Assembly (NCBI RefSeq): GCF_000143415.4
Contig: NW_003314283.1
Coordinates: forward strand, 1,936,258 to 2,000,257
DNA length: 64,000 nt
Origin: Selaginella moellendorffii
Taxonomy: Eukaryota > Plantae > Lycopodiophyta
Direction of reading: 5' to 3'
Shown here: positions 1-64,000 of the stretch, in pieces
How the letters are laid out: each line of letters begins with the position of its first letter
Position numbering within the stretch: the first letter of the stretch is position 1
Program-made: the position numbers and the translations under genes
Notes under the pieces: generated by a model
Seen by the model: the letters and a program-made list of their open reading frames with translations, nothing else
What the model was told of the DNA's origin: nothing
Databases searched by the model: none

Positions 1-760
1 CCCCCCCCTTCCCCCAAGGGGACAACAGTTTATATTAATATTTTGACTCAGACTTGGTCTTCAATTCCAATCCATTTTAACTTTATTTTAAGGTCATCTT
101 AAACTCCATTTAGGGTCCATCTAAAATGTTTCCAGGTATCAAATGTAAGTCCTTTTGGATCCCTTTTCTAGAGACTCACTGACTGCTTGCTTCGTGTTCG
201 TTCCTCAAGCACTTTGTTGGGAGTTCAACTCCCACTCTTGACTATCCCAAGTTGGCACTTTTAGTCCAAAACATGTTACTCTCTTTTGGCTTCCACTTCA
301 ACCACTACCATATGACACCCTTTTGGCTCCACTTTTGGGGCTTTAGGGTTTGTGTCTCACAACTCCACCACCCATATAGAAAGTTCAATGTCCTCATCGA
401 ATGATAAACCATTTTATAAAGTAACACTAGCATATATTACCCTTTCCATCTTTGGCACATAGCCAATATTGATCAATGGTTGGACGCCAAAGACTCACCA
501 TGCCTTGTCCATCCTCTAAGGTGCATAGTCTCTCTAACTTAGAGACTCATTAGACCACTTATAATGGTCCTTCCCCATCATGCATTTAGTTCATGCTAAA
601 TGTGTTAGAGACACCGTCTCTATTTCAATTTGACTACTCATTTAGGAGTAGCCTCGGCCTCTACCAGCATAACCATTGCACTTTGGAACTTTTAATTTTG
701 ACTTCTCAAAGTCAATTTCCTAGGTGTTTCCAACACCTTACATTACACATATCATATATT
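1..760 (-). mobile_element. Degenerate family-B (LARD-like) remnant: 3' internal region, PPT and start of LTR
   Basis: Reverse complement of the LTR start TGTGAGACAC ends at 361, next to the PPT complement ACTCCACCACCCAT (362-375). 376-760 is homologous to ~28330-28790 and ~56660-57030. Confidence 0.8.
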
Positions 761-769
761 GGTTCTCTT

Positions 770-912
770 GTATCCCTTTTCTAGAGACTCATTTATTGCT
801 TGCTTCATGCTTGTTCCTTGAGCACTTCATTGGGAGTTCAACTCCCACTCTCGACTGTCCAAGTTAGCACTTTTAGTCCAAACATGTTACTCTTGTTTGG
901 CTTCCACTACCA
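770..912 (-). repeat. Local duplicate of a family-B LTR segment (copy of ~160-310)
   Basis: TCCCTTTTCTAGAGACTCA...GGGAGTTCAACTCCCACTCT...GGCTTCCACT occurs at both positions. Confidence 0.7.
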
Positions 913-929
913 ATATAGCAATATAACAA

Positions 930-1170
930 TATACCCTTGAGCCTCACTTTGACTGATGTTGACCACATGGTCAAAACTAGAACCTAACAATTCTTACCCC
1001 CCAACAAAGTCCATGTCCCAAAGATGAGTTTTACCGGTGATCACTCTTTCTGGGAAACCCTACTCAAGCTCCTAGTCCATCTTCCATAGCTGTATATATT
1101 AAGGAGGCATTACTTCATATGGACTAGTATATCGATGGGAAAGTTTGTCACTCTTCCCTATTCATAAAGG
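930..1170 (-). mobile_element. Family-D gypsy 3' end: integrase C-terminus, PPT, start of 3' LTR
   Basis: The minus strand reads KLSHRYTSPYEV (GPY/F-like motif), then a purine tract GGGGGGTAAGAAT, then TGTTAGG at 989 matching the start of the D LTR at 61361. It is continuous with 10865 onward once element A is removed. Confidence 0.7.
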
Positions 1171-1766
1171 TGTTGGGGGAAAGAGGGGTGCCTCCCCCAA
1201 CGCTCGCTCAAACACGAGATGTGCTTCAATGCTCTTTGCAAAAATGCCCCCCCTTGCCCTTGTGGGGCAAGGGTTTTATACAAGGAAGATGGGGAATATT
1301 CTGAGGACCAAAATAATCCCTCTCTTTCTCTCACTCTCTTGGTGGCCACGCCCTAACATGCGACCACGGTGGATCGCACTGGCTCCAGACACGTGAGAAC
1401 CCTCTGAAGAGTGTAGAGTGTACCTCTGCTACTGATGCCAAGTGTTGGTAGCTGCATGAAATAGTAGAAACTCTAGAAAACAAAGTGGAAAAGAAAGAAA
1501 AGAGGTAGGTGTGAAATTTGGAGACAAGGAGGAAAACCTGGTGGGAAACCCTGTAGTTAAACTGGACCCTAAAGTTAAAGAAAAGTGTAGAAAAAGTATG
1601 AAAATAGGAGGAAAATAGAGGAAAAAGAGTGAGCATCCAAAAAATTTAACTCGTACCTGGATTTTGGCTCAAGAAAGTGTAATATGCAAATGTAGCCTTT
1701 TGATGACTTCCAGCATTTCTCGTGTTTGAGTGAGCATCGGGGGAGGCTCCCCTCCTTCCCCCAATA
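1171..1766 (+). repeat. 5' LTR of element A with ~55-bp terminal inverted repeats
   Basis: 1171-1225 is the imperfect reverse complement of 1712-1766. The PBS follows immediately. Confidence 0.85.
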
Positions 1767-1768
1767 AA

Positions 1769-1785
1769 TGGTGAACCCAACGTGA
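1769..1785 (+). promoter_or_regulatory. Primer binding site, tRNA-Trp
   Basis: TGGTGAACCCAACGTGA, 2 nt after the LTR, is complementary (1 mismatch) to the tRNA-Trp 3' end TCACGTCGGGTTCACCA. Confidence 0.75.
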
Positions 1786-2881
1786 ACGCGTAGGACTTTC
1801 TGAAGCGTCATTTCTCTCTTTTTCTTTTGGCTGCAGAATTTGGGAAGGAATTCCTAGTTTGTCTTGTTTTGGTTTTGTTTGATCTTGGGCGTGTTGGATA
1901 GGTCTGGAGCTCCTCTTTCCAGCAAGGTATGGCGCTCATCAAGCCGTGCAGTATTTGAAAAGATACAATGTTTCTTGGCTCGGTTTGAGGAACAGTTTAG
2001 GGTTTTCACTTTCTTGCCTAGATCCTCAGCCAAATTTCTCAAAGTAGTGCACTTGGGCTTGTAAATCTAGCCTAGATCTACGAGTAGGGGTGATTCTTGG
2101 CGCTAGATTTGGCCAAATTGGCGGCATACAAAAGGATTTTCTTCTCCGGCTAGATTGGGTCATTTTTGTGGCAAAAATTTGTGCTCCTCCGGGCTTTGTT
2201 TTGGATGCCGTTTGTTTCTAGAGGTGCTCATGGTCCTAGGCTTTCCGAAAATACCAACAGCGCCTTATTATCAATCTACATCAGTGATATGCACATGTTT
2301 TTCCACAATATTAGCATTCTGGGCGACTTCTTTTTGGATTTTGGGGAATATTGAGGTGGCTTCTTCCCAAATTCCTACGATAGAGGGTAGACAGGGCTGA
2401 GCCTTTTCCAACAAGCCCACCAACAGTCAAAATGGAGAAGGATCAAAACCAAAGGACTCATTTTTCTCTTTTGGGTTAAACTTTGTTAGGGGTTCCTTGG
2501 GAAGGAAGCAATCTTCAAGGAATAGATAGCCGTAGGAATAAGAACAAGAGGAGCAGGAACAAGAGTTGGCGTAGGAACAGGGACAGTAGGAACAAGCACA
2601 GGGATAGGAGTTGGTGTTGGAGCAGGCGCAAGAGTAGGAGTGAGAGCGGGGGGGTTACCAGTTACAGGTTACAGGTCCTTAGTTACCGGTTACTAGTTAT
2701 TCTAGCGGCTACTCTAGCGGCTATTTCGACAGTTACCCTACGGGTCAATGGTTACATGTGCTTGAGGCCTACATCTCCTTCCATTTTGACCCTTATTTCT
2801 CTTTATCAGAAGCATTTTGGGCAACTTTGAGCAACTTAAGCACTAGCCTACAGTCTTCTTGCTTTTGTCAACCCAGTTGCC

Positions 2882-3883
2882 TTGACCAGGCATTTGCAAT
2901 GTTCAGGGTATTTGATGCCAGTACAAACTAGACGTATGACAAACTGGCACCCTTTTACCATACCTCGAGGCCCTAAGGTACGAAGTAAACTTTCTAACAT
3001 CCAAAGGCAGCTTAGGTACGACACTACACCTTCTCGAGCCGAGTCCTCTTCATCCTCGGCAAATTCCAGTGACTTAGATCTACGAGCTATGGCGCAGCCA
3101 CCTTTAACTCGACCTCAGCTCCATGTTCTGCAGAAGGGGAGTGATCTGCCGACCTTCTTAGGTGTTAGAACAATTTCTTTAACATCGCATATCAATTGCT
3201 TTGATTACTACTACACCACAAACATGATTGTCAATGATGATCATATGTGCTGCGACTTCTTGCAATCTCTTGAAGGCAAAGCAGCAATTTGGGTAGATTT
3301 TCTCCTCCTAGAGGACCGGATAGACTTCCAGACACTACTTGCTTCTTTCAGAGAACGCTTCGTTGAAGAAAAACCCACAAATCAGCTACTTGTCGACCTC
3401 TTTTCGTTCCGGCAGGGTGCTCACGAGTCTGTTCCTGACTACATCACATGGTTTCGAGCTTACTGGAAGTAGTGTTGGGATCGCAAGGTAGTCCAAGATG
3501 AGCAACAGGGGATCACGGCATTCACAGCAGGTCTGCGTGGGAACTTGCAATGGAAACTTCTTAAGAAGACGTTTAGGTCTTGCCACGAGGCATTTTCATT
3601 TGCCACAAAGCTGGAAAGAGAACTTCTTGTCAACCTAGAGATTACTAGAGTTGATTTCGACCAAGCCATCACCCCATCAGAGTCACCTTGTGCAATTGTT
3701 TGCCTATCCACAACAAAGCTCATCGCTATTGAGCATACACCTCCGGCTATTGAGACCTTTGCCAACGAGATGCGGCAGCTGAAGGAGATCATTCTTCAGC
3801 AACAATCACACCGTGACAAACTACTCCAGGAGCTGATGGAGTCCAGGAAAGAGGCCCGCTACAACTCGGGAACGCAAATCTAA
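2882..3883 (+). pseudogene. gag: gag (retrotransposon capsid) remnant, element A
   Basis: FLQSLEGKAAIW...FRERF...FRQGAHESVPDYITWF is a typical retrotransposon gag/major-homology-like segment; in-frame stop at 3470-3472. Confidence 0.75.
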
Positions 3884-4499
3884 ATCTCGTTGGTGCACTC
3901 ACTGTGAGACGAACACACACAACACACAGTGCTGCTTCAAGCTTCACCCAAAGCTTCGGCCTCCATCTTCTCAACATGTCCAACAACATCCCTTTGTTGA
4001 TAATTCCACATCATCTCGGGGTCCAGAGACGTATCAGAAGCAGTTGGAGTGACAAGCAATTGAGGCAGCCCCTTCGTCAAGCAAAGGCAAGGCACCAGCC
4101 TCATTGGTCAACACAATTTTGGTAGCCAAGGAACTCTATAGGCAACAGCAGCAAACTGCAGCCACTCGAGCCCAAGCGAAGAAGAAGGCACCCGCTCAGC
4201 CTACCACAGATCCCCCGGTGCCGGTTGAGAGTGAATCTCTATTGGCACCAGATCCAGTGACACAGTGTCACTACTCTCTTCTCCTCCTGAGATCTCACCA
4301 ACAACTATTCCTGTTCTAGAGCTGGTTCTTCAACAACTAGTTGACACTCTCGTCACCTTTTTGCTTCAAGACATGTTGTGTCTTATCCCGGGATTCGGCC
4401 AGCATTTAGAGGAGTTTGCACGGTTAAGAACAAAAGAGAGCACTCTCAAAAGGACTCCTCAAGAGGTGCACATTGTTGACATGACAAGACATGGTGGAG

Positions 4500-4870
4500 A
4501 TCCTGCTCCATTCTTCTTCCCAGTGTAGATTGGTACTTCCTCTTGTAGGATGGATGCTTTGGTTGACTCCGGTTCGGGATGCAACATTATCTCTCTTGAA
4601 GCTGCCCTTTTATCACAGTTACAAATCATTGAAAGCTCCTCCATCGTGCTCAAAACCTTCACCAACCACACTATTCCTTCAGTGGGCATTTGCTATGGTG
4701 TCAAGGTCTCTGTGTAAGGTGTTATTTCTGAGGTGGATTTCCTCGTGGTTGACTACCAACATCTTGGAACATCCTCTTTGAAGGACTTTATCGTCCTTGG
4801 CCGCTCATGGCAAGTCACAGCCCATTGCACTATTGACAGCGAACAAGGCAAGATAGAAATTAGTGATGGA
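4500..4870 (+). pseudogene. Aspartic protease remnant, element A
   Basis: DALVDSGSGCNIIS at ~4553 and downstream DFLVVD...FIVLGRSW; interrupted by stops. Confidence 0.75.
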
Positions 4871-5712
4871 ACCCATAGCACCACCTTTCTCAACAACCAC
4901 GGCAGAGCTCTTTCTCAGCAAGCCAAACAAGATCAAAATAAGATGGCCTCCACACCATACTTTCCTCCTGAGCTCACAAAGGTTTTTCCTGAGTTGGCAA
5001 TGGAATCGACCATCTATATGACTGATGCTTTCTCATGCAAAGCAATTGACATGGTTGGAGGTGACTCAGATAGCCCAAGACATCTCTCAACTTCACTCTC
5101 TTTATTTGAGAGTAAGGCCGAGCCCCTCGTCATGCCCTCTTTATTTGATGGCGGGGCTTATAGGGTACGGGCTCCCATATCCAGCTTTTCGAAGTGTTTC
5201 TCGATAAGGGAAGGGCTTCTTGACTTGTTTCTTGCATGGGACCGACTCTCTCTTATGGAGCTAGATGACACAGTCACTCCAAACTAGGCCCATCTTTCAC
5301 AAGACACAGCTAAACTCAATTCTCCTCAACAACTACCTGAGGTGTCACACAACCAGTATCTTCCTACTAAAATCGTTGTAGCTGATGACTCCAAGCGTAT
5401 TTTGTCATGATGTTTCTTGAAGATGGAGGATGACATCCAGACACAGAACTGGCAGAAAGAATCAAGCCAATCAGACATGCTGCATGCGAGTTATAGCTCT
5501 TTGAGTTCACAATTTCCTACTGTGGAGCTCCTGGTATAGGTCCAAGTGTATTGCACTAAAAATTCAATACCAGACTTGGACTGGACTTCAGTGGAGAATC
5601 TTCCTTCACTTGCAGAGTACTTAGTATAGTCCTTGCATTGGACATCAAGCGCTTAGAGCATTAGAAGCAAAGAGAACAACAGACAAAGACTCTGGATCCA
5701 ATAGTAACGTTC

Positions 5713-6165
5713 TTGCATGACTTGCTAGAGACAGTCTTGCCAGATGTGGTGTCCCTAGCATCTTTATTTGAAGAAGAGGACACTCCTATGATTACAGCTT
5801 ATTTTGACGGTGCTTTCTGCCCCACAAACCAGGTTGCCGGCATTGGAGTTTGGATGATTGATTATGCGGAGAACAAAGTAGCCGACCTCTCTATCACTTT
5901 ACCAGCAACATCAGCTAATGAAGTAGAGTACTTGGCAGCTATGAGAGCCATGAAGTTAGCCACAGATCTCAAGTTTAGGCAAGTCACTTTCATTGGAGAT
6001 GCACAACTCATCATATGCCAAATTACTGGAGAATACCAAGTCCGCAAAGAGAACCTGAAAGAGCTATGGCAGCGGGTGGTCAACCTACAGGATGAGTTCT
6101 CTTAGGTGACTTTTCAAAGTGTCCCTCGTGAAGAAAACTTTTGGGCAGACAGGTTATCACATCAA
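5713..6165 (+). pseudogene. Additional (archaeal-like) RNase H domain (aRH), element A
   Basis: YFDGA...GIGV...SANEVEYLA...IGDAQLII...VPREENFWADRLS carries the RNase HI catalytic residues and lies upstream of RT. Confidence 0.85.
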
Positions 6166-6289
6166 GCAATCACCATGATGCAAGAGGCAAAAGGCACTCC
6201 CTGCTCTTTGGTTTCCAAGGTCAGGGAGGAATCCAAAATAGATGAGCCCCCTGAGCCCAAGGTTTCTCCAGAATCCAAGGTTCATGCCA

Positions 6290-7690
6290 TTTTCTTAGGT
6301 GATGACAAGGACCCGATCTTTATTGCCACATTGCTTGCTTCAACGAACGCAGCAAAGCTCTTGGATCTCCTTCACTATTTCAAGGACGTGTTCCCTTGGG
6401 ACTACAGCCAGCTTCCAGGAGTTCCCATGGACACGATCATGCACAGTATTATGCTTTCAGAGTCAGCCAAACCAGTCCGTCAAAAGTTGCGGCATTTCAG
6501 CCCGGCAGCTCACTCTGAGATGAAGTTGGAGATTGAGTGATTTCTGGCAGCCGGCTTTATTTACCCTTTGGAGAGCTCAAAGTGGGTGGCAAATCTCGTC
6601 CCTGCATGCAAGGCAAATGGAAAACTCCACCTCTACGTTGACTTTCGAGACTTGAACAAGGTAACTGCGAAAGATCACTTTCCGACTCCATTTATCAATG
6701 CGATTGTGGATGAGATGATTGGACACTGGTACTACTCTTTCATGGATGGCTTTTCAGGGTACAACCAGATCTTCATTCATTCGGATCATTGAGATCTTAC
6801 AGCCTTCCGGACACCTTGGGGCGTCTTCGCTTTCAACATCCTCCCATTTGGCTTGTGTAATGCCAGAGCTACTTTTCAGCGCTTTATGACCCACGCCTTT
6901 CACAACTTGATTAAAGGCACCTTGAGGGTGTATATGGATGATCTGTGCACGACCTCTTACTCCTTTGAGGATCACCTTGTGCATTTGGAATACATCTTCA
7001 CTCGCTGCCGACAAGACAGGTTTTCATTGAACCCGGCAAAGTGTAAATTTGGGGTGACTAAAGGGTGGTTACTAGGCTTTGATGTCTTGCAGGATGGGAT
7101 CAAGCCCCAGGTAGCTAAGGCACAAGAGATTCTGGATCAGAACCCACCAACCAACTTGAAGCAGCTTCGTAGCTTCCTCGGGCAAATGGGTTTCTTTTGC
7201 CATTTCCTCCACAACTATGCTGCACATACACGGCCTCTGATAGCTCTGCTACAACACAATGTTCCATTTGTCTAGGGTGAGTCCCAGCAACAAGCCTTTG
7301 AATCACTGAAGCAGTCACTCCACACAGCCCCGGTACTCCAACCACTAGAGCGTCAACTTCCTTTCGATATTTACATCACAACGGGCACAGAGGCTTTTGG
7401 AGTATGCCTTTGCTAATGTTCACAGCCTGGGAAGCCACCACATGCAACATACTATGCCTCACAATCGTTCAAGGAGACTGAGAAGAAGTACGTGGATGCG
7501 GAATAAGAAGTAGTGGTTGTTGTTTACACCTTGGAGCAATTTCATCACTTTCTCGCTGGAGCCCGTATCCATTTCCACATCTATTTTAATGTGCTGATCT
7601 TTCTTTTACAGTGACCAGTTCACAGTCTTCATACTTTATCTTGGATTGTGACCATCCAAGAGTTCCAGCCAACTTTTCACATGCGGCGGA
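6290..7690 (+). pseudogene. Reverse transcriptase and RNase H, element A
   Basis: KDVFPWDY, VDFRDLNK, SFMDGFSGYNQI, YMDD and LNPAKCKFG motifs of the Tat/Athila type; multiple stops. Confidence 0.9.
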
Positions 7691-7889
7691 AGCATGTGAT
7701 GGATCCGAGTGAGTTCCTGGTTGCTGAAGCTACTTCCTTTGTGGTCCCAACAGCATTACAGGACATTGCAGTGTACCTAGATTTAGGTTAGTTCCCAGTA
7801 GACTCCTCACCCATGTAACAAAAGGCATTGGAGATCCAAGCATGGGGGTTTTGCCTTCTCGATAGACAACTTTACAAGAGGACTTCTCA

Positions 7890-8995
7890 GGAAGTTTAGT
7901 TGCGGTGTGTGGGGGAACACGAGGTCCTTGAGCTCCTTCATGCTTTCCACTCTTGTGCGGGGCATTTCTCGGGACGGGTCACAGCACAGCTCCTCTTGTG
8001 CTATGGCTAATTTTGGCCTCGAATTCACCAGAACAACTTGGCCTATGCAAAGGCATGTGAGCAATGCCAACAGTTCAACCCCCAAAGCCATGTTCCACAT
8101 CTTCCTTTCCAGCTCATCACTTCTCTGGGTCCCTTTTTCCAGTGGGGACTTGACTTCGTTGGCCCGATCAACCCACTGAGCTCAAAAGGACAGCATACAT
8201 CATCATGGCAATGGACTATTTCACAAAATGGGTTGAGGCCACCCCTCTACGACAGGCAGATCAATAGTCTACAACAAAGTTTGTCTACAAGTACATCATT
8301 TGCCGATTAGGAGTTCCTGCTGTTTTGATTTCCGATTGCGGCAGCAGCTTCCTTAGACAACTGATGCAACATCTTCTCTAGCAGCTGCAAGTCAAGCACG
8401 TGAAGAGCAGCAGCTATTATCTTGAGTGCAATGGCCAGGCAAAGTCTAGCAACAAGATATTGAAAATAGTCATCTCAAAGCTTGTGGAGGATCACCCAAG
8501 GCACTGGCACAAGCACTTGGTTATGGCATTGTGGGCCTTTCAGACGTCCTTCAAGACATCCATCTCCGCAACCCGATTCTCCCTTGTCTATGGGACAGAG
8601 GCTATGCTTCCAGTGGAGATCCAGGTGCCATCACTCTCACTTTCACTTCAATACGCAACAGCGATGCAACTTAGAGATGAGGACAAGCTTCATGCATGTG
8701 ACTTGGAGGTTCTTGCCTTGGAAGAACAGCGATGATCCACATCAGAACATCTACTTCGAGGCAAGCTAAAGATCAAGTCAGTCATTGATCACCAGCGTTC
8801 TACTGAACCATTCGAGGATGGCGATCTTGTTCTACTCAAGGAGTTTACACTGCCTTTGAAGTTCTCCCCTCGCTGGACCGGCCCCTACTTTGTCTAGTGA
8901 CACATCGGAGGTGGAGCATAGGTGCTAGTTAATGCTGATGGACATGAGCTCCCACACGCTCACAACCACTCTCATCTCAAACGCTTCATCCGGTG
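7890..8995 (+). pseudogene. Integrase, element A
   Basis: CEQCQ zinc finger, PFFQWGLDFVGPI, YY.ECNGQA, LWAFQTS, LVYGTEAMLPVE and RWTGPY; frameshifted. Confidence 0.9.
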
Positions 8996-9281
8996 AGGTG
9001 TTCCTCTTCTCTTCTTTTTCTTTTCTCCCTTTCTTTCACTTTACTTTCATGGCTCTTTTTCTTACTTTCAGGGGGTGTTTCTCCATTGGACCATGGCCCA
9101 TGCCTTGGATTTTGTGCTCAGGCTACATTGCCGTTTGTATGGATGTTCCTCGCTTGGCTCAGTCTATGTTCCAGGTTCTTTGGCCCTTCCCTTACCATTA
9201 CTACACCCCACACATTCCCCTCACTCATTCCATATCATCCACACTTATAGTTCCATCACCAATCGCTTCTAGTCTGGTTTC

Positions 9282-9568
9282 ATGCTTTATTTCATTAAAG
9301 TGGAACTTATTCAGTAAAGTGGGACATTAATTAGCATGTGTCCACATGCCATTTCCTAGTACTTAATTAATATTTATTAATATTTCTATCAGTTTTTTAA
9401 TTTATTTTTTATATTTCACAATATTATAACACAAAATCATATGAAAAGTTTTTAATTTATAAATTATAAAGCTAAAACTTCAATTTTTTATTGTTGTTAT
9501 AAAAATGGCATGTGCCCACACACCATAAGTGGGATAATGAAAAGTTCCACTTTAACGAAATAAAGCAT
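9282..9568. mobile_element. MITE-like element with 27-bp TIRs
   Basis: ATGCTTTATTTCATTAAAGTGGAACTT ... AAGTTCCACTTTAACGAAATAAAGCAT, AT-rich core, subterminal inverted CACATGCCATTT/AAATGGCATGTG, flanked by TTTC/TTTC. Confidence 0.75.
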
Positions 9569-10317
9569 TTTCCTACACTTATCTCTAGATGCCCGTCTTG
9601 CATCTTTCATTCTTTCACCATCATTCACATCTCCGTTTGAGGTCATATTTACACCATACCACGGACACACATACATGCACCAATAGCAAAAGACACCACC
9701 TCATTTGGACTTGCCGTTTCTGAGATATCCTTACGACCATTTGCCGACGACGCACTAGCTTTTTGGAGTGACTTTCTTCCAACTGGGTGAACCTGGTCAT
9801 TCAAGGCACCTAGGTGGACCTTTAGGCGAGGCCATAGAAGCCAAAGCCACTTTCTTCTACTCCAACACTTAGTGGACACATGTCACCTCTCTTTACCGGC
9901 AACCCAGCGACTACACCATTCTTTTTAGCTGCTGACTTCTTCAGTCCGACACATCAGACTAGCCAACCTTCTCAAAGTGCCACCCCATCTCAGTGCTCCA
10001 CCATATCACTCCACCATATCGGTGCTGGAGCAGGCGCAGGAGTATGAGCGAGAGCATGTGGTTACCAGTTACAAGTTATAGGTCCCCAGTTATTGGTTAC
10101 TGGTTACTAGTTACCAGTTACCAGCTACTCTGAGTAGTCAGCGCTTACTCTACAGGCTAATAGTTATCAATGGCCACCTTTTCAGAGTCCCACCACCATC
10201 TCGGCACTCCATCATATCACTCCATCTTTCATCATTTCCTCACTTACCACCCTTGGGCAACGCATCCCCTCTTCTACCTCTCTTTCTTTCTCAATTTCGG
10301 CCTATCCTTGGAGCATA

Positions 10318-10864
10318 CTGGAAGTCATCAAGAGGCTGCATTTGCATATTACACTTTTCTGAGCCGAAATCCAGATACAGGTTAAGTTCTTTGGGTGCTC
10401 ACTCTTTTTCCTCTATTTTCCTCCTCTTTTCAAACTTTTTCTACACTTTTTTTCAACTTTAGGGTTCAGTTTGACTACAGGGTTTCCCACTGGGTTTTCC
10501 TCCTTGTCTCCAAACTTCACACCTACCTCTTTTCTTTCTTTTCCACTTTGTTTTCTAGAGTTTCTACTATTTCACGTAGCTACCAGCACCCTAAACCCAT
10601 CAGTAGCAGAGGTACACTCTACACTCTTCAGAGGGTTCTCACGCGTCTGGAGCGAGCACAATCCACCATGGTCGCATGTTAGGGCGTGGCCACCGAGAGA
10701 GTGAAAGAGAGAGAGGGAATATTCTGGTCCTCAGAATATTCCCGATCTTCTTTGTATAAAACCCTTGCCCCACAAGGGCAAGGGGGGGCATTTTGGAAAG
10801 GGCGTTCGAAGCATTTCTCGTGTTTAAGCGAGCCTTGGGGGAAACACCCCTCCTTCCCCCAACA
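10318..10864 (-). repeat. Second LTR of element A, inverted relative to 1171-1766 and missing one TIR
   Basis: Reverse complement of ~1171-1713; mirrored spurious ORFs 1158..1349(-)/10686..10874(+) and 1331..1636(-)/10395..10682(+). Confidence 0.9.
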
Positions 10865-11522
10865 AAAGCAGTAAGGTGTTCCGCCGCTCACTTGATGGAA
10901 AGATCACTCGCACAAAGATGAGATCACCCACCTTATATTCTCTGAATTAATGATGCTCATTAGCAAACTTCTCCACTCTATCCTGAGCTGCCTACAAATT
11001 CCATTTGCACACCACCAGAATCTCATCAAGTTCTGTGGCCAAATTACTCACCTCAGAATCAAGCTTATCTTGAATTTCCTTACTCAAATCCAATCCCAAC
11101 TCCACCACTGTTTGGGGATGCCTTCCAAACATGGAAAAGTAAGGACTTAGCTTGGTTCCACTGTATTGGCTATTATTGTAAGCAAATTGCACCAATGGAA
11201 GATAAAGAACTCACTATCCTGGCCTTTGACCAATGCTACAATGTAATATATCCTCCACCACCTAATTCACACATTCAGTTTGCCCATCCGTTTAAGGATG
11301 ATCTCCACTTGAGAGTTTCAAAGTCACTTGCATAGCCTTTGTAAAGCTCTTCCAAAATCCACTGGTGAACTTTGGAACTCGATCACTAATAATATCCTTC
11401 GGGAAACCAAAATCAAGAAAAAACCTTCTCCAAATAAACCGCAGCCAAGTCTGAAGCGGTGATAGTCTTCTAAAGAGCCAATAACGGCATATACTTCGTC
11501 AACCAATCCACTATGACCCATC
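10865..11522 (-). pseudogene. Family-D integrase fragment
   Basis: VQFAYNNSQYSGTKLSPYFSMFGRHP; homologous to 58040-58290 and mirrored at ~52900-53425. Confidence 0.8.
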
Positions 11523-11526
11523 CTTT

Positions 11527-11710
11527 AGTCTCCTTAGACCATGCTATGCCACTTCTTGAGGTTCCTCACCACCCAACCACCCCCGAGCTACCTCCAAAGC
11601 TCCACTATGCTGCCGTTCCACTATGAGCCCTAGGGTAGGTTAAGTCCTAATATGCCTTAATATACCTTTCAGCCTCCCTTTGACCAATGTTGACCATATG
11701 GTCAAAGCCT
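11527..11710 (-). repeat. Family-D short LTR fragment (mirror at ~52516-52698)
   Basis: TTGAGGTTCCTCACCACCCAACCACCCC...CCCTAGGGTAGGTTAAGTCC matches 61151-61361. Confidence 0.85.
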
Positions 11711-12041
11711 TATATTGGTTGCCAAGGACATTTACAGACAACAGCAACAAACTACAACCACCCGAGCAAAAGGAAAGAAGAAGGTGATCGCTTAGTCAGT
11801 CAAAGATCCCTTGATATCAATTGCAAGTGACTCTCTGTTTGCACCAAATTTAGTAACATAGTGAGTGGCTTGTAAACTCCCCTTCAAGTCACTACTCTCA
11901 TCTCCTCCTAGGATCTAGCTTAGGTAGATTTTGAACTTATGAGTTGAGCTTACGACTTCTCAAACACAAGAAAAACATTAGCTCATTTTGAACCAACATT
12001 TTTTCATCTTTCCAATTTTGATTTAATCTATATTTCCAAGT

Positions 12042-13159
12042 TGTCACGAATCGGGTATCGAAAGTTACCTGACAAACACTCTTACCTTACTGCCACGATG
12101 GCAGGAGGTCGGTATTGCTGGACCCTTTATCAGTCCCTCTTGTTCAAATGTTAGTAAACTGAACTTTGCATCTGTACTTGGCCGGATGAGCATAAGGATG
12201 GAATTCCTAAGTGTCTATTCAGCCAAGCATACTTGGCCCGGCTTTTAATTCTCTTTTGCTCTGTCTTGCACTGGCTTGACAAGAACCCTTGCGTATTGAG
12301 ATTAGTCCCTCAATATCGCTACCGTGTTTGCCAAACACCCTCGCTATCATGCCCTTTGTGTTAGTCTCAATTCAGTCCCAAATGCTATTTATGGAAAGTG
12401 TCTAGATTTGCACATTTGGCATATCTACGGAATGTAGAGATTGTCTTGAACACAACGGTGTTCGTCCCATGTCCAAATTCGCAATCTAAGGACATTCCAT
12501 ATTTAGTAAGTTTTGAGCTTGTTGCAGAGACTAACTCTTGATACTAAGGGAGGCTTGGGGTGAAAGCCCAAAGCATGTGTTCCTCAAGGGGTGGGGGGGC
12601 CTGTCGGGGGTTCTAAATGTATAGTAGGGATAGTGGGTAGGTCGAGCATGGCCGACCAACCTGAGGCATAGTCTAGCTTTCGCTTGCGTGCCTGTCCTTG
12701 TTCTGTGTCCAGCTTGGGTCTAAGCCCAAGTTCCATTCCATGCTAGCCGGTGCAGTACCCATGCTCTCTCGTTAGGCCACCGGTATGCCGAAATAGCGCC
12801 AGACTCCGTTTTGTGTGCTGGTCCTGGCATTGGGATGCTGGTTGCTCTAGGACTGTTCCAAGTCGCTCCAGGCTCTTGTTCCTTCACTCCTTGGGTTGTA
12901 TGCTTGGGAGTTACTCCGTGGTTCAGTTCCATCACTCCTTGGCTCCACACTTGGGAGTCTGGCACCGTTCCTTCATTCAATGGCCCAAGGCCCTGAACCA
13001 CAGGTTCCACACCACTGTCCTGTGGACACGTGGCATGGACACGTGGCATGTGACATGTGGCATGTGTCACGTGGCATAAAGAGGGTTTAGGTTCCGCTTC
13101 GTGGTGTTATCCTATGGTAAATCACCATAGGATAAAGGGTCAAAACCACGTGCACTACA
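12042..13159 (+). mobile_element. Solo LTR of family C with TSD CAAGT
   Basis: TGTCACG...ACTACA termini, CAAGT at 12037-12041 and 13160-13164; reverse complement of the LTRs at 44898-46048 and 51050-52183. Confidence 0.95.
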
Positions 13160-13199
13160 CAAGTAAATTCAACAAATAAAATACAAATATAAATATAGA

Positions 13200-13983
13200 T
13201 CCAGACATTAAAAGCAATCTAAAAACACTTCTCAAGCTCCGCAACTGTAAGGCTTGCTTGTGGATGTAATGGTTGATCTTAGGATCTTGGTTTAGTTCTT
13301 GCACAAAAAGGTATTAAATGTGCTTGCAGACTAAATATATCTTTCCAATGTTCTCCATTTATGTAAAATTTGGACAGGTACAAGATGGATTTTTGTATAT
13401 TCTAATAGTGTAGCTCGTATCTTTTGACAACTCAATCACAACAACAAACTCTTTAACCATAGCATTGATGTAATTTGTCTTTGTGATTGTGCACTTTAAT
13501 TCGTTTGCCAACTTGATCTTTTCTTGCATACCTTTCAAAATGGAAGACTTATATTATACAGCCTTCCCATTCCTAGCTGGTCGTGTATCCTGGTCTAGTG
13601 TTGACATTGGTGGCATAATAGTATCAATAGCAACATTTGAGGAAGTCTTTAGCTTGAAACCTACTCTCTCTAGACTTTCAATCTCTTTTTTCAAAAGATT
13701 GCAGCTTCACTTAGCAGCTTCACAAAATCCAGCTTTAAAATAATTGAGCTGTGGATCCCACTTGTATGAGTAACAGTAGTTCCACAATAGTAAATCCAAC
13801 TTGACTGACAGCCCTTTATCCCTAGATCTCGACAGCCCTAGAAACATGGCATTGCTAAAGAACTTGAACTTATGCGAGACAATGAGCTTGACTCCTAATC
13901 ATTCCGGAGCAACATGCATTGCTTTTGGCATTGACTCTTCAAATTGCCCAATTGATACAAGAAATTGGTTTACGAGCAATAAC
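13200..13983 (-). pseudogene. SWIM zinc-finger ORF remnant (MULE-like), mirror of 44074-44850
   Basis: Minus strand YTIRIYKNPSCTCPNFT*...CKHI*YLF gives the CxC...CxH SWIM pattern, with stops. Confidence 0.6.
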
Positions 13984-14340
13984 TGTTGCAAATATAACTT
14001 TAGGTATCGAAAGTTACATATCAGCTAGTCCTTTCAGATATTCTTTTCTTACTACGATGACCGTAGGAGGTTGGTATTGTTAGACCCTTTATCAGTTCAA
14101 GTGTTAGTAAACTAGACTTTGCATTTATACTTGGCCGGACGAGCATAGGGAAAAAATTCCTAAGTGTCTATTTAGTCAAGCATACTTGGCCCGGCTTATT
14201 AATTCTCTTTTTCTCTATCTTGCACTGGCTTGATAAAAACCCTTGCATATTGAGATTAATATCTTAATATTGTTGGATGATAGCTTACCATGCCTGTCAA
14301 ACACCCTTGCTATCATACCCTTTTTGTTAGTCTCAACTCT
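13984..14340 (+). mobile_element. Older truncated family-C LTR fragment (mirror 43720-44073)
   Basis: Starts TGTTGCAA; diverged homology to 12042-12370 (CATACTTGGCCCGGCTT, CTTGCACTGGCTTGA). Confidence 0.75.
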
Positions 14341-16399
14341 ACCCCTATTAAGTAAAAACGAGCTTGGAAAGTAAAAACTAGATGAATTGGTGCCGAGTGA
14401 ACCCATTGATAGTACTCTCAAAAGAAAGATGAAGGGGTCAATAACTTATTCATTCAAGCATCCTCCAATACTTGCGCAACTTCTCATTTCTCAAAAGAAT
14501 CTCTACATCAAGACCATAGCACCAATAAGACATTATTAATACCAAAGCTTCCACTTAGGAAATAGATGATGCTAATCAAAAAATGTCAACAACACAAATA
14601 TGTGTGGCCAACCTTATCACATGTCTAGCAATAAACATTATGGTCATAACTACGTCCTTGCCCTTGTCTTTGAACACAAGCAACAATAGCATCAACTTCT
14701 ATCAGAACAAGATCATCTCCCACAAAAAGTGGCATTAAAGCATATGCAACAATAAGTGAAAGAAGTGATGTTCCATAATGTTATGCTAGTCAAAGAATGT
14801 TGTCTAAGGTGACTGGAGCTAGTGCATATATGAGTCCCATAAGACATTGCTGAAGCATTGGCCACAATATTCCCAATTTATTCCGCTCCGACATAATTGG
14901 CTATATACAAAGTAGGAGGATTTAGAAGTAAAATTGCATCGTTGACGAAAATGACCCCTAATAAAGATAATGCAATTCTTATAAGGCTTGTCAATATGTC
15001 TAAATAATTGTTTGATTGTGCTCAAACCATTGTACCATTGCAATGCTATCCCTTTAAAACATGTGGGGAAATTATATAGACACTAAATATCATCCCAAAA
15101 ATGATAAGTGGTAATCACTATAAAGTGATCAAACTAATGATATACATCATCCCCAAAATTCCCACAAAAGAACTCCAACTGAACTCAATGATGGGCAACA
15201 ATAGTAAGAGATACACCACATGCCATGAATGCCACTATCAATTGAGTCTGATTGTTCAATTGCAATTACATAGCATTGAGAAATTGCACCAACTTTTACT
15301 CTAGAGTCAAAGAAGGAGGAAGTTACTATTTTGCCATAAAGATGAATGGAAAAAAGCAAAAAAAATAAAAAGAAAAAAAGAAATTGAAAAGCTACATAAA
15401 TAAGAGAGATCTAGATAATGCAAAAGCTAAATCTAAACCAAACACTCCTTAAAGACAATTAGAATTACCCTTCACTTCCACTAATATGAGTGCATTAAAT
15501 ATGGAAATGGAATACAAAAATGTGTAATCTCAAAACCCTAGCTTATATACAGGAGCAAGTGGTTCAAATTGAAATCAATTTTATGGCTATCAAAATTCCA
15601 CTATGTTAATATTAATATATGGCATTATCAAAAAAATTATTTTACTTATATTTTATAGAATATTTATATTAATTAATAATATAAAACTAAATAAATATTA
15701 TTATACATGAAAAAGTTCAATATGCACAATAAATATTTTTCAGAAATTGTTCAATAAGGAACTTCTTTACTTTAGAAGTTTATAACTACAGCAAGCTATA
15801 TAAAATTAAATATAAAATGCTAGCTTTCAAAGATGTCATCTTGATCATACATTTTAAATTTAGAAAAATGTTTTAAATTAAAAGAATGACGTTAATTATT
15901 TTTCACTTTAAGGAAAATGGGAATATATCTATGATACCCATATATATTCTATAATAATCCTCAATTTTAATAAACTTTTCTCTAATTCATTTATAATGGG
16001 GTAGGGGATATGGGCAATTCCAAATATAATGGGGATAATGGGTAGGTTGAGGTATGAACTACTTGAGATATTATTTATCTCCCCATTAGGTGTGCTATCT
16101 TTTGTTTTGAATCTTGCTTATATCTAAGCCTAAACTCTACCATGTTAGTTGGTGTATTTTGCTATAAATATGCTAAAATCATCTAGCTTTGTTTTGCATG
16201 TTGATTTTAGAGTTGGAATTCTAAATGCTCTAAAACTATTATGATATTGCTCCATGTTCATGTTCCTTCATTTTTTTGTTATATGCTTAAGAGTTTAACT
16301 TCATCCTTTTGTTCACTGTTAGCTCTAAAACTTAGATTCTGTTCTGGTGCCCTTGTTCAAGGGTTAAATTCCATTTTATAATTATTCACTATAGGGAAG

Positions 16400-17191
16400 T
16401 TATGGTAGCTCTTCATCCTGTTCATTCCATATACTAATATTGTATAGAGTTTTTCTCTCAATAACAGCATAGGATATTGCACTTCCTACCATCAACAAAG
16501 AGAGGTACCAACTGAAAAGCAATGTTCCCATAGCTTTGGACTGGTTGACAAGGTTTTCACTGCCACACTCGATCTTTTGGTGGTGACGAACAAACACTTG
16601 GCAACCCAGAGGCAGGAACGTTGCTGGGAACACAAGAAGTAATGAGAGCTGAAGCAGCCAAATGCCATGGAAGATGATACAAATTGACTTCCAAAACTTG
16701 ATCATCATGGCATTGTGATTCTGTGGCACAAACACTTCCACGAGGCTTGAGAACATACAGGCAGTCACAATGAGCTGTAGAAGCATATGATAATGTCCTT
16801 CCACGCCGACATGATCCGTGGAATGCCAATGAAAGAGGAAGAGTTCTTGGGCGAACGCTGCTGCTTCCATGAGACTTACAAAAGCACTTGGCAAGTGTAG
16901 CTTGGAACGTAAACAGAGTGCATAGATCATGAACGGAATAGCCATGGAGATGTGCTCCAGGTCAGGATAGCTTCGTGTTGGCTGAAGAATGCAGTGGAAA
17001 GTGATGACTCCTGCACTCCCAAGGAAGAGAATGTAAAACTCAGCTGGCTTTGTAATGAGGGAGAGTCGCCCAGGTTTTTCATGGCCTCGAAAACGAGATG
17101 CTGCATTCGTGAGAAGAAGCAAGAGTCCCCAAAAGATGAACGCAATTGCTGGAATACCATGACCAAGGAACACAAGAAATCTGTTTGCCAT
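16400..17191 (-). CDS. TMEM45/DUF716 family multi-pass membrane protein, copy 1
   Basis: Intact intronless 263-aa ORF with GHGIPA, LEHISM, AFAQELFLFHWHSTDHVGVEGHYH, FHGIW and PLGC motifs typical of plant TMEM45. Confidence 0.9.
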   Translation of the reverse strand: MANRFLVFLGHGIPAIAFIFWGLLLLLTNAASRFRGHEKPGRLSLITKPAEFYILFLGSAGVITFHCILQPTRSYPDLEHISMAIPFMIYALCLRSKLHLPSAFVSLMEAAAFAQELFLFHWHSTDHVGVEGHYHMLLQLIVTACMFSSLVEVFVPQNHNAMMIKFWKSICIIFHGIWLLQLSLLLVFPATFLPLGCQVFVRHHQKIECGSENLVNQSKAMGTLLFSWYLSLLMVGSAISYAVIERKTLYNISIWNEQDEELP

Positions 17192-17794
17192 TGTATCACA
17201 TGTTTCCTTGACAAGCTTGAAATTTAAGGTGATGTATCACCGGGTCAAGGACGGTATTCTTATACTCATGTTAAAGCCGGTCATTGGTTGGTTGGCTATT
17301 CATTGATTGACCAGTATTGAAGAGCTTAGACTTTGATCAAAGTAAAATATCGAAAGTTCTGTATCCACCTTGACCAACATTTCTGAGTGACTAACTTCTG
17401 TCATCTTTATTTGTCATGTATTCTTCCATTGACCACCACTATATGCTGGAATACCATGACCAAGGAACACTAGAAATCTGTTTGCCATTGTGTCACATGT
17501 GCTTGAAATTTAAAGTGATGTATGACCGGGTCAAGGACGGTATTCTGACACTCATGTAGTCGGTCATTGGTTGGTTTGATCCGAAGAGCCTAGACTTTTC
17601 AAATTAAAGTATGGAAAGTTCTGTATCCACTGTTCATTTGCCTATTTCTGGGTTTGCTATTGTATTGTCATGTTCTTCCATTGCCTAAACTTTGATCAGA
17701 GTAAAGCATCTGAATCCACCACGACCTAGACTCATGGAGGTCAATTGCTCATCAGCTTTTTCATTTGAGTTCTGGATTAACAAGTTAGCATTTC

Positions 17795-20030
17795 TTAAGA
17801 ACTGCCAAGACGAGGAAGAAATGAAGGTATGCTGAGGCCAATAGATGCGTCCTCATGTTCCTTTGCCCGAAGCTTATACCTCCAACTTTGAAGGCTGTCC
17901 CAGAACGTGATGCCTAAAAATGTGACCCAAAAGCCAATAAACACACCGCAGCCAAATGCCCACACTGAAGCCTCACGGAAGAGGAAGTCCTCCCAACTTT
18001 TGTGACTTGCAGGGTGCTCTTGATCCTTTGTTGCATAGCCACAAGGAGACAATGGAAACCCACAAAGGTTCTTATTGCCTTGGAATGCAAGTGGAAACCG
18101 AGTGTTTAAATTGTATGCCGTTGGGACCAATCCGCTTAAGTTGTTGAATGAAACATTAAAGGCTGACAAAGGCAATTCCCCAAACTCGTTTGGGATCCTG
18201 CCTTGGAGCATGTTCCAGGATAAGTCAAGCGACTGAAGCTTTTTCAAGCTGGAAAGGTTGAGAGGTATGGCACCGGTGAACTGGTTGTGCGAGAGGTTAA
18301 GATGCATTAGTCCAACCAGTTGCCCAATTTCTTCTGGGATGACACCCTCGAGAGAGTTGCTTGAGATGTCCAATGAAGTCATGTTGTTTGCAACAACGAT
18401 CGTTGTCCGATCAAACTGTATCCTTGCGTCGTTGACTATGATGACCAGGCTCAACTCTACCCCTGTGTAAATGCCAAGATTCAAATCCCCACTCGTGTTG
18501 CCCTTGAAACCTTGAAACTTCCAAAGCGCGCGTGGCACCTGCCCTGTGAGCTTATTGTTTGACAGATCTAGAATTTGGAGCCAAATGAGATTGGTGGTGC
18601 AATCTGGAATCTGCCCAAACAGCTTGTTGTATGCAAAAGACAATATCATAATTCCTGACCAGCTGCAAGTTTCTTGACTGTGAAATGGTTCCTACTATAG
18701 TCCATGACTCTGAGATAAGTGGAATTCAAGCTTTTTGCTGGAATTGTGCCGCTCAACGTGTTGTTGGAAATGACAAAGAAGACCAAGCTTGTCAAGTTAC
18801 TCAAGTCAAGCAGCACCTCACCCGTGAAATTGTTCTGCGCAAAGTTGACAACCTTGAGCTGGGAGCAATTCCCTAGCCTTGAGCTAATCTCTCCCTGGAA
18901 CTCGTTCGTTGAGAGATCCAAGTAAACCAGGTTAGTGCATGCACCAAACGTTGGCATTTTGCTCCGTATCAAGTTTCCGTGGAGGTCGAGATAGCCAAGA
19001 TTGGTGCATTTGTCGAGTGGAGGAACTTCATTTCTGAGATAGTTGTCACTCAAGTCAAGTATCTCAAGACGATCCAGCTGGCTAATGCCTTTTGGAATGC
19101 TTCCATCTAGATAGTTTTTGTTGAGGTGCAATTGCTGGAGAGCCTTGATCTCTGTGATCAAATGCGGAATGATTCCTGTCAGGCTGTTAACGTCCAAGCG
19201 AAGTAGTACAACAGGAGAAGACGCATTAAACATGGGAATGTTTCCTGTAAAGTTGTTGTAATGGAGCTCTAGGTGCGTTAGAGATGGCATGCCCACCATA
19301 ACATCCGAAGGAATCGATCCGTTGAGAAAATAGTTTTGCGATAGTCCCAACCACTTTAGCCTACGAAGACCAGCAAAAGAGCCAGGTAATGGGCCATATA
19401 GAAGGTTGTCAGACATGTCTAGAAATGTGAGGTGCGAAAGGTTTCCAAGAGTGATTGGTATAAGCCCCTCCAAATTGTTTGTAAAAAGTGATAAACTTTC
19501 CAATTTCTTGAGCTTACCCAGCGATGGAGATATAGAGCCCGTTAAGGTGTTGTTTTCCAGACTGAGGAACCGCAGCTTGGAGCAGTTCCCAACACTCGAT
19601 GGAATAGACCCGCTCAAGAAATTATCAGATAGCCAGAGCTCAGTGAGATTCTGGAGCTGCCCTAATGTTGCTGGAATATGGCCAGTCAATTGGTTCCCTC
19701 TCAAGTTGAGCTCTGTGAGTGAGGAGCAATTTCCGAGGGTGGTAGGAATTTGCCCCGTTATTTTAGATCGAGCTCTGAAAGATATGAAAGCTGCCCAAGC
19801 CTTGGCGTGAGAGTTCCCACCAAGGCTTCATCAAGATCCACAGAGGATAGATGTATGGACACTACTTGGCGTTTAGAATTGCAACTAATGCCTCTCCAGC
19901 TGCAAATCCCATCCTTGCTTCCTTCATGCCAGTTAGAAAAGGTAGAATTGCTTTGGAACATGCCTTGCTTGAACTCCAGTAGAATTTCCATGTCCATGAT
20001 CTTATACAAAAGAAAGAAAACCTTAAGAGT
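17795..20030 (-). pseudogene. LRR receptor-like protein (RLP), two frameshifts, copy 1
   Basis: LRRNT (CSWRGISC), plant LRRs LxxLxLxxNxLxGxIP, island, C-cap FQGNKNLCG, GxxxG TM helix, short tail, no kinase; split into three ORFs. Confidence 0.9.
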
Positions 20031-20169
20031 TTCATTTCAGAATCATGTGATCATACATCAGACGACAGATTCATGCCAAGTGCGAAGAGAAGTACGATGC
20101 CCCAGAGTCATGGTCTGTGGTCAAAGTCATGCAACTACAAGTTTTAATCTTGATTGGCAAGCATGCTGT

Positions 20170-22351
20170 GCTGACTATGCTGCTGTGCTGACTAGCAACC
20201 ATGCCATGTTTGACACCACACCATAAAAGTAGTGTTGCCATGTCTGTAAGCATGAACAATAGAGAGTAACTCTTGCTCATATGTGGAATAATGTTGTTGT
20301 GCAGGATTCAAAATTTGACTCTCATATGCAATAGGTTGTCCCTCTTGTATAAGAACTCCTCCTAGTGCATAACCACTTGCCATCATATGTCACCTCGTAA
20401 AGTTTTGATGGATCAACATTGCACAGAATTTGAGCCTCGCTCAACAATTGTTTCAACACCACAAAACTCTCCTCTTGTGGCTTCTTCCACTCGAATGGCA
20501 CATTTTTGCGTAACAACCGTGTCAAAGGAATAGCCACCTCTACAAATTTATGCTGGAAACATTGGTAGTAACTAGTTATACCAAGAAAAATGTGTAACTC
20601 GGCCACTAAAGTTGGTGTAGGTTAGTTCTCCACCATAGCTACCTTCCTTAGATCCGTCTTGACACCAATATGGCCTAGATATTTCACCTCTAACTTTGCA
20701 AACTTGCATTTTCTCTTCTTCACATAAAGTTTGTTGTTATGGAGTAACAAAAGAACCTTGCATAAATGCACCTTATGCTCCTCCATATTCTTGTTGAAAA
20801 CAAAAATATCGTCTAAGAAAATCTTCACAAACTCATGAAGATAATGCCCAAATACCTCCATCATCAACCGAGTAAATATGGCTGGTGCATTCGTCAAACC
20901 AAACGGCATAACTGTAAACTCAAAATGCCTGAAGCTTGTGTTAAATGTGTGAAACACCAAATCCCTATGCCCCAAAGTGGAGCCAGAAGGGTGCCACGTG
21001 GTGGTGGCTAAAGCAAAAGCCAAACGAGCGTAACACATTTAGATTGAAAGCTCCGACTTGAAAGGTTGAGAGCGGGAGTGGAACTCCCAACGAAGTGCTC
21101 GAGGAACAAGCACGAAGTGAGTGATAAGTGAGTCTCTAGAAAAAGGACACAAGAGGACCAACACATGACACATGGAAGAGTTTGAGATGGAGCCTAAGAT
21201 GGACCCGAGATGGAGTCTGAGATGGAGTCCGAGATGGACCCGAAATGGACCCGAGATGGAGTTCAAGATGGAGTCTGAGATGGACCCGAGGTGGACCCAA
21301 GATGGAGTCCGAGATGGACCGGAGGTGGACCTGAGGTGGACCCAAGATGGAGTCCGAGATGGACCCAAGATGGACCTGAGATGGAGTCTGAGATGGAGTT
21401 TGAGATGAACCCGAGATGGAGTCCGAGATGGAATCGGGACTGAGACTGAGACCGAGACTGAGATCGAGTCCGAGACCAAGGTTGAGACCGAGACTAAGTC
21501 CAAGTCCGAGTCCGAATACTAATATAGGCAGTTGGGTGAAAGCCCAAAGCGATCATCCCCCGGGGGGGGGGAGCTGCAAGGGGTTCCAAAAGTATAGTAG
21601 GGAGAGTGTGGGGGTTGGATACCAGTGGAGCCAATTTGGCTAGAAAAGGCTAGTTTGGCCCAGGAAGGCTATGCCCAGGTGTTGTGTGATGGGTTAACCA
21701 TTCGAAAGTCCAAGACTAGAGTGAATACAGACCAACAAGTGGGTTAGCTTGGTGAAATGTTCAAGGGCTAGCTATAGTTCCCTCGGGAGATCGAATAATC
21801 GATGCTCCTAGTCCAAGTATGGGTGGCACTACCTACTTGGATACCTGGCGTGGCTCAATGGAACCTCACTCTAAGCCCATGGTTAGAGCACCCAAAGGCA
21901 GAAGGCGGGGAGAGTAAAGAGTGTTAAGGAGTGAATCTAGGATGACCACTCATGGACGGATGGCCCAATCTTTGAGAAATGAGATCGCAATACAAGTGGT
22001 GTTGGACCACTGATGTGACCAAGGTGATTGAGCATGGCCTAGTGTAATGGGCTAATATGTCGGTGGTAATGGGCTAATATGTCGAGTGTCGGTCATGGGA
22101 TCGGACATGTGGAGCACTTGGACCAAGCGCAAAGGTTAAGTGGCATGGATGCTATTTTTGAGGATAACAAGCCCCAAGTCCGGAATAGGACTTATGGAGG
22201 TTGTTAGTGAGACTCCTCCAAGTGGTCAGAGGTGTGGTTAAGTGACTAAAGTAGAATAGAAAAATTAGTCGCTTACAAAATGCTATCTTGGAAATAGATA
22301 CATCATCCATTGCAATCTGATAATATCCACTCCTCAAATCAATCTTGGTGA
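20170..22351 (-). pseudogene. Family-D RT/RNase H fragment interrupted by a family-B solo LTR
   Basis: RSGYYQIAMDD (~22337) rejoins HFEFTVMPFGLTNAPA...IFLDD across the TSD AAATG; homologous to 58930-59745. Confidence 0.85.
20948..22277 (+). mobile_element. Solo LTR of family B with TSD AAATG
   Basis: TGTGAAACAC...GTCGCTTACA; AAATG at 20943-20947 and 22278-22282; contains the GAGATGGAGTCC array. Confidence 0.95.
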
Positions 22352-22435
22352 AACCTCAAAAGGTGGCATAGCATAGTCTAGGGCGATTATATCTCTGTCT
22401 TTTTATGCCGGATCATAACATTGGTATCAGAGGAA

Positions 22436-22650
22436 TGTTATGATCCGGCACAAAAAGATAAAGATCTAATCTCCCTAGACTATGTTACGCCACCTCTTGA
22501 GGTTCCTCACCACCCAACCACCCCTGAGCTACCTCAAAAGCTCCATTGTGCTGTTGCTATAGTATGAGCCCTAGGGTAGGTTAAGTCCCTTATACCCTTG
22601 AGCCTCCCTTTGACCAACGTTGACCATATGGTCAAAACTGACACCTAACA
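22436..22650 (-). repeat. Complete family-D short LTR (~215 bp)
   Basis: TGTTA...TAACA termini; matches 61151-61361. Confidence 0.9.
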
Positions 22651-23087
22651 ATACTTCAGGTGATCTTTATTTTGTCCAAAAAGTAATTATGTATCCCCAC
22701 AAATATAAAAGGCTCGTCAATCACAATTTTCTTCCCGAAGGCCCTTCCTATACCAACCTTCAAAAGAGTTAAAGGTAAACCATTCCCCTACTCACCATTG
22801 TAAATTGCTTCTAGTGTAGACTTTGTATAGCAAATGGATATGGATGGAGATGGGTGTGAGACACAAAATCCCTAGGCCCCAAAGTGGAGCCGGAAGGGCG
22901 CCACATGGTAGTGGCCGAAGCGAGAGCCAAACGAGCGTAACACGTTTGGACCAAAAGCTCCGACTTGAAAAGTCAAGAGCGGGAGTGGAACTCCCAACGA
23001 AGTGCTCGAGGAACGAGCACGAAGCGAGCAAAAGGCGAGGCTCCAAAAAGGGACCCAAAAGGACCAACAAATGACACGTGGGAGTGT

Positions 23088-23627
23088 CCGAGATGGACTC
23101 AAGTTGGAGTCCGAAGTGGAGTCCGAGATGGACCCGAGTTGGAGTCCGAAGTGGAGTCCGAGATGGACCCGAGTTGGAGTCCGAAGTGGAGTCCGAGATG
23201 GACCCGAGTTGGAGTCCGAAGTGGAGTCCGAGGTGGACCCGAGATGGACCCGAGTTGGAGTCCGAAGTGGAGTCCGAGATGGAACCGAGATGGAGTCCGA
23301 GATGGAGTCCGAGGTGGACCCGAGATGGACCCGAAATGGAGTCCGAGATGGAGTCCGAGATGGACCCGAGATGGAGTCCGAGATGGAGTCCGAGATGGAC
23401 CCAAGATGGACCCGAGATGGAGTCCGAGATGGAGTCCGAGATGGAGTCCGAGATGGAGTCCGAAGTCGAGACCGAGACCGGGACCGAGACCGCGACCGAG
23501 ACCGAGACCGAGATCGGGACCGAGACCGAGACCGAGACCAAGGCCGAGGCCGAGACCGAGCCCGAGCCCGAGTCCGAGTCCGAATCCGAGTCCGAGTCCG
23601 AGTCCGAGTCCGAGTCCGAGTCCGAAG
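23088..23627. repeat. 11/12-mer (GAGATGGAGTCC/GAGATGGACCC) and 6-mer (GAGACC, GAGTCC) tandem arrays in the B LTR
   Basis: Seen directly; also at ~21184-21515, 29040-29579 and 57270-57767. Confidence 0.95.
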
Positions 23628-24038
23628 CCTGAGAGGGTGAAAGCCCAAAGCGTTCGTCTCCCAGACCCTGGGGGGTTTGGTGAGCTCCAAAAGTATAGTA
23701 AGGGGGAGGACTGCAGTGGAGCCAGTTTGGCCAGGAAAGGCCAGTTTGGCCAGGAAAGGCCAGTTTGGCCCAGGAAGGCCGGACCCAGTGTTGGGTGATG
23801 AGCTGCCCACTGGGAAGTCCAAGACTAGAGTGAACACAGACAGACAAGCGGGGTAGCTTGGTGAAGTGTTCAAGAGCCGGCTCTAGTTCCCCCGGGAGAT
23901 CGACTGGCCGATGCTCCCAGTCCAAGTGTGGGTGGCACTACCTACTTGGATACCTGGTGTGGCTCAACGGAACCCGCTCTAAGCCCATGGCTAGAGCACC
24001 CAAGGGCAGAAGGTGAGGAGAGTACCCAGGTGGCTCGC

Positions 24039-24281
24039 NNNNNNNNNNNNNNNNNNNNNNNNNNNNNNNNNNNNNNNNNNNNNNNNNNNNNNNNNNNNNN
24101 NNNNNNNNNNNNNNNNNNNNNNNNNNNNNNNNNNNNNNNNNNNNNNNNNNNNNNNNNNNNNNNNNNNNNNNNNNNNNNNNNNNNNNNNNNNNNNNNNNNN
24201 NNNNNNNNNNNNNNNNNNNNNNNNNNNNNNNNNNNNNNNNNNNNNNNNNNNNNNNNNNNNNNNNNNNNNNNNNNNNNNNNN
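24039..24281. other. Assembly gap (N run) within the 5' LTR
   Basis: Run of N. Confidence 1.
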
Positions 24282-27029
24282 TCTGTGGGCATCCTAAGGA
24301 TGCTAAGGAGTGGATCTAGGATGACCACTCGTGGACACATGACCCAGTCTTGGAGAGACGAGGTGGTGATGCAAGTGGTGTTGAGTGTCGGTCATGGGTC
24401 CGGACACGTGGAGCACTTGGACCAAGTGCAAATGTTGAGTGGCATGGATGCCATTCTCGGGGCTAGCAAGTCCCAAGTCCTGGATTGGACTTATGGAGGT
24501 TGTGAATGAGACTCCTCGAAGTGATCAGAGGTGTGGTTAAGTGACTAAAGTAGAATGGAAAATTTAGTCGCTTACATTATGGAGGTTGTGAATGAGACTC
24601 CTCCAAGTGGTCAGAGGTGTGGTTAAGTGACTAAAGTAGAATGGAAAATTTAGTCGTTTACAATTTGGTATCGGAGCTGTTCCTTAGTCCGACTTTTGTT
24701 GGTGCTCAAGTATATCACCACTAGTGTTGGCATCGGAAGGTCCGAGGAGTGGGCCTATCCTTGAGGAGTAGCAAGTCGGGAAGACATGGCTCTCCATTAC
24801 AGTTCATGTGTGAACTTGTAGACGAGGTGGTGGATAGAAAAGGGCCAATAATGGAACGACTTTGGGATCTTGGGAACAGTATATGGTTTTCCTCAAAGAG
24901 TTGAGGATGTGATCCAGATGAGCGTTTGACTTAGCAAACTGGCTAATGTAGTTGTGGTAAACAACTACAGTTGGGATCACGGGAAAGATAAAGACTCCAA
25001 AGCAATAAAGGAGTCACAAGATTTTCCTCATATAGTTGAGGTTGGTGCTCATGAATGTGAGACCAGAAGTAATGACCGTGGGAGGTCAAATACGGAAAAG
25101 GACTCAAGTCCTTGAAAAGGTAGCCGGGGCTACCTCTAATAAATGCTGGAACAACCCAAGGAGTTGGGGGTGTATTAAGTGGATGAGTTGGTGTTCTCAT
25201 CACATGGACAAGTAGTCCTAAGGGGCAAAGGTTGCCCCCAGAGAACAAAATCAAGTGTCGGAGTAACACTTGTGAAAATAGTCCTTTTGAGTAGGACAGG
25301 AATGCAAGAATTGTATTCCAGTGAGCTAGTGCCTCACAAGTAGGACCTTACGGGTCTGTGGATTAACCAAGTCCAAAACTGCTGGATGACTCAAGTAGAG
25401 TCAACGGATGGTCCTAAAAGGACTGATGGAAGCATTTGGACTGAGGTGTGTTGTACCCCACAAAGGATGGGGGGGGGATCATAGGATCTAAGGATGAGAA
25501 CAGAGGGTATCTCATCGATGGCAAAATGTGCCATGCTAAAGTTATGGGAAAGGTGTTCCCAGAAGAAAACAACTTTGACATAGAGTTGTGTGTGACCTCT
25601 ATGGTGCAGTGCTAACGGATGGTTGGCATGAGAAAGAGCGGTGTTGGTCTTGGCAAAGACTTAGACATAAGGGGAAATGTCATAGAGGTAGGCTCGTGGA
25701 GCCGATAGTGTGGAGACACCAAATGTGCCAAGGTGTGATACCTTGAGGCTATGTTGGTGGGTTCATGAGAACCCCTTGCCAAAGGAATCCCAATGGAAAT
25801 GGGAATGGCATAGCCTAAGCTGCAGAGCATGCAGTTGGAGTGTGGTGACCCAGATAATGATGGAGGTGTGAAAGCACCAAGCAATGAGTTGTAGGACTTG
25901 ACAACTATGAGGCAACTAAGCAAGAGGTGCAAAATAACTGGTTAAACGGGTAGAAGGTAGCTACCCAAGACTTCTTAATAGCATAGGGAAGCTGGATATA
26001 CCCTTACGGGGGATAAGTTGTTTGTGTTGCGATATAGTAAGTCAATGTCATAAAAGGAATTACTCATTGTCAAAAAGCCATCATTGGGACACCCGAACAC
26101 TCTAGAACACCAGAAGGTGGTGTTTGATGTCGCGAGGGCAATGGATAAAGCCCAAGGGGCTAAGTCCCTAGCGAATGATGGATAGAAGGTGCTATCCAAA
26201 TGTCCAAGGTTACGGAGACAGGAGAGGACTGTCTACCCGAGTTGGACAAAACCAAAAATGGAATTTTGGCAAGGCTAGTGATGGGCATGCAAAGGCCCAT
26301 AAGCAACAATGTAATCCAAGTGTGTGGGATTATAAGGTGAGCATACCCGGATTGAGGAACCACTCCCTAGGCTATTGGGTAGGTTCATCCCTAAGAATAC
26401 TTGCTAAAGCATGATAGAAAGTGCAAAGCTATCCTCTTGGTCTAGAGGAGAATGACCAAAGGAAAGGTGTGAAGCCAAAAAGCAAGAAGTAAGGGGATAG
26501 AACCGAACCGTAGGAATCAAAGGGCATAACCAAGGTTGGTTATGCCAGTTGGGAGTGGAGAATCAAGTGGGGGCTCGAGGGTGTTGCCACTAGCAACCGT
26601 GATGCCATGGAGAGTCTAAAATATGGAATTGTCCATGTTAGACTATGTGGCATTTGGAAGGCTTGCAAAAAGGGAGGCCTTAGCAAGCTGAGGGACAGAG
26701 TTCCTTCAAGGTTCCCAAAGACGATTCTAGGTAGCTTAGTACCTAGAAAGGCCAAGTGTAAATGGTTCATGGAACGCGCGAAATCAGAGTGGCGCAGCAG
26801 AAGCGTGGTCTTGAAGCTTGCCATGAGGCAAGGCTATCAAGGTTAGGGAAGTAGCTCCCGAGTGTTCAAAGAGAGGGCTTTGAACGAAAGTCGATGGTCA
26901 AGGACTTTCACGCTTATGCAGCAACCATGTTACAGTGGTCGGAGGACTTGCCAAGCGAGATTGGCACGTCGGGGGAACAAATACCCTAGTTGAAGGTGAT
27001 AACTTCAAAAAGGGTGGGCCATGGGGCCG

Positions 27030-27545
27030 AGCATGGAGGAGTCCATGCATGATCACAGACATGTCAAGTGAGAGGACTTGGCAGTGTGGAGGAACTAGGT
27101 TCCTAAGCTATGATCTGTAGCGCGCTTTAAAAATAAGTTGGTGCACCGGCGTGGGGAGTCACGCCAGGCATCTTGTGTGATGCCGTCCGTAGATGCATAT
27201 ACGGAGGTTGGGTTCGAGTCCCGACCCTCTAGTGCTTGGGTTCGAGTCCCAAATCACTAGGGCGTGGTGATGGTTTGGAATATGAGGACACTCATATTTC
27301 GGTGGTCATGGACTCTCAGTGGGGAGACTGGTTTGGGCACACTGCCAAGCGAGGGATGCCTCGGAGTCGTGATGCACGGTTAGATTGCTTAGTGTGAAAG
27401 CTCGGCATATCTAACTTGAACGCTTTGGTGCAAGTGGCACCAAGGTCGTGGTGAGTGAGATGGGGACACCTAATCTCAGTTGCTATGAACCCTTGGCCGT
27501 AAGGGCTAGCTTGGGTGCACCGCCAAGTGTGGGGGATGCCCCCGG
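27030..27545 (+). other. Dense short-hairpin array with two tRNA T-arm/B-box motifs in the B internal region
   Basis: Five abutting stems at 27148-27260, the last two with GGG-TTCGAGT-CCC; conserved at ~55465-55578. Confidence 0.65.
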
Positions 27546-28576
27546 GGTTATAGTCAACAACTTGGAGGTCTAGAAGACCAAGTACCTCTTGGCAACTCTG
27601 TTAAGGTGCCAAGGTGAGATCACTAGGTGATCTTATGGCCAGATAAGGACAAGGTCCTTGGTTGGCTAAGGAATGAAGTTCCTGGTTCAAAATGTTGAAA
27701 TTAAACTGTTTAAGGTGGTGTGGCTTGGTCGTGATGACCAAGTGGGAAGATCACCTAAGGGAAATAAACTATGTCTGTGTGATGGCATAGTGAGTCCGAG
27801 GAAAGTAGTCTCTATAAAAGACCCATGGGAGGGTCACGAAGTTGGGCCGTGGATAGAGCCCATAGCAGAAGATGCTAAAGAGACGTACTAGGGGTGAACA
27901 TCCTCCGGACTTGGCAAAGAAGAGTCTTTGCTATGGAACCAAAACAATACCTCAAGGAGGGAGGTAGAGATTCGATGTTGCTTGGTGCAACAATCAACGG
28001 ATAGGAGCAAAAGATGAGTGGCCAAGATAGGGCCGTGGAATCCCTTGGAAGGAATCCAAGTGACAAAGTTAGGCGAGGAACACTAATGTGTTGGACGCTA
28101 ACAAGTTGCGGGAAAGGAAGTGTGTTTCCAAGGAGGGATTCCGAAATGCTCCGATTTGGCGAAAGTGGAAGCTCCAAGGGAGGGAGCGGTAAGGTAGCCA
28201 AATGATAGGGCCATGAACAGCCCTAGCACAAAGTATGATAACTGGAACTTTGGCACGAAATAGAAGAGAGGATGATGGTGCCCTCGAGTAGAGAACTTCC
28301 TAGGATGGGAAGTGGAGTTGCACAAAAGGTGCAAGGCAAGGTGTCGGAGACACCTAGGAAATTGACTGCAAGAAGTCAAAATTCAAAGTTCCAAAGTGCA
28401 AAGGTTATATCGATGGAAATTGAGACTACTCGAGAAGGAGTAGTGGGATTGACTTAGAGAAGGGTCTCTAAGAGGTTTAGCGAGAACTAAACCAATAAAA
28501 GGAGAGAACCACTATATGTGGTCTAATCAGTCTCTAAGTTGGAGAGACTACCCTCCTTAGAGGATATGCAAAAGGT

Positions 28577-28703
28577 ATGGTGAGCCTTCAATGTCCAACC
28601 ATTGACGAATATGGAGAAGGCATGGTGAGCCTTCAATGTCCAACCATTGACGAATATGGAGAAGGCATGGTGAGCCTTCAATGTCACACCATTGACAAAT
28701 ATT
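28577..28703 (+). repeat. 45-bp tandem triplication
   Basis: ATGGTGAGCCTTCAATGTCCAACCATTGACGAATATGGAGAAGGC x2.8; single copy in the paralog at ~56905. Confidence 0.9.
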
Positions 28704-30849
28704 GGCTACGCGCCAAGGATGGAAATGGTAACACATGCGGGTGTTACTTTATAAAATTGTTCACCGTTCGATGAGGACATCGAACTTCGTCTATGGGTGG
28801 TGGAGTTGTGAGACACAAAATCCCTAGGCCCCAAAGTGGAGCCGGAAGGGCGCCACATGGTAGTGGCCGAAGCGAGAGCCAAACGAGCGTAACACGTTTG
28901 GACCAAAAGCTCCGACTTGAAAAGTCAAGAGCGGGAGTGGAACTCCCAACGAAGTGCTCGAGGAACGAGCACGAAGCGAGCAAAAGGCGAGGCTCCAAAA
29001 AGGGACCCAAAAGGACCAACAAATGACACGTGGGAGTGTCCGAGATGGACTCAAGTTGGAGTCCGAAGTGGAGTCCGAGATGGACCCGAGTTGGAGTCCG
29101 AAGTGGAGTCCGAGATGGACCCGAGTTGGAGTCCGAAGTGGAGTCCGAGATGGACCCGAGTTGGAGTCCGAAGTGGAGTCCGAGGTGGACCCGAGATGGA
29201 CCCGAGTTGGAGTCCGAAGTGGAGTCCGAGATGGAACCGAGATGGAGTCCGAGATGGAGTCCGAGGTGGACCCGAGATGGACCCGAAATGGAGTCCGAGA
29301 TGGAGTCCGAGATGGACCCGAGATGGAGTCCGAGATGGAGTCCGAGATGGACCCGAGATGGACCCGAGATGGAGTCCGAGATGGAGTCCGAGATGGAGTC
29401 CGAGATGGAGTCCGAAGTCGAGACCGAGACCGGGACCGAGACCGCGACCGAGACCGAGACCGAGATCGGGACCGAGACCGAGACCGAGACCAAGGCCGAG
29501 GCCGAGACCGAGCCCGAGCCCGAGTCCGAGTCCGAATCCGAGTCCGAGTCCGAGTCCGAGTCCGAGTCCGAGTCCGAAGCCTGAGAGGGTGAAAGCCCAA
29601 AGCGTTCGTCTCCCAGACCCTGGGGGGTTTGGTGAGCTCCAAAAGTATAGTAAGGGGGAGGACTGCAGTGGAGCCAGTTTGGCCAGGAAAGGCCAGTTTG
29701 GCCAGGAAAGGCCAGTTTGGCCCAGGAAGGCCGGACCCAGTGTTGGGTGATGAGCTGCCCACTGGGAAGTCCAAGACTAGAGTGAACACAGACAGACAAG
29801 CGGGGTAGCTTGGTGAAGTGTTCAAGAGCCGGCTCTAGTTCCCCCGGGAGATCGACTGGCCGATGCTCCCAGTCCAAGTGTGGGTGGCACTACCTACTTG
29901 GATACCTGGTGTGGCTCAACGGAACCCGCTCTAAGCCCATGGCTAGAGCACCCAAGGGCAGAAGGTGAGGAGAGTACCCAGGTGGCTCGCGTAAGGCCAC
30001 GGTGTTCCGAAATGTTGTCCCAAAGGCCCAGACTATGGAAAGGAAGAGGAGCAGTCCTCTGGGGTAGTGACCAAGGACACAGTCGTGTGGTGAGGAAGTC
30101 CCAGAGGACCGTGAGACTTAGTGGTCGGGCCTGTGGGTCTCGATCCAGTGGCAGTGTTGGCAAACACGGCCAGGGGCAGAAAGGGACTTAGTGGGGACTG
30201 ACAGAGGGATATTGGGGAAGGCTATGCCCCTTGTTGGTGGGCATCCTAAGGATGCTAAGGAGTGGATCTGAGATGACCACTCACGGATGGTTTGCCTAGT
30301 CTTGGAGAGCCAAGACGGTGATGCAAGTGGTATTGGACTACCAGTGTGGCAAAGGTGATTGGACATGGCCTTAGCGTAACAGGCTGCTATGTCGGTGGTA
30401 CCTTTGAGTGTCGGTCATGGGATCGGACACGTGGAGCACTTGGACCAAGTGCAAATCTCCAGTGATCAGAGGTGTGGTTAAGTGACTAAAGTAAAATGGA
30501 AAATTTAGTCGCTTACATTATGGAGGTTGTGAATGAGACTCCTCCAAGTGGTCAGAGGTGTGGTTAAGTGACTAAAGTAGAATGGAAAATTTAGTCGTTT
30601 ACAATGGGGACTTAACTAATTCCTAGATCCATTTTGACCACATGGAATGAGTTTTAGGTTGGTCAATTATGGGAGCCTATGTTTATGATCACAAGTAAGT
30701 GGCTTTTCATTTTTTAAGGACACCATACTGGTTTACATTATACCCATTCTTTCTATAGGTTGTGGTGCAACTTAACTATAGCTATAACTGAATTCAAGAT
30801 TTAAGATTTCCAAACTCAAACTATATTTTGGACATGTATTTCTAAGGCT

Positions 30850-32600
30850 GTTGAAAAGCGAACCTGGAAGAAACCTAACTTCTGTGGTTTCATGGCAAAT
30901 ACTACTAGTGCTCATTAGTTGGTTGTGTGGCAAATGTTTGGACATGATAAAAGTCAGCTGTTACAAGGTAAAGAGAAGAATTATGAGTTTCTTTGAGCAA
31001 AGAGTGTTAACAAATATTGCCAATGCATTAAGTCTGACTTCCATCATGAGTTCAAACAATTTTGTCAAGAATGGATGGATGCACCAACAAAAGAGGAGCA
31101 CGAGGCAAAGGCAAATGAGATGCATATATGGTGGTATGAAGGAGACAAAGTGTTAATTAAACACCTTCCACAGATGGAATGTTGGTTTGCATAGTGGAAA
31201 GTTCAAATGTTTCAATAGGGCCATTATATTTTCCATGTAAACTTTCTTTCATTTTCTTTCTTGTTACATTTAAATGTTGTATTTTTCCTAGGATCAACCA
31301 TTTGATGATATTGCACTTACACCAACAATTAATCTCTTTGAGAGCAAATATTAAAGTTGGAGAGCTAAAACCGGGAAAGGAAAAATGTCCCTCTACAAAG
31401 CTACGCTCTCCGACCTCACTAGATCTCTTGAGTAGTCATCAAAAGCTTTGGCTGCATAGAAAACAAAGTTTGCTAATATAGGTCTAAACTTAGATAGGCT
31501 TCGAGAGTGGGTTGATAAAAGGACAACACTAGCAATAGAGTCAATGTCTAAGATGGTGGAGGAAGTTGTTGCTAGAACTCCTATAAAATCAAGTTATGAA
31601 CCACTTGGGGACACGAAGACAACCCGTATGAAGTGTCAACAAACATTTAATGGGCCAAACATCACTCCTTCCAACCCTCACTATCCAAAGTTTGACTACC
31701 ATTCTGTTAAATGGCACCAAAGAAGAATTAAGGAACATGGAGTGGAGGAGGTGCTATTTGTTAGATAAGTAAGTCCGATGCTAAAGGTTGAGAAGGTTAT
31801 TGCTTGTGAGCTAGTTTCTAGTATTAATTGGGCAATTCAAAGAGTCAGTGCCAAGAGCAATGCAAGTTGCTCTAAAATGATTGAGAGTCAAAGTCAATGT
31901 CTTGCATTTGTGCACTCAAGTTCAAGTTCTTTAGTAGTGCCATGTTTCTGGGGCTGTCAAGATCTAGAGGTAAAGGGCCGCCAATCAAGCTAGATTTACT
32001 ATTGTGGAATTGAAGTTACTCATACAAGTGGGATCCACAGCTCAATTATTTTAAAGCTAAATTCTGTGCCAAAGGAGTGACTAGTTGAGTGAAGCTGCAA
32101 TCTTTTGAAAGAAAAGATTGAAAGTCTGGAGAGAATAGGTTTCAAGCTGAAGACTTCCTCAAATGTTGCTATTGATACTGTTATGCCACCAATGTCAACA
32201 CTAGAATAGCATACACGACCAGCTAGGAATGGGAAAGCTATACAATATAAGTCTTCCATTTTGAAAAGTACGCAAGAGAAGATCAAGTTGGCAAAAGAGT
32301 TGAAATGCACAATCACAAAGATAAATTACATCAGTGCTATGGTTAAGGAGTTTGTTGTTGTGATTGAGTTATCAAATGATACGAGCTACACTGTCAAAAT
32401 CTACAAAAATCCATCCTATACCTATCCAAATTTTACATAGAGGGAGAATAAGGGAAAGATATATTTAGCCTACAAGCACATTTATTACATTTTTATGCAA
32501 GAACTAAATCAAGATCCTAAGATCAACTATCACATCCACAAGCAAGCCTTACAGTTGCGGAGCTTGAGAAGTGTTTTTAGATAGCTTTTAATGTTCAGAT
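30850..32600 (+). pseudogene. Degenerate SWIM-finger/MULE-like ORF, older paralog of 44074-44850
   Basis: Homologous to 44074-44897; NPSYTYPNF...YKHIYYIF is the decayed SWIM finger. Upstream FCQEWMDAPTKEEHEAKANEMHIWW looks like decayed coding sequence. Confidence 0.5.
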
Positions 32601-33173
32601 CTATATTTTTATTTGTATTTTATTAATTTACTTAGAAATATAAATTAAATCAAAATTGGAAAGATGAAAAAATGTTGGTTCAAGATGAGCCAATGTGTTT
32701 CTTGTGTTTGAGAAGTTGTGAACTCAACTCATAAGTTCAAAATCTACACGGGCTTCTCCTGTTGTACTACTTTGCTTGGACGTTAACAGCCTGACAGGAA
32801 GCATTCATTTGCCTTTGCCTCGTGCTCCTCTTTTGTTGGTGCATCCATCCATTCTTGACAAAATTGCTTGAACTCATGATGGAAGTCAGACTTAATGCAT
32901 TGGCAATATTTGTCGGGTCCATCTTAGGCTCCATCTCAAACTCCTCCATGTGTCATGTGTTGGTCCTCTTGTGTCCTTTTTCTAGAGACTCACTTATCAC
33001 TCACTTCGTGCTTGTTCCTCGAGCACTTCGTTGGGAGTTCCACTCCCGCTCTCAACCTTTCAAGTCGGAGCTTTCAATCTAAATGTGTTACGCTCGTTTG
33101 GCTTTTGCTTCAGCCACCACCACGTGGCACCCTTCTGGCTCCACTTTGGGGCATAGGGATTTGGTGTTTCACA

Positions 33174-33950
33174 CATTTAACACAAGCTTCAGGCATTTTG
33201 AGTTTACAGTTATGCCGTTTGGTTTGACGAATGCACCAGCCACATTTACTCGGTTGATGATGGAGGTATTTGGGCATTATCTTCATGAGTTTGTGAAGAT
33301 TTTCTTAGACGATATTTTTGTTTTCAACAAGAATATGGAGGAGCATAAGGTGCATTTATGCAAGGTTCTTTTGTTACTCCATAACAACAAACTTTATGTG
33401 AAGAAGAGAAAATGCAAGTTTGCAAAGTTAGAGGTGAAATATCTAGGCCATATTGGTGTCAAGACGGATCTAAGGAAGGTAGCTATGGTGGAGAACTAAC
33501 CTACACCAACTTTAGTGGCCGAGTTACACATTTTTCTTGGTATAACTAGTTACTACCAATGTTTCCAGCATAAATTTGTAGAGGTGGCTATTCCTTTGAC
33601 ACGGTTGTTACGCAAAAATGTGCCATTCGAGTGGAAGAAGCCACAAGAGGAGAGTTTTGTGGTGTTGAAACAATTGTTGAGCGAGGCTCAAATTCTGTGC
33701 AATGTTGATCCATCAAAACTTTACGAGGTGACATATGATGGCAAGTGGTTATGCACTAGGAGGAGTTCTTATACAAGAGGGACAACCTATTGCATATGAG
33801 AGTCAAATTTTGAATCCTGCACAACAACATTATTCCACATATGAGCAAGAGTTACTCTCTATTGTTCATGCTTACAGACATGGCAACACTACTTTTATGG
33901 TGTGGTGTCAAACATGGCATGGTTGCTAGTCAGCACAGCAGCATAGTCAG
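33174..33950 (+). pseudogene. Family-D RT/RNase H fragment (mirror copy)
   Basis: FEFTVMPFGLTNAPATF, IFLDD, GGVLIQEGQPIAYES, YSTYEQELL. Confidence 0.85.
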
Positions 33951-34089
33951 CACAGCATGCTTGCCAATCAAGATTAAAACTTGTAGTTGCATGACTTTGA
34001 CCACAGACCATGACTCTGGGGCATCGTACTTCTCTTCGCACTTGGCATGAATCTGTCGTCTGATGTATGATCACATGATTCTGAAATGA

Positions 34090-36326
34090 AACTCTTAAGG
34101 TTTTCTTTCTTTTGTATAAGATCATGGACATGGAAATTCTACTGGAGTTCAAGCAAGGCATGTTCCAAAGCAATTCTACCTTTTCTAACTGGCATGAAGG
34201 AAGCAAGGATGGGATTTGCAGCTGGAGAGGCATTAGTTGCAATTCTAAACGCCAAGTAGTGTCCATACATCTATCCTCTGTGGATCTTGATGAAGCCTTG
34301 GTGGGAACTCTCACGCCAAGGCTTGGGCAGCTTTCATATCTTTCAGAGCTCGATCTAAAATAACGGGGCAAATTCCTACCACCCTCGGAAATTGCTCCTC
34401 ACTCACAGAGCTCAACTTGAGAGGGAACCAATTGACTGGCCATATTCCAGCAACATTAGGGCAGCTCCAGAATCTCACTGAGCTCTGGCTATCTGATAAT
34501 TTCTTGAGCGGGTCTATTCCATCGAGTGTTGGGAACTGCTCCAAGCTGCGGTTCCTCAGTCTGGAAAACAACACCTTAACGGGCTCTATATCTCCATCGC
34601 TGGGTAAGCTCAAGAAATTGGAAAGTTTATCACTTTTTACAAACAATTTGGAGGGGCTTATACCAATCACTCTTGGAAACCTTTCGCACCTCACATTTCT
34701 AGACATGTCTGACAACCTTCTATATGGCCCATTACCTGGCTCTTTTGCTGGTCTTCGTAGGCTAAAGTGGTTGGGACTATCGCAAAACTATTTTCTCAAC
34801 GGATCGATTCCTTCGGATGTTATGGTGGGCATGCCATCTCTAACGCACCTAGAGCTCCATTACAACAACTTTACAGGAAACATTCCCATGTTTAATGCGT
34901 CTTCTCCTGTTGTACTACTTCGCTTGGACGTTAACAGCCTGACAGGAATCATTCCGCATTTGATCACAGAGATCAAGGCTCTCCAGCAATTGCACCTCAA
35001 CAAAAACTATCTAGATGGAAGCATTCCAAAAGGCATTAGCCAGCTGGATCGTCTTGAGATACTTGACTTGAGTGACAACTATCTCAGAAATGAAGTTCCT
35101 CCACTCGACAAATGCACCAATCTTGGCTATCTCGACCTCCACGGAAACTTGATACGGAGCAAAATGCCAACGTTTGGTGCATGCACTAACCTGGTTTACT
35201 TGGATCTCTCAACGAACGAGTTCCAGGGAGAGATTAGCTCAAGGCTAGGGAATTGCTCCCAGCTCAAGGTTGTCAACTTTGCGCAGAACAATTTCACGGG
35301 TGAGGTGCTGCTTGACTTGAGTAACTTGACAAGCTTGGTCTTCTTTGTCATTTCCAACAACACGTTGAGCGGCACAATTCCAGCAAAAAGCTTGAATTCC
35401 ACTTATCTCAGAGTCATGGACTATAGTAGGAACCATTTCACAGTCAAGAAACTTGCAGCTGGTCAGGAATTATGATATTGTCTTTTGCATACAACAAGCT
35501 GTTTGGGCAGATTCCAGATTGCACCACCAATCTCATTTGGCTCCAAATTCTAGATCTGTCAAACAATAAGCTCACAGGGCAGGTGCCACGCGCGCTTTGG
35601 AAGTTTCAAGGTTTCAAGGGCAACACGAGTGGGGATTTGAATCTTGGCATTTACACAGGGGTAGAGTTGAGCCTGGTCATCATAGTCAACGACGCAAGGA
35701 TACAGTTTGATCGGACAACGATCGTTGTTGCAAACAACATGACTTCATTGGACATCTCAAGCAACTCTCTCGAGGGTGTCATCCCAGAAGAAATTGGGCA
35801 ACTGGTTGGACTAATGCATCTTAACCTCTCGCACAACCAGTTCACCGGTGCCATACCTCTCAACCTTTCCAGCTTGAAAAAGCTTCAGTCGCTTGACTTA
35901 TCCTGGAACATGCTCCAAGGCAGGATCCCAAACGAGTTTGGGGAATTGCCTTTGTCAGCCTTTAATGTTTCATTCAACAACTTAAGCGGATTGGTCCCAA
36001 CGGCATACAATTTAAACACTCGGTTTCCACTTGCATTCCAAGGCAATAAGAACCTTTGTGGGTTTCCATTGTCTCCTTGTGGCTATGCAACAAAGGATCA
36101 AGAGCACCCTGCAAGTCACAAAAGTTGGGAGGACTTCCTCTTCCGTGAGGCTTCAGTGTGGGCATTTGGCTGCGGTGTGTTTATTGGCTTTTGGGTCACA
36201 TTTTTAGGCATCACGTTCTGGGACAGCCTTCAAAGTTGGAGGTATAAGCTTCGGGCAAAGGAACATGAGGACGCATCTATTGGCCTCAGCATACCTTCAT
36301 TTCTTCCTCGTCTTGGCAGTTCTTAA
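34090..36326 (+). pseudogene. LRR receptor-like protein (RLP), two frameshifts, copy 2
   Basis: Translations identical to copy 1; frame breaks at ~34360 and ~35443 where LRR consensus residues are missing. Confidence 0.9.
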
Positions 36327-36376
36327 GAAATGCTAACTTGTTAATCCAGAACTCAAATGAAAAAGCTGATGAGCAA

Positions 36377-36879
36377 TTGACCTCCATGAGTCTAGGTCGT
36401 GGTGGATTCAGATGCTTTACTCTGATCAAAGTTTAGGCAATGGAAGAACATGACAATACAATAGCAAACCCAGAAATAGGCAAATGAACAGTGGATACAG
36501 AACTTTCCATACTTTAATTTGAAAAGTCTAGGCTCTTCGGATCAAACCAACCAATGACCGACTACATGAGTGTCAGAATACCGTCCTTGACCCGGTCATA
36601 CATCACTTTAAATTTCAAGCACATGTGACACAATGGCAAACAGATTTCTAGTGTTCCTTGGTCATGGTATTCCAGCATATAGTGGTGGTCAATGGAAGAA
36701 TACATGACAAATAAAGATGACAGAAGTTAGTCACTCAGAAATGTTGGTCAAGGTGGATACAGAACTTTCGATATTTTACTTTGATCAAAGTCTAAGCTCT
36801 TCAAATACTGGTCAATCAATGAATAGCCAACCAACCAATGACCGGCTTTAACATGAGTATAAGAATACCGTCCTTGACC
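36377..36879. promoter_or_regulatory. W-box (TTGACC) cluster and CCAAT boxes upstream of TMEM45
   Basis: TTGACC/GGTCAA at 36377, 36587, 36687, 36746, 36810 and 36874. Function is inferred. Confidence 0.4.
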
Positions 36880-36975
36880 CGGTGATACATCACCTTAAAT
36901 TTCAAGCTTGTCAAGGAAACATGTGATACAATGGCAAACAGATTTCTTGTGTTCCTTGGTCATGGTATTCCAGCA
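36438..36975 (+). repeat. Tandem duplication of TMEM45 promoter plus first 15 codons
   Basis: 36438-36677 resembles 36690-36975; both end in ATGGCAAACAGATTTCT...ATTCCAGCA. Confidence 0.9.
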
Positions 36976-37722
36976 ATTGCGTTCATCTTTTGGGGACTCT
37001 TGCTTCTTCTCACGAATGCAGCATCTCGTTTTCGAGGCCATGAAAAACCTGGGCGACTCTCCCTCATTACAAAGCCAGCTGAGTTTTACATTCTCTTCCT
37101 TGGGAGTGCAGGAGTCATCACTTTCCACTGCATTCTTCAGCCAACACGAAGCTATCCTGACCTGGAGCACATCTCCATGGCTATTCCGTTCATGATCTAT
37201 GCACTCTGTTTACGTTCCAAGCTACACTTGCCAAGTGCTTTTGTAAGTCTCATGGAAGCAGCAGCGTTCGCCCAAGAACTCTTCCTCTTTCATTGGCATT
37301 CCACGGATCATGTCGGCGTGGAAGGACATTATCATATGCTTCTACAGCTCATTGTGACTGCCTGTATGTTCTCAAGCCTCGTGGAAGTGTTTGTGCCACA
37401 GAATCACAATGCCATGATGATCAAGTTTTGGAAGTCAATTTGTATCATCTTCCATGGCATTTGGCTGCTTCAGCTCTCATTACTTCTTGTGTTCCCAGCA
37501 ACGTTCCTGCCTCTGGGTTGCCAAGTGTTTGTTCGTCACCACCAAAAGATCGAGTGTGGCAGTGAAAACCTTGTCAACCAGTCCAAAGCTATGGGAACAT
37601 TGCTTTTCAGTTGGTACCTCTCTTTGTTGATGGTAGGAAGTGCAATATCCTATGCTGTTATTGAGAGAAAAACTCTATACAATATTAGTATATGGAATGA
37701 ACAGGATGAAGAGCTACCATAA
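36931..37722 (+). CDS. TMEM45/DUF716 family membrane protein, copy 2
   Basis: 263-aa ORF with a translation identical to copy 1. Confidence 0.9.
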   Translation: MANRFLVFLGHGIPAIAFIFWGLLLLLTNAASRFRGHEKPGRLSLITKPAEFYILFLGSAGVITFHCILQPTRSYPDLEHISMAIPFMIYALCLRSKLHLPSAFVSLMEAAAFAQELFLFHWHSTDHVGVEGHYHMLLQLIVTACMFSSLVEVFVPQNHNAMMIKFWKSICIIFHGIWLLQLSLLLVFPATFLPLGCQVFVRHHQKIECGSENLVNQSKAMGTLLFSWYLSLLMVGSAISYAVIERKTLYNISIWNEQDEELP

Positions 37723-38551
37723 CTTCCCTATAGTGAATAATTATAAAATGGAATTTAACCCTTGAACAAGGGCACCAGAACAGAATCTAAGTTTTAGAGC
37801 TAACAGTGAACAAAAGGATGAAGTTAAACTCTTAAGCATATAACAAAAAAATGAAGGAACATGAACATGGAGCAATATCATAATAGTTTTAGAGCATTTA
37901 GAATTCCAACTCTAAAATCAACATGCAAAACAAAGCTAGATGATTTTAGCATATTTATAGCAAAATACACCAACTAACATGGTAGAGTTTAGGCTTAGAT
38001 ATAAGCAAGATTCAAAACAAAAGATAGCACACCTAATGGGGAGATAAATAATATCTCAAGTAGTTCATACCTCAACCTACCCATTATCCCCATTATATTT
38101 GGAATTGCCCATATCCCCTACCCCATTATAAATGAATTAGAGAAAAGTTTATTAAAATTGAGGATTATTATAGAATATATATGGGTATCATAGATATATT
38201 CCCATTTTCCTTAAAGTGAAAAATAATTAACGTCATTCTTTTAATTTAAAACATTTTTCTAAATTTAAAATGTATGATCAAGATGACATCTTTGAAAGCT
38301 AGCATTTTATATTTAATTTTATATAGCTTGCTGTAGTTATAAACTTCTAAAGTAAAGAAGTTCCTTATTGAACAATTTCTGAAAAATATTTATTGTGCAT
38401 ATTGAACTTTTTCATGTATAATAATATTTATTTAGTTTTATATTATTAATTAATATAAATATTCTATAAAATATAAGTAAAATAATTTTTTTGATAATGC
38501 CATATATTAATATTAACATAGTTAATATTAATTAACTATGGATGGATATAA

Positions 38552-40935
38552 TTACGAAAATGGAATGGTTTTCGGACAAAGTGATAACACATTAGCCATT
38601 GGAAAAGTCTAAGAAAATTTGTGGAAAATTTTTCCATTCTAGAGAAAGAATGACTTTTAGTCCAGGAATACAAACTTTCAAGACTTAACCAACTTCCTTC
38701 TACTAACAACTTCACATAGGTTCACCTCAACACAAATTCTCATGACCCATAGTATGCTTAAGCCTCGAACATCTTTTGCTCATACCTCCAACATCCAAGT
38801 CCGACATCCGCAAAAATGCAAAGTGAACATCCAAGGTTTGATGACGAAGACCACATTTTCGGATATCCACATTGCACTAACACTCTTTTTAACCACCTTC
38901 AAGATCTAATGTGAAGCTAAAACACTAACAAGAAAAATGACATGGAAAATCAAGTTCTAAGGAAACTTCCTCATCACTTAAAATAAAAATGCCACTTCCA
39001 CTAACACAAGTGTTAGAAATGTTAATGCCTCAACCTCACACCTTCTCTATCCAACAATCTACAATCTACAAGTGTTAACGGATCAACTAATAACCTATAG
39101 CAAATGAATGCTATAACCCTTTCCAACACCTTATGGGCAAACCCTCAAGGAAACAAGGAACCAACTTAAGCTTAGCATAATGGACCACCATCGAGAATCC
39201 AGTCAAAGCTACTTCAATACTACTTTGTGCAAGTAGACTAGCTTCACCACCAACCACTTTGGGGTTAATCATTGTCTAACCAAGCAACATCGTAAACACA
39301 TTGCTCATTATCACATGGATATGATATGGAAATCACAATGTCTTGATCATCAATCAAGCAACACACGAGCAATGCTAATGTCATTACTTCAAAGGTTTAG
39401 GTGAGTATCAAGTGTCAACTCAATTCGACAAAATGCAACATAAATGCCACACTCCACCGATAGAGACTTACAACACCCAACACCACTAACTTTTGTTCAC
39501 AACACGGACAAACTCATGCCACTCTCTTTCCAACCAAACTCAAAACTAGTCCAACACCAAGCTACTCAAAGAGCAATAGCAAAGTTCCCTGGAAAAGAAT
39601 TGAGCATTGCAACCCAAGTCTTCAATAACAAGCCTAGACAAAATGGTTTAGCGCTTTACTGCTATCCACCCCATAACTGACCATTTGTAAGACCATCATC
39701 TCCAAGATGCATCAAGATAGGGACTCTTGATTACATACTATGAACACAAGCAATGAGTTAACACCTCGTTGTAAATCATCTCTCCAAGAAGAGAGAATGA
39801 TTTACGTGTTTGATCCTTCGTCCCCGATGACTCTTTTTTCGGTCTAATCTTTGATTACACCTCAAGTTTGCTTTCACACTGCCTTCAGTCCAATCCAAGA
39901 AAAGTTTATGAGAGAGCACAGCAACAATTACTTGAATCAATAGACTCATCCCTACAGTCTTGATTGATCCATTTGTAATCATGCCTAGGAAGGATCCATT
40001 AGTGCCGTGCTAAATAGCTACGAACCAGCTTATTTACCACTCATAGCAAACCCAGGGAAAGTTTACTTTCACCCATGGTACATGGAAAAACTCATAGAAC
40101 TACTGGAACAACTCATGGAACCACCGATAGGCTAACATTAATCCTGCCAACTCAAAGCATATCCTCGAGTTGCTAATGCACTCACGAGCCTAAGCGCAAA
40201 CTCGTGCAAATTGGAACAACTTAATCCCTCTTGTGAGCTCAAGCTCAAGCTCACATCATAAGGTACAAAAAGGTAACAAAAACCATACCCAAGGAACAAT
40301 TGCGAAGCCTTTACACCCAAGTGTGTACCCACTCGGATCATCGTTTTCATCTCTGCGTATGCAACAAGACTAGTTGCCCAATCTCATTGTATAGTACTCG
40401 CTGAGACTCATTCTCTGATACCAAATGTAGGGCACGTGGTTTTGACCCTTTATCCTATGGTGATTTACCATAGGATAACACCACGAAGCGAAACCTAAAC
40501 CCTCTTTATGCCACGTGACACATGCCATGTGTCCATGCCACGTGTCCACAGGACAGTGGTGTGGAACCTATGGTTCAGGGCCTTGGGCCACTGAACGAAG
40601 GAACGGTGCCATGGAACCAAGGAGTGACGAAACCGAACCACAGAGCAACTCCTGAGCATACATCCCAAGGAGCGAAGGAACAGGAGCCTAGAGCGACTTG
40701 GAACAGTCCTAGAGCAACCAGCATCCCAATGCCAAGACTAACACGCAAAACGGAGCCAAATGGAGTCTAGTGCTATTTCGGCATACCGGTGGCCTAATGC
40801 GAGAGCATGGGTACTCCACCAGCTAGCATGGAATGGAACTTGGGCTTAGACCCAAGCCGGACGTAGAACAAGGACAGGCACGCAAGCGGAAGCTAAACTA
40901 TGCCTCAGGTTGGTCGGCCATGCCTGACCTACCCA
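38552..40935 (-). mobile_element. Partial family-C element (internal region, PBS, half LTR)
   Basis: Homologous to 49180-51585; PBS complement CTCTGATACCA before the LTR end at 40426. Confidence 0.9.
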
Positions 40936-41657
40936 TGCTTCTTCTCACGAATGCAGCATCTCGTTTTCGAGGCCATGAAAAACCTGGGCGACTCTCCCTC
41001 ATTACAAAGCCAGCTGAGTTTTACATTCTCTTCCTTGGGAGTGCAGGAGTCATCACTTTCCACTGCATTCTTCAGCCAACACGAAGCTATCCTGACCTGG
41101 AGCACATCTCCATGGCTATTCCGTTCATGATCTATGCACTCTGTTTACGTTCCAAGCTACACTTGCCAAGTGCTTTTGTAAGTCTCATGGAAGCAGCAGC
41201 GTTCGCCCAAGAACTCTTCCTCTTTCATTGGTATTCCACGGATCATGTCGGCGTGGAAGGACATTATCATATGCTTCTACAGCTCATTGTGACTGCCTGT
41301 ATGTTCTCAAGCCTCGTGGAAGTGTTTGTGCCACAGAATCACAATGCCATGATGATCAAGTTTTGGAAGTCAATTTGTATCATCTTCCATGGCATTTGGC
41401 TGCTTCAGCTCTCATTACTTCTTGTGTTCCCAGCAACGTTCCTGCCTCTGGGTTGCCAAGTGTTTGTTCGTCACCACCAAAAGATCGAGTGTGGCAGTGA
41501 AAACCTTGTCAACCAGTCCAAAGCTATGGGAACATTGCTTTTCAGTTGGTACCTCTCTTTGTTGATGGTAGGAAGTGCAATATCCTATGCTGTTATTGAG
41601 AGAAAAACTCTATACAATATTAGTATATGGAATGAACAGGATGAAGAGCTACCATAA
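40833..41657 (+). CDS. LTR-TMEM45 fusion ORF / 5'-truncated TMEM45 copy 3
   Basis: 34 LTR-derived codons plus a junction ATG (40935) are in frame with TMEM45 from residue 25; one H->Y change (FHWYSTDH). Expression unknown. Confidence 0.55.
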   Translation: MELGLRPKPDVEQGQARKRKLNYASGWSAMPDLPMLLLTNAASRFRGHEKPGRLSLITKPAEFYILFLGSAGVITFHCILQPTRSYPDLEHISMAIPFMIYALCLRSKLHLPSAFVSLMEAAAFAQELFLFHWYSTDHVGVEGHYHMLLQLIVTACMFSSLVEVFVPQNHNAMMIKFWKSICIIFHGIWLLQLSLLLVFPATFLPLGCQVFVRHHQKIECGSENLVNQSKAMGTLLFSWYLSLLMVGSAISYAVIERKTLYNISIWNEQDEELP

Positions 41658-44073
41658 CTTCCCTATAGTGAATAATTATAAAATGGAATTTAACCCTTGA
41701 ACAAGGGCACCAGAACAGAATCTAAGTTTTAGAGCTAACAGTGAACAAAAGGATGAAGTTAAACTCTTAAGCATATAACAAAAAAATGAAGGAACATGAA
41801 CATGGAGCAATATCATAATAGTTTTAGAGCATTTAGAATTCCAACTCTAAAATCAACATGCAAAACAAAGCTAGATGATTTTAGCATATTTATAGCAAAA
41901 TACACCAACTAACATGGTAGAGTTTAGGCTTAGATATAAGCAAGATTCAAAACAAAAGATAGCACACCTAATGGGGAGATAAATAATATCTCAAGTAGTT
42001 CATACCTCAACCTACCCATTATCCCCATTATATTTGGAATTGCCCATATCCCCTACCCCATTATAAATGAATTAGAGAAAAGTTTATTAAAATTGAGGAT
42101 TATTATAGAATATATATGGGTATCATAGATATATTCCCATTTTCCTTAAAGTGAAAAATAATTAACGTCATTCTTTTAATTTAAAACATTTTTCTAAATT
42201 TAAAATGTATGATCAAGATGACATCTTTGAAAGCTAGCATTTTATATTTAATTTTATATAGCTTGCTGTAGTTATAAACTTCTAAAGTAAAGAAGTTCCT
42301 TATTGAACAATTTCTGAAAAATATTTATTGTGCATATTGAACTTTTTCATGTATAATAATATTTATTTAGTTTTATATTATTAATTAATATAAATATTCT
42401 ATAAAATATAAGTAAAATAATTTTTTTGATAATGCCATATATTAATATTAACATAGTGGAATTTTGATAGCCATAAAATTGATTTCAATTTGAACCACTT
42501 GCTCCTGTATATAAGCTAGGGTTTTGAGATTACACATTTTTGTATTCCATTTCCATATTTAATGCACTCATATTAGTGGAAGTGAAGGGTAATTCTAATT
42601 GTCTTTAAGGAGTGTTTGGTTTAGATTTAGCTTTTGCATTATCTAGATCTCTCTTATTTATGTAGCTTTTCAATTTCTTTTTTTCTTTTTATTTTTTTTG
42701 CTTTTTTCCATTCATCTTTATGGCAAAATAGTAACTTCCTCCTTCTTTGACTCTAGAGTAAAAGTTGGTGCAATTTCTCAATGCTATGTAATTGCAATTG
42801 AACAATCAGACTCAATTGATAGTGGCATTCATGGCATGTGGTGTATCTCTTACTATTGTTGCCCATCATTGAGTTCAGTTGGAGTTCTTTTGTGGGAATT
42901 TTGGGGATGATGTATATCATTAGTTTGATCACTTTATAGTGATTACCACTTATCATTTTTGGGATGATATTTAGTGTCTATATAATTTCCCCACATGTTT
43001 TAAAGGGATAGCATTGCAATGGTACAATGGTTTGAGCACAATCAAACAATTATTTAGACATATTGACAAGCCTTATAAGAATTGCATTATCTTTATTAGG
43101 GGTCATTTTCGTCAACGATGCAATTTTACTTCTAAATCCTCCTACTTTGTATATAGCCAATTATGTCGGAGCGGAATAAATTGGGAATATTGTGGCCAAT
43201 GCTTCAGCAATGTCTTATGGGACTCATATATGCACTAGCTCCAGTCACCTTAGACAACATTCTTTGACTAGCATAACATTATGGAACATCACTTCTTTCA
43301 CTTATTGTTGCATATGCTTTAATGCCACTTTTTGTGGGAGATGATCTTGTTCTGATAGAAGTTGATGCTATTGTTGCTTGTGTTCAAAGACAAGGGCAAG
43401 GACGTAGTTATGACCATAATGTTTATTGCTAGACATGTGATAAGGTTGGCCACACATATTTGTGTTGTTGACATTTTTTGATTAGCATCATCTATTTCCT
43501 AAGTGGAAGCTTTGGTATTAATAATGTCTTATTGGTGCTATGGTCTTGATGTAGAGATTCTTTTGAGAAATGAGAAGTTGCGCAAGTATTGGAGGATGCT
43601 TGAATGAATAAGTTATTGACCCCTTCATCTTTCTTTTGAGAGTACTATCAATGGGTTCACTCGGCACCAATTCATCTAGTTTTTACTTTCCAAGCTCGTT
43701 TTTACTTAATAGGGGTAGAGTTGAGACTAACAAAAAGGGTATGATAGCAAGGGTGTTTGACAGGCATGGTAAGCTATCATCCAACAATATTAAGATATTA
43801 ATCTCAATATGCAAGGGTTTTTATCAAGCCAGTGCAAGATAGAGAAAAAGAGAATTAATAAGCCGGGCCAAGTATGCTTGACTAAATAGACACTTAGGAA
43901 TTTTTTCCCTATGCTCGTCCGGCCAAGTATAAATGCAAAGTCTAGTTTACTAACACTTGAACTGATAAAGGGTCTAACAATACCAACCTCCTACGGTCAT
44001 CGTAGTAAGAAAAGAATATCTGAAAGGACTAGCTGATATGTAACTTTCGATACCTAAAGTTATATTTGCAACA

Positions 44074-44850
44074 GTTATTGCTCGTAAACCAATTTCTTGT
44101 ATCAATTGGGCAATTTGAAGAGTCAGTGCCAAAAGCAATGCATGTTGCTCCGGAATGATTAGGAGTCAAGTTCATTGTCTCGCATAAGTTCAAGTTCTTT
44201 AGCAATGCCATGTTTCTAGGGCTGTCGAGATCTAGGGATAAAGGGCTGTCAGTCAAGTTGGATTTACTATTGTGGAACTACTGTTACTCATACAAGTGGG
44301 ATCCACAGCTCAATTATTTTAAAGCTGGATTTTGTGAAGCTGCTAAGTGAAGCTGCAATCTTTTGAAAAAAGAGATTGAAAGTCTAGAGAGAGTAGGTTT
44401 CAAGCTAAAGACTTCCTCAAATGTTGCTATTGATACTATTATGCCACCAATGTCAACACTAGACCAGGATACACGACCAGCTAGGAATGGGAAGGCTGTA
44501 TAATATAAGTCTTCCATTTTGAAAGGTATGCAAGAAAAGATCAAGTTGGCAAACGAATTAAAGTGCACAATCACAAAGACAAATTACATCAATGCTATGG
44601 TTAAAGAGTTTGTTGTTGTGATTGAGTTGTCAAAAGATACGAGCTACACTATTAGAATATACAAAAATCCATCTTGTACCTGTCCAAATTTTACATAAAT
44701 GGAGAACATTGGAAAGATATATTTAGTCTGCAAGCACATTTAATACCTTTTTGTGCAAGAACTAAACCAAGATCCTAAGATCAACCATTACATCCACAAG
44801 CAAGCCTTACAGTTGCGGAGCTTGAGAAGTGTTTTTAGATTGCTTTTAAT
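44074..44850 (+). pseudogene. SWIM zinc-finger ORF remnant (MULE-like)
   Basis: PSCTCPNF...CKHI at ~44669-44740 with in-frame stops. Confidence 0.6.
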
Positions 44851-44897
44851 GTCTGGATCTATATTTATATTTGTATTTTATTTGTTGAATTTACTTG

Positions 44898-47800
44898 TGT
44901 AGTGCACGTGGTTTTGACCCTTTATCCTATGGTGATTTACCATAGGATAACACCACGAAGCGGAACCTAAACCCTCTTTATGCCACGTGACACATGCCAC
45001 ATGTCACATGCCACGTGTCCATGCCACGTGTCCACAGGACAGTGGTGTGGAACCTGTGGTTCAGGGCCTTGGGCCATTGAATGAAGGAACGGTGCCAGAC
45101 TCCCAAGTGTGGAGCCAAGGAGTGATGGAACTGAACCACGGAGTAACTCCCAAGCATACAACCCAAGGAGTGAAGGAACAAGAGCCTGGAGCGACTTGGA
45201 ACAGTCCTAGAGCAACCAGCATCCCAATGCCAGGACCAGCACACAAAACGGAGTCTGGCGCTATTTCGGCATACCGGTGGCCTAACGAGAGAGCATGGGT
45301 ACTGCACCGGCTAGCATGGAATGGAACTTGGGCTTAGACCCAAGCTGGACACAGAACAAGGACAGGCACGCAAGCGAAAGCTAGACTATGCCTCAGGTTG
45401 GTCGGCCATGCTCGACCTACCCACTATCCCTACTATACATTTAGAACCCCCGACAGGCCCCCCCACCCCTTGAGGAACACACGCTTTGGGCTTTCACCCC
45501 AAGCCTCCCTTAGTATCAGGAGTTAGTCTCTGGGACAAACTTGAAACTTACTAAATATGGAATGTCCTTAGATTGTGAAGTTGGACATGGGACGAACACC
45601 ATTGTGTTCAAGACAATCTCTACATTCTGTAGATATGCCAAATGAGCAAATCTAGACACTTTCCATAAATAGCATTTGGGACCGAATTGAGACTAACACA
45701 AAGGGCATGATAGCGAGGGTGTTTGGTAGACACGGTAAACTATCATGTAGCGATATTGAGGGACTAATCTCAATACGCAAGGGTTCTTGTCAAGCCAGTG
45801 CAAGACAGAGCAAAAGAGAACTAAAAAGCCGGGCCAAGTATGCTTGGCTGAATAGACACTTAGGAATTCCGTCCTTATGCTCATCCGGCCAAGTACAGAT
45901 GCAAAGTTCAGTTTACTAACACTTGAACAAGAGGGACTGATAAAGGGTCCAGCAATACCGACCTCCTGCCATCGTGGCAGTAAGGTAAGAGTGTTTGTAA
46001 GGACTAGCCGACAGATAACTTTCGATACCCGAAGTCACATTCGTGACACTCTCCCCCCCTAGGGAAGATCGACGTCCTCGTCGATGCATACTCGAGTCTA
46101 GAATACTGCCAAGGAAACAACTCTAGAAAAAATTCACAATATTCACACTATGTGAGAAATGCACCAATTGAAATGAGTTAGGAGACAACCTCTTTGTCTA
46201 ACGCGGATGCGCTACCAACTCAGACACCTTCTGGCCATCGCCGACAAGGAAATGACCAATGGAGTTAGCCACCATTGCTGCTCTGGGAGTCACCCAACTT
46301 ACAAAAGTGTGATATGCCCTTGCCCGCAGGAACATAGAGAGAGAAGCCAGAAGCCCCAACCTTCCTAAGCAAAGAAACCAAACCTGTCGGTAAGGTTTAG
46401 ATAGACTACTGTAAATAGGCAGTTAGAGTTGTTTACACGGTCACGCCCTTTTAACGGAATAAGGAACATCGACAGAGAGGCGGGTTATGTGACCAATCGA
46501 CAGTAGCTACCACATGACTAGAGATTTCAACATGCACACGAAGTGCCGAAGCCAATTTGCCTATTACTGGCCCAAACTCAAAGATCAATAAATGGACAAT
46601 ATCAAAGTCAGAGACAATGATATCTTAGAGACTTAATTACCAGTGATTAAATTTTAGATTAGAACACAAAAGTATTCCAAATAATTTATCATCCGATAAA
46701 CTAGTATTATAGTAGATAGGAACCACCAAGTTCATCAAAATTGGTAAACACAGGATTCACCATCCAACAAACTTCAATAGCAAGTATATCATCAAATAAA
46801 CTCAATGATGAAACTTAACTACTGAAAATAGCAGACAGTAAACCAACAATTTACTAAAGATAACTCAAAGAACACAAAGTATCTGATGATTCATGGATTG
46901 ACAAGCACAATGCTCGCGAATGTATCACCTGAAGGAAATAACATCCCAACCTATCAAAACTAACTCGAGCAATAATCAACAGAATAGAATGAATGTGGCA
47001 AGACCAACAAACACTCATTCATGCCAACTATCACACTAGCCAATCCGAATAGATCCCAGCTAACAACACTAAGGAACTCAAGTTGCCTAAGCAAATGTCA
47101 GCAACATCCTACTGATGTCTCAAACCCAAAAGACCAATCTAGAGCAAACCACAAAGAACATGTGGTATTGCGAAAAGCCAAAAGCCATCAAAGAGAACAA
47201 CTAACCATCATGAAAGATCATCAATTATCCCATCAAAAAGATATGCCAAATCATCGTAAAAAAAACAATCTACCATCCCGAAGAACAGTAAATCATTCTA
47301 TACCAACAATAATCAAGCAAAATCTTTTGACAAGGATAAACAACTATCCTAGATAATAGTTAGTCATCACCAATGATTGCTAGATGCAAAAGCCAACTTC
47401 AACATCGAAGCTAATGAGCCTAAATTCCTTCCCCAACAACTTCTAACAAATGGAATAATAAGTATGAAAACTCAAAGAACCAAAAGCTTAAAGAAGTCTA
47501 TAGCCAAGTCATGCATAACAATGATCACGAGTCTCGCATGAATTAACTTCAATGCTAAGAAGAAAATCATGGTATGACCCACAATATCCTCCTTAACACA
47601 TCTATAAGCTAAACTCCATAATGCAAAGCTAATGAAGAGCATGTCTGCATCAATCCAAAAGCTAAGCATAACAAAGCTATACTTGACAAGTGATCACCAA
47701 ATGATCCTCCATGAATCCATTTATAGCAAGACGTAACTCACTTCATAACAAGCACAAGAAGAATCATCAATGATCGATATATTTTAACTCAAACCCAATA

Positions 47801-50800
47801 AGGATTTAAACTTTCCAATATCGATCACTAGTTCTTCTGCTTGCAGAGTTAGCATAGTCCACGACTGAATCACTTTTCAAAGAAAAGCCAAAGCTCAACC
47901 CCTACTAAATAATCTCGTCTAGAACACAACTAACTCAAATTTGCCACTCAATTCATTTGAACGTCAACATAGTTGCTAACTAGCAAATGTGTGAATGCTA
48001 ATAATATAAAGCTACAGCTCAAGCATCAACACTAATTGCATTGAGACTAATGAAACTCATTATCAATCTTATGGAGAGACATCTCATCTCACTCAAATCT
48101 CAACATCATCAATGTCAACGACAAGGCATCACTTCAATGCCATCAACACCATAACAAAGCTAGAAGAAAGCAAGAGTGAATCACCACTCAAAACTCTCCA
48201 GCAACTATGCTAACCAAAGTTGAAGATACTTTACTCAGTATCCGAGACTAATCCTTCAGCAAAACTCAGTTACAGATAACACTTCATCACGGAGTGATTC
48301 ACCACATCCAAGACTCAATGAAATCCAACACCACAACTAAATGCAACCAAATGATATCAACAAAGGTAAAGTCAACATGTTAACATGGAAAACCCATGTA
48401 AGTTTAACGACACGATCCTCCGCAACACCATCCGATAAAGCAAGCCCATCACCGCTAAATTATCATCGAGTAAAACAAGTGTCAAAAACCCTTGACAAAA
48501 TCTACAAGCAATCTCTAGTTGCAAAGCAACCAACAATCACTTTTCAATTTGCCTTCACAAGACCCAAACACTAAACTCATGCCATCAAGTTATATACTTG
48601 TCTAATATCCCCAGGTGCGAGATGAAAGTTCATGGACAAGCACGAACTAAATAACTACTTGAATCCAACTTAACCACGATAAACTCACCAATGCATTTAG
48701 CCAATAGCTTTGAGCATGCCTTGAAGAGGTTAGCTACACATGATCAACACTAAGTTGAAACTTAAGTGAAGACCATGAGATGGACTCATGTCAGTACACA
48801 ACTTCCACTTAGACAAAGCTATAGTATGGGTACTAACATCTCAACAATAAACAACTAAGTTGGACATCACCATCCTCAGCCAAGGCATAGGGCCACCAAG
48901 ACTAAGTCAAGATTAGTGAGAGCTCACTACTCTCATAGAGTCTAATGAAATGCAAAGTACAACCTGCCACCAAGCATAATACTACAGAAGAAAGGCACAA
49001 GGGTCACCCTTCTTAGAAAAGTGCAACGGCCACTTTTCTACACTAACTCCAGACTCTATCCAACTCAATTGCCTTAGCCCCAAAAGTTAGCATCCCTTTC
49101 GGGTTGCATCATACAAATTACTTACTAAGGTCTAAGCCAACCAAAGTCAACTCTAACCCCTTCACTAGTTTGTACTGGCTTACGAAAATGGAATGGTTTT
49201 CAGACAAAGTGATAATAGATTAGCCATTGGAAAAGTCTAAGAAAATTTGTGGAAAATTTTTCCATTCTAGAGAAAGAATGACTCTCAATCTAGGAATGCA
49301 AATTTTCAAAACTCAACTAACTTCCTCCTACTTACAACTTCACATAGGTTCACCTCAACACAAATTCTCATGACCTATAGTATGCTTAAGCCTCGAACAT
49401 CTTTTTGCCCATATATTCGATATCCAACACTGATATCCGCAGAATGCAAAATGAACATCTAAAGCTTGATCACGAAAACCACATCTTCAGATATCCATAT
49501 TGCACTAACACTCTTTTTCAATCATTCTCAAGATCCAATGTGAAGCCAAAACACTAACAAGAAAAATGACATGGAAAATCAAGCTTTAAGGAAAATTCCT
49601 CATCACTCGAACAACAATGCCACTTCCACTAACACAAGTGCTAGCAATGTCAATGCTTTAACTTCACACCTTCTCTATCCAACAATCTACTCCAAGTATT
49701 AACGGATAAACTAACAAGTTATAGCAAGTGAATGCTATAACCCTTTCCAACACCTTATGGGCCAACTCTCAAAAGAACAACATACCAACTTAAGCTTAGC
49801 ATAATGGACCACTATCAAGAATTCAGTCAAAACTACTACAATGCTACTTCGTGCAAGTAGACTAGCCTCACCATCAACCACTTTGGGGTTGATCATCGTT
49901 TAACCAAGCAACTTCGTAAACACATTGCTCATTATCACATGGATATGATATGGAAATCACAATGTCTTGATCATCAATCAAGCAACACACAAGCAATGCC
50001 AATGTCATTACTTCAAAGGTGTAGGTGAGTATCAAGTGTCAACTCAATTCGACAAAATGCAACATAAATGCCACACTCCACCGATAGAGACTTACAACAC
50101 CCAACACCACTAACTTTTGTTCACAACACAGACAAACTCATGCCACTCTCTTTCCAACCAAACTCAAAACTAGTCCAACACCAAGCTACTCAAGGAGCAA
50201 TAGCAAAGTTCCCCGGAAAAGAATTAAGCATTGCAACCCAAGTCTTCAATAACAAGCCTAGACAAAATGGTTTAGCGCTTTACTGCTATCCACCCCATAA
50301 CTGATCATTTGTAAGACCATCATCTCCAAGATGCATCAAGATAGGGACTCTTGATTACATACCATGAACACAAGCAATGAGTTAATACCTCGTTGCAAAT
50401 CATCTCTCCAAGAAGAGAGAATGATTTACGTGTTTGATCCTTCGTCCCCGATGACTCTCTTTTCGGTCTAATCTTTGATTACACCTCAAGTTTGCTTTCA
50501 CACTGCCTTCAGTCCAATCCAAGAAAAGTTTATGAGAGAGCACAGCAACAATTACTTGAATCAATAGACTCATCCCTACAGTCTTGATTGATCCACTTGT
50601 AATCATGCCTAGGAAGGATCCACTAGTGCCGTGCTAAATAGCTATGGACCAGCTTATTTACCACTCATAGCAAACCCAGGGAAAGTTTACTTTCACCCAT
50701 GGTACATGGAAAAACTCATAGAACTACTGGAACAACTCATGGAACCACCGATAGGCTAACATTAATCCTGCCAACTCAAAGCATATCCTTGAGTTGCTAA

Positions 50801-52183
50801 TGCACTCACGAGCCTAAGCGCAAACTCGTGCAAATTGGAACAACTTAATCCCTCTTGTGAGCTCAAGCTCAAGCTCACATCATAAGGTACAAGAAGGTAA
50901 CAAAAACCATACCCAAGGAACAATTGCAAAGCCTTTACACCTAAGTGTGTACCCACTCGAATCATCGTTTTCATCTCTGCGTATGCAACAAGATTAGTTG
51001 CCCAATCTCATTGTATAGTACTCGCTGAGACTCATTCTCTGATACCAAATGTAGCGCACGTGGTTTTGACCCTTTATCCTATGGTGATTTACCATAGGAT
51101 AACACCACGAAGCGGAACCTAAACCCTCTTTATGCCACGTGACACATGCTACGTGTCACATGCCATGTGTCCATGCCACGTGTCCACAGGACAGTGGTGT
51201 GGAACCTGTGGTTCAGGGCCTTGGGCCACTGAACGAAGGAACGGTGCCAAACTCCCAAGCATGGAGCCAAGGAGTGACGGAACCGAACCACGAAGCAACT
51301 CCTGAGCATACAACCCAAGGAGCGAAGGAACAGGAGCCCAGAGCGACTTGGAATAGTCCTAGAGCAACCAACATCCCAATGCCAAGACTAACACGCAAAA
51401 CGGAGCCAAATGGAGTCTGGTGCTATTTCGGCATACCGGTGGCCTAATGCGAGAGCATGGGTACTCCACCAGCTAGCATGGAATGGAACTTGGGCTTAGA
51501 CCCAAGCCGGACGTAGAACAAGGACAGGCACGCAAGCGGAAGCTAGACTATGCCTCAGGTTGGTCGGCCATGCCCGACCTACCCACTATCCCTACTATAC
51601 ATTTAGAACCCCCCACGGCCCTCCCCCCCCCCCCCCTTGAGGAACACACGCTTTGGGCTTTCACCCCAAGCCTCCCTTAGTATCAGGAGTTAGTCTCTGC
51701 GACAAACTCAAAACTTACTAAATATGGAATGTCCTTAGATTGCGAATTTGGACATGGGACGAACACCGTTGTGTTCAAGACAATCTCTACATTCCGTAGA
51801 TATGCCAAATGTGCAAATCTAGACACTTTCCATAAATAGCATTTGGGACCGAATTGAGACTAACACAAAGGGCATGATAGCGAGGGTGTTTGGCAAACAC
51901 GGTAGCGATATTGAGGGACTAATCTCAATACGCAAGGGTTCTTGTCAAGCCAGTGCAAGACAGAGCAAAAGAGAACTAAAAAGCCGGGCCAAGTATGCTT
52001 GGCTGAATAGACACTTAGGAATTCTGTCCTTATGCTCATCCGGCCAAGTACAGATGCAAAGTTCAGTTTACTAACACTTGAACAAGAGGGACTGATAAAG
52101 GGTCCAGCAATACCGACCTCCTGCCATCGTGGCAGTAAGGTAAGAGTGTTTGTCAGGTAACTTTCGATACTCGATTCGTGACA
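44898..52183 (-). mobile_element. Intact non-autonomous LTR retrotransposon (family C), TSD ACTTG
   Basis: LTRs 51050-52183 (5') and 44898-46048 (3'); Met PBS TGGTATCAGAG (complement 51037-51047); PPT AGGGGGGGAGAG (complement from 46049); ACTTG at 44893-44897 and 52184-52188; no long ORF. Confidence 0.95.
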
Positions 52184-52699
52184 ACTTGGAAATATAGATT
52201 AAATCAAAATTGGAAAGATGAAAAAATGTTGGTTCAAGATGAGCCAATGTTTTTCTTGTGTTTGAGAAGTTGTAAGCTCAACTCATAAGTTCAAAATCTA
52301 CCTAAGCTAGATCCTAGGAGGAGATGAGAGTAGTGACTTGAAGGGGAGTTTACAAGCCACTCACTATGATACTAAATTTGGTGCAAACAGAGAGTCACTT
52401 GCAATTGATATCAAGGGATCTTTGACTGACTAAGCGATCACCTTCTTCTTTCCTTTTGCTCGGGTGGTTGTAGTTTGTTGCTGTTGTCTATAAATGTCCT
52501 TGGCAACCAATATAAGGCTTTGACCATATGGTCAACATTGGTCAAAGGGAGGCTGAAAGGTATATTAAGGCATATTAGGACTTAACCTACCCTAGGGCTC
52601 ATAGTGGAACGACAGCATAGTGGAGCTTTGGAGGTAGCTCGGGGGTGGTTGGGTGGTGAGGAACCTCAAGAGGTGGCATAGCATGGTCTAGGGAGACTA

Positions 52700-53425
52700 G
52701 ACCTCAATTTTTATTGGAGGAATATGAAAACTAATATTCTCAAGTATTGTAAATCATGCGAGCTTTGTCAACGGGTTAAGGTGCCATGGGAGAAGTGGGG
52801 GGCATTTTTGCAACTTTTACCTATTCCTTAGGGCTGTTAGTGTAGTATCTCTATGGATTTCATCACTTGTTTGCTACTAACACAGAGGGAAAAAGAGCAA
52901 GGATGGGTCATAGTGGATTGGTTGACGAAGTATATGCCGTTGTTGGCTCTTTAGAAGACTATCACTGCTTCAGACTTGGCTGCGGTTTATTTGAAGAAGG
53001 TTTTTTCTTGATTTTGGTTTCCCGAAGGACATTATTAGTGATTGAGTTTCAAAGTTCACCAGTGGATTTTGGAAGAGCTTTACAAAGGCTATGCAAGTGA
53101 CTTTGAAACTCTCGAGTGGAAATCATCCTTAAACGGATGGGCAAACTGAATGTGTGAATCAGGTGGTGGAGGATATATTACATTGTAGCATTGGTCAAAG
53201 GCCAGGATAGTGAGTTCTTTATCTTCCATTGGTGCAATTTGCTTACAATAATAGCCAATACAGTGGAACCAAGCTAAGTCCTTACTTTTCCATGTTTGGA
53301 AGGCATCCCCAAACAGTGGTGGAGTTGGGATTGGATTTGAGTAAGGAAATTCAAGATAAGCTTGATTCTGAGGTGACTAATTTGGCCACAGAACTTGATG
53401 AGATTCTGGTGGTGTGTAAATGGAA
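52700..53425 (+). pseudogene. Family-D integrase fragment (mirror copy)
   Basis: CKSCELCQRVK at ~52748 and VQFAYNNS at 53229. Confidence 0.8.
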
Positions 53426-53532
53426 TTGGGGAAGGAGGGGTGCTTCCCCCAAGGCTCGCTTAAACACGAGAAATGCTTCAACGCCCTTTGCAAAATGCCC
53501 CCCCTTGCCCTTGTGGGGCAAGGGTTTTATAC
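53426..53532 (+). repeat. Terminal fragment of the family-A LTR marking the outer end of the palindrome
   Basis: Reverse complement of ~10755-10862. Confidence 0.85.
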
Positions 53533-56500
53533 GTTGTATTCTCATCACATGGACAAATGGTCTTAAAGGGCAAAAGGTTGCCCCAAGAGAACAAATCAAG
53601 TGTTGGAGTAACACTTGTAAAGATGGTCCTTGTGAGTAGGACTTGAATACAAGAAGTTGTATTCCATGTGTTGGCACGTCAAAGGTGGGACCTCATGGAT
53701 CGTCAGATGACAAAGTCCAAAAAGCTAGAGGACTCAAATAGAGTCAAGGAATAATCCTGAAGGATTGATGAAAGCATTTGGACTGAGGTGTGTTGTGCCC
53801 TACTAATGATGGGGGGGGGGGATTATAGAATCCAAGGATGAGAACAGAGGGTATCTCATCGATGGCAAAATGTGCCATGCTACAGTGTTGGGAAAAGTGT
53901 TCCTAGAATAAGCAACTTTGGTGCAGAGTTCTGTGCGAACATTATAATGTAATGCTAATGGATAGTTGGCATGAGAAACCACTGGGTTGGTCTTGGCAAA
54001 GACCTAGACACAAGTGCAAAGTGTCATAAAGGCAGACACATGGAGCTGATGGTGTGGAGACACCAAATGGGCCAAGGTGTGATGCCTTGAGATTATGTTG
54101 ATGGGTTCATGAGAACCCCTTGCCAAGGGAATCTCAATGGAAATGGGAATGGTATAGGCTATGTTGGAAGGCATGTGGTTGGAGTGTGGTAACCCAGATA
54201 ATAATGAAGGTGTGGAAGCACCAAGCAATGAGTTGTAGGGCTTGACAATTATAGGGCAACTAAGCAAAAGGTGCAAAGATAATTAGTTAAACGGGTAGAA
54301 AGTAGCTAATGGCATAAGGAAGTTAAATATACTCTTACACGGGCTAAATTGCTTATGTTGCGATATAGTGAGTTAATGTCGTAAAAGGAAATGCTCATTG
54401 TCAAGGAGACCATCATTGGGACACCCAAACACTCTGGAACACCAAAAGGTGGTGTTTAGTGTCGCGAGGGCAATAGATAAGGCCCAAGGGACTAAGTCCC
54501 TAGCGAATGATGGATAGAAGGTGCTATCCAAATGTCCAAGGTTGCGGAGACGGGAGAAGACTGTCTACCCGAATTGGACAAAGCTAAAAATGGAATTTTG
54601 GCAAGGCTAGTGAAAGCCTATGAGCAGCAACATTAACCCCATTGTGTGGGATTATAAGGTGAGCATACCTGGATTGAGGAACCACTCCCTAGGCTATCGG
54701 GTAAATTCGTTCCTAAAAATACTTGCTAAGGCATGATAGAAAGTGCAAAGCTATCCTCCTAGTCTGGAGGAGAATGACAGAAAGAAAGGTGTGAAGCCAA
54801 AGGCAAATAGTAAGGGGATAGAACCGAACCATAGGAATCGAAGGGCATGACCAAGGCTGGTTATGCCAGTTGGGAGTGGGGAATCAAGTGGGGGCTCGAG
54901 GGTGTTGTTGCTGGCAAACCATGATGCCATGGAGAGTCTAAAATATGGAATTGTCCATGTTAGACTATAGGGCAACTAGAAAGCTTGCAAAAAGGGAGGC
55001 CTTAGCAAGCTAAGGGACAGAGTTCCTTCAAGGTTCCCAAAACCCTCTCTTTGAACACTCGGGAACTACTTCCCTAACTTTGATAGCCTTGCCCCATGGC
55101 AAGCTTCAAGATCACGCTTCTGCTGTGCCACTCTAGTTTCATGCGTTCCATGAACCATTTACCCTTGGCCTTTCTAGGTACTAAACTACCTAGAATCGTC
55201 TTTGAACGAAAGTTGATGGTCAAGGACTTTCACGTTTATGCAGGAACCATGTTACGGTGGTCGGAGGACTTACCAAGTGAGATTGGCAAGTCGGGGGAAC
55301 AAATACCTTAGTTGAAGGTGATAATTTCAAAAGGGTGGGCCATAGGGCCAAGCATGGAGGAGTCCATGCATGATCACAGACTAGTCAAGTGAAAGGACTT
55401 GGTAGTGCAGAGGAACTAGGTTCCTAAGCTGTGATTTGTAGCGCGCTTTATAAATTGGTGCACCGGCGTGGGGAGTCACGCCAGGCATCCAGTGTGATGC
55501 CGTCTGTAGATGCATATACGGAGGTTGGGTTCGAGTCCCAACCCTCTAGTGCTTGGGTTCGAGTCCCAAATCACTAGGGCGTGGTGATGGTTTGGAATAT
55601 GAGGACACTCATTTTTCGGTGGTCATGTACTCTCAGTGCAGAGACTGGCTTGGGCACACTACCAAGTGGGGGATGCCCCGGAGTCGTGATACATGGTTAG
55701 ATTGCTTAGTGTGGCTCGGCATATCTAATTTGAACACTTTAGTGCGAGTGGCACCAAGGACGTGGTGAATGAGATGGGGACACCCAGTCTTGGTTGCTAT
55801 GGACCCTTGGCCGGAAGGGCTAGCTTGGGCACACCACCAAGTGTGGGGGATGCCCCCAGGGTCGTGGTCAACAAGTTAAAGGTCTGGAAGACCTAGTACC
55901 TATTGGCAAACCTGTTAAGGTGTCAAGATTAGATTGCTAAGTGATCGCATGGCTAAACAAGGATGAGGTCCTTGTGAGGTTAAGGAACAAGGTTCCTAGT
56001 TCAAAGCGTTGATTTGAACTATTGATAATGGTGTGGCTTGGTCAAGGTGATCAAGTGGGAAGGACACCTAAGGGAAATGAACTACGACAATACAATGGTA
56101 TTGTGAGTTCAAAGTAGTTTCTGGGAGAGACCTTTGGGAGGGTCACAAAGTTGGGCCAAGGAAGGGGCGCATAGCAGAAAATGCTAAAAAGACCTACTAG
56201 GGGTGAGCACCCTCTGGACTTGGCAAAGTGGAGCTTTTCCATGGAACCAAAAGGATACCTCAAGGAGGGAGGTAGTGATCCTGTGTTGCTTGATGCAACA
56301 ATCAACGGATAAGAGCAAAAGACTAGTGGCCAAGTTTGGGCCATGGAATTTAATGGGAGGAATCCAAATGGCAAAGTTAGCCAAGGAACACTAATGTGTT
56401 TGATGCTAACGGATTGCGGGAAAGGAAGTGGATTTCCAAGGATAGATTCCCAAGTGCTCCAATTTGGCAAAGTAAAAGCTCCAAGTGGGGAGTAGCAAAG

Positions 56501-58032
56501 TAGCCAAAGGATAAGGCCGTGGACAGCCGTGGACAGCTCTGGCACAAATGATAAAAATTGAAACGTAGTGCCAAGGGTGGCACAAAATAGAAAAGAGGAT
56601 GATGGTGCCCTTAAGTAGAGAACTTCCTAGGATAGGGAAGTGGACTTGCACAATATGTGCAATACAAGGTGTCGGAGACACTTAGAAAATTGACTTCAAG
56701 AAGTAAAAAATAAACGTTCCAAAGTGCAAAGGTTATGTCGATGGAATCCGAGACTACTCGGGAATGAGTAGTGGAATTGAGTTAGAGAAGGTGTCTCTAA
56801 CGGGTTTAGCGAGAACTGAGCCAATAAAAGGGAGCAAACCACCCTAGGTGGCCGAATGAGTCTATACATTGGAGAGACTATGCTCCTTAGAGAATGGACA
56901 AGGCATGGTGAGCCTTCGGTGTCAAACCATAGACAAACATTGGCTGGATGCCAAGGATGGAAATGGTAATACATGTGGGTGTTACTTTATAAAAGGGTTT
57001 ATCGTTCGATGAGGACATCAAACTTCGTCTATGGGTGGTGGAGTTGTGAGACACAAAATCCCTATGCCCCAAAGTGGAGCCAGAAAGGGTGCCACGTAGT
57101 AATGGCCGAAGCAAAAGCCAAACGAGCATAACACATTTGGACTAAAAGCTCCAATTTGGAAGGTCAAAAGTGGGAGTGGAACTCCCAACAAAGAGCTCGA
57201 GGAACGAGCACGAGGCATCCAATAAGTAAGGCTCCAAAAAGGACCAACACATGACACGTGGAGGAGTCTAAGATGGACCCGAGTTGGAATCCGAGATGGA
57301 CCTAAAGTGGAGTTCGAGATGGAGTCCGAGATGGAGTCTGAGATGGATCCAAGATGGAGTTCGAGATGGACCTGAGTTGGAGTCCGAGATGGAGTCCGAG
57401 ATGGACCCGAGTTGGAGTCCGAGATGGACCCGAAGTGGAGTCCAAGATGGAGTCCGAGATGGACTCGAGTTGGAGTCTAAGGTGGACCCGAAGTGGAGTC
57501 CAAGATGGAGTCCGAGATAGACCCGAGATGGAGTCCGAGATGGACCCGAGTTGGAGTCCGAGATGGACCCGAGATGGAGTCCGAGATGGACCCGAGATGG
57601 AGTCCGAGATGGACCCAAAGTGGAGTCTGAGATGGAGTCCGAGATGGACCCGAGATGGAGTCCAAGATGGAACCGAGACCGAGACCGAGACCGAGACTGA
57701 GTCCGAGTCCGAAACTGGGACTAAGACTGAGTCTGAGTCTGAGTTCGAGTCCGAGTCCGAGTCTGAATACTAATACAGGCAGTTGGGTGAAAGCCCAAAG
57801 CGATCGTCCCTCAGGGGGGGGGGGGGGGGGGCTCCGGGGGGTTCCAAAAGTATAGTAGGGAGAGTGTGGGGGTTGGAGCCCAGTGGAGCCAGTTTGGCTA
57901 GGAAAGGCTAGTTTAGCCCAGGAAAGGCCAGTTTGGCCTAGGAAGGCTATACCCAGTGTTGGGTGATGAACTGACCACTGGGAAGTCCAAGACTAGAGTG
58001 AATATGGACTGACAAGCGGGGTAGCTTGGTGT
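53533..58032 (+). mobile_element. Family-B copy truncated at both ends (internal region, PPT, partial 3' LTR from 57045)
   Basis: Collinear with ~25190-29815; PPT ATGGGTGGTGGAGT then TGTGAGACAC. Confidence 0.9.
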
Positions 58033-58855
58033 TCACACGCTTGGTTTGCCCATCCGTCTGAGGATGATCTCCACTCAAAAGTTTCAAAGTCACTTTCATA
58101 TCTTTTGCAAAGATTTTCCAAAATCCATTGGTGAACTTTGAATCTCGATCACTAATGATGTCCTCCGGCAAACCAAAATCAGGAAAAACCTTCTCTAAGT
58201 AAACTGCAGCCAAGTTTGAGGCAGTGACATTCTTCCGAAGAGCCAACAACCGCACATACTTCGTCAACCAATCCACTATGACCCATACTTGCTCCTTTTG
58301 CCTCTGTGTTCGTGGCAAATAAGTGATGAAGTCCATAAAGATACTAAACCAATGGCTCTGAGGAATAGGTAAAGGTTGCAAAAGTCCCCTCGGCTTCTCC
58401 CGTGGCACCTTAACCCGCTGACAAAGCTCGCAAGATTTACAATACCTGAGGATATCAGCCTTCATATTCCTCCAATAAAAGTTGCGCTTAATCAACTCAT
58501 ACGTCTTCTTCCCCCCAAAATAACCGGCCTTTGGACGATTATGATAGTGGAATAAAACTTGAGTAATTAACGCATCCACCCGTGGCAAATATACATGGCC
58601 ATTATAGTAGAGAATCCCATCCACCAATGAGAAAGGGTCTTCCATTTGGTCTCGCAAAGAGGCCACCTCAGCATCCTGAGCCTGAGCATGCTCAACCAAT
58701 TGCCCAAACTCACTGACTACCTTACTCAAATGATGACAAAATTGTGTTTGTAATGTCATCACATGATGAACACGAGATAAAGCATCTGCCACCACATTTG
58801 ATTTTCCCGGATGATGCTTAATAGGAAACTCCCCAAACTCCATGAGTTTGACCAT
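58033..58855 (-). pseudogene. Integrase, family D
   Basis: GKSNVVADALSR, YH...CKSCELCQ, MDFITYLP, IISDRDSKF and HPQTDGQT; truncated by a B LTR. Confidence 0.9.
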
Positions 58856-58859
58856 CCAT

Positions 58860-60070
58860 GAGCTTGCCGATGTTCAACTCTTTCTATGTGAAAAGATACA
58901 CAACTGGTTTATGATCTGTCAATACCATGAACACTGCACCATAAGATAGTGTTGCCACGTCTACAAAGCATGAACAATAGAGAGTAACTCTTGCTCATAT
59001 GTGGAATAGTGTTGCTCCGCAGAATTCAAGGTTCGACTCTCATATGCAACAGGCTGTCCCTCTTGCATGAGAACTCCTCCCAGTGCATAACCACTCACAT
59101 CGCATGTCACCTTGTAAGGTTTTGATGGATTAACAATGCAAAGCACTGGAGTCTCGCTCAACAATCATTTCAGCACCACAAAACTCTCCTCTTGTGGCTT
59201 CTTCCACTCGAATGGCACATTCTTGCGTAAGAACTGCGTTAAAGGAATAGCCACCTCTACAAACTTATGTTGGAAACGTCAGTAGTAACTAGCCATACCA
59301 AGAAAACTGTGCAACTCAGCCACTGTAGTCGGTGTAGGCTAGTTTTCCACCACAGCCACCTTCCTTGCATCCGTCTTGACACCCTTAGATGTCACAATAT
59401 GGCCGAGATATTCCACCTCTGACTTTGCAAATTCACATTTGCTCTTCTTCGCATAAAGTTTGTTATCTCGAAGTAACAAAAGAAACTTGCGCAAATGCAC
59501 CTTATGCTCCTCCATATTCTTGCTAAAAACAAGATTATCGTCCAACAAAATCTCCACAAACTCATGAAGATAAAGCCCAAATACCGCCGTCATCAACCAA
59601 GTAAATGTGGCTGATGCATTCATCAAACCAAACGGCATAACTGTAAACTCAAAATGTCCGAAGCTTGTATCGAATGCCATCTTAGAGATAGATGCATCAT
59701 CCATTGGAATCTGATGATATCCACTCCTCAGATCAATCTTGGTAAACACTCGTGCTTCACCAAGCTTGTCCAGGATATCATCCACACATGGCATCGGCAT
59801 CTTGTCCTTCATTGTCTTCTTGTTTAAAGTGTGGTAGTCAATACACATCCATATTGAACCGTCTTTCTTCACAAGCAAGACTAGAGCACCAAACGGAGAC
59901 TTACTTAGCTGAATAAATCCAAACTCAAGTAACTCCTTGACTTGTCGTTGAACTTCTTGCTCCTCTGCATAACTTAACCGAAATGGATGCCGGTAAATTG
60001 GCCACGTCCCCGGCTCCAATGTAATCCCATGCTCCACACCTCGTAATGGAGGCAACCTATGAGGAAGTTC
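58860..60070 (-). pseudogene. RT and RNase H, family D
   Basis: KIDLRSGYHQI, FGHFEFTVMPFGL, LLDD (mutated YxDD), TCDVSGYALGGVL, YSTYEQELL. Confidence 0.9.
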
Positions 60071-60649
60071 CTATGGAAAAACATCAGAAAACTCATCTAG
60101 TACATCCCGTACTGCTGCTTCTCCCCCATACGTGCCTTGGTCCCCCAAGTCATGAACAAACAGCAAGTAATTCGAAAGTGCTTTTCCATTACGACAAGCC
60201 CGCTTCAAAGATGTAGCAGAGAGCATAACAACTGGTGGTTGAACGCCCTTGCCAAACCACACATCTTTAACGCTATTATACTCTAGCGAGATACGCTTAA
60301 TACTCCACTTTATCTCGGGATCCACCTTCACCAACCATGGCATCCCAAGAATGAGATCCACACGATGGATATCCGCGAGATAAAAGGTCTCCACAAGTGT
60401 GGTTTTGCCAACCAACACTTCCAACCCCTCGCCATAAGCATCGAAATGTTGAGTAGAGGTAATTGCACCTTCCACTGTGTGTGGAAGAACTCCGCGTGTG
60501 ACTAGGCCATGCTTCGCAAGAAACTTTGCCGAAACAAAGTTGTCATCGCTCCCACTATCCAGTAAAATCCGCACTGGATCGCCACGGAACACGCCCTCCA
60601 GCATTAAAGCTGATTCACGCATATCCTTAAGCTCCATCTTGTTCCACAC
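60071..60649 (-). pseudogene. Aspartic protease, family D
   Basis: ILLDSGSDDNFVS and DLILGMPWL. Confidence 0.9.
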
Positions 60650-60679
60650 AAAGTTGAGCTGACGAGCAACGATCGAAAG

Positions 60680-61150
60680 TCACTTCCTCCGACCGGAATG
60701 GTCGTTCTCCTCATCCTCACGTTGCAAAGTTTGCAACTTTTTAGTATCTGACTTACCGTGAGAAGAAGATTGGCCATTCTTCTTGTCTTGCTGCTTGTTC
60801 TTCAACTGTGGACAATCAGCCTTATAGTGTCCAAGTTCACCACAATGATAACAACCCTGTCTATAATTCTTCACAAAGAACTTCTGCTTCTTGGACCCCT
60901 TTGCATCTGAAGTAGTGCTACCCCGTCCAGCCTCGAGTGCCTCAATATGCCCATGCATGGTATCCATCATGCCATGCATCTCGTCTTGCATCTCTTGTTG
61001 ATTTTGATTAAGATCTCGCAGTTCATGAACCACATCTTGAATGGTCCAAATCTCCGCAGCTTCGTCGGCACCATCATCGGCACCACCATCGACAATAGGA
61101 TTCCAGTGTTCAACTTGGTCGGCCATCGGAACCAACTCCTCTAATACCAA
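60680..61150 (-). pseudogene. gag: Short gag with CCHC zinc knuckle, family D
   Basis: CYHCGELGHYKADC; capsid region apparently missing. Confidence 0.8.
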
Positions 61151-61361
61151 TGTTATGATCTAGCGCAAAAAGACATGCTACGCCACCTCTTGAGGTTCCT
61201 CACCACCCAACCACCCCTAAGCTACCTCAAAAGCTCCACTGCGCCGCCGCTCCACTATGAGCCCTAGGGTAGGTTAAGTCCCCCACCCTATCATGCCTTA
61301 ATATACCCTTGAGCCTCCCTTTGACCGATGTTGACCATGTAGTCAAAGCTGGTGCCTAACA

Positions 61362-64000
61362 ACGGGCTAGATAGAAAGGTGGTACCAAATGCTGGGCAGA
61401 ATGATGCTCCTAGCTACAACCACTCTCACTGGCAAACCGAGTTTTCGAGGAGCCCACTACTGGATTGACGTTTGTATCCTTTGGAGCAAGGTGTTATTCT
61501 GGAGTGCTGGACTGAACTGGGTACCAACCTGGATCCCTAAGTACCTAGTGTCCTCTCCTGGTTTGAGCCACTAGAAGCCGATGTCCTGACCCCAAGATTC
61601 AATGCCTGGCTGCCCCCAATTTATGCCCATTGATTTGTTCCAGTTAATTGCTGCACCAGCCGCGAGGTTGAAAGTCTCCAACGCCTTCTTGGCTGCATCC
61701 AGGTTCTCCTTGGTCGAGAGTAGGAACAAGGCTGTGTCATCTGCGAATGCTCCATCCAAGAGTTCTTGAGTCACTCTTGTGGTTCGTGGAAGTTGCTGTC
61801 TCGCCACCGGTAAGGTAAGTCCTTTGATGCGCCTGCCTTCTACAAGAAACATGCCCAAGGCCTCAACCACAATCAAAAAAAGATAGGGTGCAAGTGGACA
61901 CACTTGGCGTACCAAGCGTCCCAGCTGAAAACTCAGTTCCGTCTCACCGTTGATCGTGACTCTGCTTGCAGCTCCTCTATACAGTAATGAGGTCCTAGCG
62001 ACCATCTCTCTTGGGATGCCGATCGTATGCATATACTCCTCTAGGAACCTCTAGTCCACACAATCGTAGGCCTTCTCGAAGTCCAATAATTACACTACAA
62101 TTTGTTGGTCAAAGGTCTCTACCCATCTCTAAGCCAGCAGGTACGTCCATATATTTTCTGCGATTTGCCACCCTGGAACGAACCATGTTTGCTACTCCCA
62201 GATGATCAAGGGCATAATAGCTTGGAGCTTGAGTGTCATTGCTTTGGCATAGACCTTGTAGGACGTGTTGAGCATGGTGATTGGCCTCCAATTCCTCAAT
62301 TTCTACAAGTCCCCCTTCTTTGGGATAAGCGCAATCTAGCCCTCAAGGATCTCGCTAGGCAAGGCCCCATCATGTTGAGCATCCTGCCATGCTTGCAGTA
62401 GCAACAGGCCTATAGTCTCCTAGTGCTCCTCAAAGAAGATGGGCAAGAGGCCATCAATACCTGGCTGCTTGTCATTGCTGAGCTTCTCAAGTGCTTCCCA
62501 AAGCTCCACTAGTATGAAGTCCATCCTCAGTGAGTCATACCACTCATGAAGGACACGCCAGGGAAGGGACGCAAGCACTTCCACTGCTACCTTCTCTCTT
62601 TCTAGAGTCCACCCCTGGGATGTGTATAATGCTTGGTAGAACTCCTGGGCAAGCCGTTGCATTCCCGATTGATCCTCGATGACCCTCCCATCGCTGTGTT
62701 TCAGTCCTAGGATGGGAGGAAAGTCAGTCACTGGCCTGATTCCGTTAAAAAAAGCCTTGTTGAGAAGGCATTCATTTAAGGCCCATCCATCTTCCATGGC
62801 CTAGAGACCCATGGTCCATGCTACGTACTCCAGGTCACATAGCTCAGCTTCCCATTCATCTAATACTGCTTGCCACTTGTGCTCATTTTGCATGTTCAGC
62901 AACATCCTACGTGCTGCTGCCACCTTCTGCCTGGCTAGTCTTAGGTCCTTCGTCGCCGCTCCTTTGAGGTCCTTTTGGCATGCTCGGAGCTTCTAGGAGC
63001 AAGACAGGAGCACCAAGAAGAAGATTAGCCCCATCTTGTCCTGTGCAAGAGTGTCATGTATAAGCCCGATTGCCACCGGGTCTTGCATCATTGCTCTTGC
63101 GATTGATCATTGGACTGTTGTCCCTTTGTCCCTTTGAAGCTTGATCACACAACGGAGGGGGTCATGATCTGAGAAAGAGGTGAAACCGAGCCATGTTTTG
63201 AGGCTTCCCCCATCCTGCTGTATGCAAGGTGAGGCGTAAATCCAGTCCAGTCTCGACTAGGAGGTCACTGTCTGCCACCTTGTAAAATGGTGAGCATGAG
63301 GTGTGAATCCCACAGCATGTTGGAGGTCCATGATCCTCAGTACATCCACGAGCTGACTCTACTGCTCCCGCTCATGTAGCTGAATTGTTTCCTGCATTCC
63401 CCTACTATCACAGATGTCCTTGACCATGTTTAAGTCTCCTAGGACCAGCCATTCATCTACTTGCCCCTGGGCAGACTGCAACATGCTCAGCTAGCTGAGC
63501 CTTTCCCAGAACTAGGACAAGGTGGTTTTGTACCTAAGAAGACCATTTGGTTGAGACCACCACTGCTATGCCACCTCTTGATCTGGCCACCACTTGCACG
63601 GCCGGGTTCCACCAGAGCCATCCCCTCATGCCAAAGGTGTAGTTTGGGGCCTCGGTCATTTTGTGCTCTTGCAGACACAAGATGTTGAGACCTCCTTCCA
63701 AGCTGATCTCACGGATGTGGGACTTGAGCTGCACCCTTTTGTTGAGTCGACTGCTGGTCCAGCTGAGTCCTCGACAGTTCCAAGTGACGATCATGAGTGT
63801 TGTCATGGAGCCATGTACTTCCAGGAAAGTGAGGTGTTGTAGGATCTGCCCTCCACTCTGTAGAGATGGTCCACACCGCAGTCATCTTCCCCCTGTGCTT
63901 TGTCCAGAAGAAGCCTCAGATACTGTATTTTGCAAAGCTGGTCCACTCAGTGATGGCACTCTCCATGTGTGTCTGGTAGTCACCAATGGTGATGACCTCT
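61362..64000 (-). mobile_element. L1-type LINE, degenerate ORF2 (APE endonuclease + RT)
   Basis: IVTWNCRGL...LCLQEH (63806), GDLN, SDHD, KQPGIDGL, WRPITM, LDFEKAYD, VRQVCPLAPYLF and FADD; cut by the D LTR at 61361. Confidence 0.9.

Follow-up and report, generated by a model that had tools for sequence, protein, structure and literature searches.

The 64,000-nucleotide stretch of DNA analysed here (the window) very likely carries a genuine palindromic segmental duplication of the nuclear genome of Selaginella moellendorffii, and not an assembly artefact. By exact-protein look-up and named homologues, the window was placed on scaffold GL377587.1 of the S. moellendorffii v1.0 assembly (GCA_000143415.2), and the whole analysis is based on this one Sanger whole-genome assembly. 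A preliminary description had reported a 43-kb palindrome in three blocks, with an arm at 10755-21208 mirrored up to 53532, and these coordinates proved correct by self-BLAST, repeat search, and inspection by eye. Self-BLAST and the repeat search revealed three mirrored pairs: 10997-13159 with 53427-51050 (95.6-97.9% identity), 12068-17121 with 46002-40936 (99.3%), and 15600-21208 with 38522-32913 (99.93%), while the outermost 110 bp (10755-10864) were paired by eye with 53532-53428. Direct reading of both outer ends bore out the reciprocal indels described earlier (10865-10993 in the left arm only, 52700-52898 in the right arm only), and the solo LTR at 12042-13159 and the full-length element at 44898-52183 indeed sit in the same ACTTG target duplication.

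Jackson et al. (2021) defined palindromes as inverted repeats of >8 kb with >99% identity and <500 kb between the arms (PMC8327919). Here, the left arm is 10,454 bp long and its mirror at 32913-53532 carries insertions; the arms show 6 differences in 12576-21208 (99.93% identity), with about 98% identity in the outer 1.8 kb; and 11.7 kb lies between the main arms, or 1.7 kb between the inner 114-bp arms. Arm identity in the other haplotype of the sequenced plant is borderline by this definition, at 98.6% in the outer 6 kb and up to 99.9% in the inner 2.3 kb.

Architecture of the palindrome

The features of the arms are as follows.

10755-21208: left arm, 10,454 bp, mirrored at 53532-32913 in three blocks; going inward, it holds the terminal 110 bp of a gypsy LTR, TE fragment 'a', the E1 solo LTR and AT-rich 'c', followed by DUF716 and the RLP pseudogene and lastly by a gypsy fragment and the opening 262 bp of the B2 LTR
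10865-10993: stretch of 129 bp in the left arm only
12042-13159, minus strand: solo LTR of E1, a chimera, with the same ACTTG target duplication as full-length E1
16400-17191, minus strand: DUF716 (TMEM45-type) copy 1, intact 263-aa ORF (Pfam PF04819, E 3.6e-30)
17795-20120, minus strand: RLP (LRR receptor-like) pseudogene copy 1, with LRR Pfam matches
32913-38522: right-arm block 1, mirroring 21208-15600, 99.93% identical to the left arm
34001-36326, plus strand: RLP pseudogene copy 2, with LRR Pfam matches
36931-37722, plus strand: DUF716 copy 2, intact, with Pfam match
38523-40935, plus strand: Y, insertion in the right arm only, 29 bp of filler plus 2,384 bp from an E1-type element
40833-41657, plus strand: DUF716 copy 3, 5'-truncated chimeric 274-aa ORF, with Pfam match
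40936-44897: right-arm block 2, mirroring 17121-13160; its first 1,522 bp repeat 37001-38522
44898-52183, minus strand: E1, full-length LTR retrotransposon, with LTRs at 44898-46039 and 51050-52183 that are about 93% alike
52184-53532: right-arm block 3, mirroring 12041-10755 at about 98%, including the right-only 52700-52898
53532|53533: outer (second) junction of the inverted copy

The centre is made up of the following parts.

21209-22854: S-left, the rest of the B2 LTR plus other sequence, on the left side only, with no mirror copy
22855-30603, plus strand: B, young LTR retrotransposon with TG..CA ends and a 5-bp ATGGG duplication, hemizygous
30604-31009: first 406 bp of S-right, on the left side only
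31010-31123: inner mini-arm of 114 bp, with an inverted copy at 32799-32912 (98.2%), found in both haplotypes
31124-32798: true loop and symmetry centre, 1,675 bp, holding an old 87% copy of part of 'c'
32799-32912: inverted copy of the inner mini-arm, joined to the main right arm at 32912|32913

The 11.7-kb spacer of the preliminary description holds as the distance between the main arms. Since 31010-31123 recurs inverted at 32799-32912, however, the symmetry centre is 31124-32798, the true loop measures 1.7 kb, and 21209-31009 is a left-only stretch. The centre is therefore compound, with a 1.7-kb loop, 114-bp inner arms, and a 2.05-kb stretch on one side only. An array of 11-12-bp tandem repeats was found by TRF at 21184-21432 in the B2 LTR. 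The novel junction at 32912|32913 reads GACCCG|ACAAATATTGCC on the minus strand.

Most of the left-only stretch is taken up by B, which occurs only in the haplotype of this window. Its LTR at 22855-24038 is 99.9% identical to the 3' LTR at 28807-29990. The sole run of N in the window (24039-24281) falls within the 5' LTR of B, thus in the centre and not in an arm, and divides the left-arm contig from the right-arm contig. Beyond the gap, 24282-24519 is only about 82% like the 3' LTR of B, while the final 86-145 bp of the 5' LTR are about 99% identical to the end of the 3' LTR and are followed by a PBS-like TGGTA, so that sequence alone gives no continuity across the gap. The adjacency and orientation of the two contigs are nevertheless fixed, because the ATGGG target duplications of B (22850-22854 and 30604-30608) match and a clean empty site is present in the other haplotype, where S-left is contiguous with the sequence from 30604 onward.

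E1 has an ACTTG target duplication, a TGGTATCAGAG-type primer-binding site on the minus strand, which we take to be of the iMet type, and no long ORFs. In its solo LTR, the outer ~530 bp resemble the 5' LTR of E1 (98%), while the inner part matches the 3' LTR of the right arm with zero differences inward of 12576; the 15 private differences of the left arm all fall within 12328-12575. Insertion Y contains the end of an E1-type internal region together with the initial 535 bp of an LTR, and a direct repeat of 1,522 bp lies on either side of it (37001-38522 and 40936-42457, 99.93%). Y is missing from the other three arms, namely the left arm here and both arms of the other haplotype. Reading Y and 'd' as an LTR element with 'd' as its LTRs was ruled out, as 'd' contains most of a conserved DUF716 ORF; the blunt, filler-bearing junctions also speak against it.

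For the genes, the RLP plus TMEM45 module described earlier was recovered as three DUF716 ORFs and two LRR ORF pairs by Pfam, but the RLP proved to be frameshifted in every arm. Two 10-bp frameshift deletions and one 3-bp deletion, scored against the intact 754-aa ORF of the paralog in L007, are common to four of four arms, and the RLP is by its reading frame a pseudogene in all of them, broken already before the duplication. A further fold-back of the same RLP-DUF716 module (L007) lies about 98 kb away and is confined to one haplotype. The exact protein of DUF716 copy 1 is on record in S. moellendorffii GL377587.1. In copy 3, 34 codons derived from Y take the place of the first 23, and a single H-to-Y substitution is present; from residue 24 onward, 238 of 240 residues are identical by BLASTP. 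Exact-protein look-up of the gene records returned no match for the chimeric 274-aa product, nor was an exact match on record for the left-arm DUF716 protein of the other haplotype. The net gene content is two intact, divergently oriented DUF716 copies per haplotype. Annotation of the locus calls for caution, as gene counts would otherwise mis-score what are two intact DUF716 genes, one chimeric copy, and two dead RLPs.

ORFs of the left arm lie on the minus strand and those of the right arm on the plus strand, so both sets face outward, and the inverted gene copies lie about 20 kb apart, or about 12 kb without B. Because of this divergent orientation, read-through from the genes' own promoters, and with it the long dsRNA from the arms that had been proposed, would not be favoured.

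The second haplotype and the origin of the palindrome

The published S. moellendorffii assembly contains two haplotypes of about 106 Mb each (PMC7801247). The interval compared, GL377697.1:182449-251547, starts within the left arm and takes in the right flank; it runs collinear with the window, at 97-99% identity, as far as position 64000. Within it, GL377697.1 has inverted arms of its own, with 98.6% identity over 6 kb, 99.9% over 2.3 kb, and 95.6% in the innermost 390 bp, and a single gap-free contig holds the inner left arm, the centre, the whole right arm, and the right flank. The junction sits in the left arm of GL377697.1, parted from the arm only by a solo LTR with an ATGGA duplication. 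As judged from the two assembled haplotypes, the palindrome must have arisen once, before the haplotypes of the sequenced plant diverged, because both carry the identical junction and the identical 114-bp inner inverted repeat. Each scaffold also has private events: in GL377697.1, the left arm has gained a B4 solo LTR and a gapped TE insertion and lost 468 bp, and this window has the left-arm solo LTR and the right-arm Y. Across the arms, the 'c' region occurs in three sequence types.

A different reading, in which the other haplotype was single-copy and the junction had exploited a 22-bp inverted microhomology already present, was ruled out by further upstream sequence: the '21 bp' at the GL377697.1 junction are the end of its left arm, cut by the solo-LTR insertion. 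We make no claim of microhomology at the junction.

The event that gave rise to the palindrome copied about 10-17 kb in inverted orientation beside the original; this stretch comprised a TE fragment, E1, the AT-rich stretch, the beginning of an LTR, and two genes, an intact one of DUF716/TMEM45 type and an LRR receptor-like one that was already broken. The compound centre could have been produced if the template switched twice, or if a fold-back was followed by a deletion near the centre. The replication-based origin put forward in the preliminary description does not stand as a specific conclusion, since the compound junction fits template switching and equally a fold-back followed by deletion.

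Orientation of the centre and exchange between the arms

In this window, the junction side of the centre faces the right flank, while in GL377697.1 it is the intact-LTR (S-left) side that faces the same right flank; the sole informative arm difference near the centre (20878) tracks the centre and not the flank. This would agree with the proposal that the spacer can flip, provided that both assemblies threaded the near-identical arms correctly. We consider it rather more probable than the reverse that the centre is truly inverted between the haplotypes, so that opposite isomers would coexist in one plant, and recombination between the arms may have inverted the spacer.

The arms run without a difference for at most about 3.6 kb here and about 2-4.5 kb in GL377697.1, so the linkage of the outer arm to the centre leaned on mate pairs, and therefore the orientation difference could be mis-threading. 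The palindrome would then be real and shared, with the opposite orientation produced by an assembler crossing between near-identical arms. We regard this as a serious possibility, though not the more probable one. It draws on the paucity of differences between the arms, with only 6 in 8.6 kb here and only about 3 across 15826-20325 in GL377697.1, and on the N gaps inside the TE insertion that interrupt the left arm of GL377697.1. Against it, Y and the six arm-specific differences split the identity here into stretches of ≤3.6 kb, which 8-kb and fosmid mates, presumably among the JGI libraries, could bridge; moreover, the right arm, centre, and flank of GL377697.1 form one gap-free contig, and the outer 6 kb of its right arm differ by 1.4% from its left arm.

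Comparison of the four arms bore on their homogenisation, which had also been suggested earlier. The arms of this haplotype have 6 differences across 12576-21208 (8.6 kb), versus 88 substitutions in about 7.9 kb aligned (about 1.1%) between the arms of GL377697.1. At 42 sites, both arms here differ from both arms of GL377697.1, whereas only 3 sites, all of them in the LTR, follow arm position instead. With the paralogous module (L002/L007) as outgroup, 11 sites could be polarised, and derived substitutions were shared by both arms at 5 of these here and at 6 in GL377697.1. Arms of the same haplotype thus share derived changes without these being present in the orthologous arms, which, at the level of the assembled sequence, points firmly to arm-to-arm gene conversion in each haplotype and sustains the earlier suggestion. 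No GC bias was seen in the 11 polarised sites (3 weak-to-strong, 5 strong-to-weak), which are too few for such a comparison. In this haplotype, homogenisation of the arms was nearly complete over the whole stretch between a point within the E1 LTR and the centre. The outer 1.8 kb, about 2% diverged while the rest is nearly identical, we read as a probable limit of the conversion tract.

It is doubtful, although conceivable, that one long break-induced replication event between the arms, rather than short-tract gene conversion, re-copied the ~8.6 kb. Such an event would have started at mispaired E1 LTRs, deleted the left-arm E1, and generated Y and the 1.5-kb duplication by template switching. 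The identity boundary does lie within the solo LTR, exactly where it switches from 5'-LTR-like to 3'-LTR-like, but any conversion tract ending in the LTR gives the same apparent boundary. The 29-bp filler, the blunt junctions, and the flanking 1,522-bp duplication of Y also suit this account, as does the LTR piece in Y (positions 1-535), which is complementary to the 5'-LTR-like piece kept in the solo LTR. In a comparison with the right-arm copies of E1, Y is nearer to that of the other haplotype (97.2%) than to that of this window (93.7%), as a copy of the lost left-arm E1 might be. However, Y is absent from the left arm despite identical sequence on both sides, which leaves the order of events ambiguous.

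The later private changes comprise the reduction of the left-arm E1 here to a solo LTR, the insertion of Y in the right arm with the 1.5-kb duplication that gave rise to the third, truncated DUF716 copy, and the TE insertions and deletion in the left arm of GL377697.1. The most far-reaching combination is that the palindrome is recombining actively and its two flip-flop isomers occur one on each haplotype of the sequenced plant, that a single long repair event in one haplotype re-copied 8.6 kb, left the chimeric solo LTR, and created the third gene copy, and that the module or region is recurrently prone to fold back; as a joint claim, this is unlikely.

That the palindrome is instead an artefact is highly improbable, whether as a chimeric clone or read that folded back or as a single-copy locus whose two haplotypes were joined head to head. 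In favour of an artefact are the near-identity of the arms, their placement on separate contigs with an N gap between them, the known presence of both haplotypes in the assembly, and a second fold-back of the paralogous module at the very end of the same scaffold. Against it, GL377697.1 is a separate assembly product, one contig of which contains both arms as well as the same junction, the contig join here is fixed by B, and there are four distinct arms and a paralog, each with private SNPs and TE events, where a single-copy diploid locus would yield only two sequences. The head-to-head joining of two haplotypes is ruled out because the other haplotype forms a scaffold of its own in which both arms occur, and a read or clone fold-back, already discounted in the preliminary description, is ruled out by those same two arms and by the private TE events of each.

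Comparison with known palindromes

Palindromes are well described on the primate and mouse X and Y chromosomes, among them P1-P8 of the Y and 26 human X palindromes (PMC8327919; PMC3723533). Like these, the present locus is a gene-carrying inverted repeat of >8 kb around a spacer with arm identity attributed to gene conversion; in the X and Y palindromes, as may also have happened here, inter-arm recombination inverts the spacer, commonly and polymorphically, and rearrangements cluster at the symmetry centre. It differs in belonging to a lycophyte and in being placed on a scaffold only, and its short arms of 10-20 kb consist mostly of TE sequence, one of the two genes in the module is dead, and arm identity varies between haplotypes (>99.9% versus 98.6-99.9%). 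We know of no sex chromosomes in the assembly of the heterosporous S. moellendorffii.

At human FLNA-EMD (X palindrome P24), both orientations coexist as neutral alleles (Small et al. 1997, as cited in PMC8327919). There, a segment between inverted repeats occurs in two orientations within one species; here the two orientations would be those of the haplotypes assembled from a single individual. Fold-back inverted duplications and inverted copy-number variants occur in yeast, cancer, and human DUP-TRP/INV-DUP, as outlined in PMC10622511 and PMC10766186. On those accounts, the inverted copy likewise adjoins the original, the loop is short and unique, and the junction is compound; they concern fresh somatic or de novo events with known intermediates, whereas this locus is old, inherited, and interstitial.

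Among plants, the locus resembles Arabidopsis PAI1-PAI4, soybean CHS I, and Antirrhinum SULF, natural inverted gene duplications that give rise to hairpin RNA and silence relatives. In all of them a plant gene is inversely duplicated within a few tens of kb, but those loci are read through into a hairpin transcript, while here the genes face away from the centre at that ~20-kb distance.

To our knowledge, nearly all of what has been established about gene conversion and spacer flipping in large palindromes comes from the sex chromosomes of mammals. At about 43 kb, the locus described here is a compact example from a vascular plant lineage that diverged early. As the diploid Sanger assembly supplies both alleles, with four arms, a paralogous outgroup, and dated TE insertions in one individual, it would be possible to measure directly at this locus how fast, and in what order, conversion, inversion, and centre-biased rearrangement took place.

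Mirrored arms and their gene content

Window position w corresponds to position w + 1,936,257 of scaffold GL377587.1 (GCA_000143415.2), the only scaffold on which the exact protein of the 263-aa DUF716 (TMEM45-type) ORF at 16400-17191 is on record; proteins related to it are annotated in Selaginella moellendorffii. The mirrored arms proposed in the preliminary description were borne out by a repeat search and self-BLAST, and reading by eye extended their homology outward to 10755 and 53532. The reciprocal indels it had reported are also real (10865-10993 in the left arm only, 52700-52898 in the right arm only), as is the difference between a solo LTR on the left and a full-length LTR retrotransposon, E1, on the right. 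Pfam searches returned three DUF716 ORFs and two LRR ORF pairs, in agreement with the proposed content of two RLP (LRR receptor-like) and three TMEM45-type genes.

Features of the window arms
15600-21208 with 38522-32913, inverted: mirrored pair, 99.93% (repeat search and self-BLAST)
12068-17121 with 46002-40936, inverted: mirrored pair, 99.3% (repeat search and self-BLAST)
10997-13159 with 53427-51050, inverted: mirrored pair, 95.6-97.9% (repeat search and self-BLAST)
44898-52183, minus strand: E1; ends TG..CA, target duplication ACTTG, minus-strand primer-binding site of the TGGTATCAGAG type
12042-13159: solo LTR of the left arm, at the same ACTTG site as E1
16400-17191 (-), 36931-37722 (+), 40833-41657 (+): DUF716 ORFs (Pfam)
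17795-19704 (-), 34417-36326 (+): LRR ORF pairs (Pfam)

A second haplotype with the same palindrome

The published 212.6-Mb assembly consists of two haplotypes of ~106 Mb each (PMC7801247), which bears on every artefact argument. Proteins clustering with the DUF716 and RLP products led us to a second scaffold, GL377697.1 (386 kb), and we joined the loci covering GL377697.1:182449-251547, whose 9,396-bp overlap is identical; we call this sequence alt. Collinearity between alt and the window extends over the right arm and right flank as far as window position 64000, at 97-99% identity, and alt has inverted arms of its own. Since alt 9347-63046 is free of gaps, its inner left arm, centre, whole right arm and flank lie on one contig.

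Inverted arms of alt
1-6018 with 26955-20941: 98.6%
9347-11656 with 20916-18607: 99.9%
11674-12062 with 18086-17697: 95.6%

The novel junction, read outward from the arm as GATGGACCCG joined to ACAAATATTGCCAATGC, is the same in both haplotypes, being found in the right arm of the window and the left arm of alt. In the alt left arm a solo LTR, B4 (1,634 bp, duplication ATGGA), lies 21 bp from the junction, or 16 bp without counting the duplicated ATGGA. The only economical reading of these sequences is that the palindrome had one origin, predating the haplotype split. The reading of alt as a single-copy locus with a pre-existing 22-bp microhomology was ruled out by the alt upstream sequence.

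When the four arms were compared, each arm but the right one of alt carried private events, and three sequence types were present in region 'c', an AT-rich stretch of the arms.

Private events of the four arms
Window left arm: E1 reduced to a solo LTR
Window right arm: insertion Y (38523-40935) and a 1,522-bp duplication
Alt left arm: B4 solo LTR; young TE insertion with N gaps at window-equivalent 17967; 468-bp deletion
Alt right arm: none seen

Four distinct arms and three 'c' types are impossible for a single-copy diploid locus. They exclude two haplotypes joined in the assembly as well as a fold-back read, and the preliminary argument against a fold-back artefact is upheld by the palindrome and junction that alt shares.

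The centre, its boundaries and its orientation

Window 31010-31123 recurs inverted at 32799-32912 (98.2%). This inner repeat is present in both haplotypes and places the symmetry axis inside a 1,675-bp loop (31124-32798). On the junction side, the copy jumps from arm position 21208 directly to 31010, leaving 2,052 bp of one-sided sequence (21209-22854 and 30604-31009, with element B left out). Such a centre could have formed if the template had switched twice during copying, or by a simple fold-back with a 1.7-kb loop followed by a 2-kb loss beside the centre. The B2 LTR contains a tandem array of 11-12-bp units, and the main arm terminates in its second or third unit.

At the outer ends, the left boundary falls at 10755, 110 bp into a repeat that recurs at 1171-1716, so that the left flank probably preserves the original continuity. 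At the right boundary, 53532/53533, both haplotypes have a 5'-truncated B-like element next to the arm, and this boundary is probably a second novel junction.

The repeats at 1171-1716 and 10315-10864 form a 550-bp inverted pair (90%) around a degenerate gypsy-like body with a gag match at 2882-3472, and 10755 falls inside the right-hand copy. The B-like element directly outside the right arm (53533-58031) is 81-85% similar to B from B's position 25187 on; a minus-strand gypsy element with integrase, RT and protease ORFs occupies 57947-62032, and pieces of it recur in the arms (20213-20939 and the TE fragment 'a'). The centre holds an inverted older copy of 'c' (31796-32624, matching 13175-13983 at 87%) and a direct diverged copy of 'a' (22467-22636, matching 11526-11706 at 83%). 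These older, diverged arm pieces point to previous rounds of rearrangement, or to TE sequence that centre and arms have in common.

Element B (22855-30603) is an LTR retrotransposon with TGTGAG...TTTACA ends and the 5-bp duplication ATGGG; the only N run in the window (24039-24281) falls inside its 5' LTR. The gap is outside the arms, yet it divides the left-arm contig (up to 24038) from the right-arm contig (from 24282). Upstream of it, the first 1,184 bp of the 5' LTR are 99.9% identical to the 3' LTR; downstream, both the LTR end and a PBS-like TGGTA can be recognised, but 24282-24519 is just ~82% like B's 3' LTR, so that continuity across the gap is unproven by sequence alone. The segment 24282-24662 is missing 71 bp found in relatives and ends with an 86-bp tandem duplication. 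The contig end after the gap may have been built from another B-family copy. Independent support for the join of the two contigs comes from alt, in which the site is cleanly empty of B: 22854 directly adjoins 30604, and ATGGG occurs once.

In the window, the intact B2 LTR and S-left (21209-22854) are next to the left arm and the junction side is next to the right arm, from which E1 and the right flank follow. In alt the arrangement is reversed: the left arm meets the junction side, and the right arm, from which E1 and the same right flank follow, meets S-left. Because independent identical deletions on opposite sides are implausible, the haplotypes, as assembled, are separated by an inversion whose breakpoints fall within the arms. 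Inversions of this type are a known result of intrachromatid recombination between the two arms of a palindrome (PMC8327919). As expected, arm difference 20878, the one informative difference near the centre, travels with the centre. The linkage across near-identical arms hung on mate pairs, the alt left arm is gapped, and the comparison of flanks covers the right one; the longest difference-free runs are 3.6 kb in the window arms and about 2-4.5 kb in alt. Of the spacer flip raised in the preliminary description, the opposite orientation of the two assembled centres stands, and we somewhat favor a real inversion as its source.

Copying between arms and the fate of the genes

The arms were also proposed to homogenise, and this was confirmed. 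Between 12576 and 21208 the window arms differ at 6 places (13886, 13931, a 1-nt indel at 17316, 20878, 21010 and 21177), and over 12826-21208 the alt arms show 88 differences in ~7,900 aligned positions. Across the four arms, 42 sites separate the window arms from the alt arms and 3, all in the LTR, follow arm position. With the paralogous LTP-RLP-DUF716 module (alleles L002 on GL377697.1 and L007 on GL377587.1) as outgroup for 15706-20105, 5 derived substitutions are common to both window arms and 6 to both alt arms; no GC bias was found in these 11 polarised substitutions. Since the duplication, with its shared junction, is older than the haplotype split, these derived states require arm-to-arm copying (gene conversion) in both haplotype lineages. 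The outer limit of the homogenised tract lies within the solo LTR, where a 5'-LTR-like part (98% to 51625-52157) passes into a part identical with the right-arm 3' LTR.

Site 15913, in the 'd' segment (15600-17121) that holds most of the DUF716 ORF, is G in both window arms and L007, and T in both alt arms and L002. Within each haplotype, two loci separated by more than 100 kb therefore have the same state. This may reflect an old polymorphism, or palindrome and paralogous module may occasionally convert one another.

The RLP carries two 10-bp deletions and one 3-bp deletion in 4/4 arms relative to the intact 754-aa ORF of L007; to judge from these lesions, the gene was already broken when the palindrome arose or became so early afterwards. 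DUF716 has stayed intact in every arm, with 99% identity to the paralogous copy. The third copy (40833-41657) is missing the first 23 codons and has its start inside Y, and its product was not found among annotated proteins. The genes of both arms are directed away from the centre, and transcription from their own promoters is therefore not expected to yield hairpin RNA. Insertion Y combines a 29-bp filler with 2,384 bp of E1-type sequence (the internal-region end plus LTR positions 1-535), set with blunt junctions between two 'd' copies. It is 97.2% identical to the alt E1 and 93.7% to the window E1, which are 94.9% alike; Y may be what is left of the E1 once present in the left arm, shifted during inter-arm repair.

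The L007 module (LTP_2, the intact RLP and DUF716; GL377587.1:2078072-2094916, reversed) lies ~98 kb right of the palindrome at the scaffold's very end. It has an inverted repeat of its own (1-322 and 1234-4418 versus 14458-14137 and 13223-10039, 99.87%, ~5.6-kb spacer), and L002 (GL377697.1:360338-381129) is uninterrupted through both breakpoints. This repeat is a scaffold-end artefact or else the module's second fold-back, specific to one haplotype. The two scaffolds also disagree on how the module is oriented with respect to the main palindrome. In the alt right flank, a young hemizygous LTR element absent from the window (GL377697.1 ~218633-226169, alt 36185-43721; LTRs of 1,150 bp, 99.3% identical) lies between window 55520 and 55525. 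With B, B4 and the alt left-arm TE, it makes four recent haplotype-specific LTR events within ~70 kb.

By the operational definition in PMC8327919 (arms >8 kb, >99% identity), the window structure is a large palindrome. Conversion and centre-biased rearrangement are seen here as in that family, and spacer inversion probably is as well; nothing in the structure is outside the known kind. What is new is the setting: a lycophyte host, short TE-rich arms, and a single old assembly in which both alleles can be read.

Follow-up and report, generated by a model that had tools for sequence, protein, structure and literature searches.

What does a solo LTR record when it lies in one arm of a palindrome whose other arm still carries the full retrotransposon, and is the point at which it changes from one LTR type to the other the place of the crossover that removed the element? 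This question is raised by a window of 64,000 nucleotides (the whole stretch of DNA that was analysed) from the spikemoss Selaginella moellendorffii, which lies on scaffold GL377587.1 of assembly GCA_000143415.2. This assembly is treated in the literature as containing both haplotypes (PMC3680112).

One insertion site in three states

The first-pass annotation had claimed that a single insertion site, with the same flanks, occurs in the window as an empty, a full and a solo copy, and all three states are present where it placed them:

12042-13159, plus strand (element sense): solo LTR of the C element, 1118 bp, TG...CA
12037-12041 and 13160-13164: TSD of the solo LTR, CAAGT
44898-52183, minus strand: full C element, a non-coding LTR retrotransposon of 7286 bp (7.3 kb)
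44893-44897 and 52184-52188: TSD of the full element, ACTTG
31796-32747, plus strand: empty paralogue of the target region, with the unoccupied site ACTTA at 32630-32634

The solo copy consists of a single LTR with its TSD and with flanks that match those of the full copy. A junction made of the flanks of the full and solo copies, with a single TSD between them, aligns without gaps across the empty copy. By BLAST, the empty copy matches the inner flank at 86% over 838 bp and the outer flank at 93-96% over 118 bp, with E values of 1e-46 or lower (down to 0). Another empty copy, in which ACTTG is intact, is found at about position 49520 of L003, a locus of the second scaffold described below. 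The existence of empty paralogues means that the flank was duplicated before the insertion, and to this extent the "old duplication" proposed earlier holds, but it is a dispersed repeat of 1-1.7 kb with at least two empty copies. The assembly gap at 24039-24281 overlaps none of the three sites. The 114-bp inverted repeat around the empty copy (31010-31123 and 32801-32913) was considered as a pair of transposon TIRs and rejected, as it resembles a coding fragment.

The full element

The sense strand of the C element is the minus strand, and its parts are as follows:

51050-52183, minus strand: true 5' LTR, 1134 bp
44898-46048, minus strand: true 3' LTR, 1151 bp
46049-51049, minus strand: internal region, 5 kb, without coding capacity
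51036-51047, minus strand: PBS, whose reverse complement reads TGGTATCAGAGA, 2 nt from the 5' LTR
46049-46067, minus strand: PPT (purine tract), adjoining the 3' LTR

Because the PBS lies at 51036-51047 and the PPT at 46049-46067, the 5' LTR is the one at 51050-52183, and this placement agrees with the 5' and 3' labels that the LTRs had been given before. The two LTRs are direct, end in TG...CA and are 95% identical at aligned bases, and the PBS is of the tRNA-iMet type. LTR ends, PBS and PPT, and a TSD with a known unoccupied site are thus all present, as in an LTR retrotransposon. The ORF lists show no gag/pol coding capacity for the interior, in which stop-free pieces reach at most 122 aa. 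When the ten longest of these pieces were scanned against Pfam, no match was significant (best E 0.13), and a tblastn comparison of 135 ORF pieces of the window, including the ORFs of the window's own retroelements, gave no match to the interior. The C element is on these grounds either non-autonomous (LARD-like) or decayed.

The interior of the right-arm element also contains a patch of 71 private changes within 600-700 bp, at 49284-49991. Hypermutation in one direction was ruled out as its source by the mixed spectrum of the changes; the patch looks like the result of ectopic conversion. The 71 changes and an uneven divergence between the halves of the LTRs (see below) together point to ectopic conversion as an active process in the C-element family.

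The palindrome and the second scaffold

Self-comparison of the window reveals an inverted duplication, 10997-21208 versus 53427-32914, with a spacer of 11.7 kb. The solo copy is situated in its left arm and the full copy in its right arm:

10997-12041, plus strand: left-arm outer flank, without 199 bp that are present at 52700-52898
13160-21208, plus strand: left-arm inner flank, with DUF716 and LRR ORFs
32914-44897, plus strand: right-arm inner flank, with LRR and DUF716 genes, interrupted by the F/DR2 structure
52184-53427, plus strand: right-arm outer flank
34417-36326: LRR receptor-like gene of the right arm; left-arm copy at 17795-19704 (minus strand, ORFs)
36931-37722: DUF716 gene of the right arm; left-arm copy an ORF at 16400-17191 (minus strand)
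22855-30603, plus strand: LTR retrotransposon D in the spacer, with TSD ATGGG and its 3' LTR at 28807-30603
24039-24281: assembly gap (N run) in the spacer, within the 5' LTR of D
38552-40935, plus strand: fragment F, comprising the 3' part of a C-family 5' LTR, the PBS and 1.87 kb of interior
38523-40935, plus strand: fragment F together with a filler of 29 bp
37001-38522 and 40936-42457: direct repeats of 1522 bp flanking F

The gap is estimated at 243 bp, and the same place in the paralogous LTR measures 246 bp; the PBS of D is at about 24665, just past 24662. The second scaffold lacks the D insertion, and its sequence there runs on uninterrupted around one ATGGG. As D spans the gap and its site there is uninterrupted, the two sides of the gap belong together, in the same order and orientation. 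The possibility that the left contig is an allelic haplotig of the right one, put in the wrong place, was rejected, since the homology stops at both arm boundaries and D links the two contigs in their present order and orientation.

The second scaffold, GL377697.1, was compared through the loci L003-L006. It carries the same palindrome and matches the window at 97-99% identity in long colinear blocks, up to the right end of the window, and it is probably the other haplotype of this region. Banks et al. 2011 reportedly put the identity between the S. moellendorffii haplotypes at ~98.5%. One arm of GL377697.1 contains the full element with TSD ACTTG (L003 14033-21120), and the other contains a 3' LTR that continues into the interior as far as the end of the locus (L006 19908-21113). 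Neither a solo LTR nor the F insertion was found in either arm (L003-L006), and F is also without a counterpart in the left arm of the window. With a full element in one arm of GL377697.1 and a 3' LTR plus interior in the other, the solo state is the derived one, and the comparison of the two scaffolds indicates that it is specific to the window haplotype. The orientation of the spacer relative to the outer flanks is opposite on the two scaffolds.

The arms of GL377697.1 are 1-1.5% apart in the non-genic inner flank and 4% apart in the 3' LTR, and they are nearly identical across the genic 3.7 kb. Given these distances, near-identity of the whole arm is recent and specific to the window haplotype. 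Arm-to-arm conversion itself appears to be recurrent in both haplotypes.

The solo LTR as a mosaic

The solo LTR was aligned in a three-way comparison with the 5' and 3' LTRs of the right arm, and informative events were counted. Left of 12525, 14 events are of the 5'-LTR type and 2 of the 3'-LTR type, and right of 12591 the 3' type accounts for 41 events and the 5' type for 0 (14:2 versus 0:41, Fisher p=1.6e-11). Of the two exceptions, that at 12054 is a variant seen only in the 5' LTR of the right arm, since the 5' LTR of the second scaffold has the base of the solo; the other is at 12200. The informative sites are therefore split by one breakpoint, with the 5' type followed by the 3' type:

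12576-12591 (narrowest) or 12525-12591 (by informative sites alone), plus strand: switch from 5' to 3' type, abutting the G-run GGGGTGGGGGGG

The narrower interval counts the solo's private variant at 12575 as old-lineage sequence. A crossover had been placed at ~12530-12590, and this interval corresponds to the measured one, although the switch need not be the original crossover.

Trees were built for each half of the LTR, including the LTRs of the second scaffold. The 5' half of the solo falls within the 5'-LTR clade (support 97/95) and the 3' half within the 3'-LTR clade (100/100), where it is identical to the 3' LTR of the right arm, with 0/574 differences. The 5' half differs from the right-arm 5' LTR at 10 of 544 sites, and 9 of its variants are present in neither LTR of the right arm. 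Compared with the 3' LTRs of the second scaffold, the 3' half of the solo has 9 differences from that of the full-element arm and 26 from that of the other arm. The right-arm 3' LTR itself differs from these in its two halves by 7+9 (arm with the same outer flank) and 18+26 (other arm). As it is nearest to the LTR of the arm with the same outer flank, the sequence that it shares with the 3' half of the solo is native to the right arm. The 5'/3' mosaic, the common insertion and the common TSD confirm the earlier proposal that the solo LTR is a recombinant of two LTRs.

A step in divergence at the switch

Outside the switch, the two arms of the window differ at 29 of 1579 sites (1.8%), whereas inside it they differ at 6 of 8633 (0.07%). 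This step (p=1.5e-18) falls exactly at the switch of the mosaic. The outer flanks contribute 19 differences in 1045 sites and a 199-bp indel, and the 8-kb inner flanks differ by 6 sites and one 1-bp indel. If there had been only one inverted duplication and then an excision, the two sides should have diverged equally, so at least one extra event is needed. It appears that a recent transfer of sequence from arm to arm ends where the LTR type changes, and the switch may equally represent the edge of a conversion tract, an intra-element crossover or an LTR exchange between the arms.

In a four-arm alignment, the left arm shares its base with the second scaffold at 3 of the 5 inner substitution differences, and these common bases identify the two arms as distinct real copies and not the same reads used twice. 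The outer flanks are star-like, with 19/1045 differences between left and right arm, 23/1045 between left arm and second scaffold, and 22/1244 between right arm and second scaffold. The arms of the window, with their 6/8633 differences, are thus much closer to each other than the window is to the second scaffold (1-2%), which is the pattern by which conversion in a palindrome is recognised.

Order and dating of the events

Both arms share the insertion, which must therefore predate the inverted duplication. The order given in the first-pass annotation is upheld in this respect and in the derived status of the solo LTR, but not in presenting inverted duplication and then excision as the whole story. 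The dating by LTR divergence that it suggested is unreliable here. Between the LTRs of the full element, divergence is 2.4% in the 5' half and 6.8% in the 3' half (p=5e-4), and this unevenness, together with the 71-change patch, indicates that conversion from other copies has distorted the divergence. In relative terms, the empty paralogues are ~14% from the flank, the two LTRs 4.6-6.3% from each other, the arms 1.8-4% apart and the inner arms 0.07% apart. These values support an order in which repeat copies would have come first, followed by the insertion, the inverted duplication, and finally solo formation and homogenisation.

Proposed mechanism and alternatives

A non-autonomous LTR retrotransposon would have inserted once into a copy of the dispersed repeat, producing the TSD ACTTG. 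The element and its LRR and DUF716 neighbours would then have become an inverted duplication, i.e., the palindrome. In the window haplotype, homologous recombination between the 5' LTR and the 3' LTR would have cut the left-arm copy to a solo LTR. Moreover, the left arm would have been made near-identical to the right arm very recently, by arm-to-arm gene conversion or related copying, over a stretch that begins midway through the LTR and extends as far as the arm's inner end. The switch at 12576-12591 would mark the end of the right-arm-type sequence; the original LTR-LTR exchange may have happened there or elsewhere. Plants are known to form solo LTRs by LTR-LTR recombination (PMC5751070), and their LTRs frequently undergo gene conversion with one another (PMC7251063).

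We regard this combination of LTR recombination and recent arm-to-arm transfer, with the order of the two left free, as the probable history of the site, though with considerable reserve. Two variants can be formulated. In variant (a), the deletion would have come first, and conversion from the right arm would later have passed along the inner flank in the outward direction and ended within the LTR; the crossover would originally have been located at the present switch or 3' of it, and would have been overwritten. In variant (b), homogenisation would have preceded the intra-element crossover, and the divergence boundary would have been among the 6.2 kb that were deleted; this is the first-annotated history with one event added. 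A conversion tract of at least 9 kb would be a long one, which counts against the combined explanation.

The switch may, as first annotated, be the crossover itself: after the inverted duplication, the left arm's own LTRs would have crossed over at ~12530-12590, and the interior would have been removed. With the addition that the boundary between homogenised and unhomogenised sequence lay in the deleted 6.2 kb, this history would also place the divergence step at the switch. One clean switch, a retained TSD and the expected 5'-then-3' order agree with it, the 6.2 kb offer a large target for the boundary, and the near-identity of the arms in their genic part on both scaffolds means that conversion recurs. 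However, the deletion must then postdate the homogenisation, which at 0.07% leaves a small part of the history of the arms for it, and an extra conversion event, absent from the earlier description, is still required. This history is possible but rather doubtful.

An assembly artefact, in which the left arm has a full element and the Sanger assembly of two haplotypes lost its interior by linking the 5' LTR to the 3' LTR at the G-run, is improbable. The switch does abut a G-run, where reads often fail, four near-identical copies of the arm exist in a diploid assembly, and neither arm of the second scaffold has a solo LTR; the region also has further unusual structures (F/DR2) and a gap in the scaffold. 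Against this, the contig is unbroken through the solo LTR, the left arm is distinct sequence in both its outer and its inner part, with variants in common with the other scaffold, and the scaffold join is independently corroborated. In addition, the 29-bp filler at the F junction looks templated, as is typical of real repair.

Least credible of all is a single inter-arm event, in which the left 5' LTR recombined with the inverted 3' LTR of the right arm to yield the chimeric solo, whereby the left arm would have received inner sequence of the right arm and the spacer would have flipped: it would account for a solo 3' half of right-arm type (0 differences, versus 9 and 26 to the second-scaffold 3' LTRs) and for the opposite spacer orientations on the two scaffolds, but the right arm should then have the reciprocal product, a tandem LTR-interior-LTR-interior-LTR next to an inner flank of left-arm type, which is absent from the self-comparison, a further deletion and a conversion are required, and a spacer flip is indistinguishable from mis-threading of arms that are 99.93% identical.

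A further and speculative reading concerns fragment F. The LTR part of F begins 43 bp past the switch of the solo, F and the left-arm-type part of the solo have no overlap, and the distances of F to the two available references are star-like. F could conceivably, but is not expected to, be a captured piece of the left-arm DNA that was lost when the solo formed; as an excised circle or a template-switch copy, it may have been patched into a break in the opposite arm with the 1522-bp duplication and the 29-bp templated filler. In that case, a single LTR-LTR recombination would have left both of its products in place within 30 kb.

Comparison with known systems

Plant solo LTRs that result from unequal homologous recombination (PMC5751070, PMC7251063) resemble the present one in having one LTR at the original site with the original TSD. 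The present solo LTR is likewise chimeric, with the 5'-LTR type followed by the 3'-LTR type and one switch between them. In contrast to those cases, the reference LTRs used here are from the paralogous arm and not from the same locus, and at the switch the arm-to-arm divergence changes 26-fold.

Palindromes and inverted segmental duplications, such as the ampliconic palindromes of the human Y chromosome, undergo gene conversion between their arms. The spikemoss palindrome is similar to these in that its arms bear genes and are 0.07% apart within the haplotype, compared with 1-2% for alleles or arms of the other haplotype. Unlike them, it has one arm from which 6.2 kb of retrotransposon are gone, and the homogenised tract ends within the LTR that remains.

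The C element shares with LARD-type elements its 1.13-kb LTRs, tRNA-iMet-type PBS, PPT, 5-bp TSD and a 5-kb interior without gag/pol. It differs from them in that no autonomous partner has been identified, and its superfamily is not assignable from this sequence.

Significance

The mechanism is that of textbooks, and the locus itself is probably undescribed. It provides a clean worked example of the removal of a retrotransposon by LTR recombination, in which the empty, full and solo states occur together. The methodological lesson comes from a breakpoint that was read against a paralogous reference, and it calls for caution: in duplicated or palindromic regions, the breakpoint of a solo-LTR mosaic can be the edge of a gene-conversion tract instead of the crossover. 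For S. moellendorffii, the locus demonstrates structural differences between two haplotype scaffolds around a pair of LRR receptor-like genes.

Right-arm rearrangement and the divergent patch

A complex rearrangement is present at 37001-42457 of the window and is restricted to the right arm of the palindrome. It contains a direct duplication of 1522 bp, whose two copies (37001-38522 and 40936-42457) differ by one mismatch and enclose a 29-bp filler and the 2.4-kb fragment F, which is a piece of a C-family element. The filler beside F resembles the sequence next to it, copied in inverted orientation. The rearrangement also created a third DUF716 ORF with a new N-terminus (40833-41657). The LTR breakpoint of F and the point at which the left-arm solo LTR switches from 5'-LTR to 3'-LTR type are 43 bp apart, on opposite sides of one G-run.

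Within a patch of 600-700 bp at 49284-49991, the right-arm C element differs from both fragment F and the second-scaffold copy, which agree with each other; its 71 private substitutions there (about 10-12%) are of mixed spectrum. The patch looks like an ectopic gene-conversion tract, for which a diverged family member would be the donor.

Spacer and its borders

The empty paralogue, which is the C target region without the insertion, is flanked on both sides by a 114-bp inverted repeat (31010-31123 and 32801-32913; 98%). The repeat, which resembles a protein-coding fragment in one reading frame, has its outer end exactly where the right arm ends on its inner side. The palindrome spacer, taken relative to the outer flanks, has opposite orientations in the window (21209-32913) and on the second scaffold, GL377697.1 (locus L003, 1974-5970), which would reflect either a flip-flop inversion between the arms or mis-threading of the near-identical arms by the assembler. 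The spacer of the window also contains a retrotransposon:

22855-30603, LTR retrotransposon D, 7.7 kb, TSD ATGGG, PBS TGGTATCGGAGC

D is present on the window scaffold, whereas GL377697.1 is without it at the corresponding site (L003 ~4300). Over 1184 bp its two LTRs share 99.9% identity, but in the 380 bp to the right of the gap in the assembly this falls to 77%, and there the pair is either mosaic or misassembled.

LRR and DUF716 genes

In the other arm of the second scaffold (L006 11768-15095), two N runs interrupt the LRR gene together with small contigs whose sequence is Gypsy-like and D-like, probably the result of a transposon insertion that was only partly assembled; gene calls in this interval include neither a 284-aa LRR gene nor a DUF716 gene. 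About 110 kb from the second-scaffold palindrome, the LRR-DUF716 segment has a third paralogue in direct orientation (L002, GL377697.1 360338-381129); this copy is 96-99% identical but partial, and ends short of the C insertion site. Among the four arm copies on the two scaffolds, the genic part (34393-38138 and its copies) shows 0-0.5% divergence, whereas the non-genic flank beside it shows 1-2%, and this difference points to selection on, or preferential gene conversion of, the LRR and DUF716 genes.
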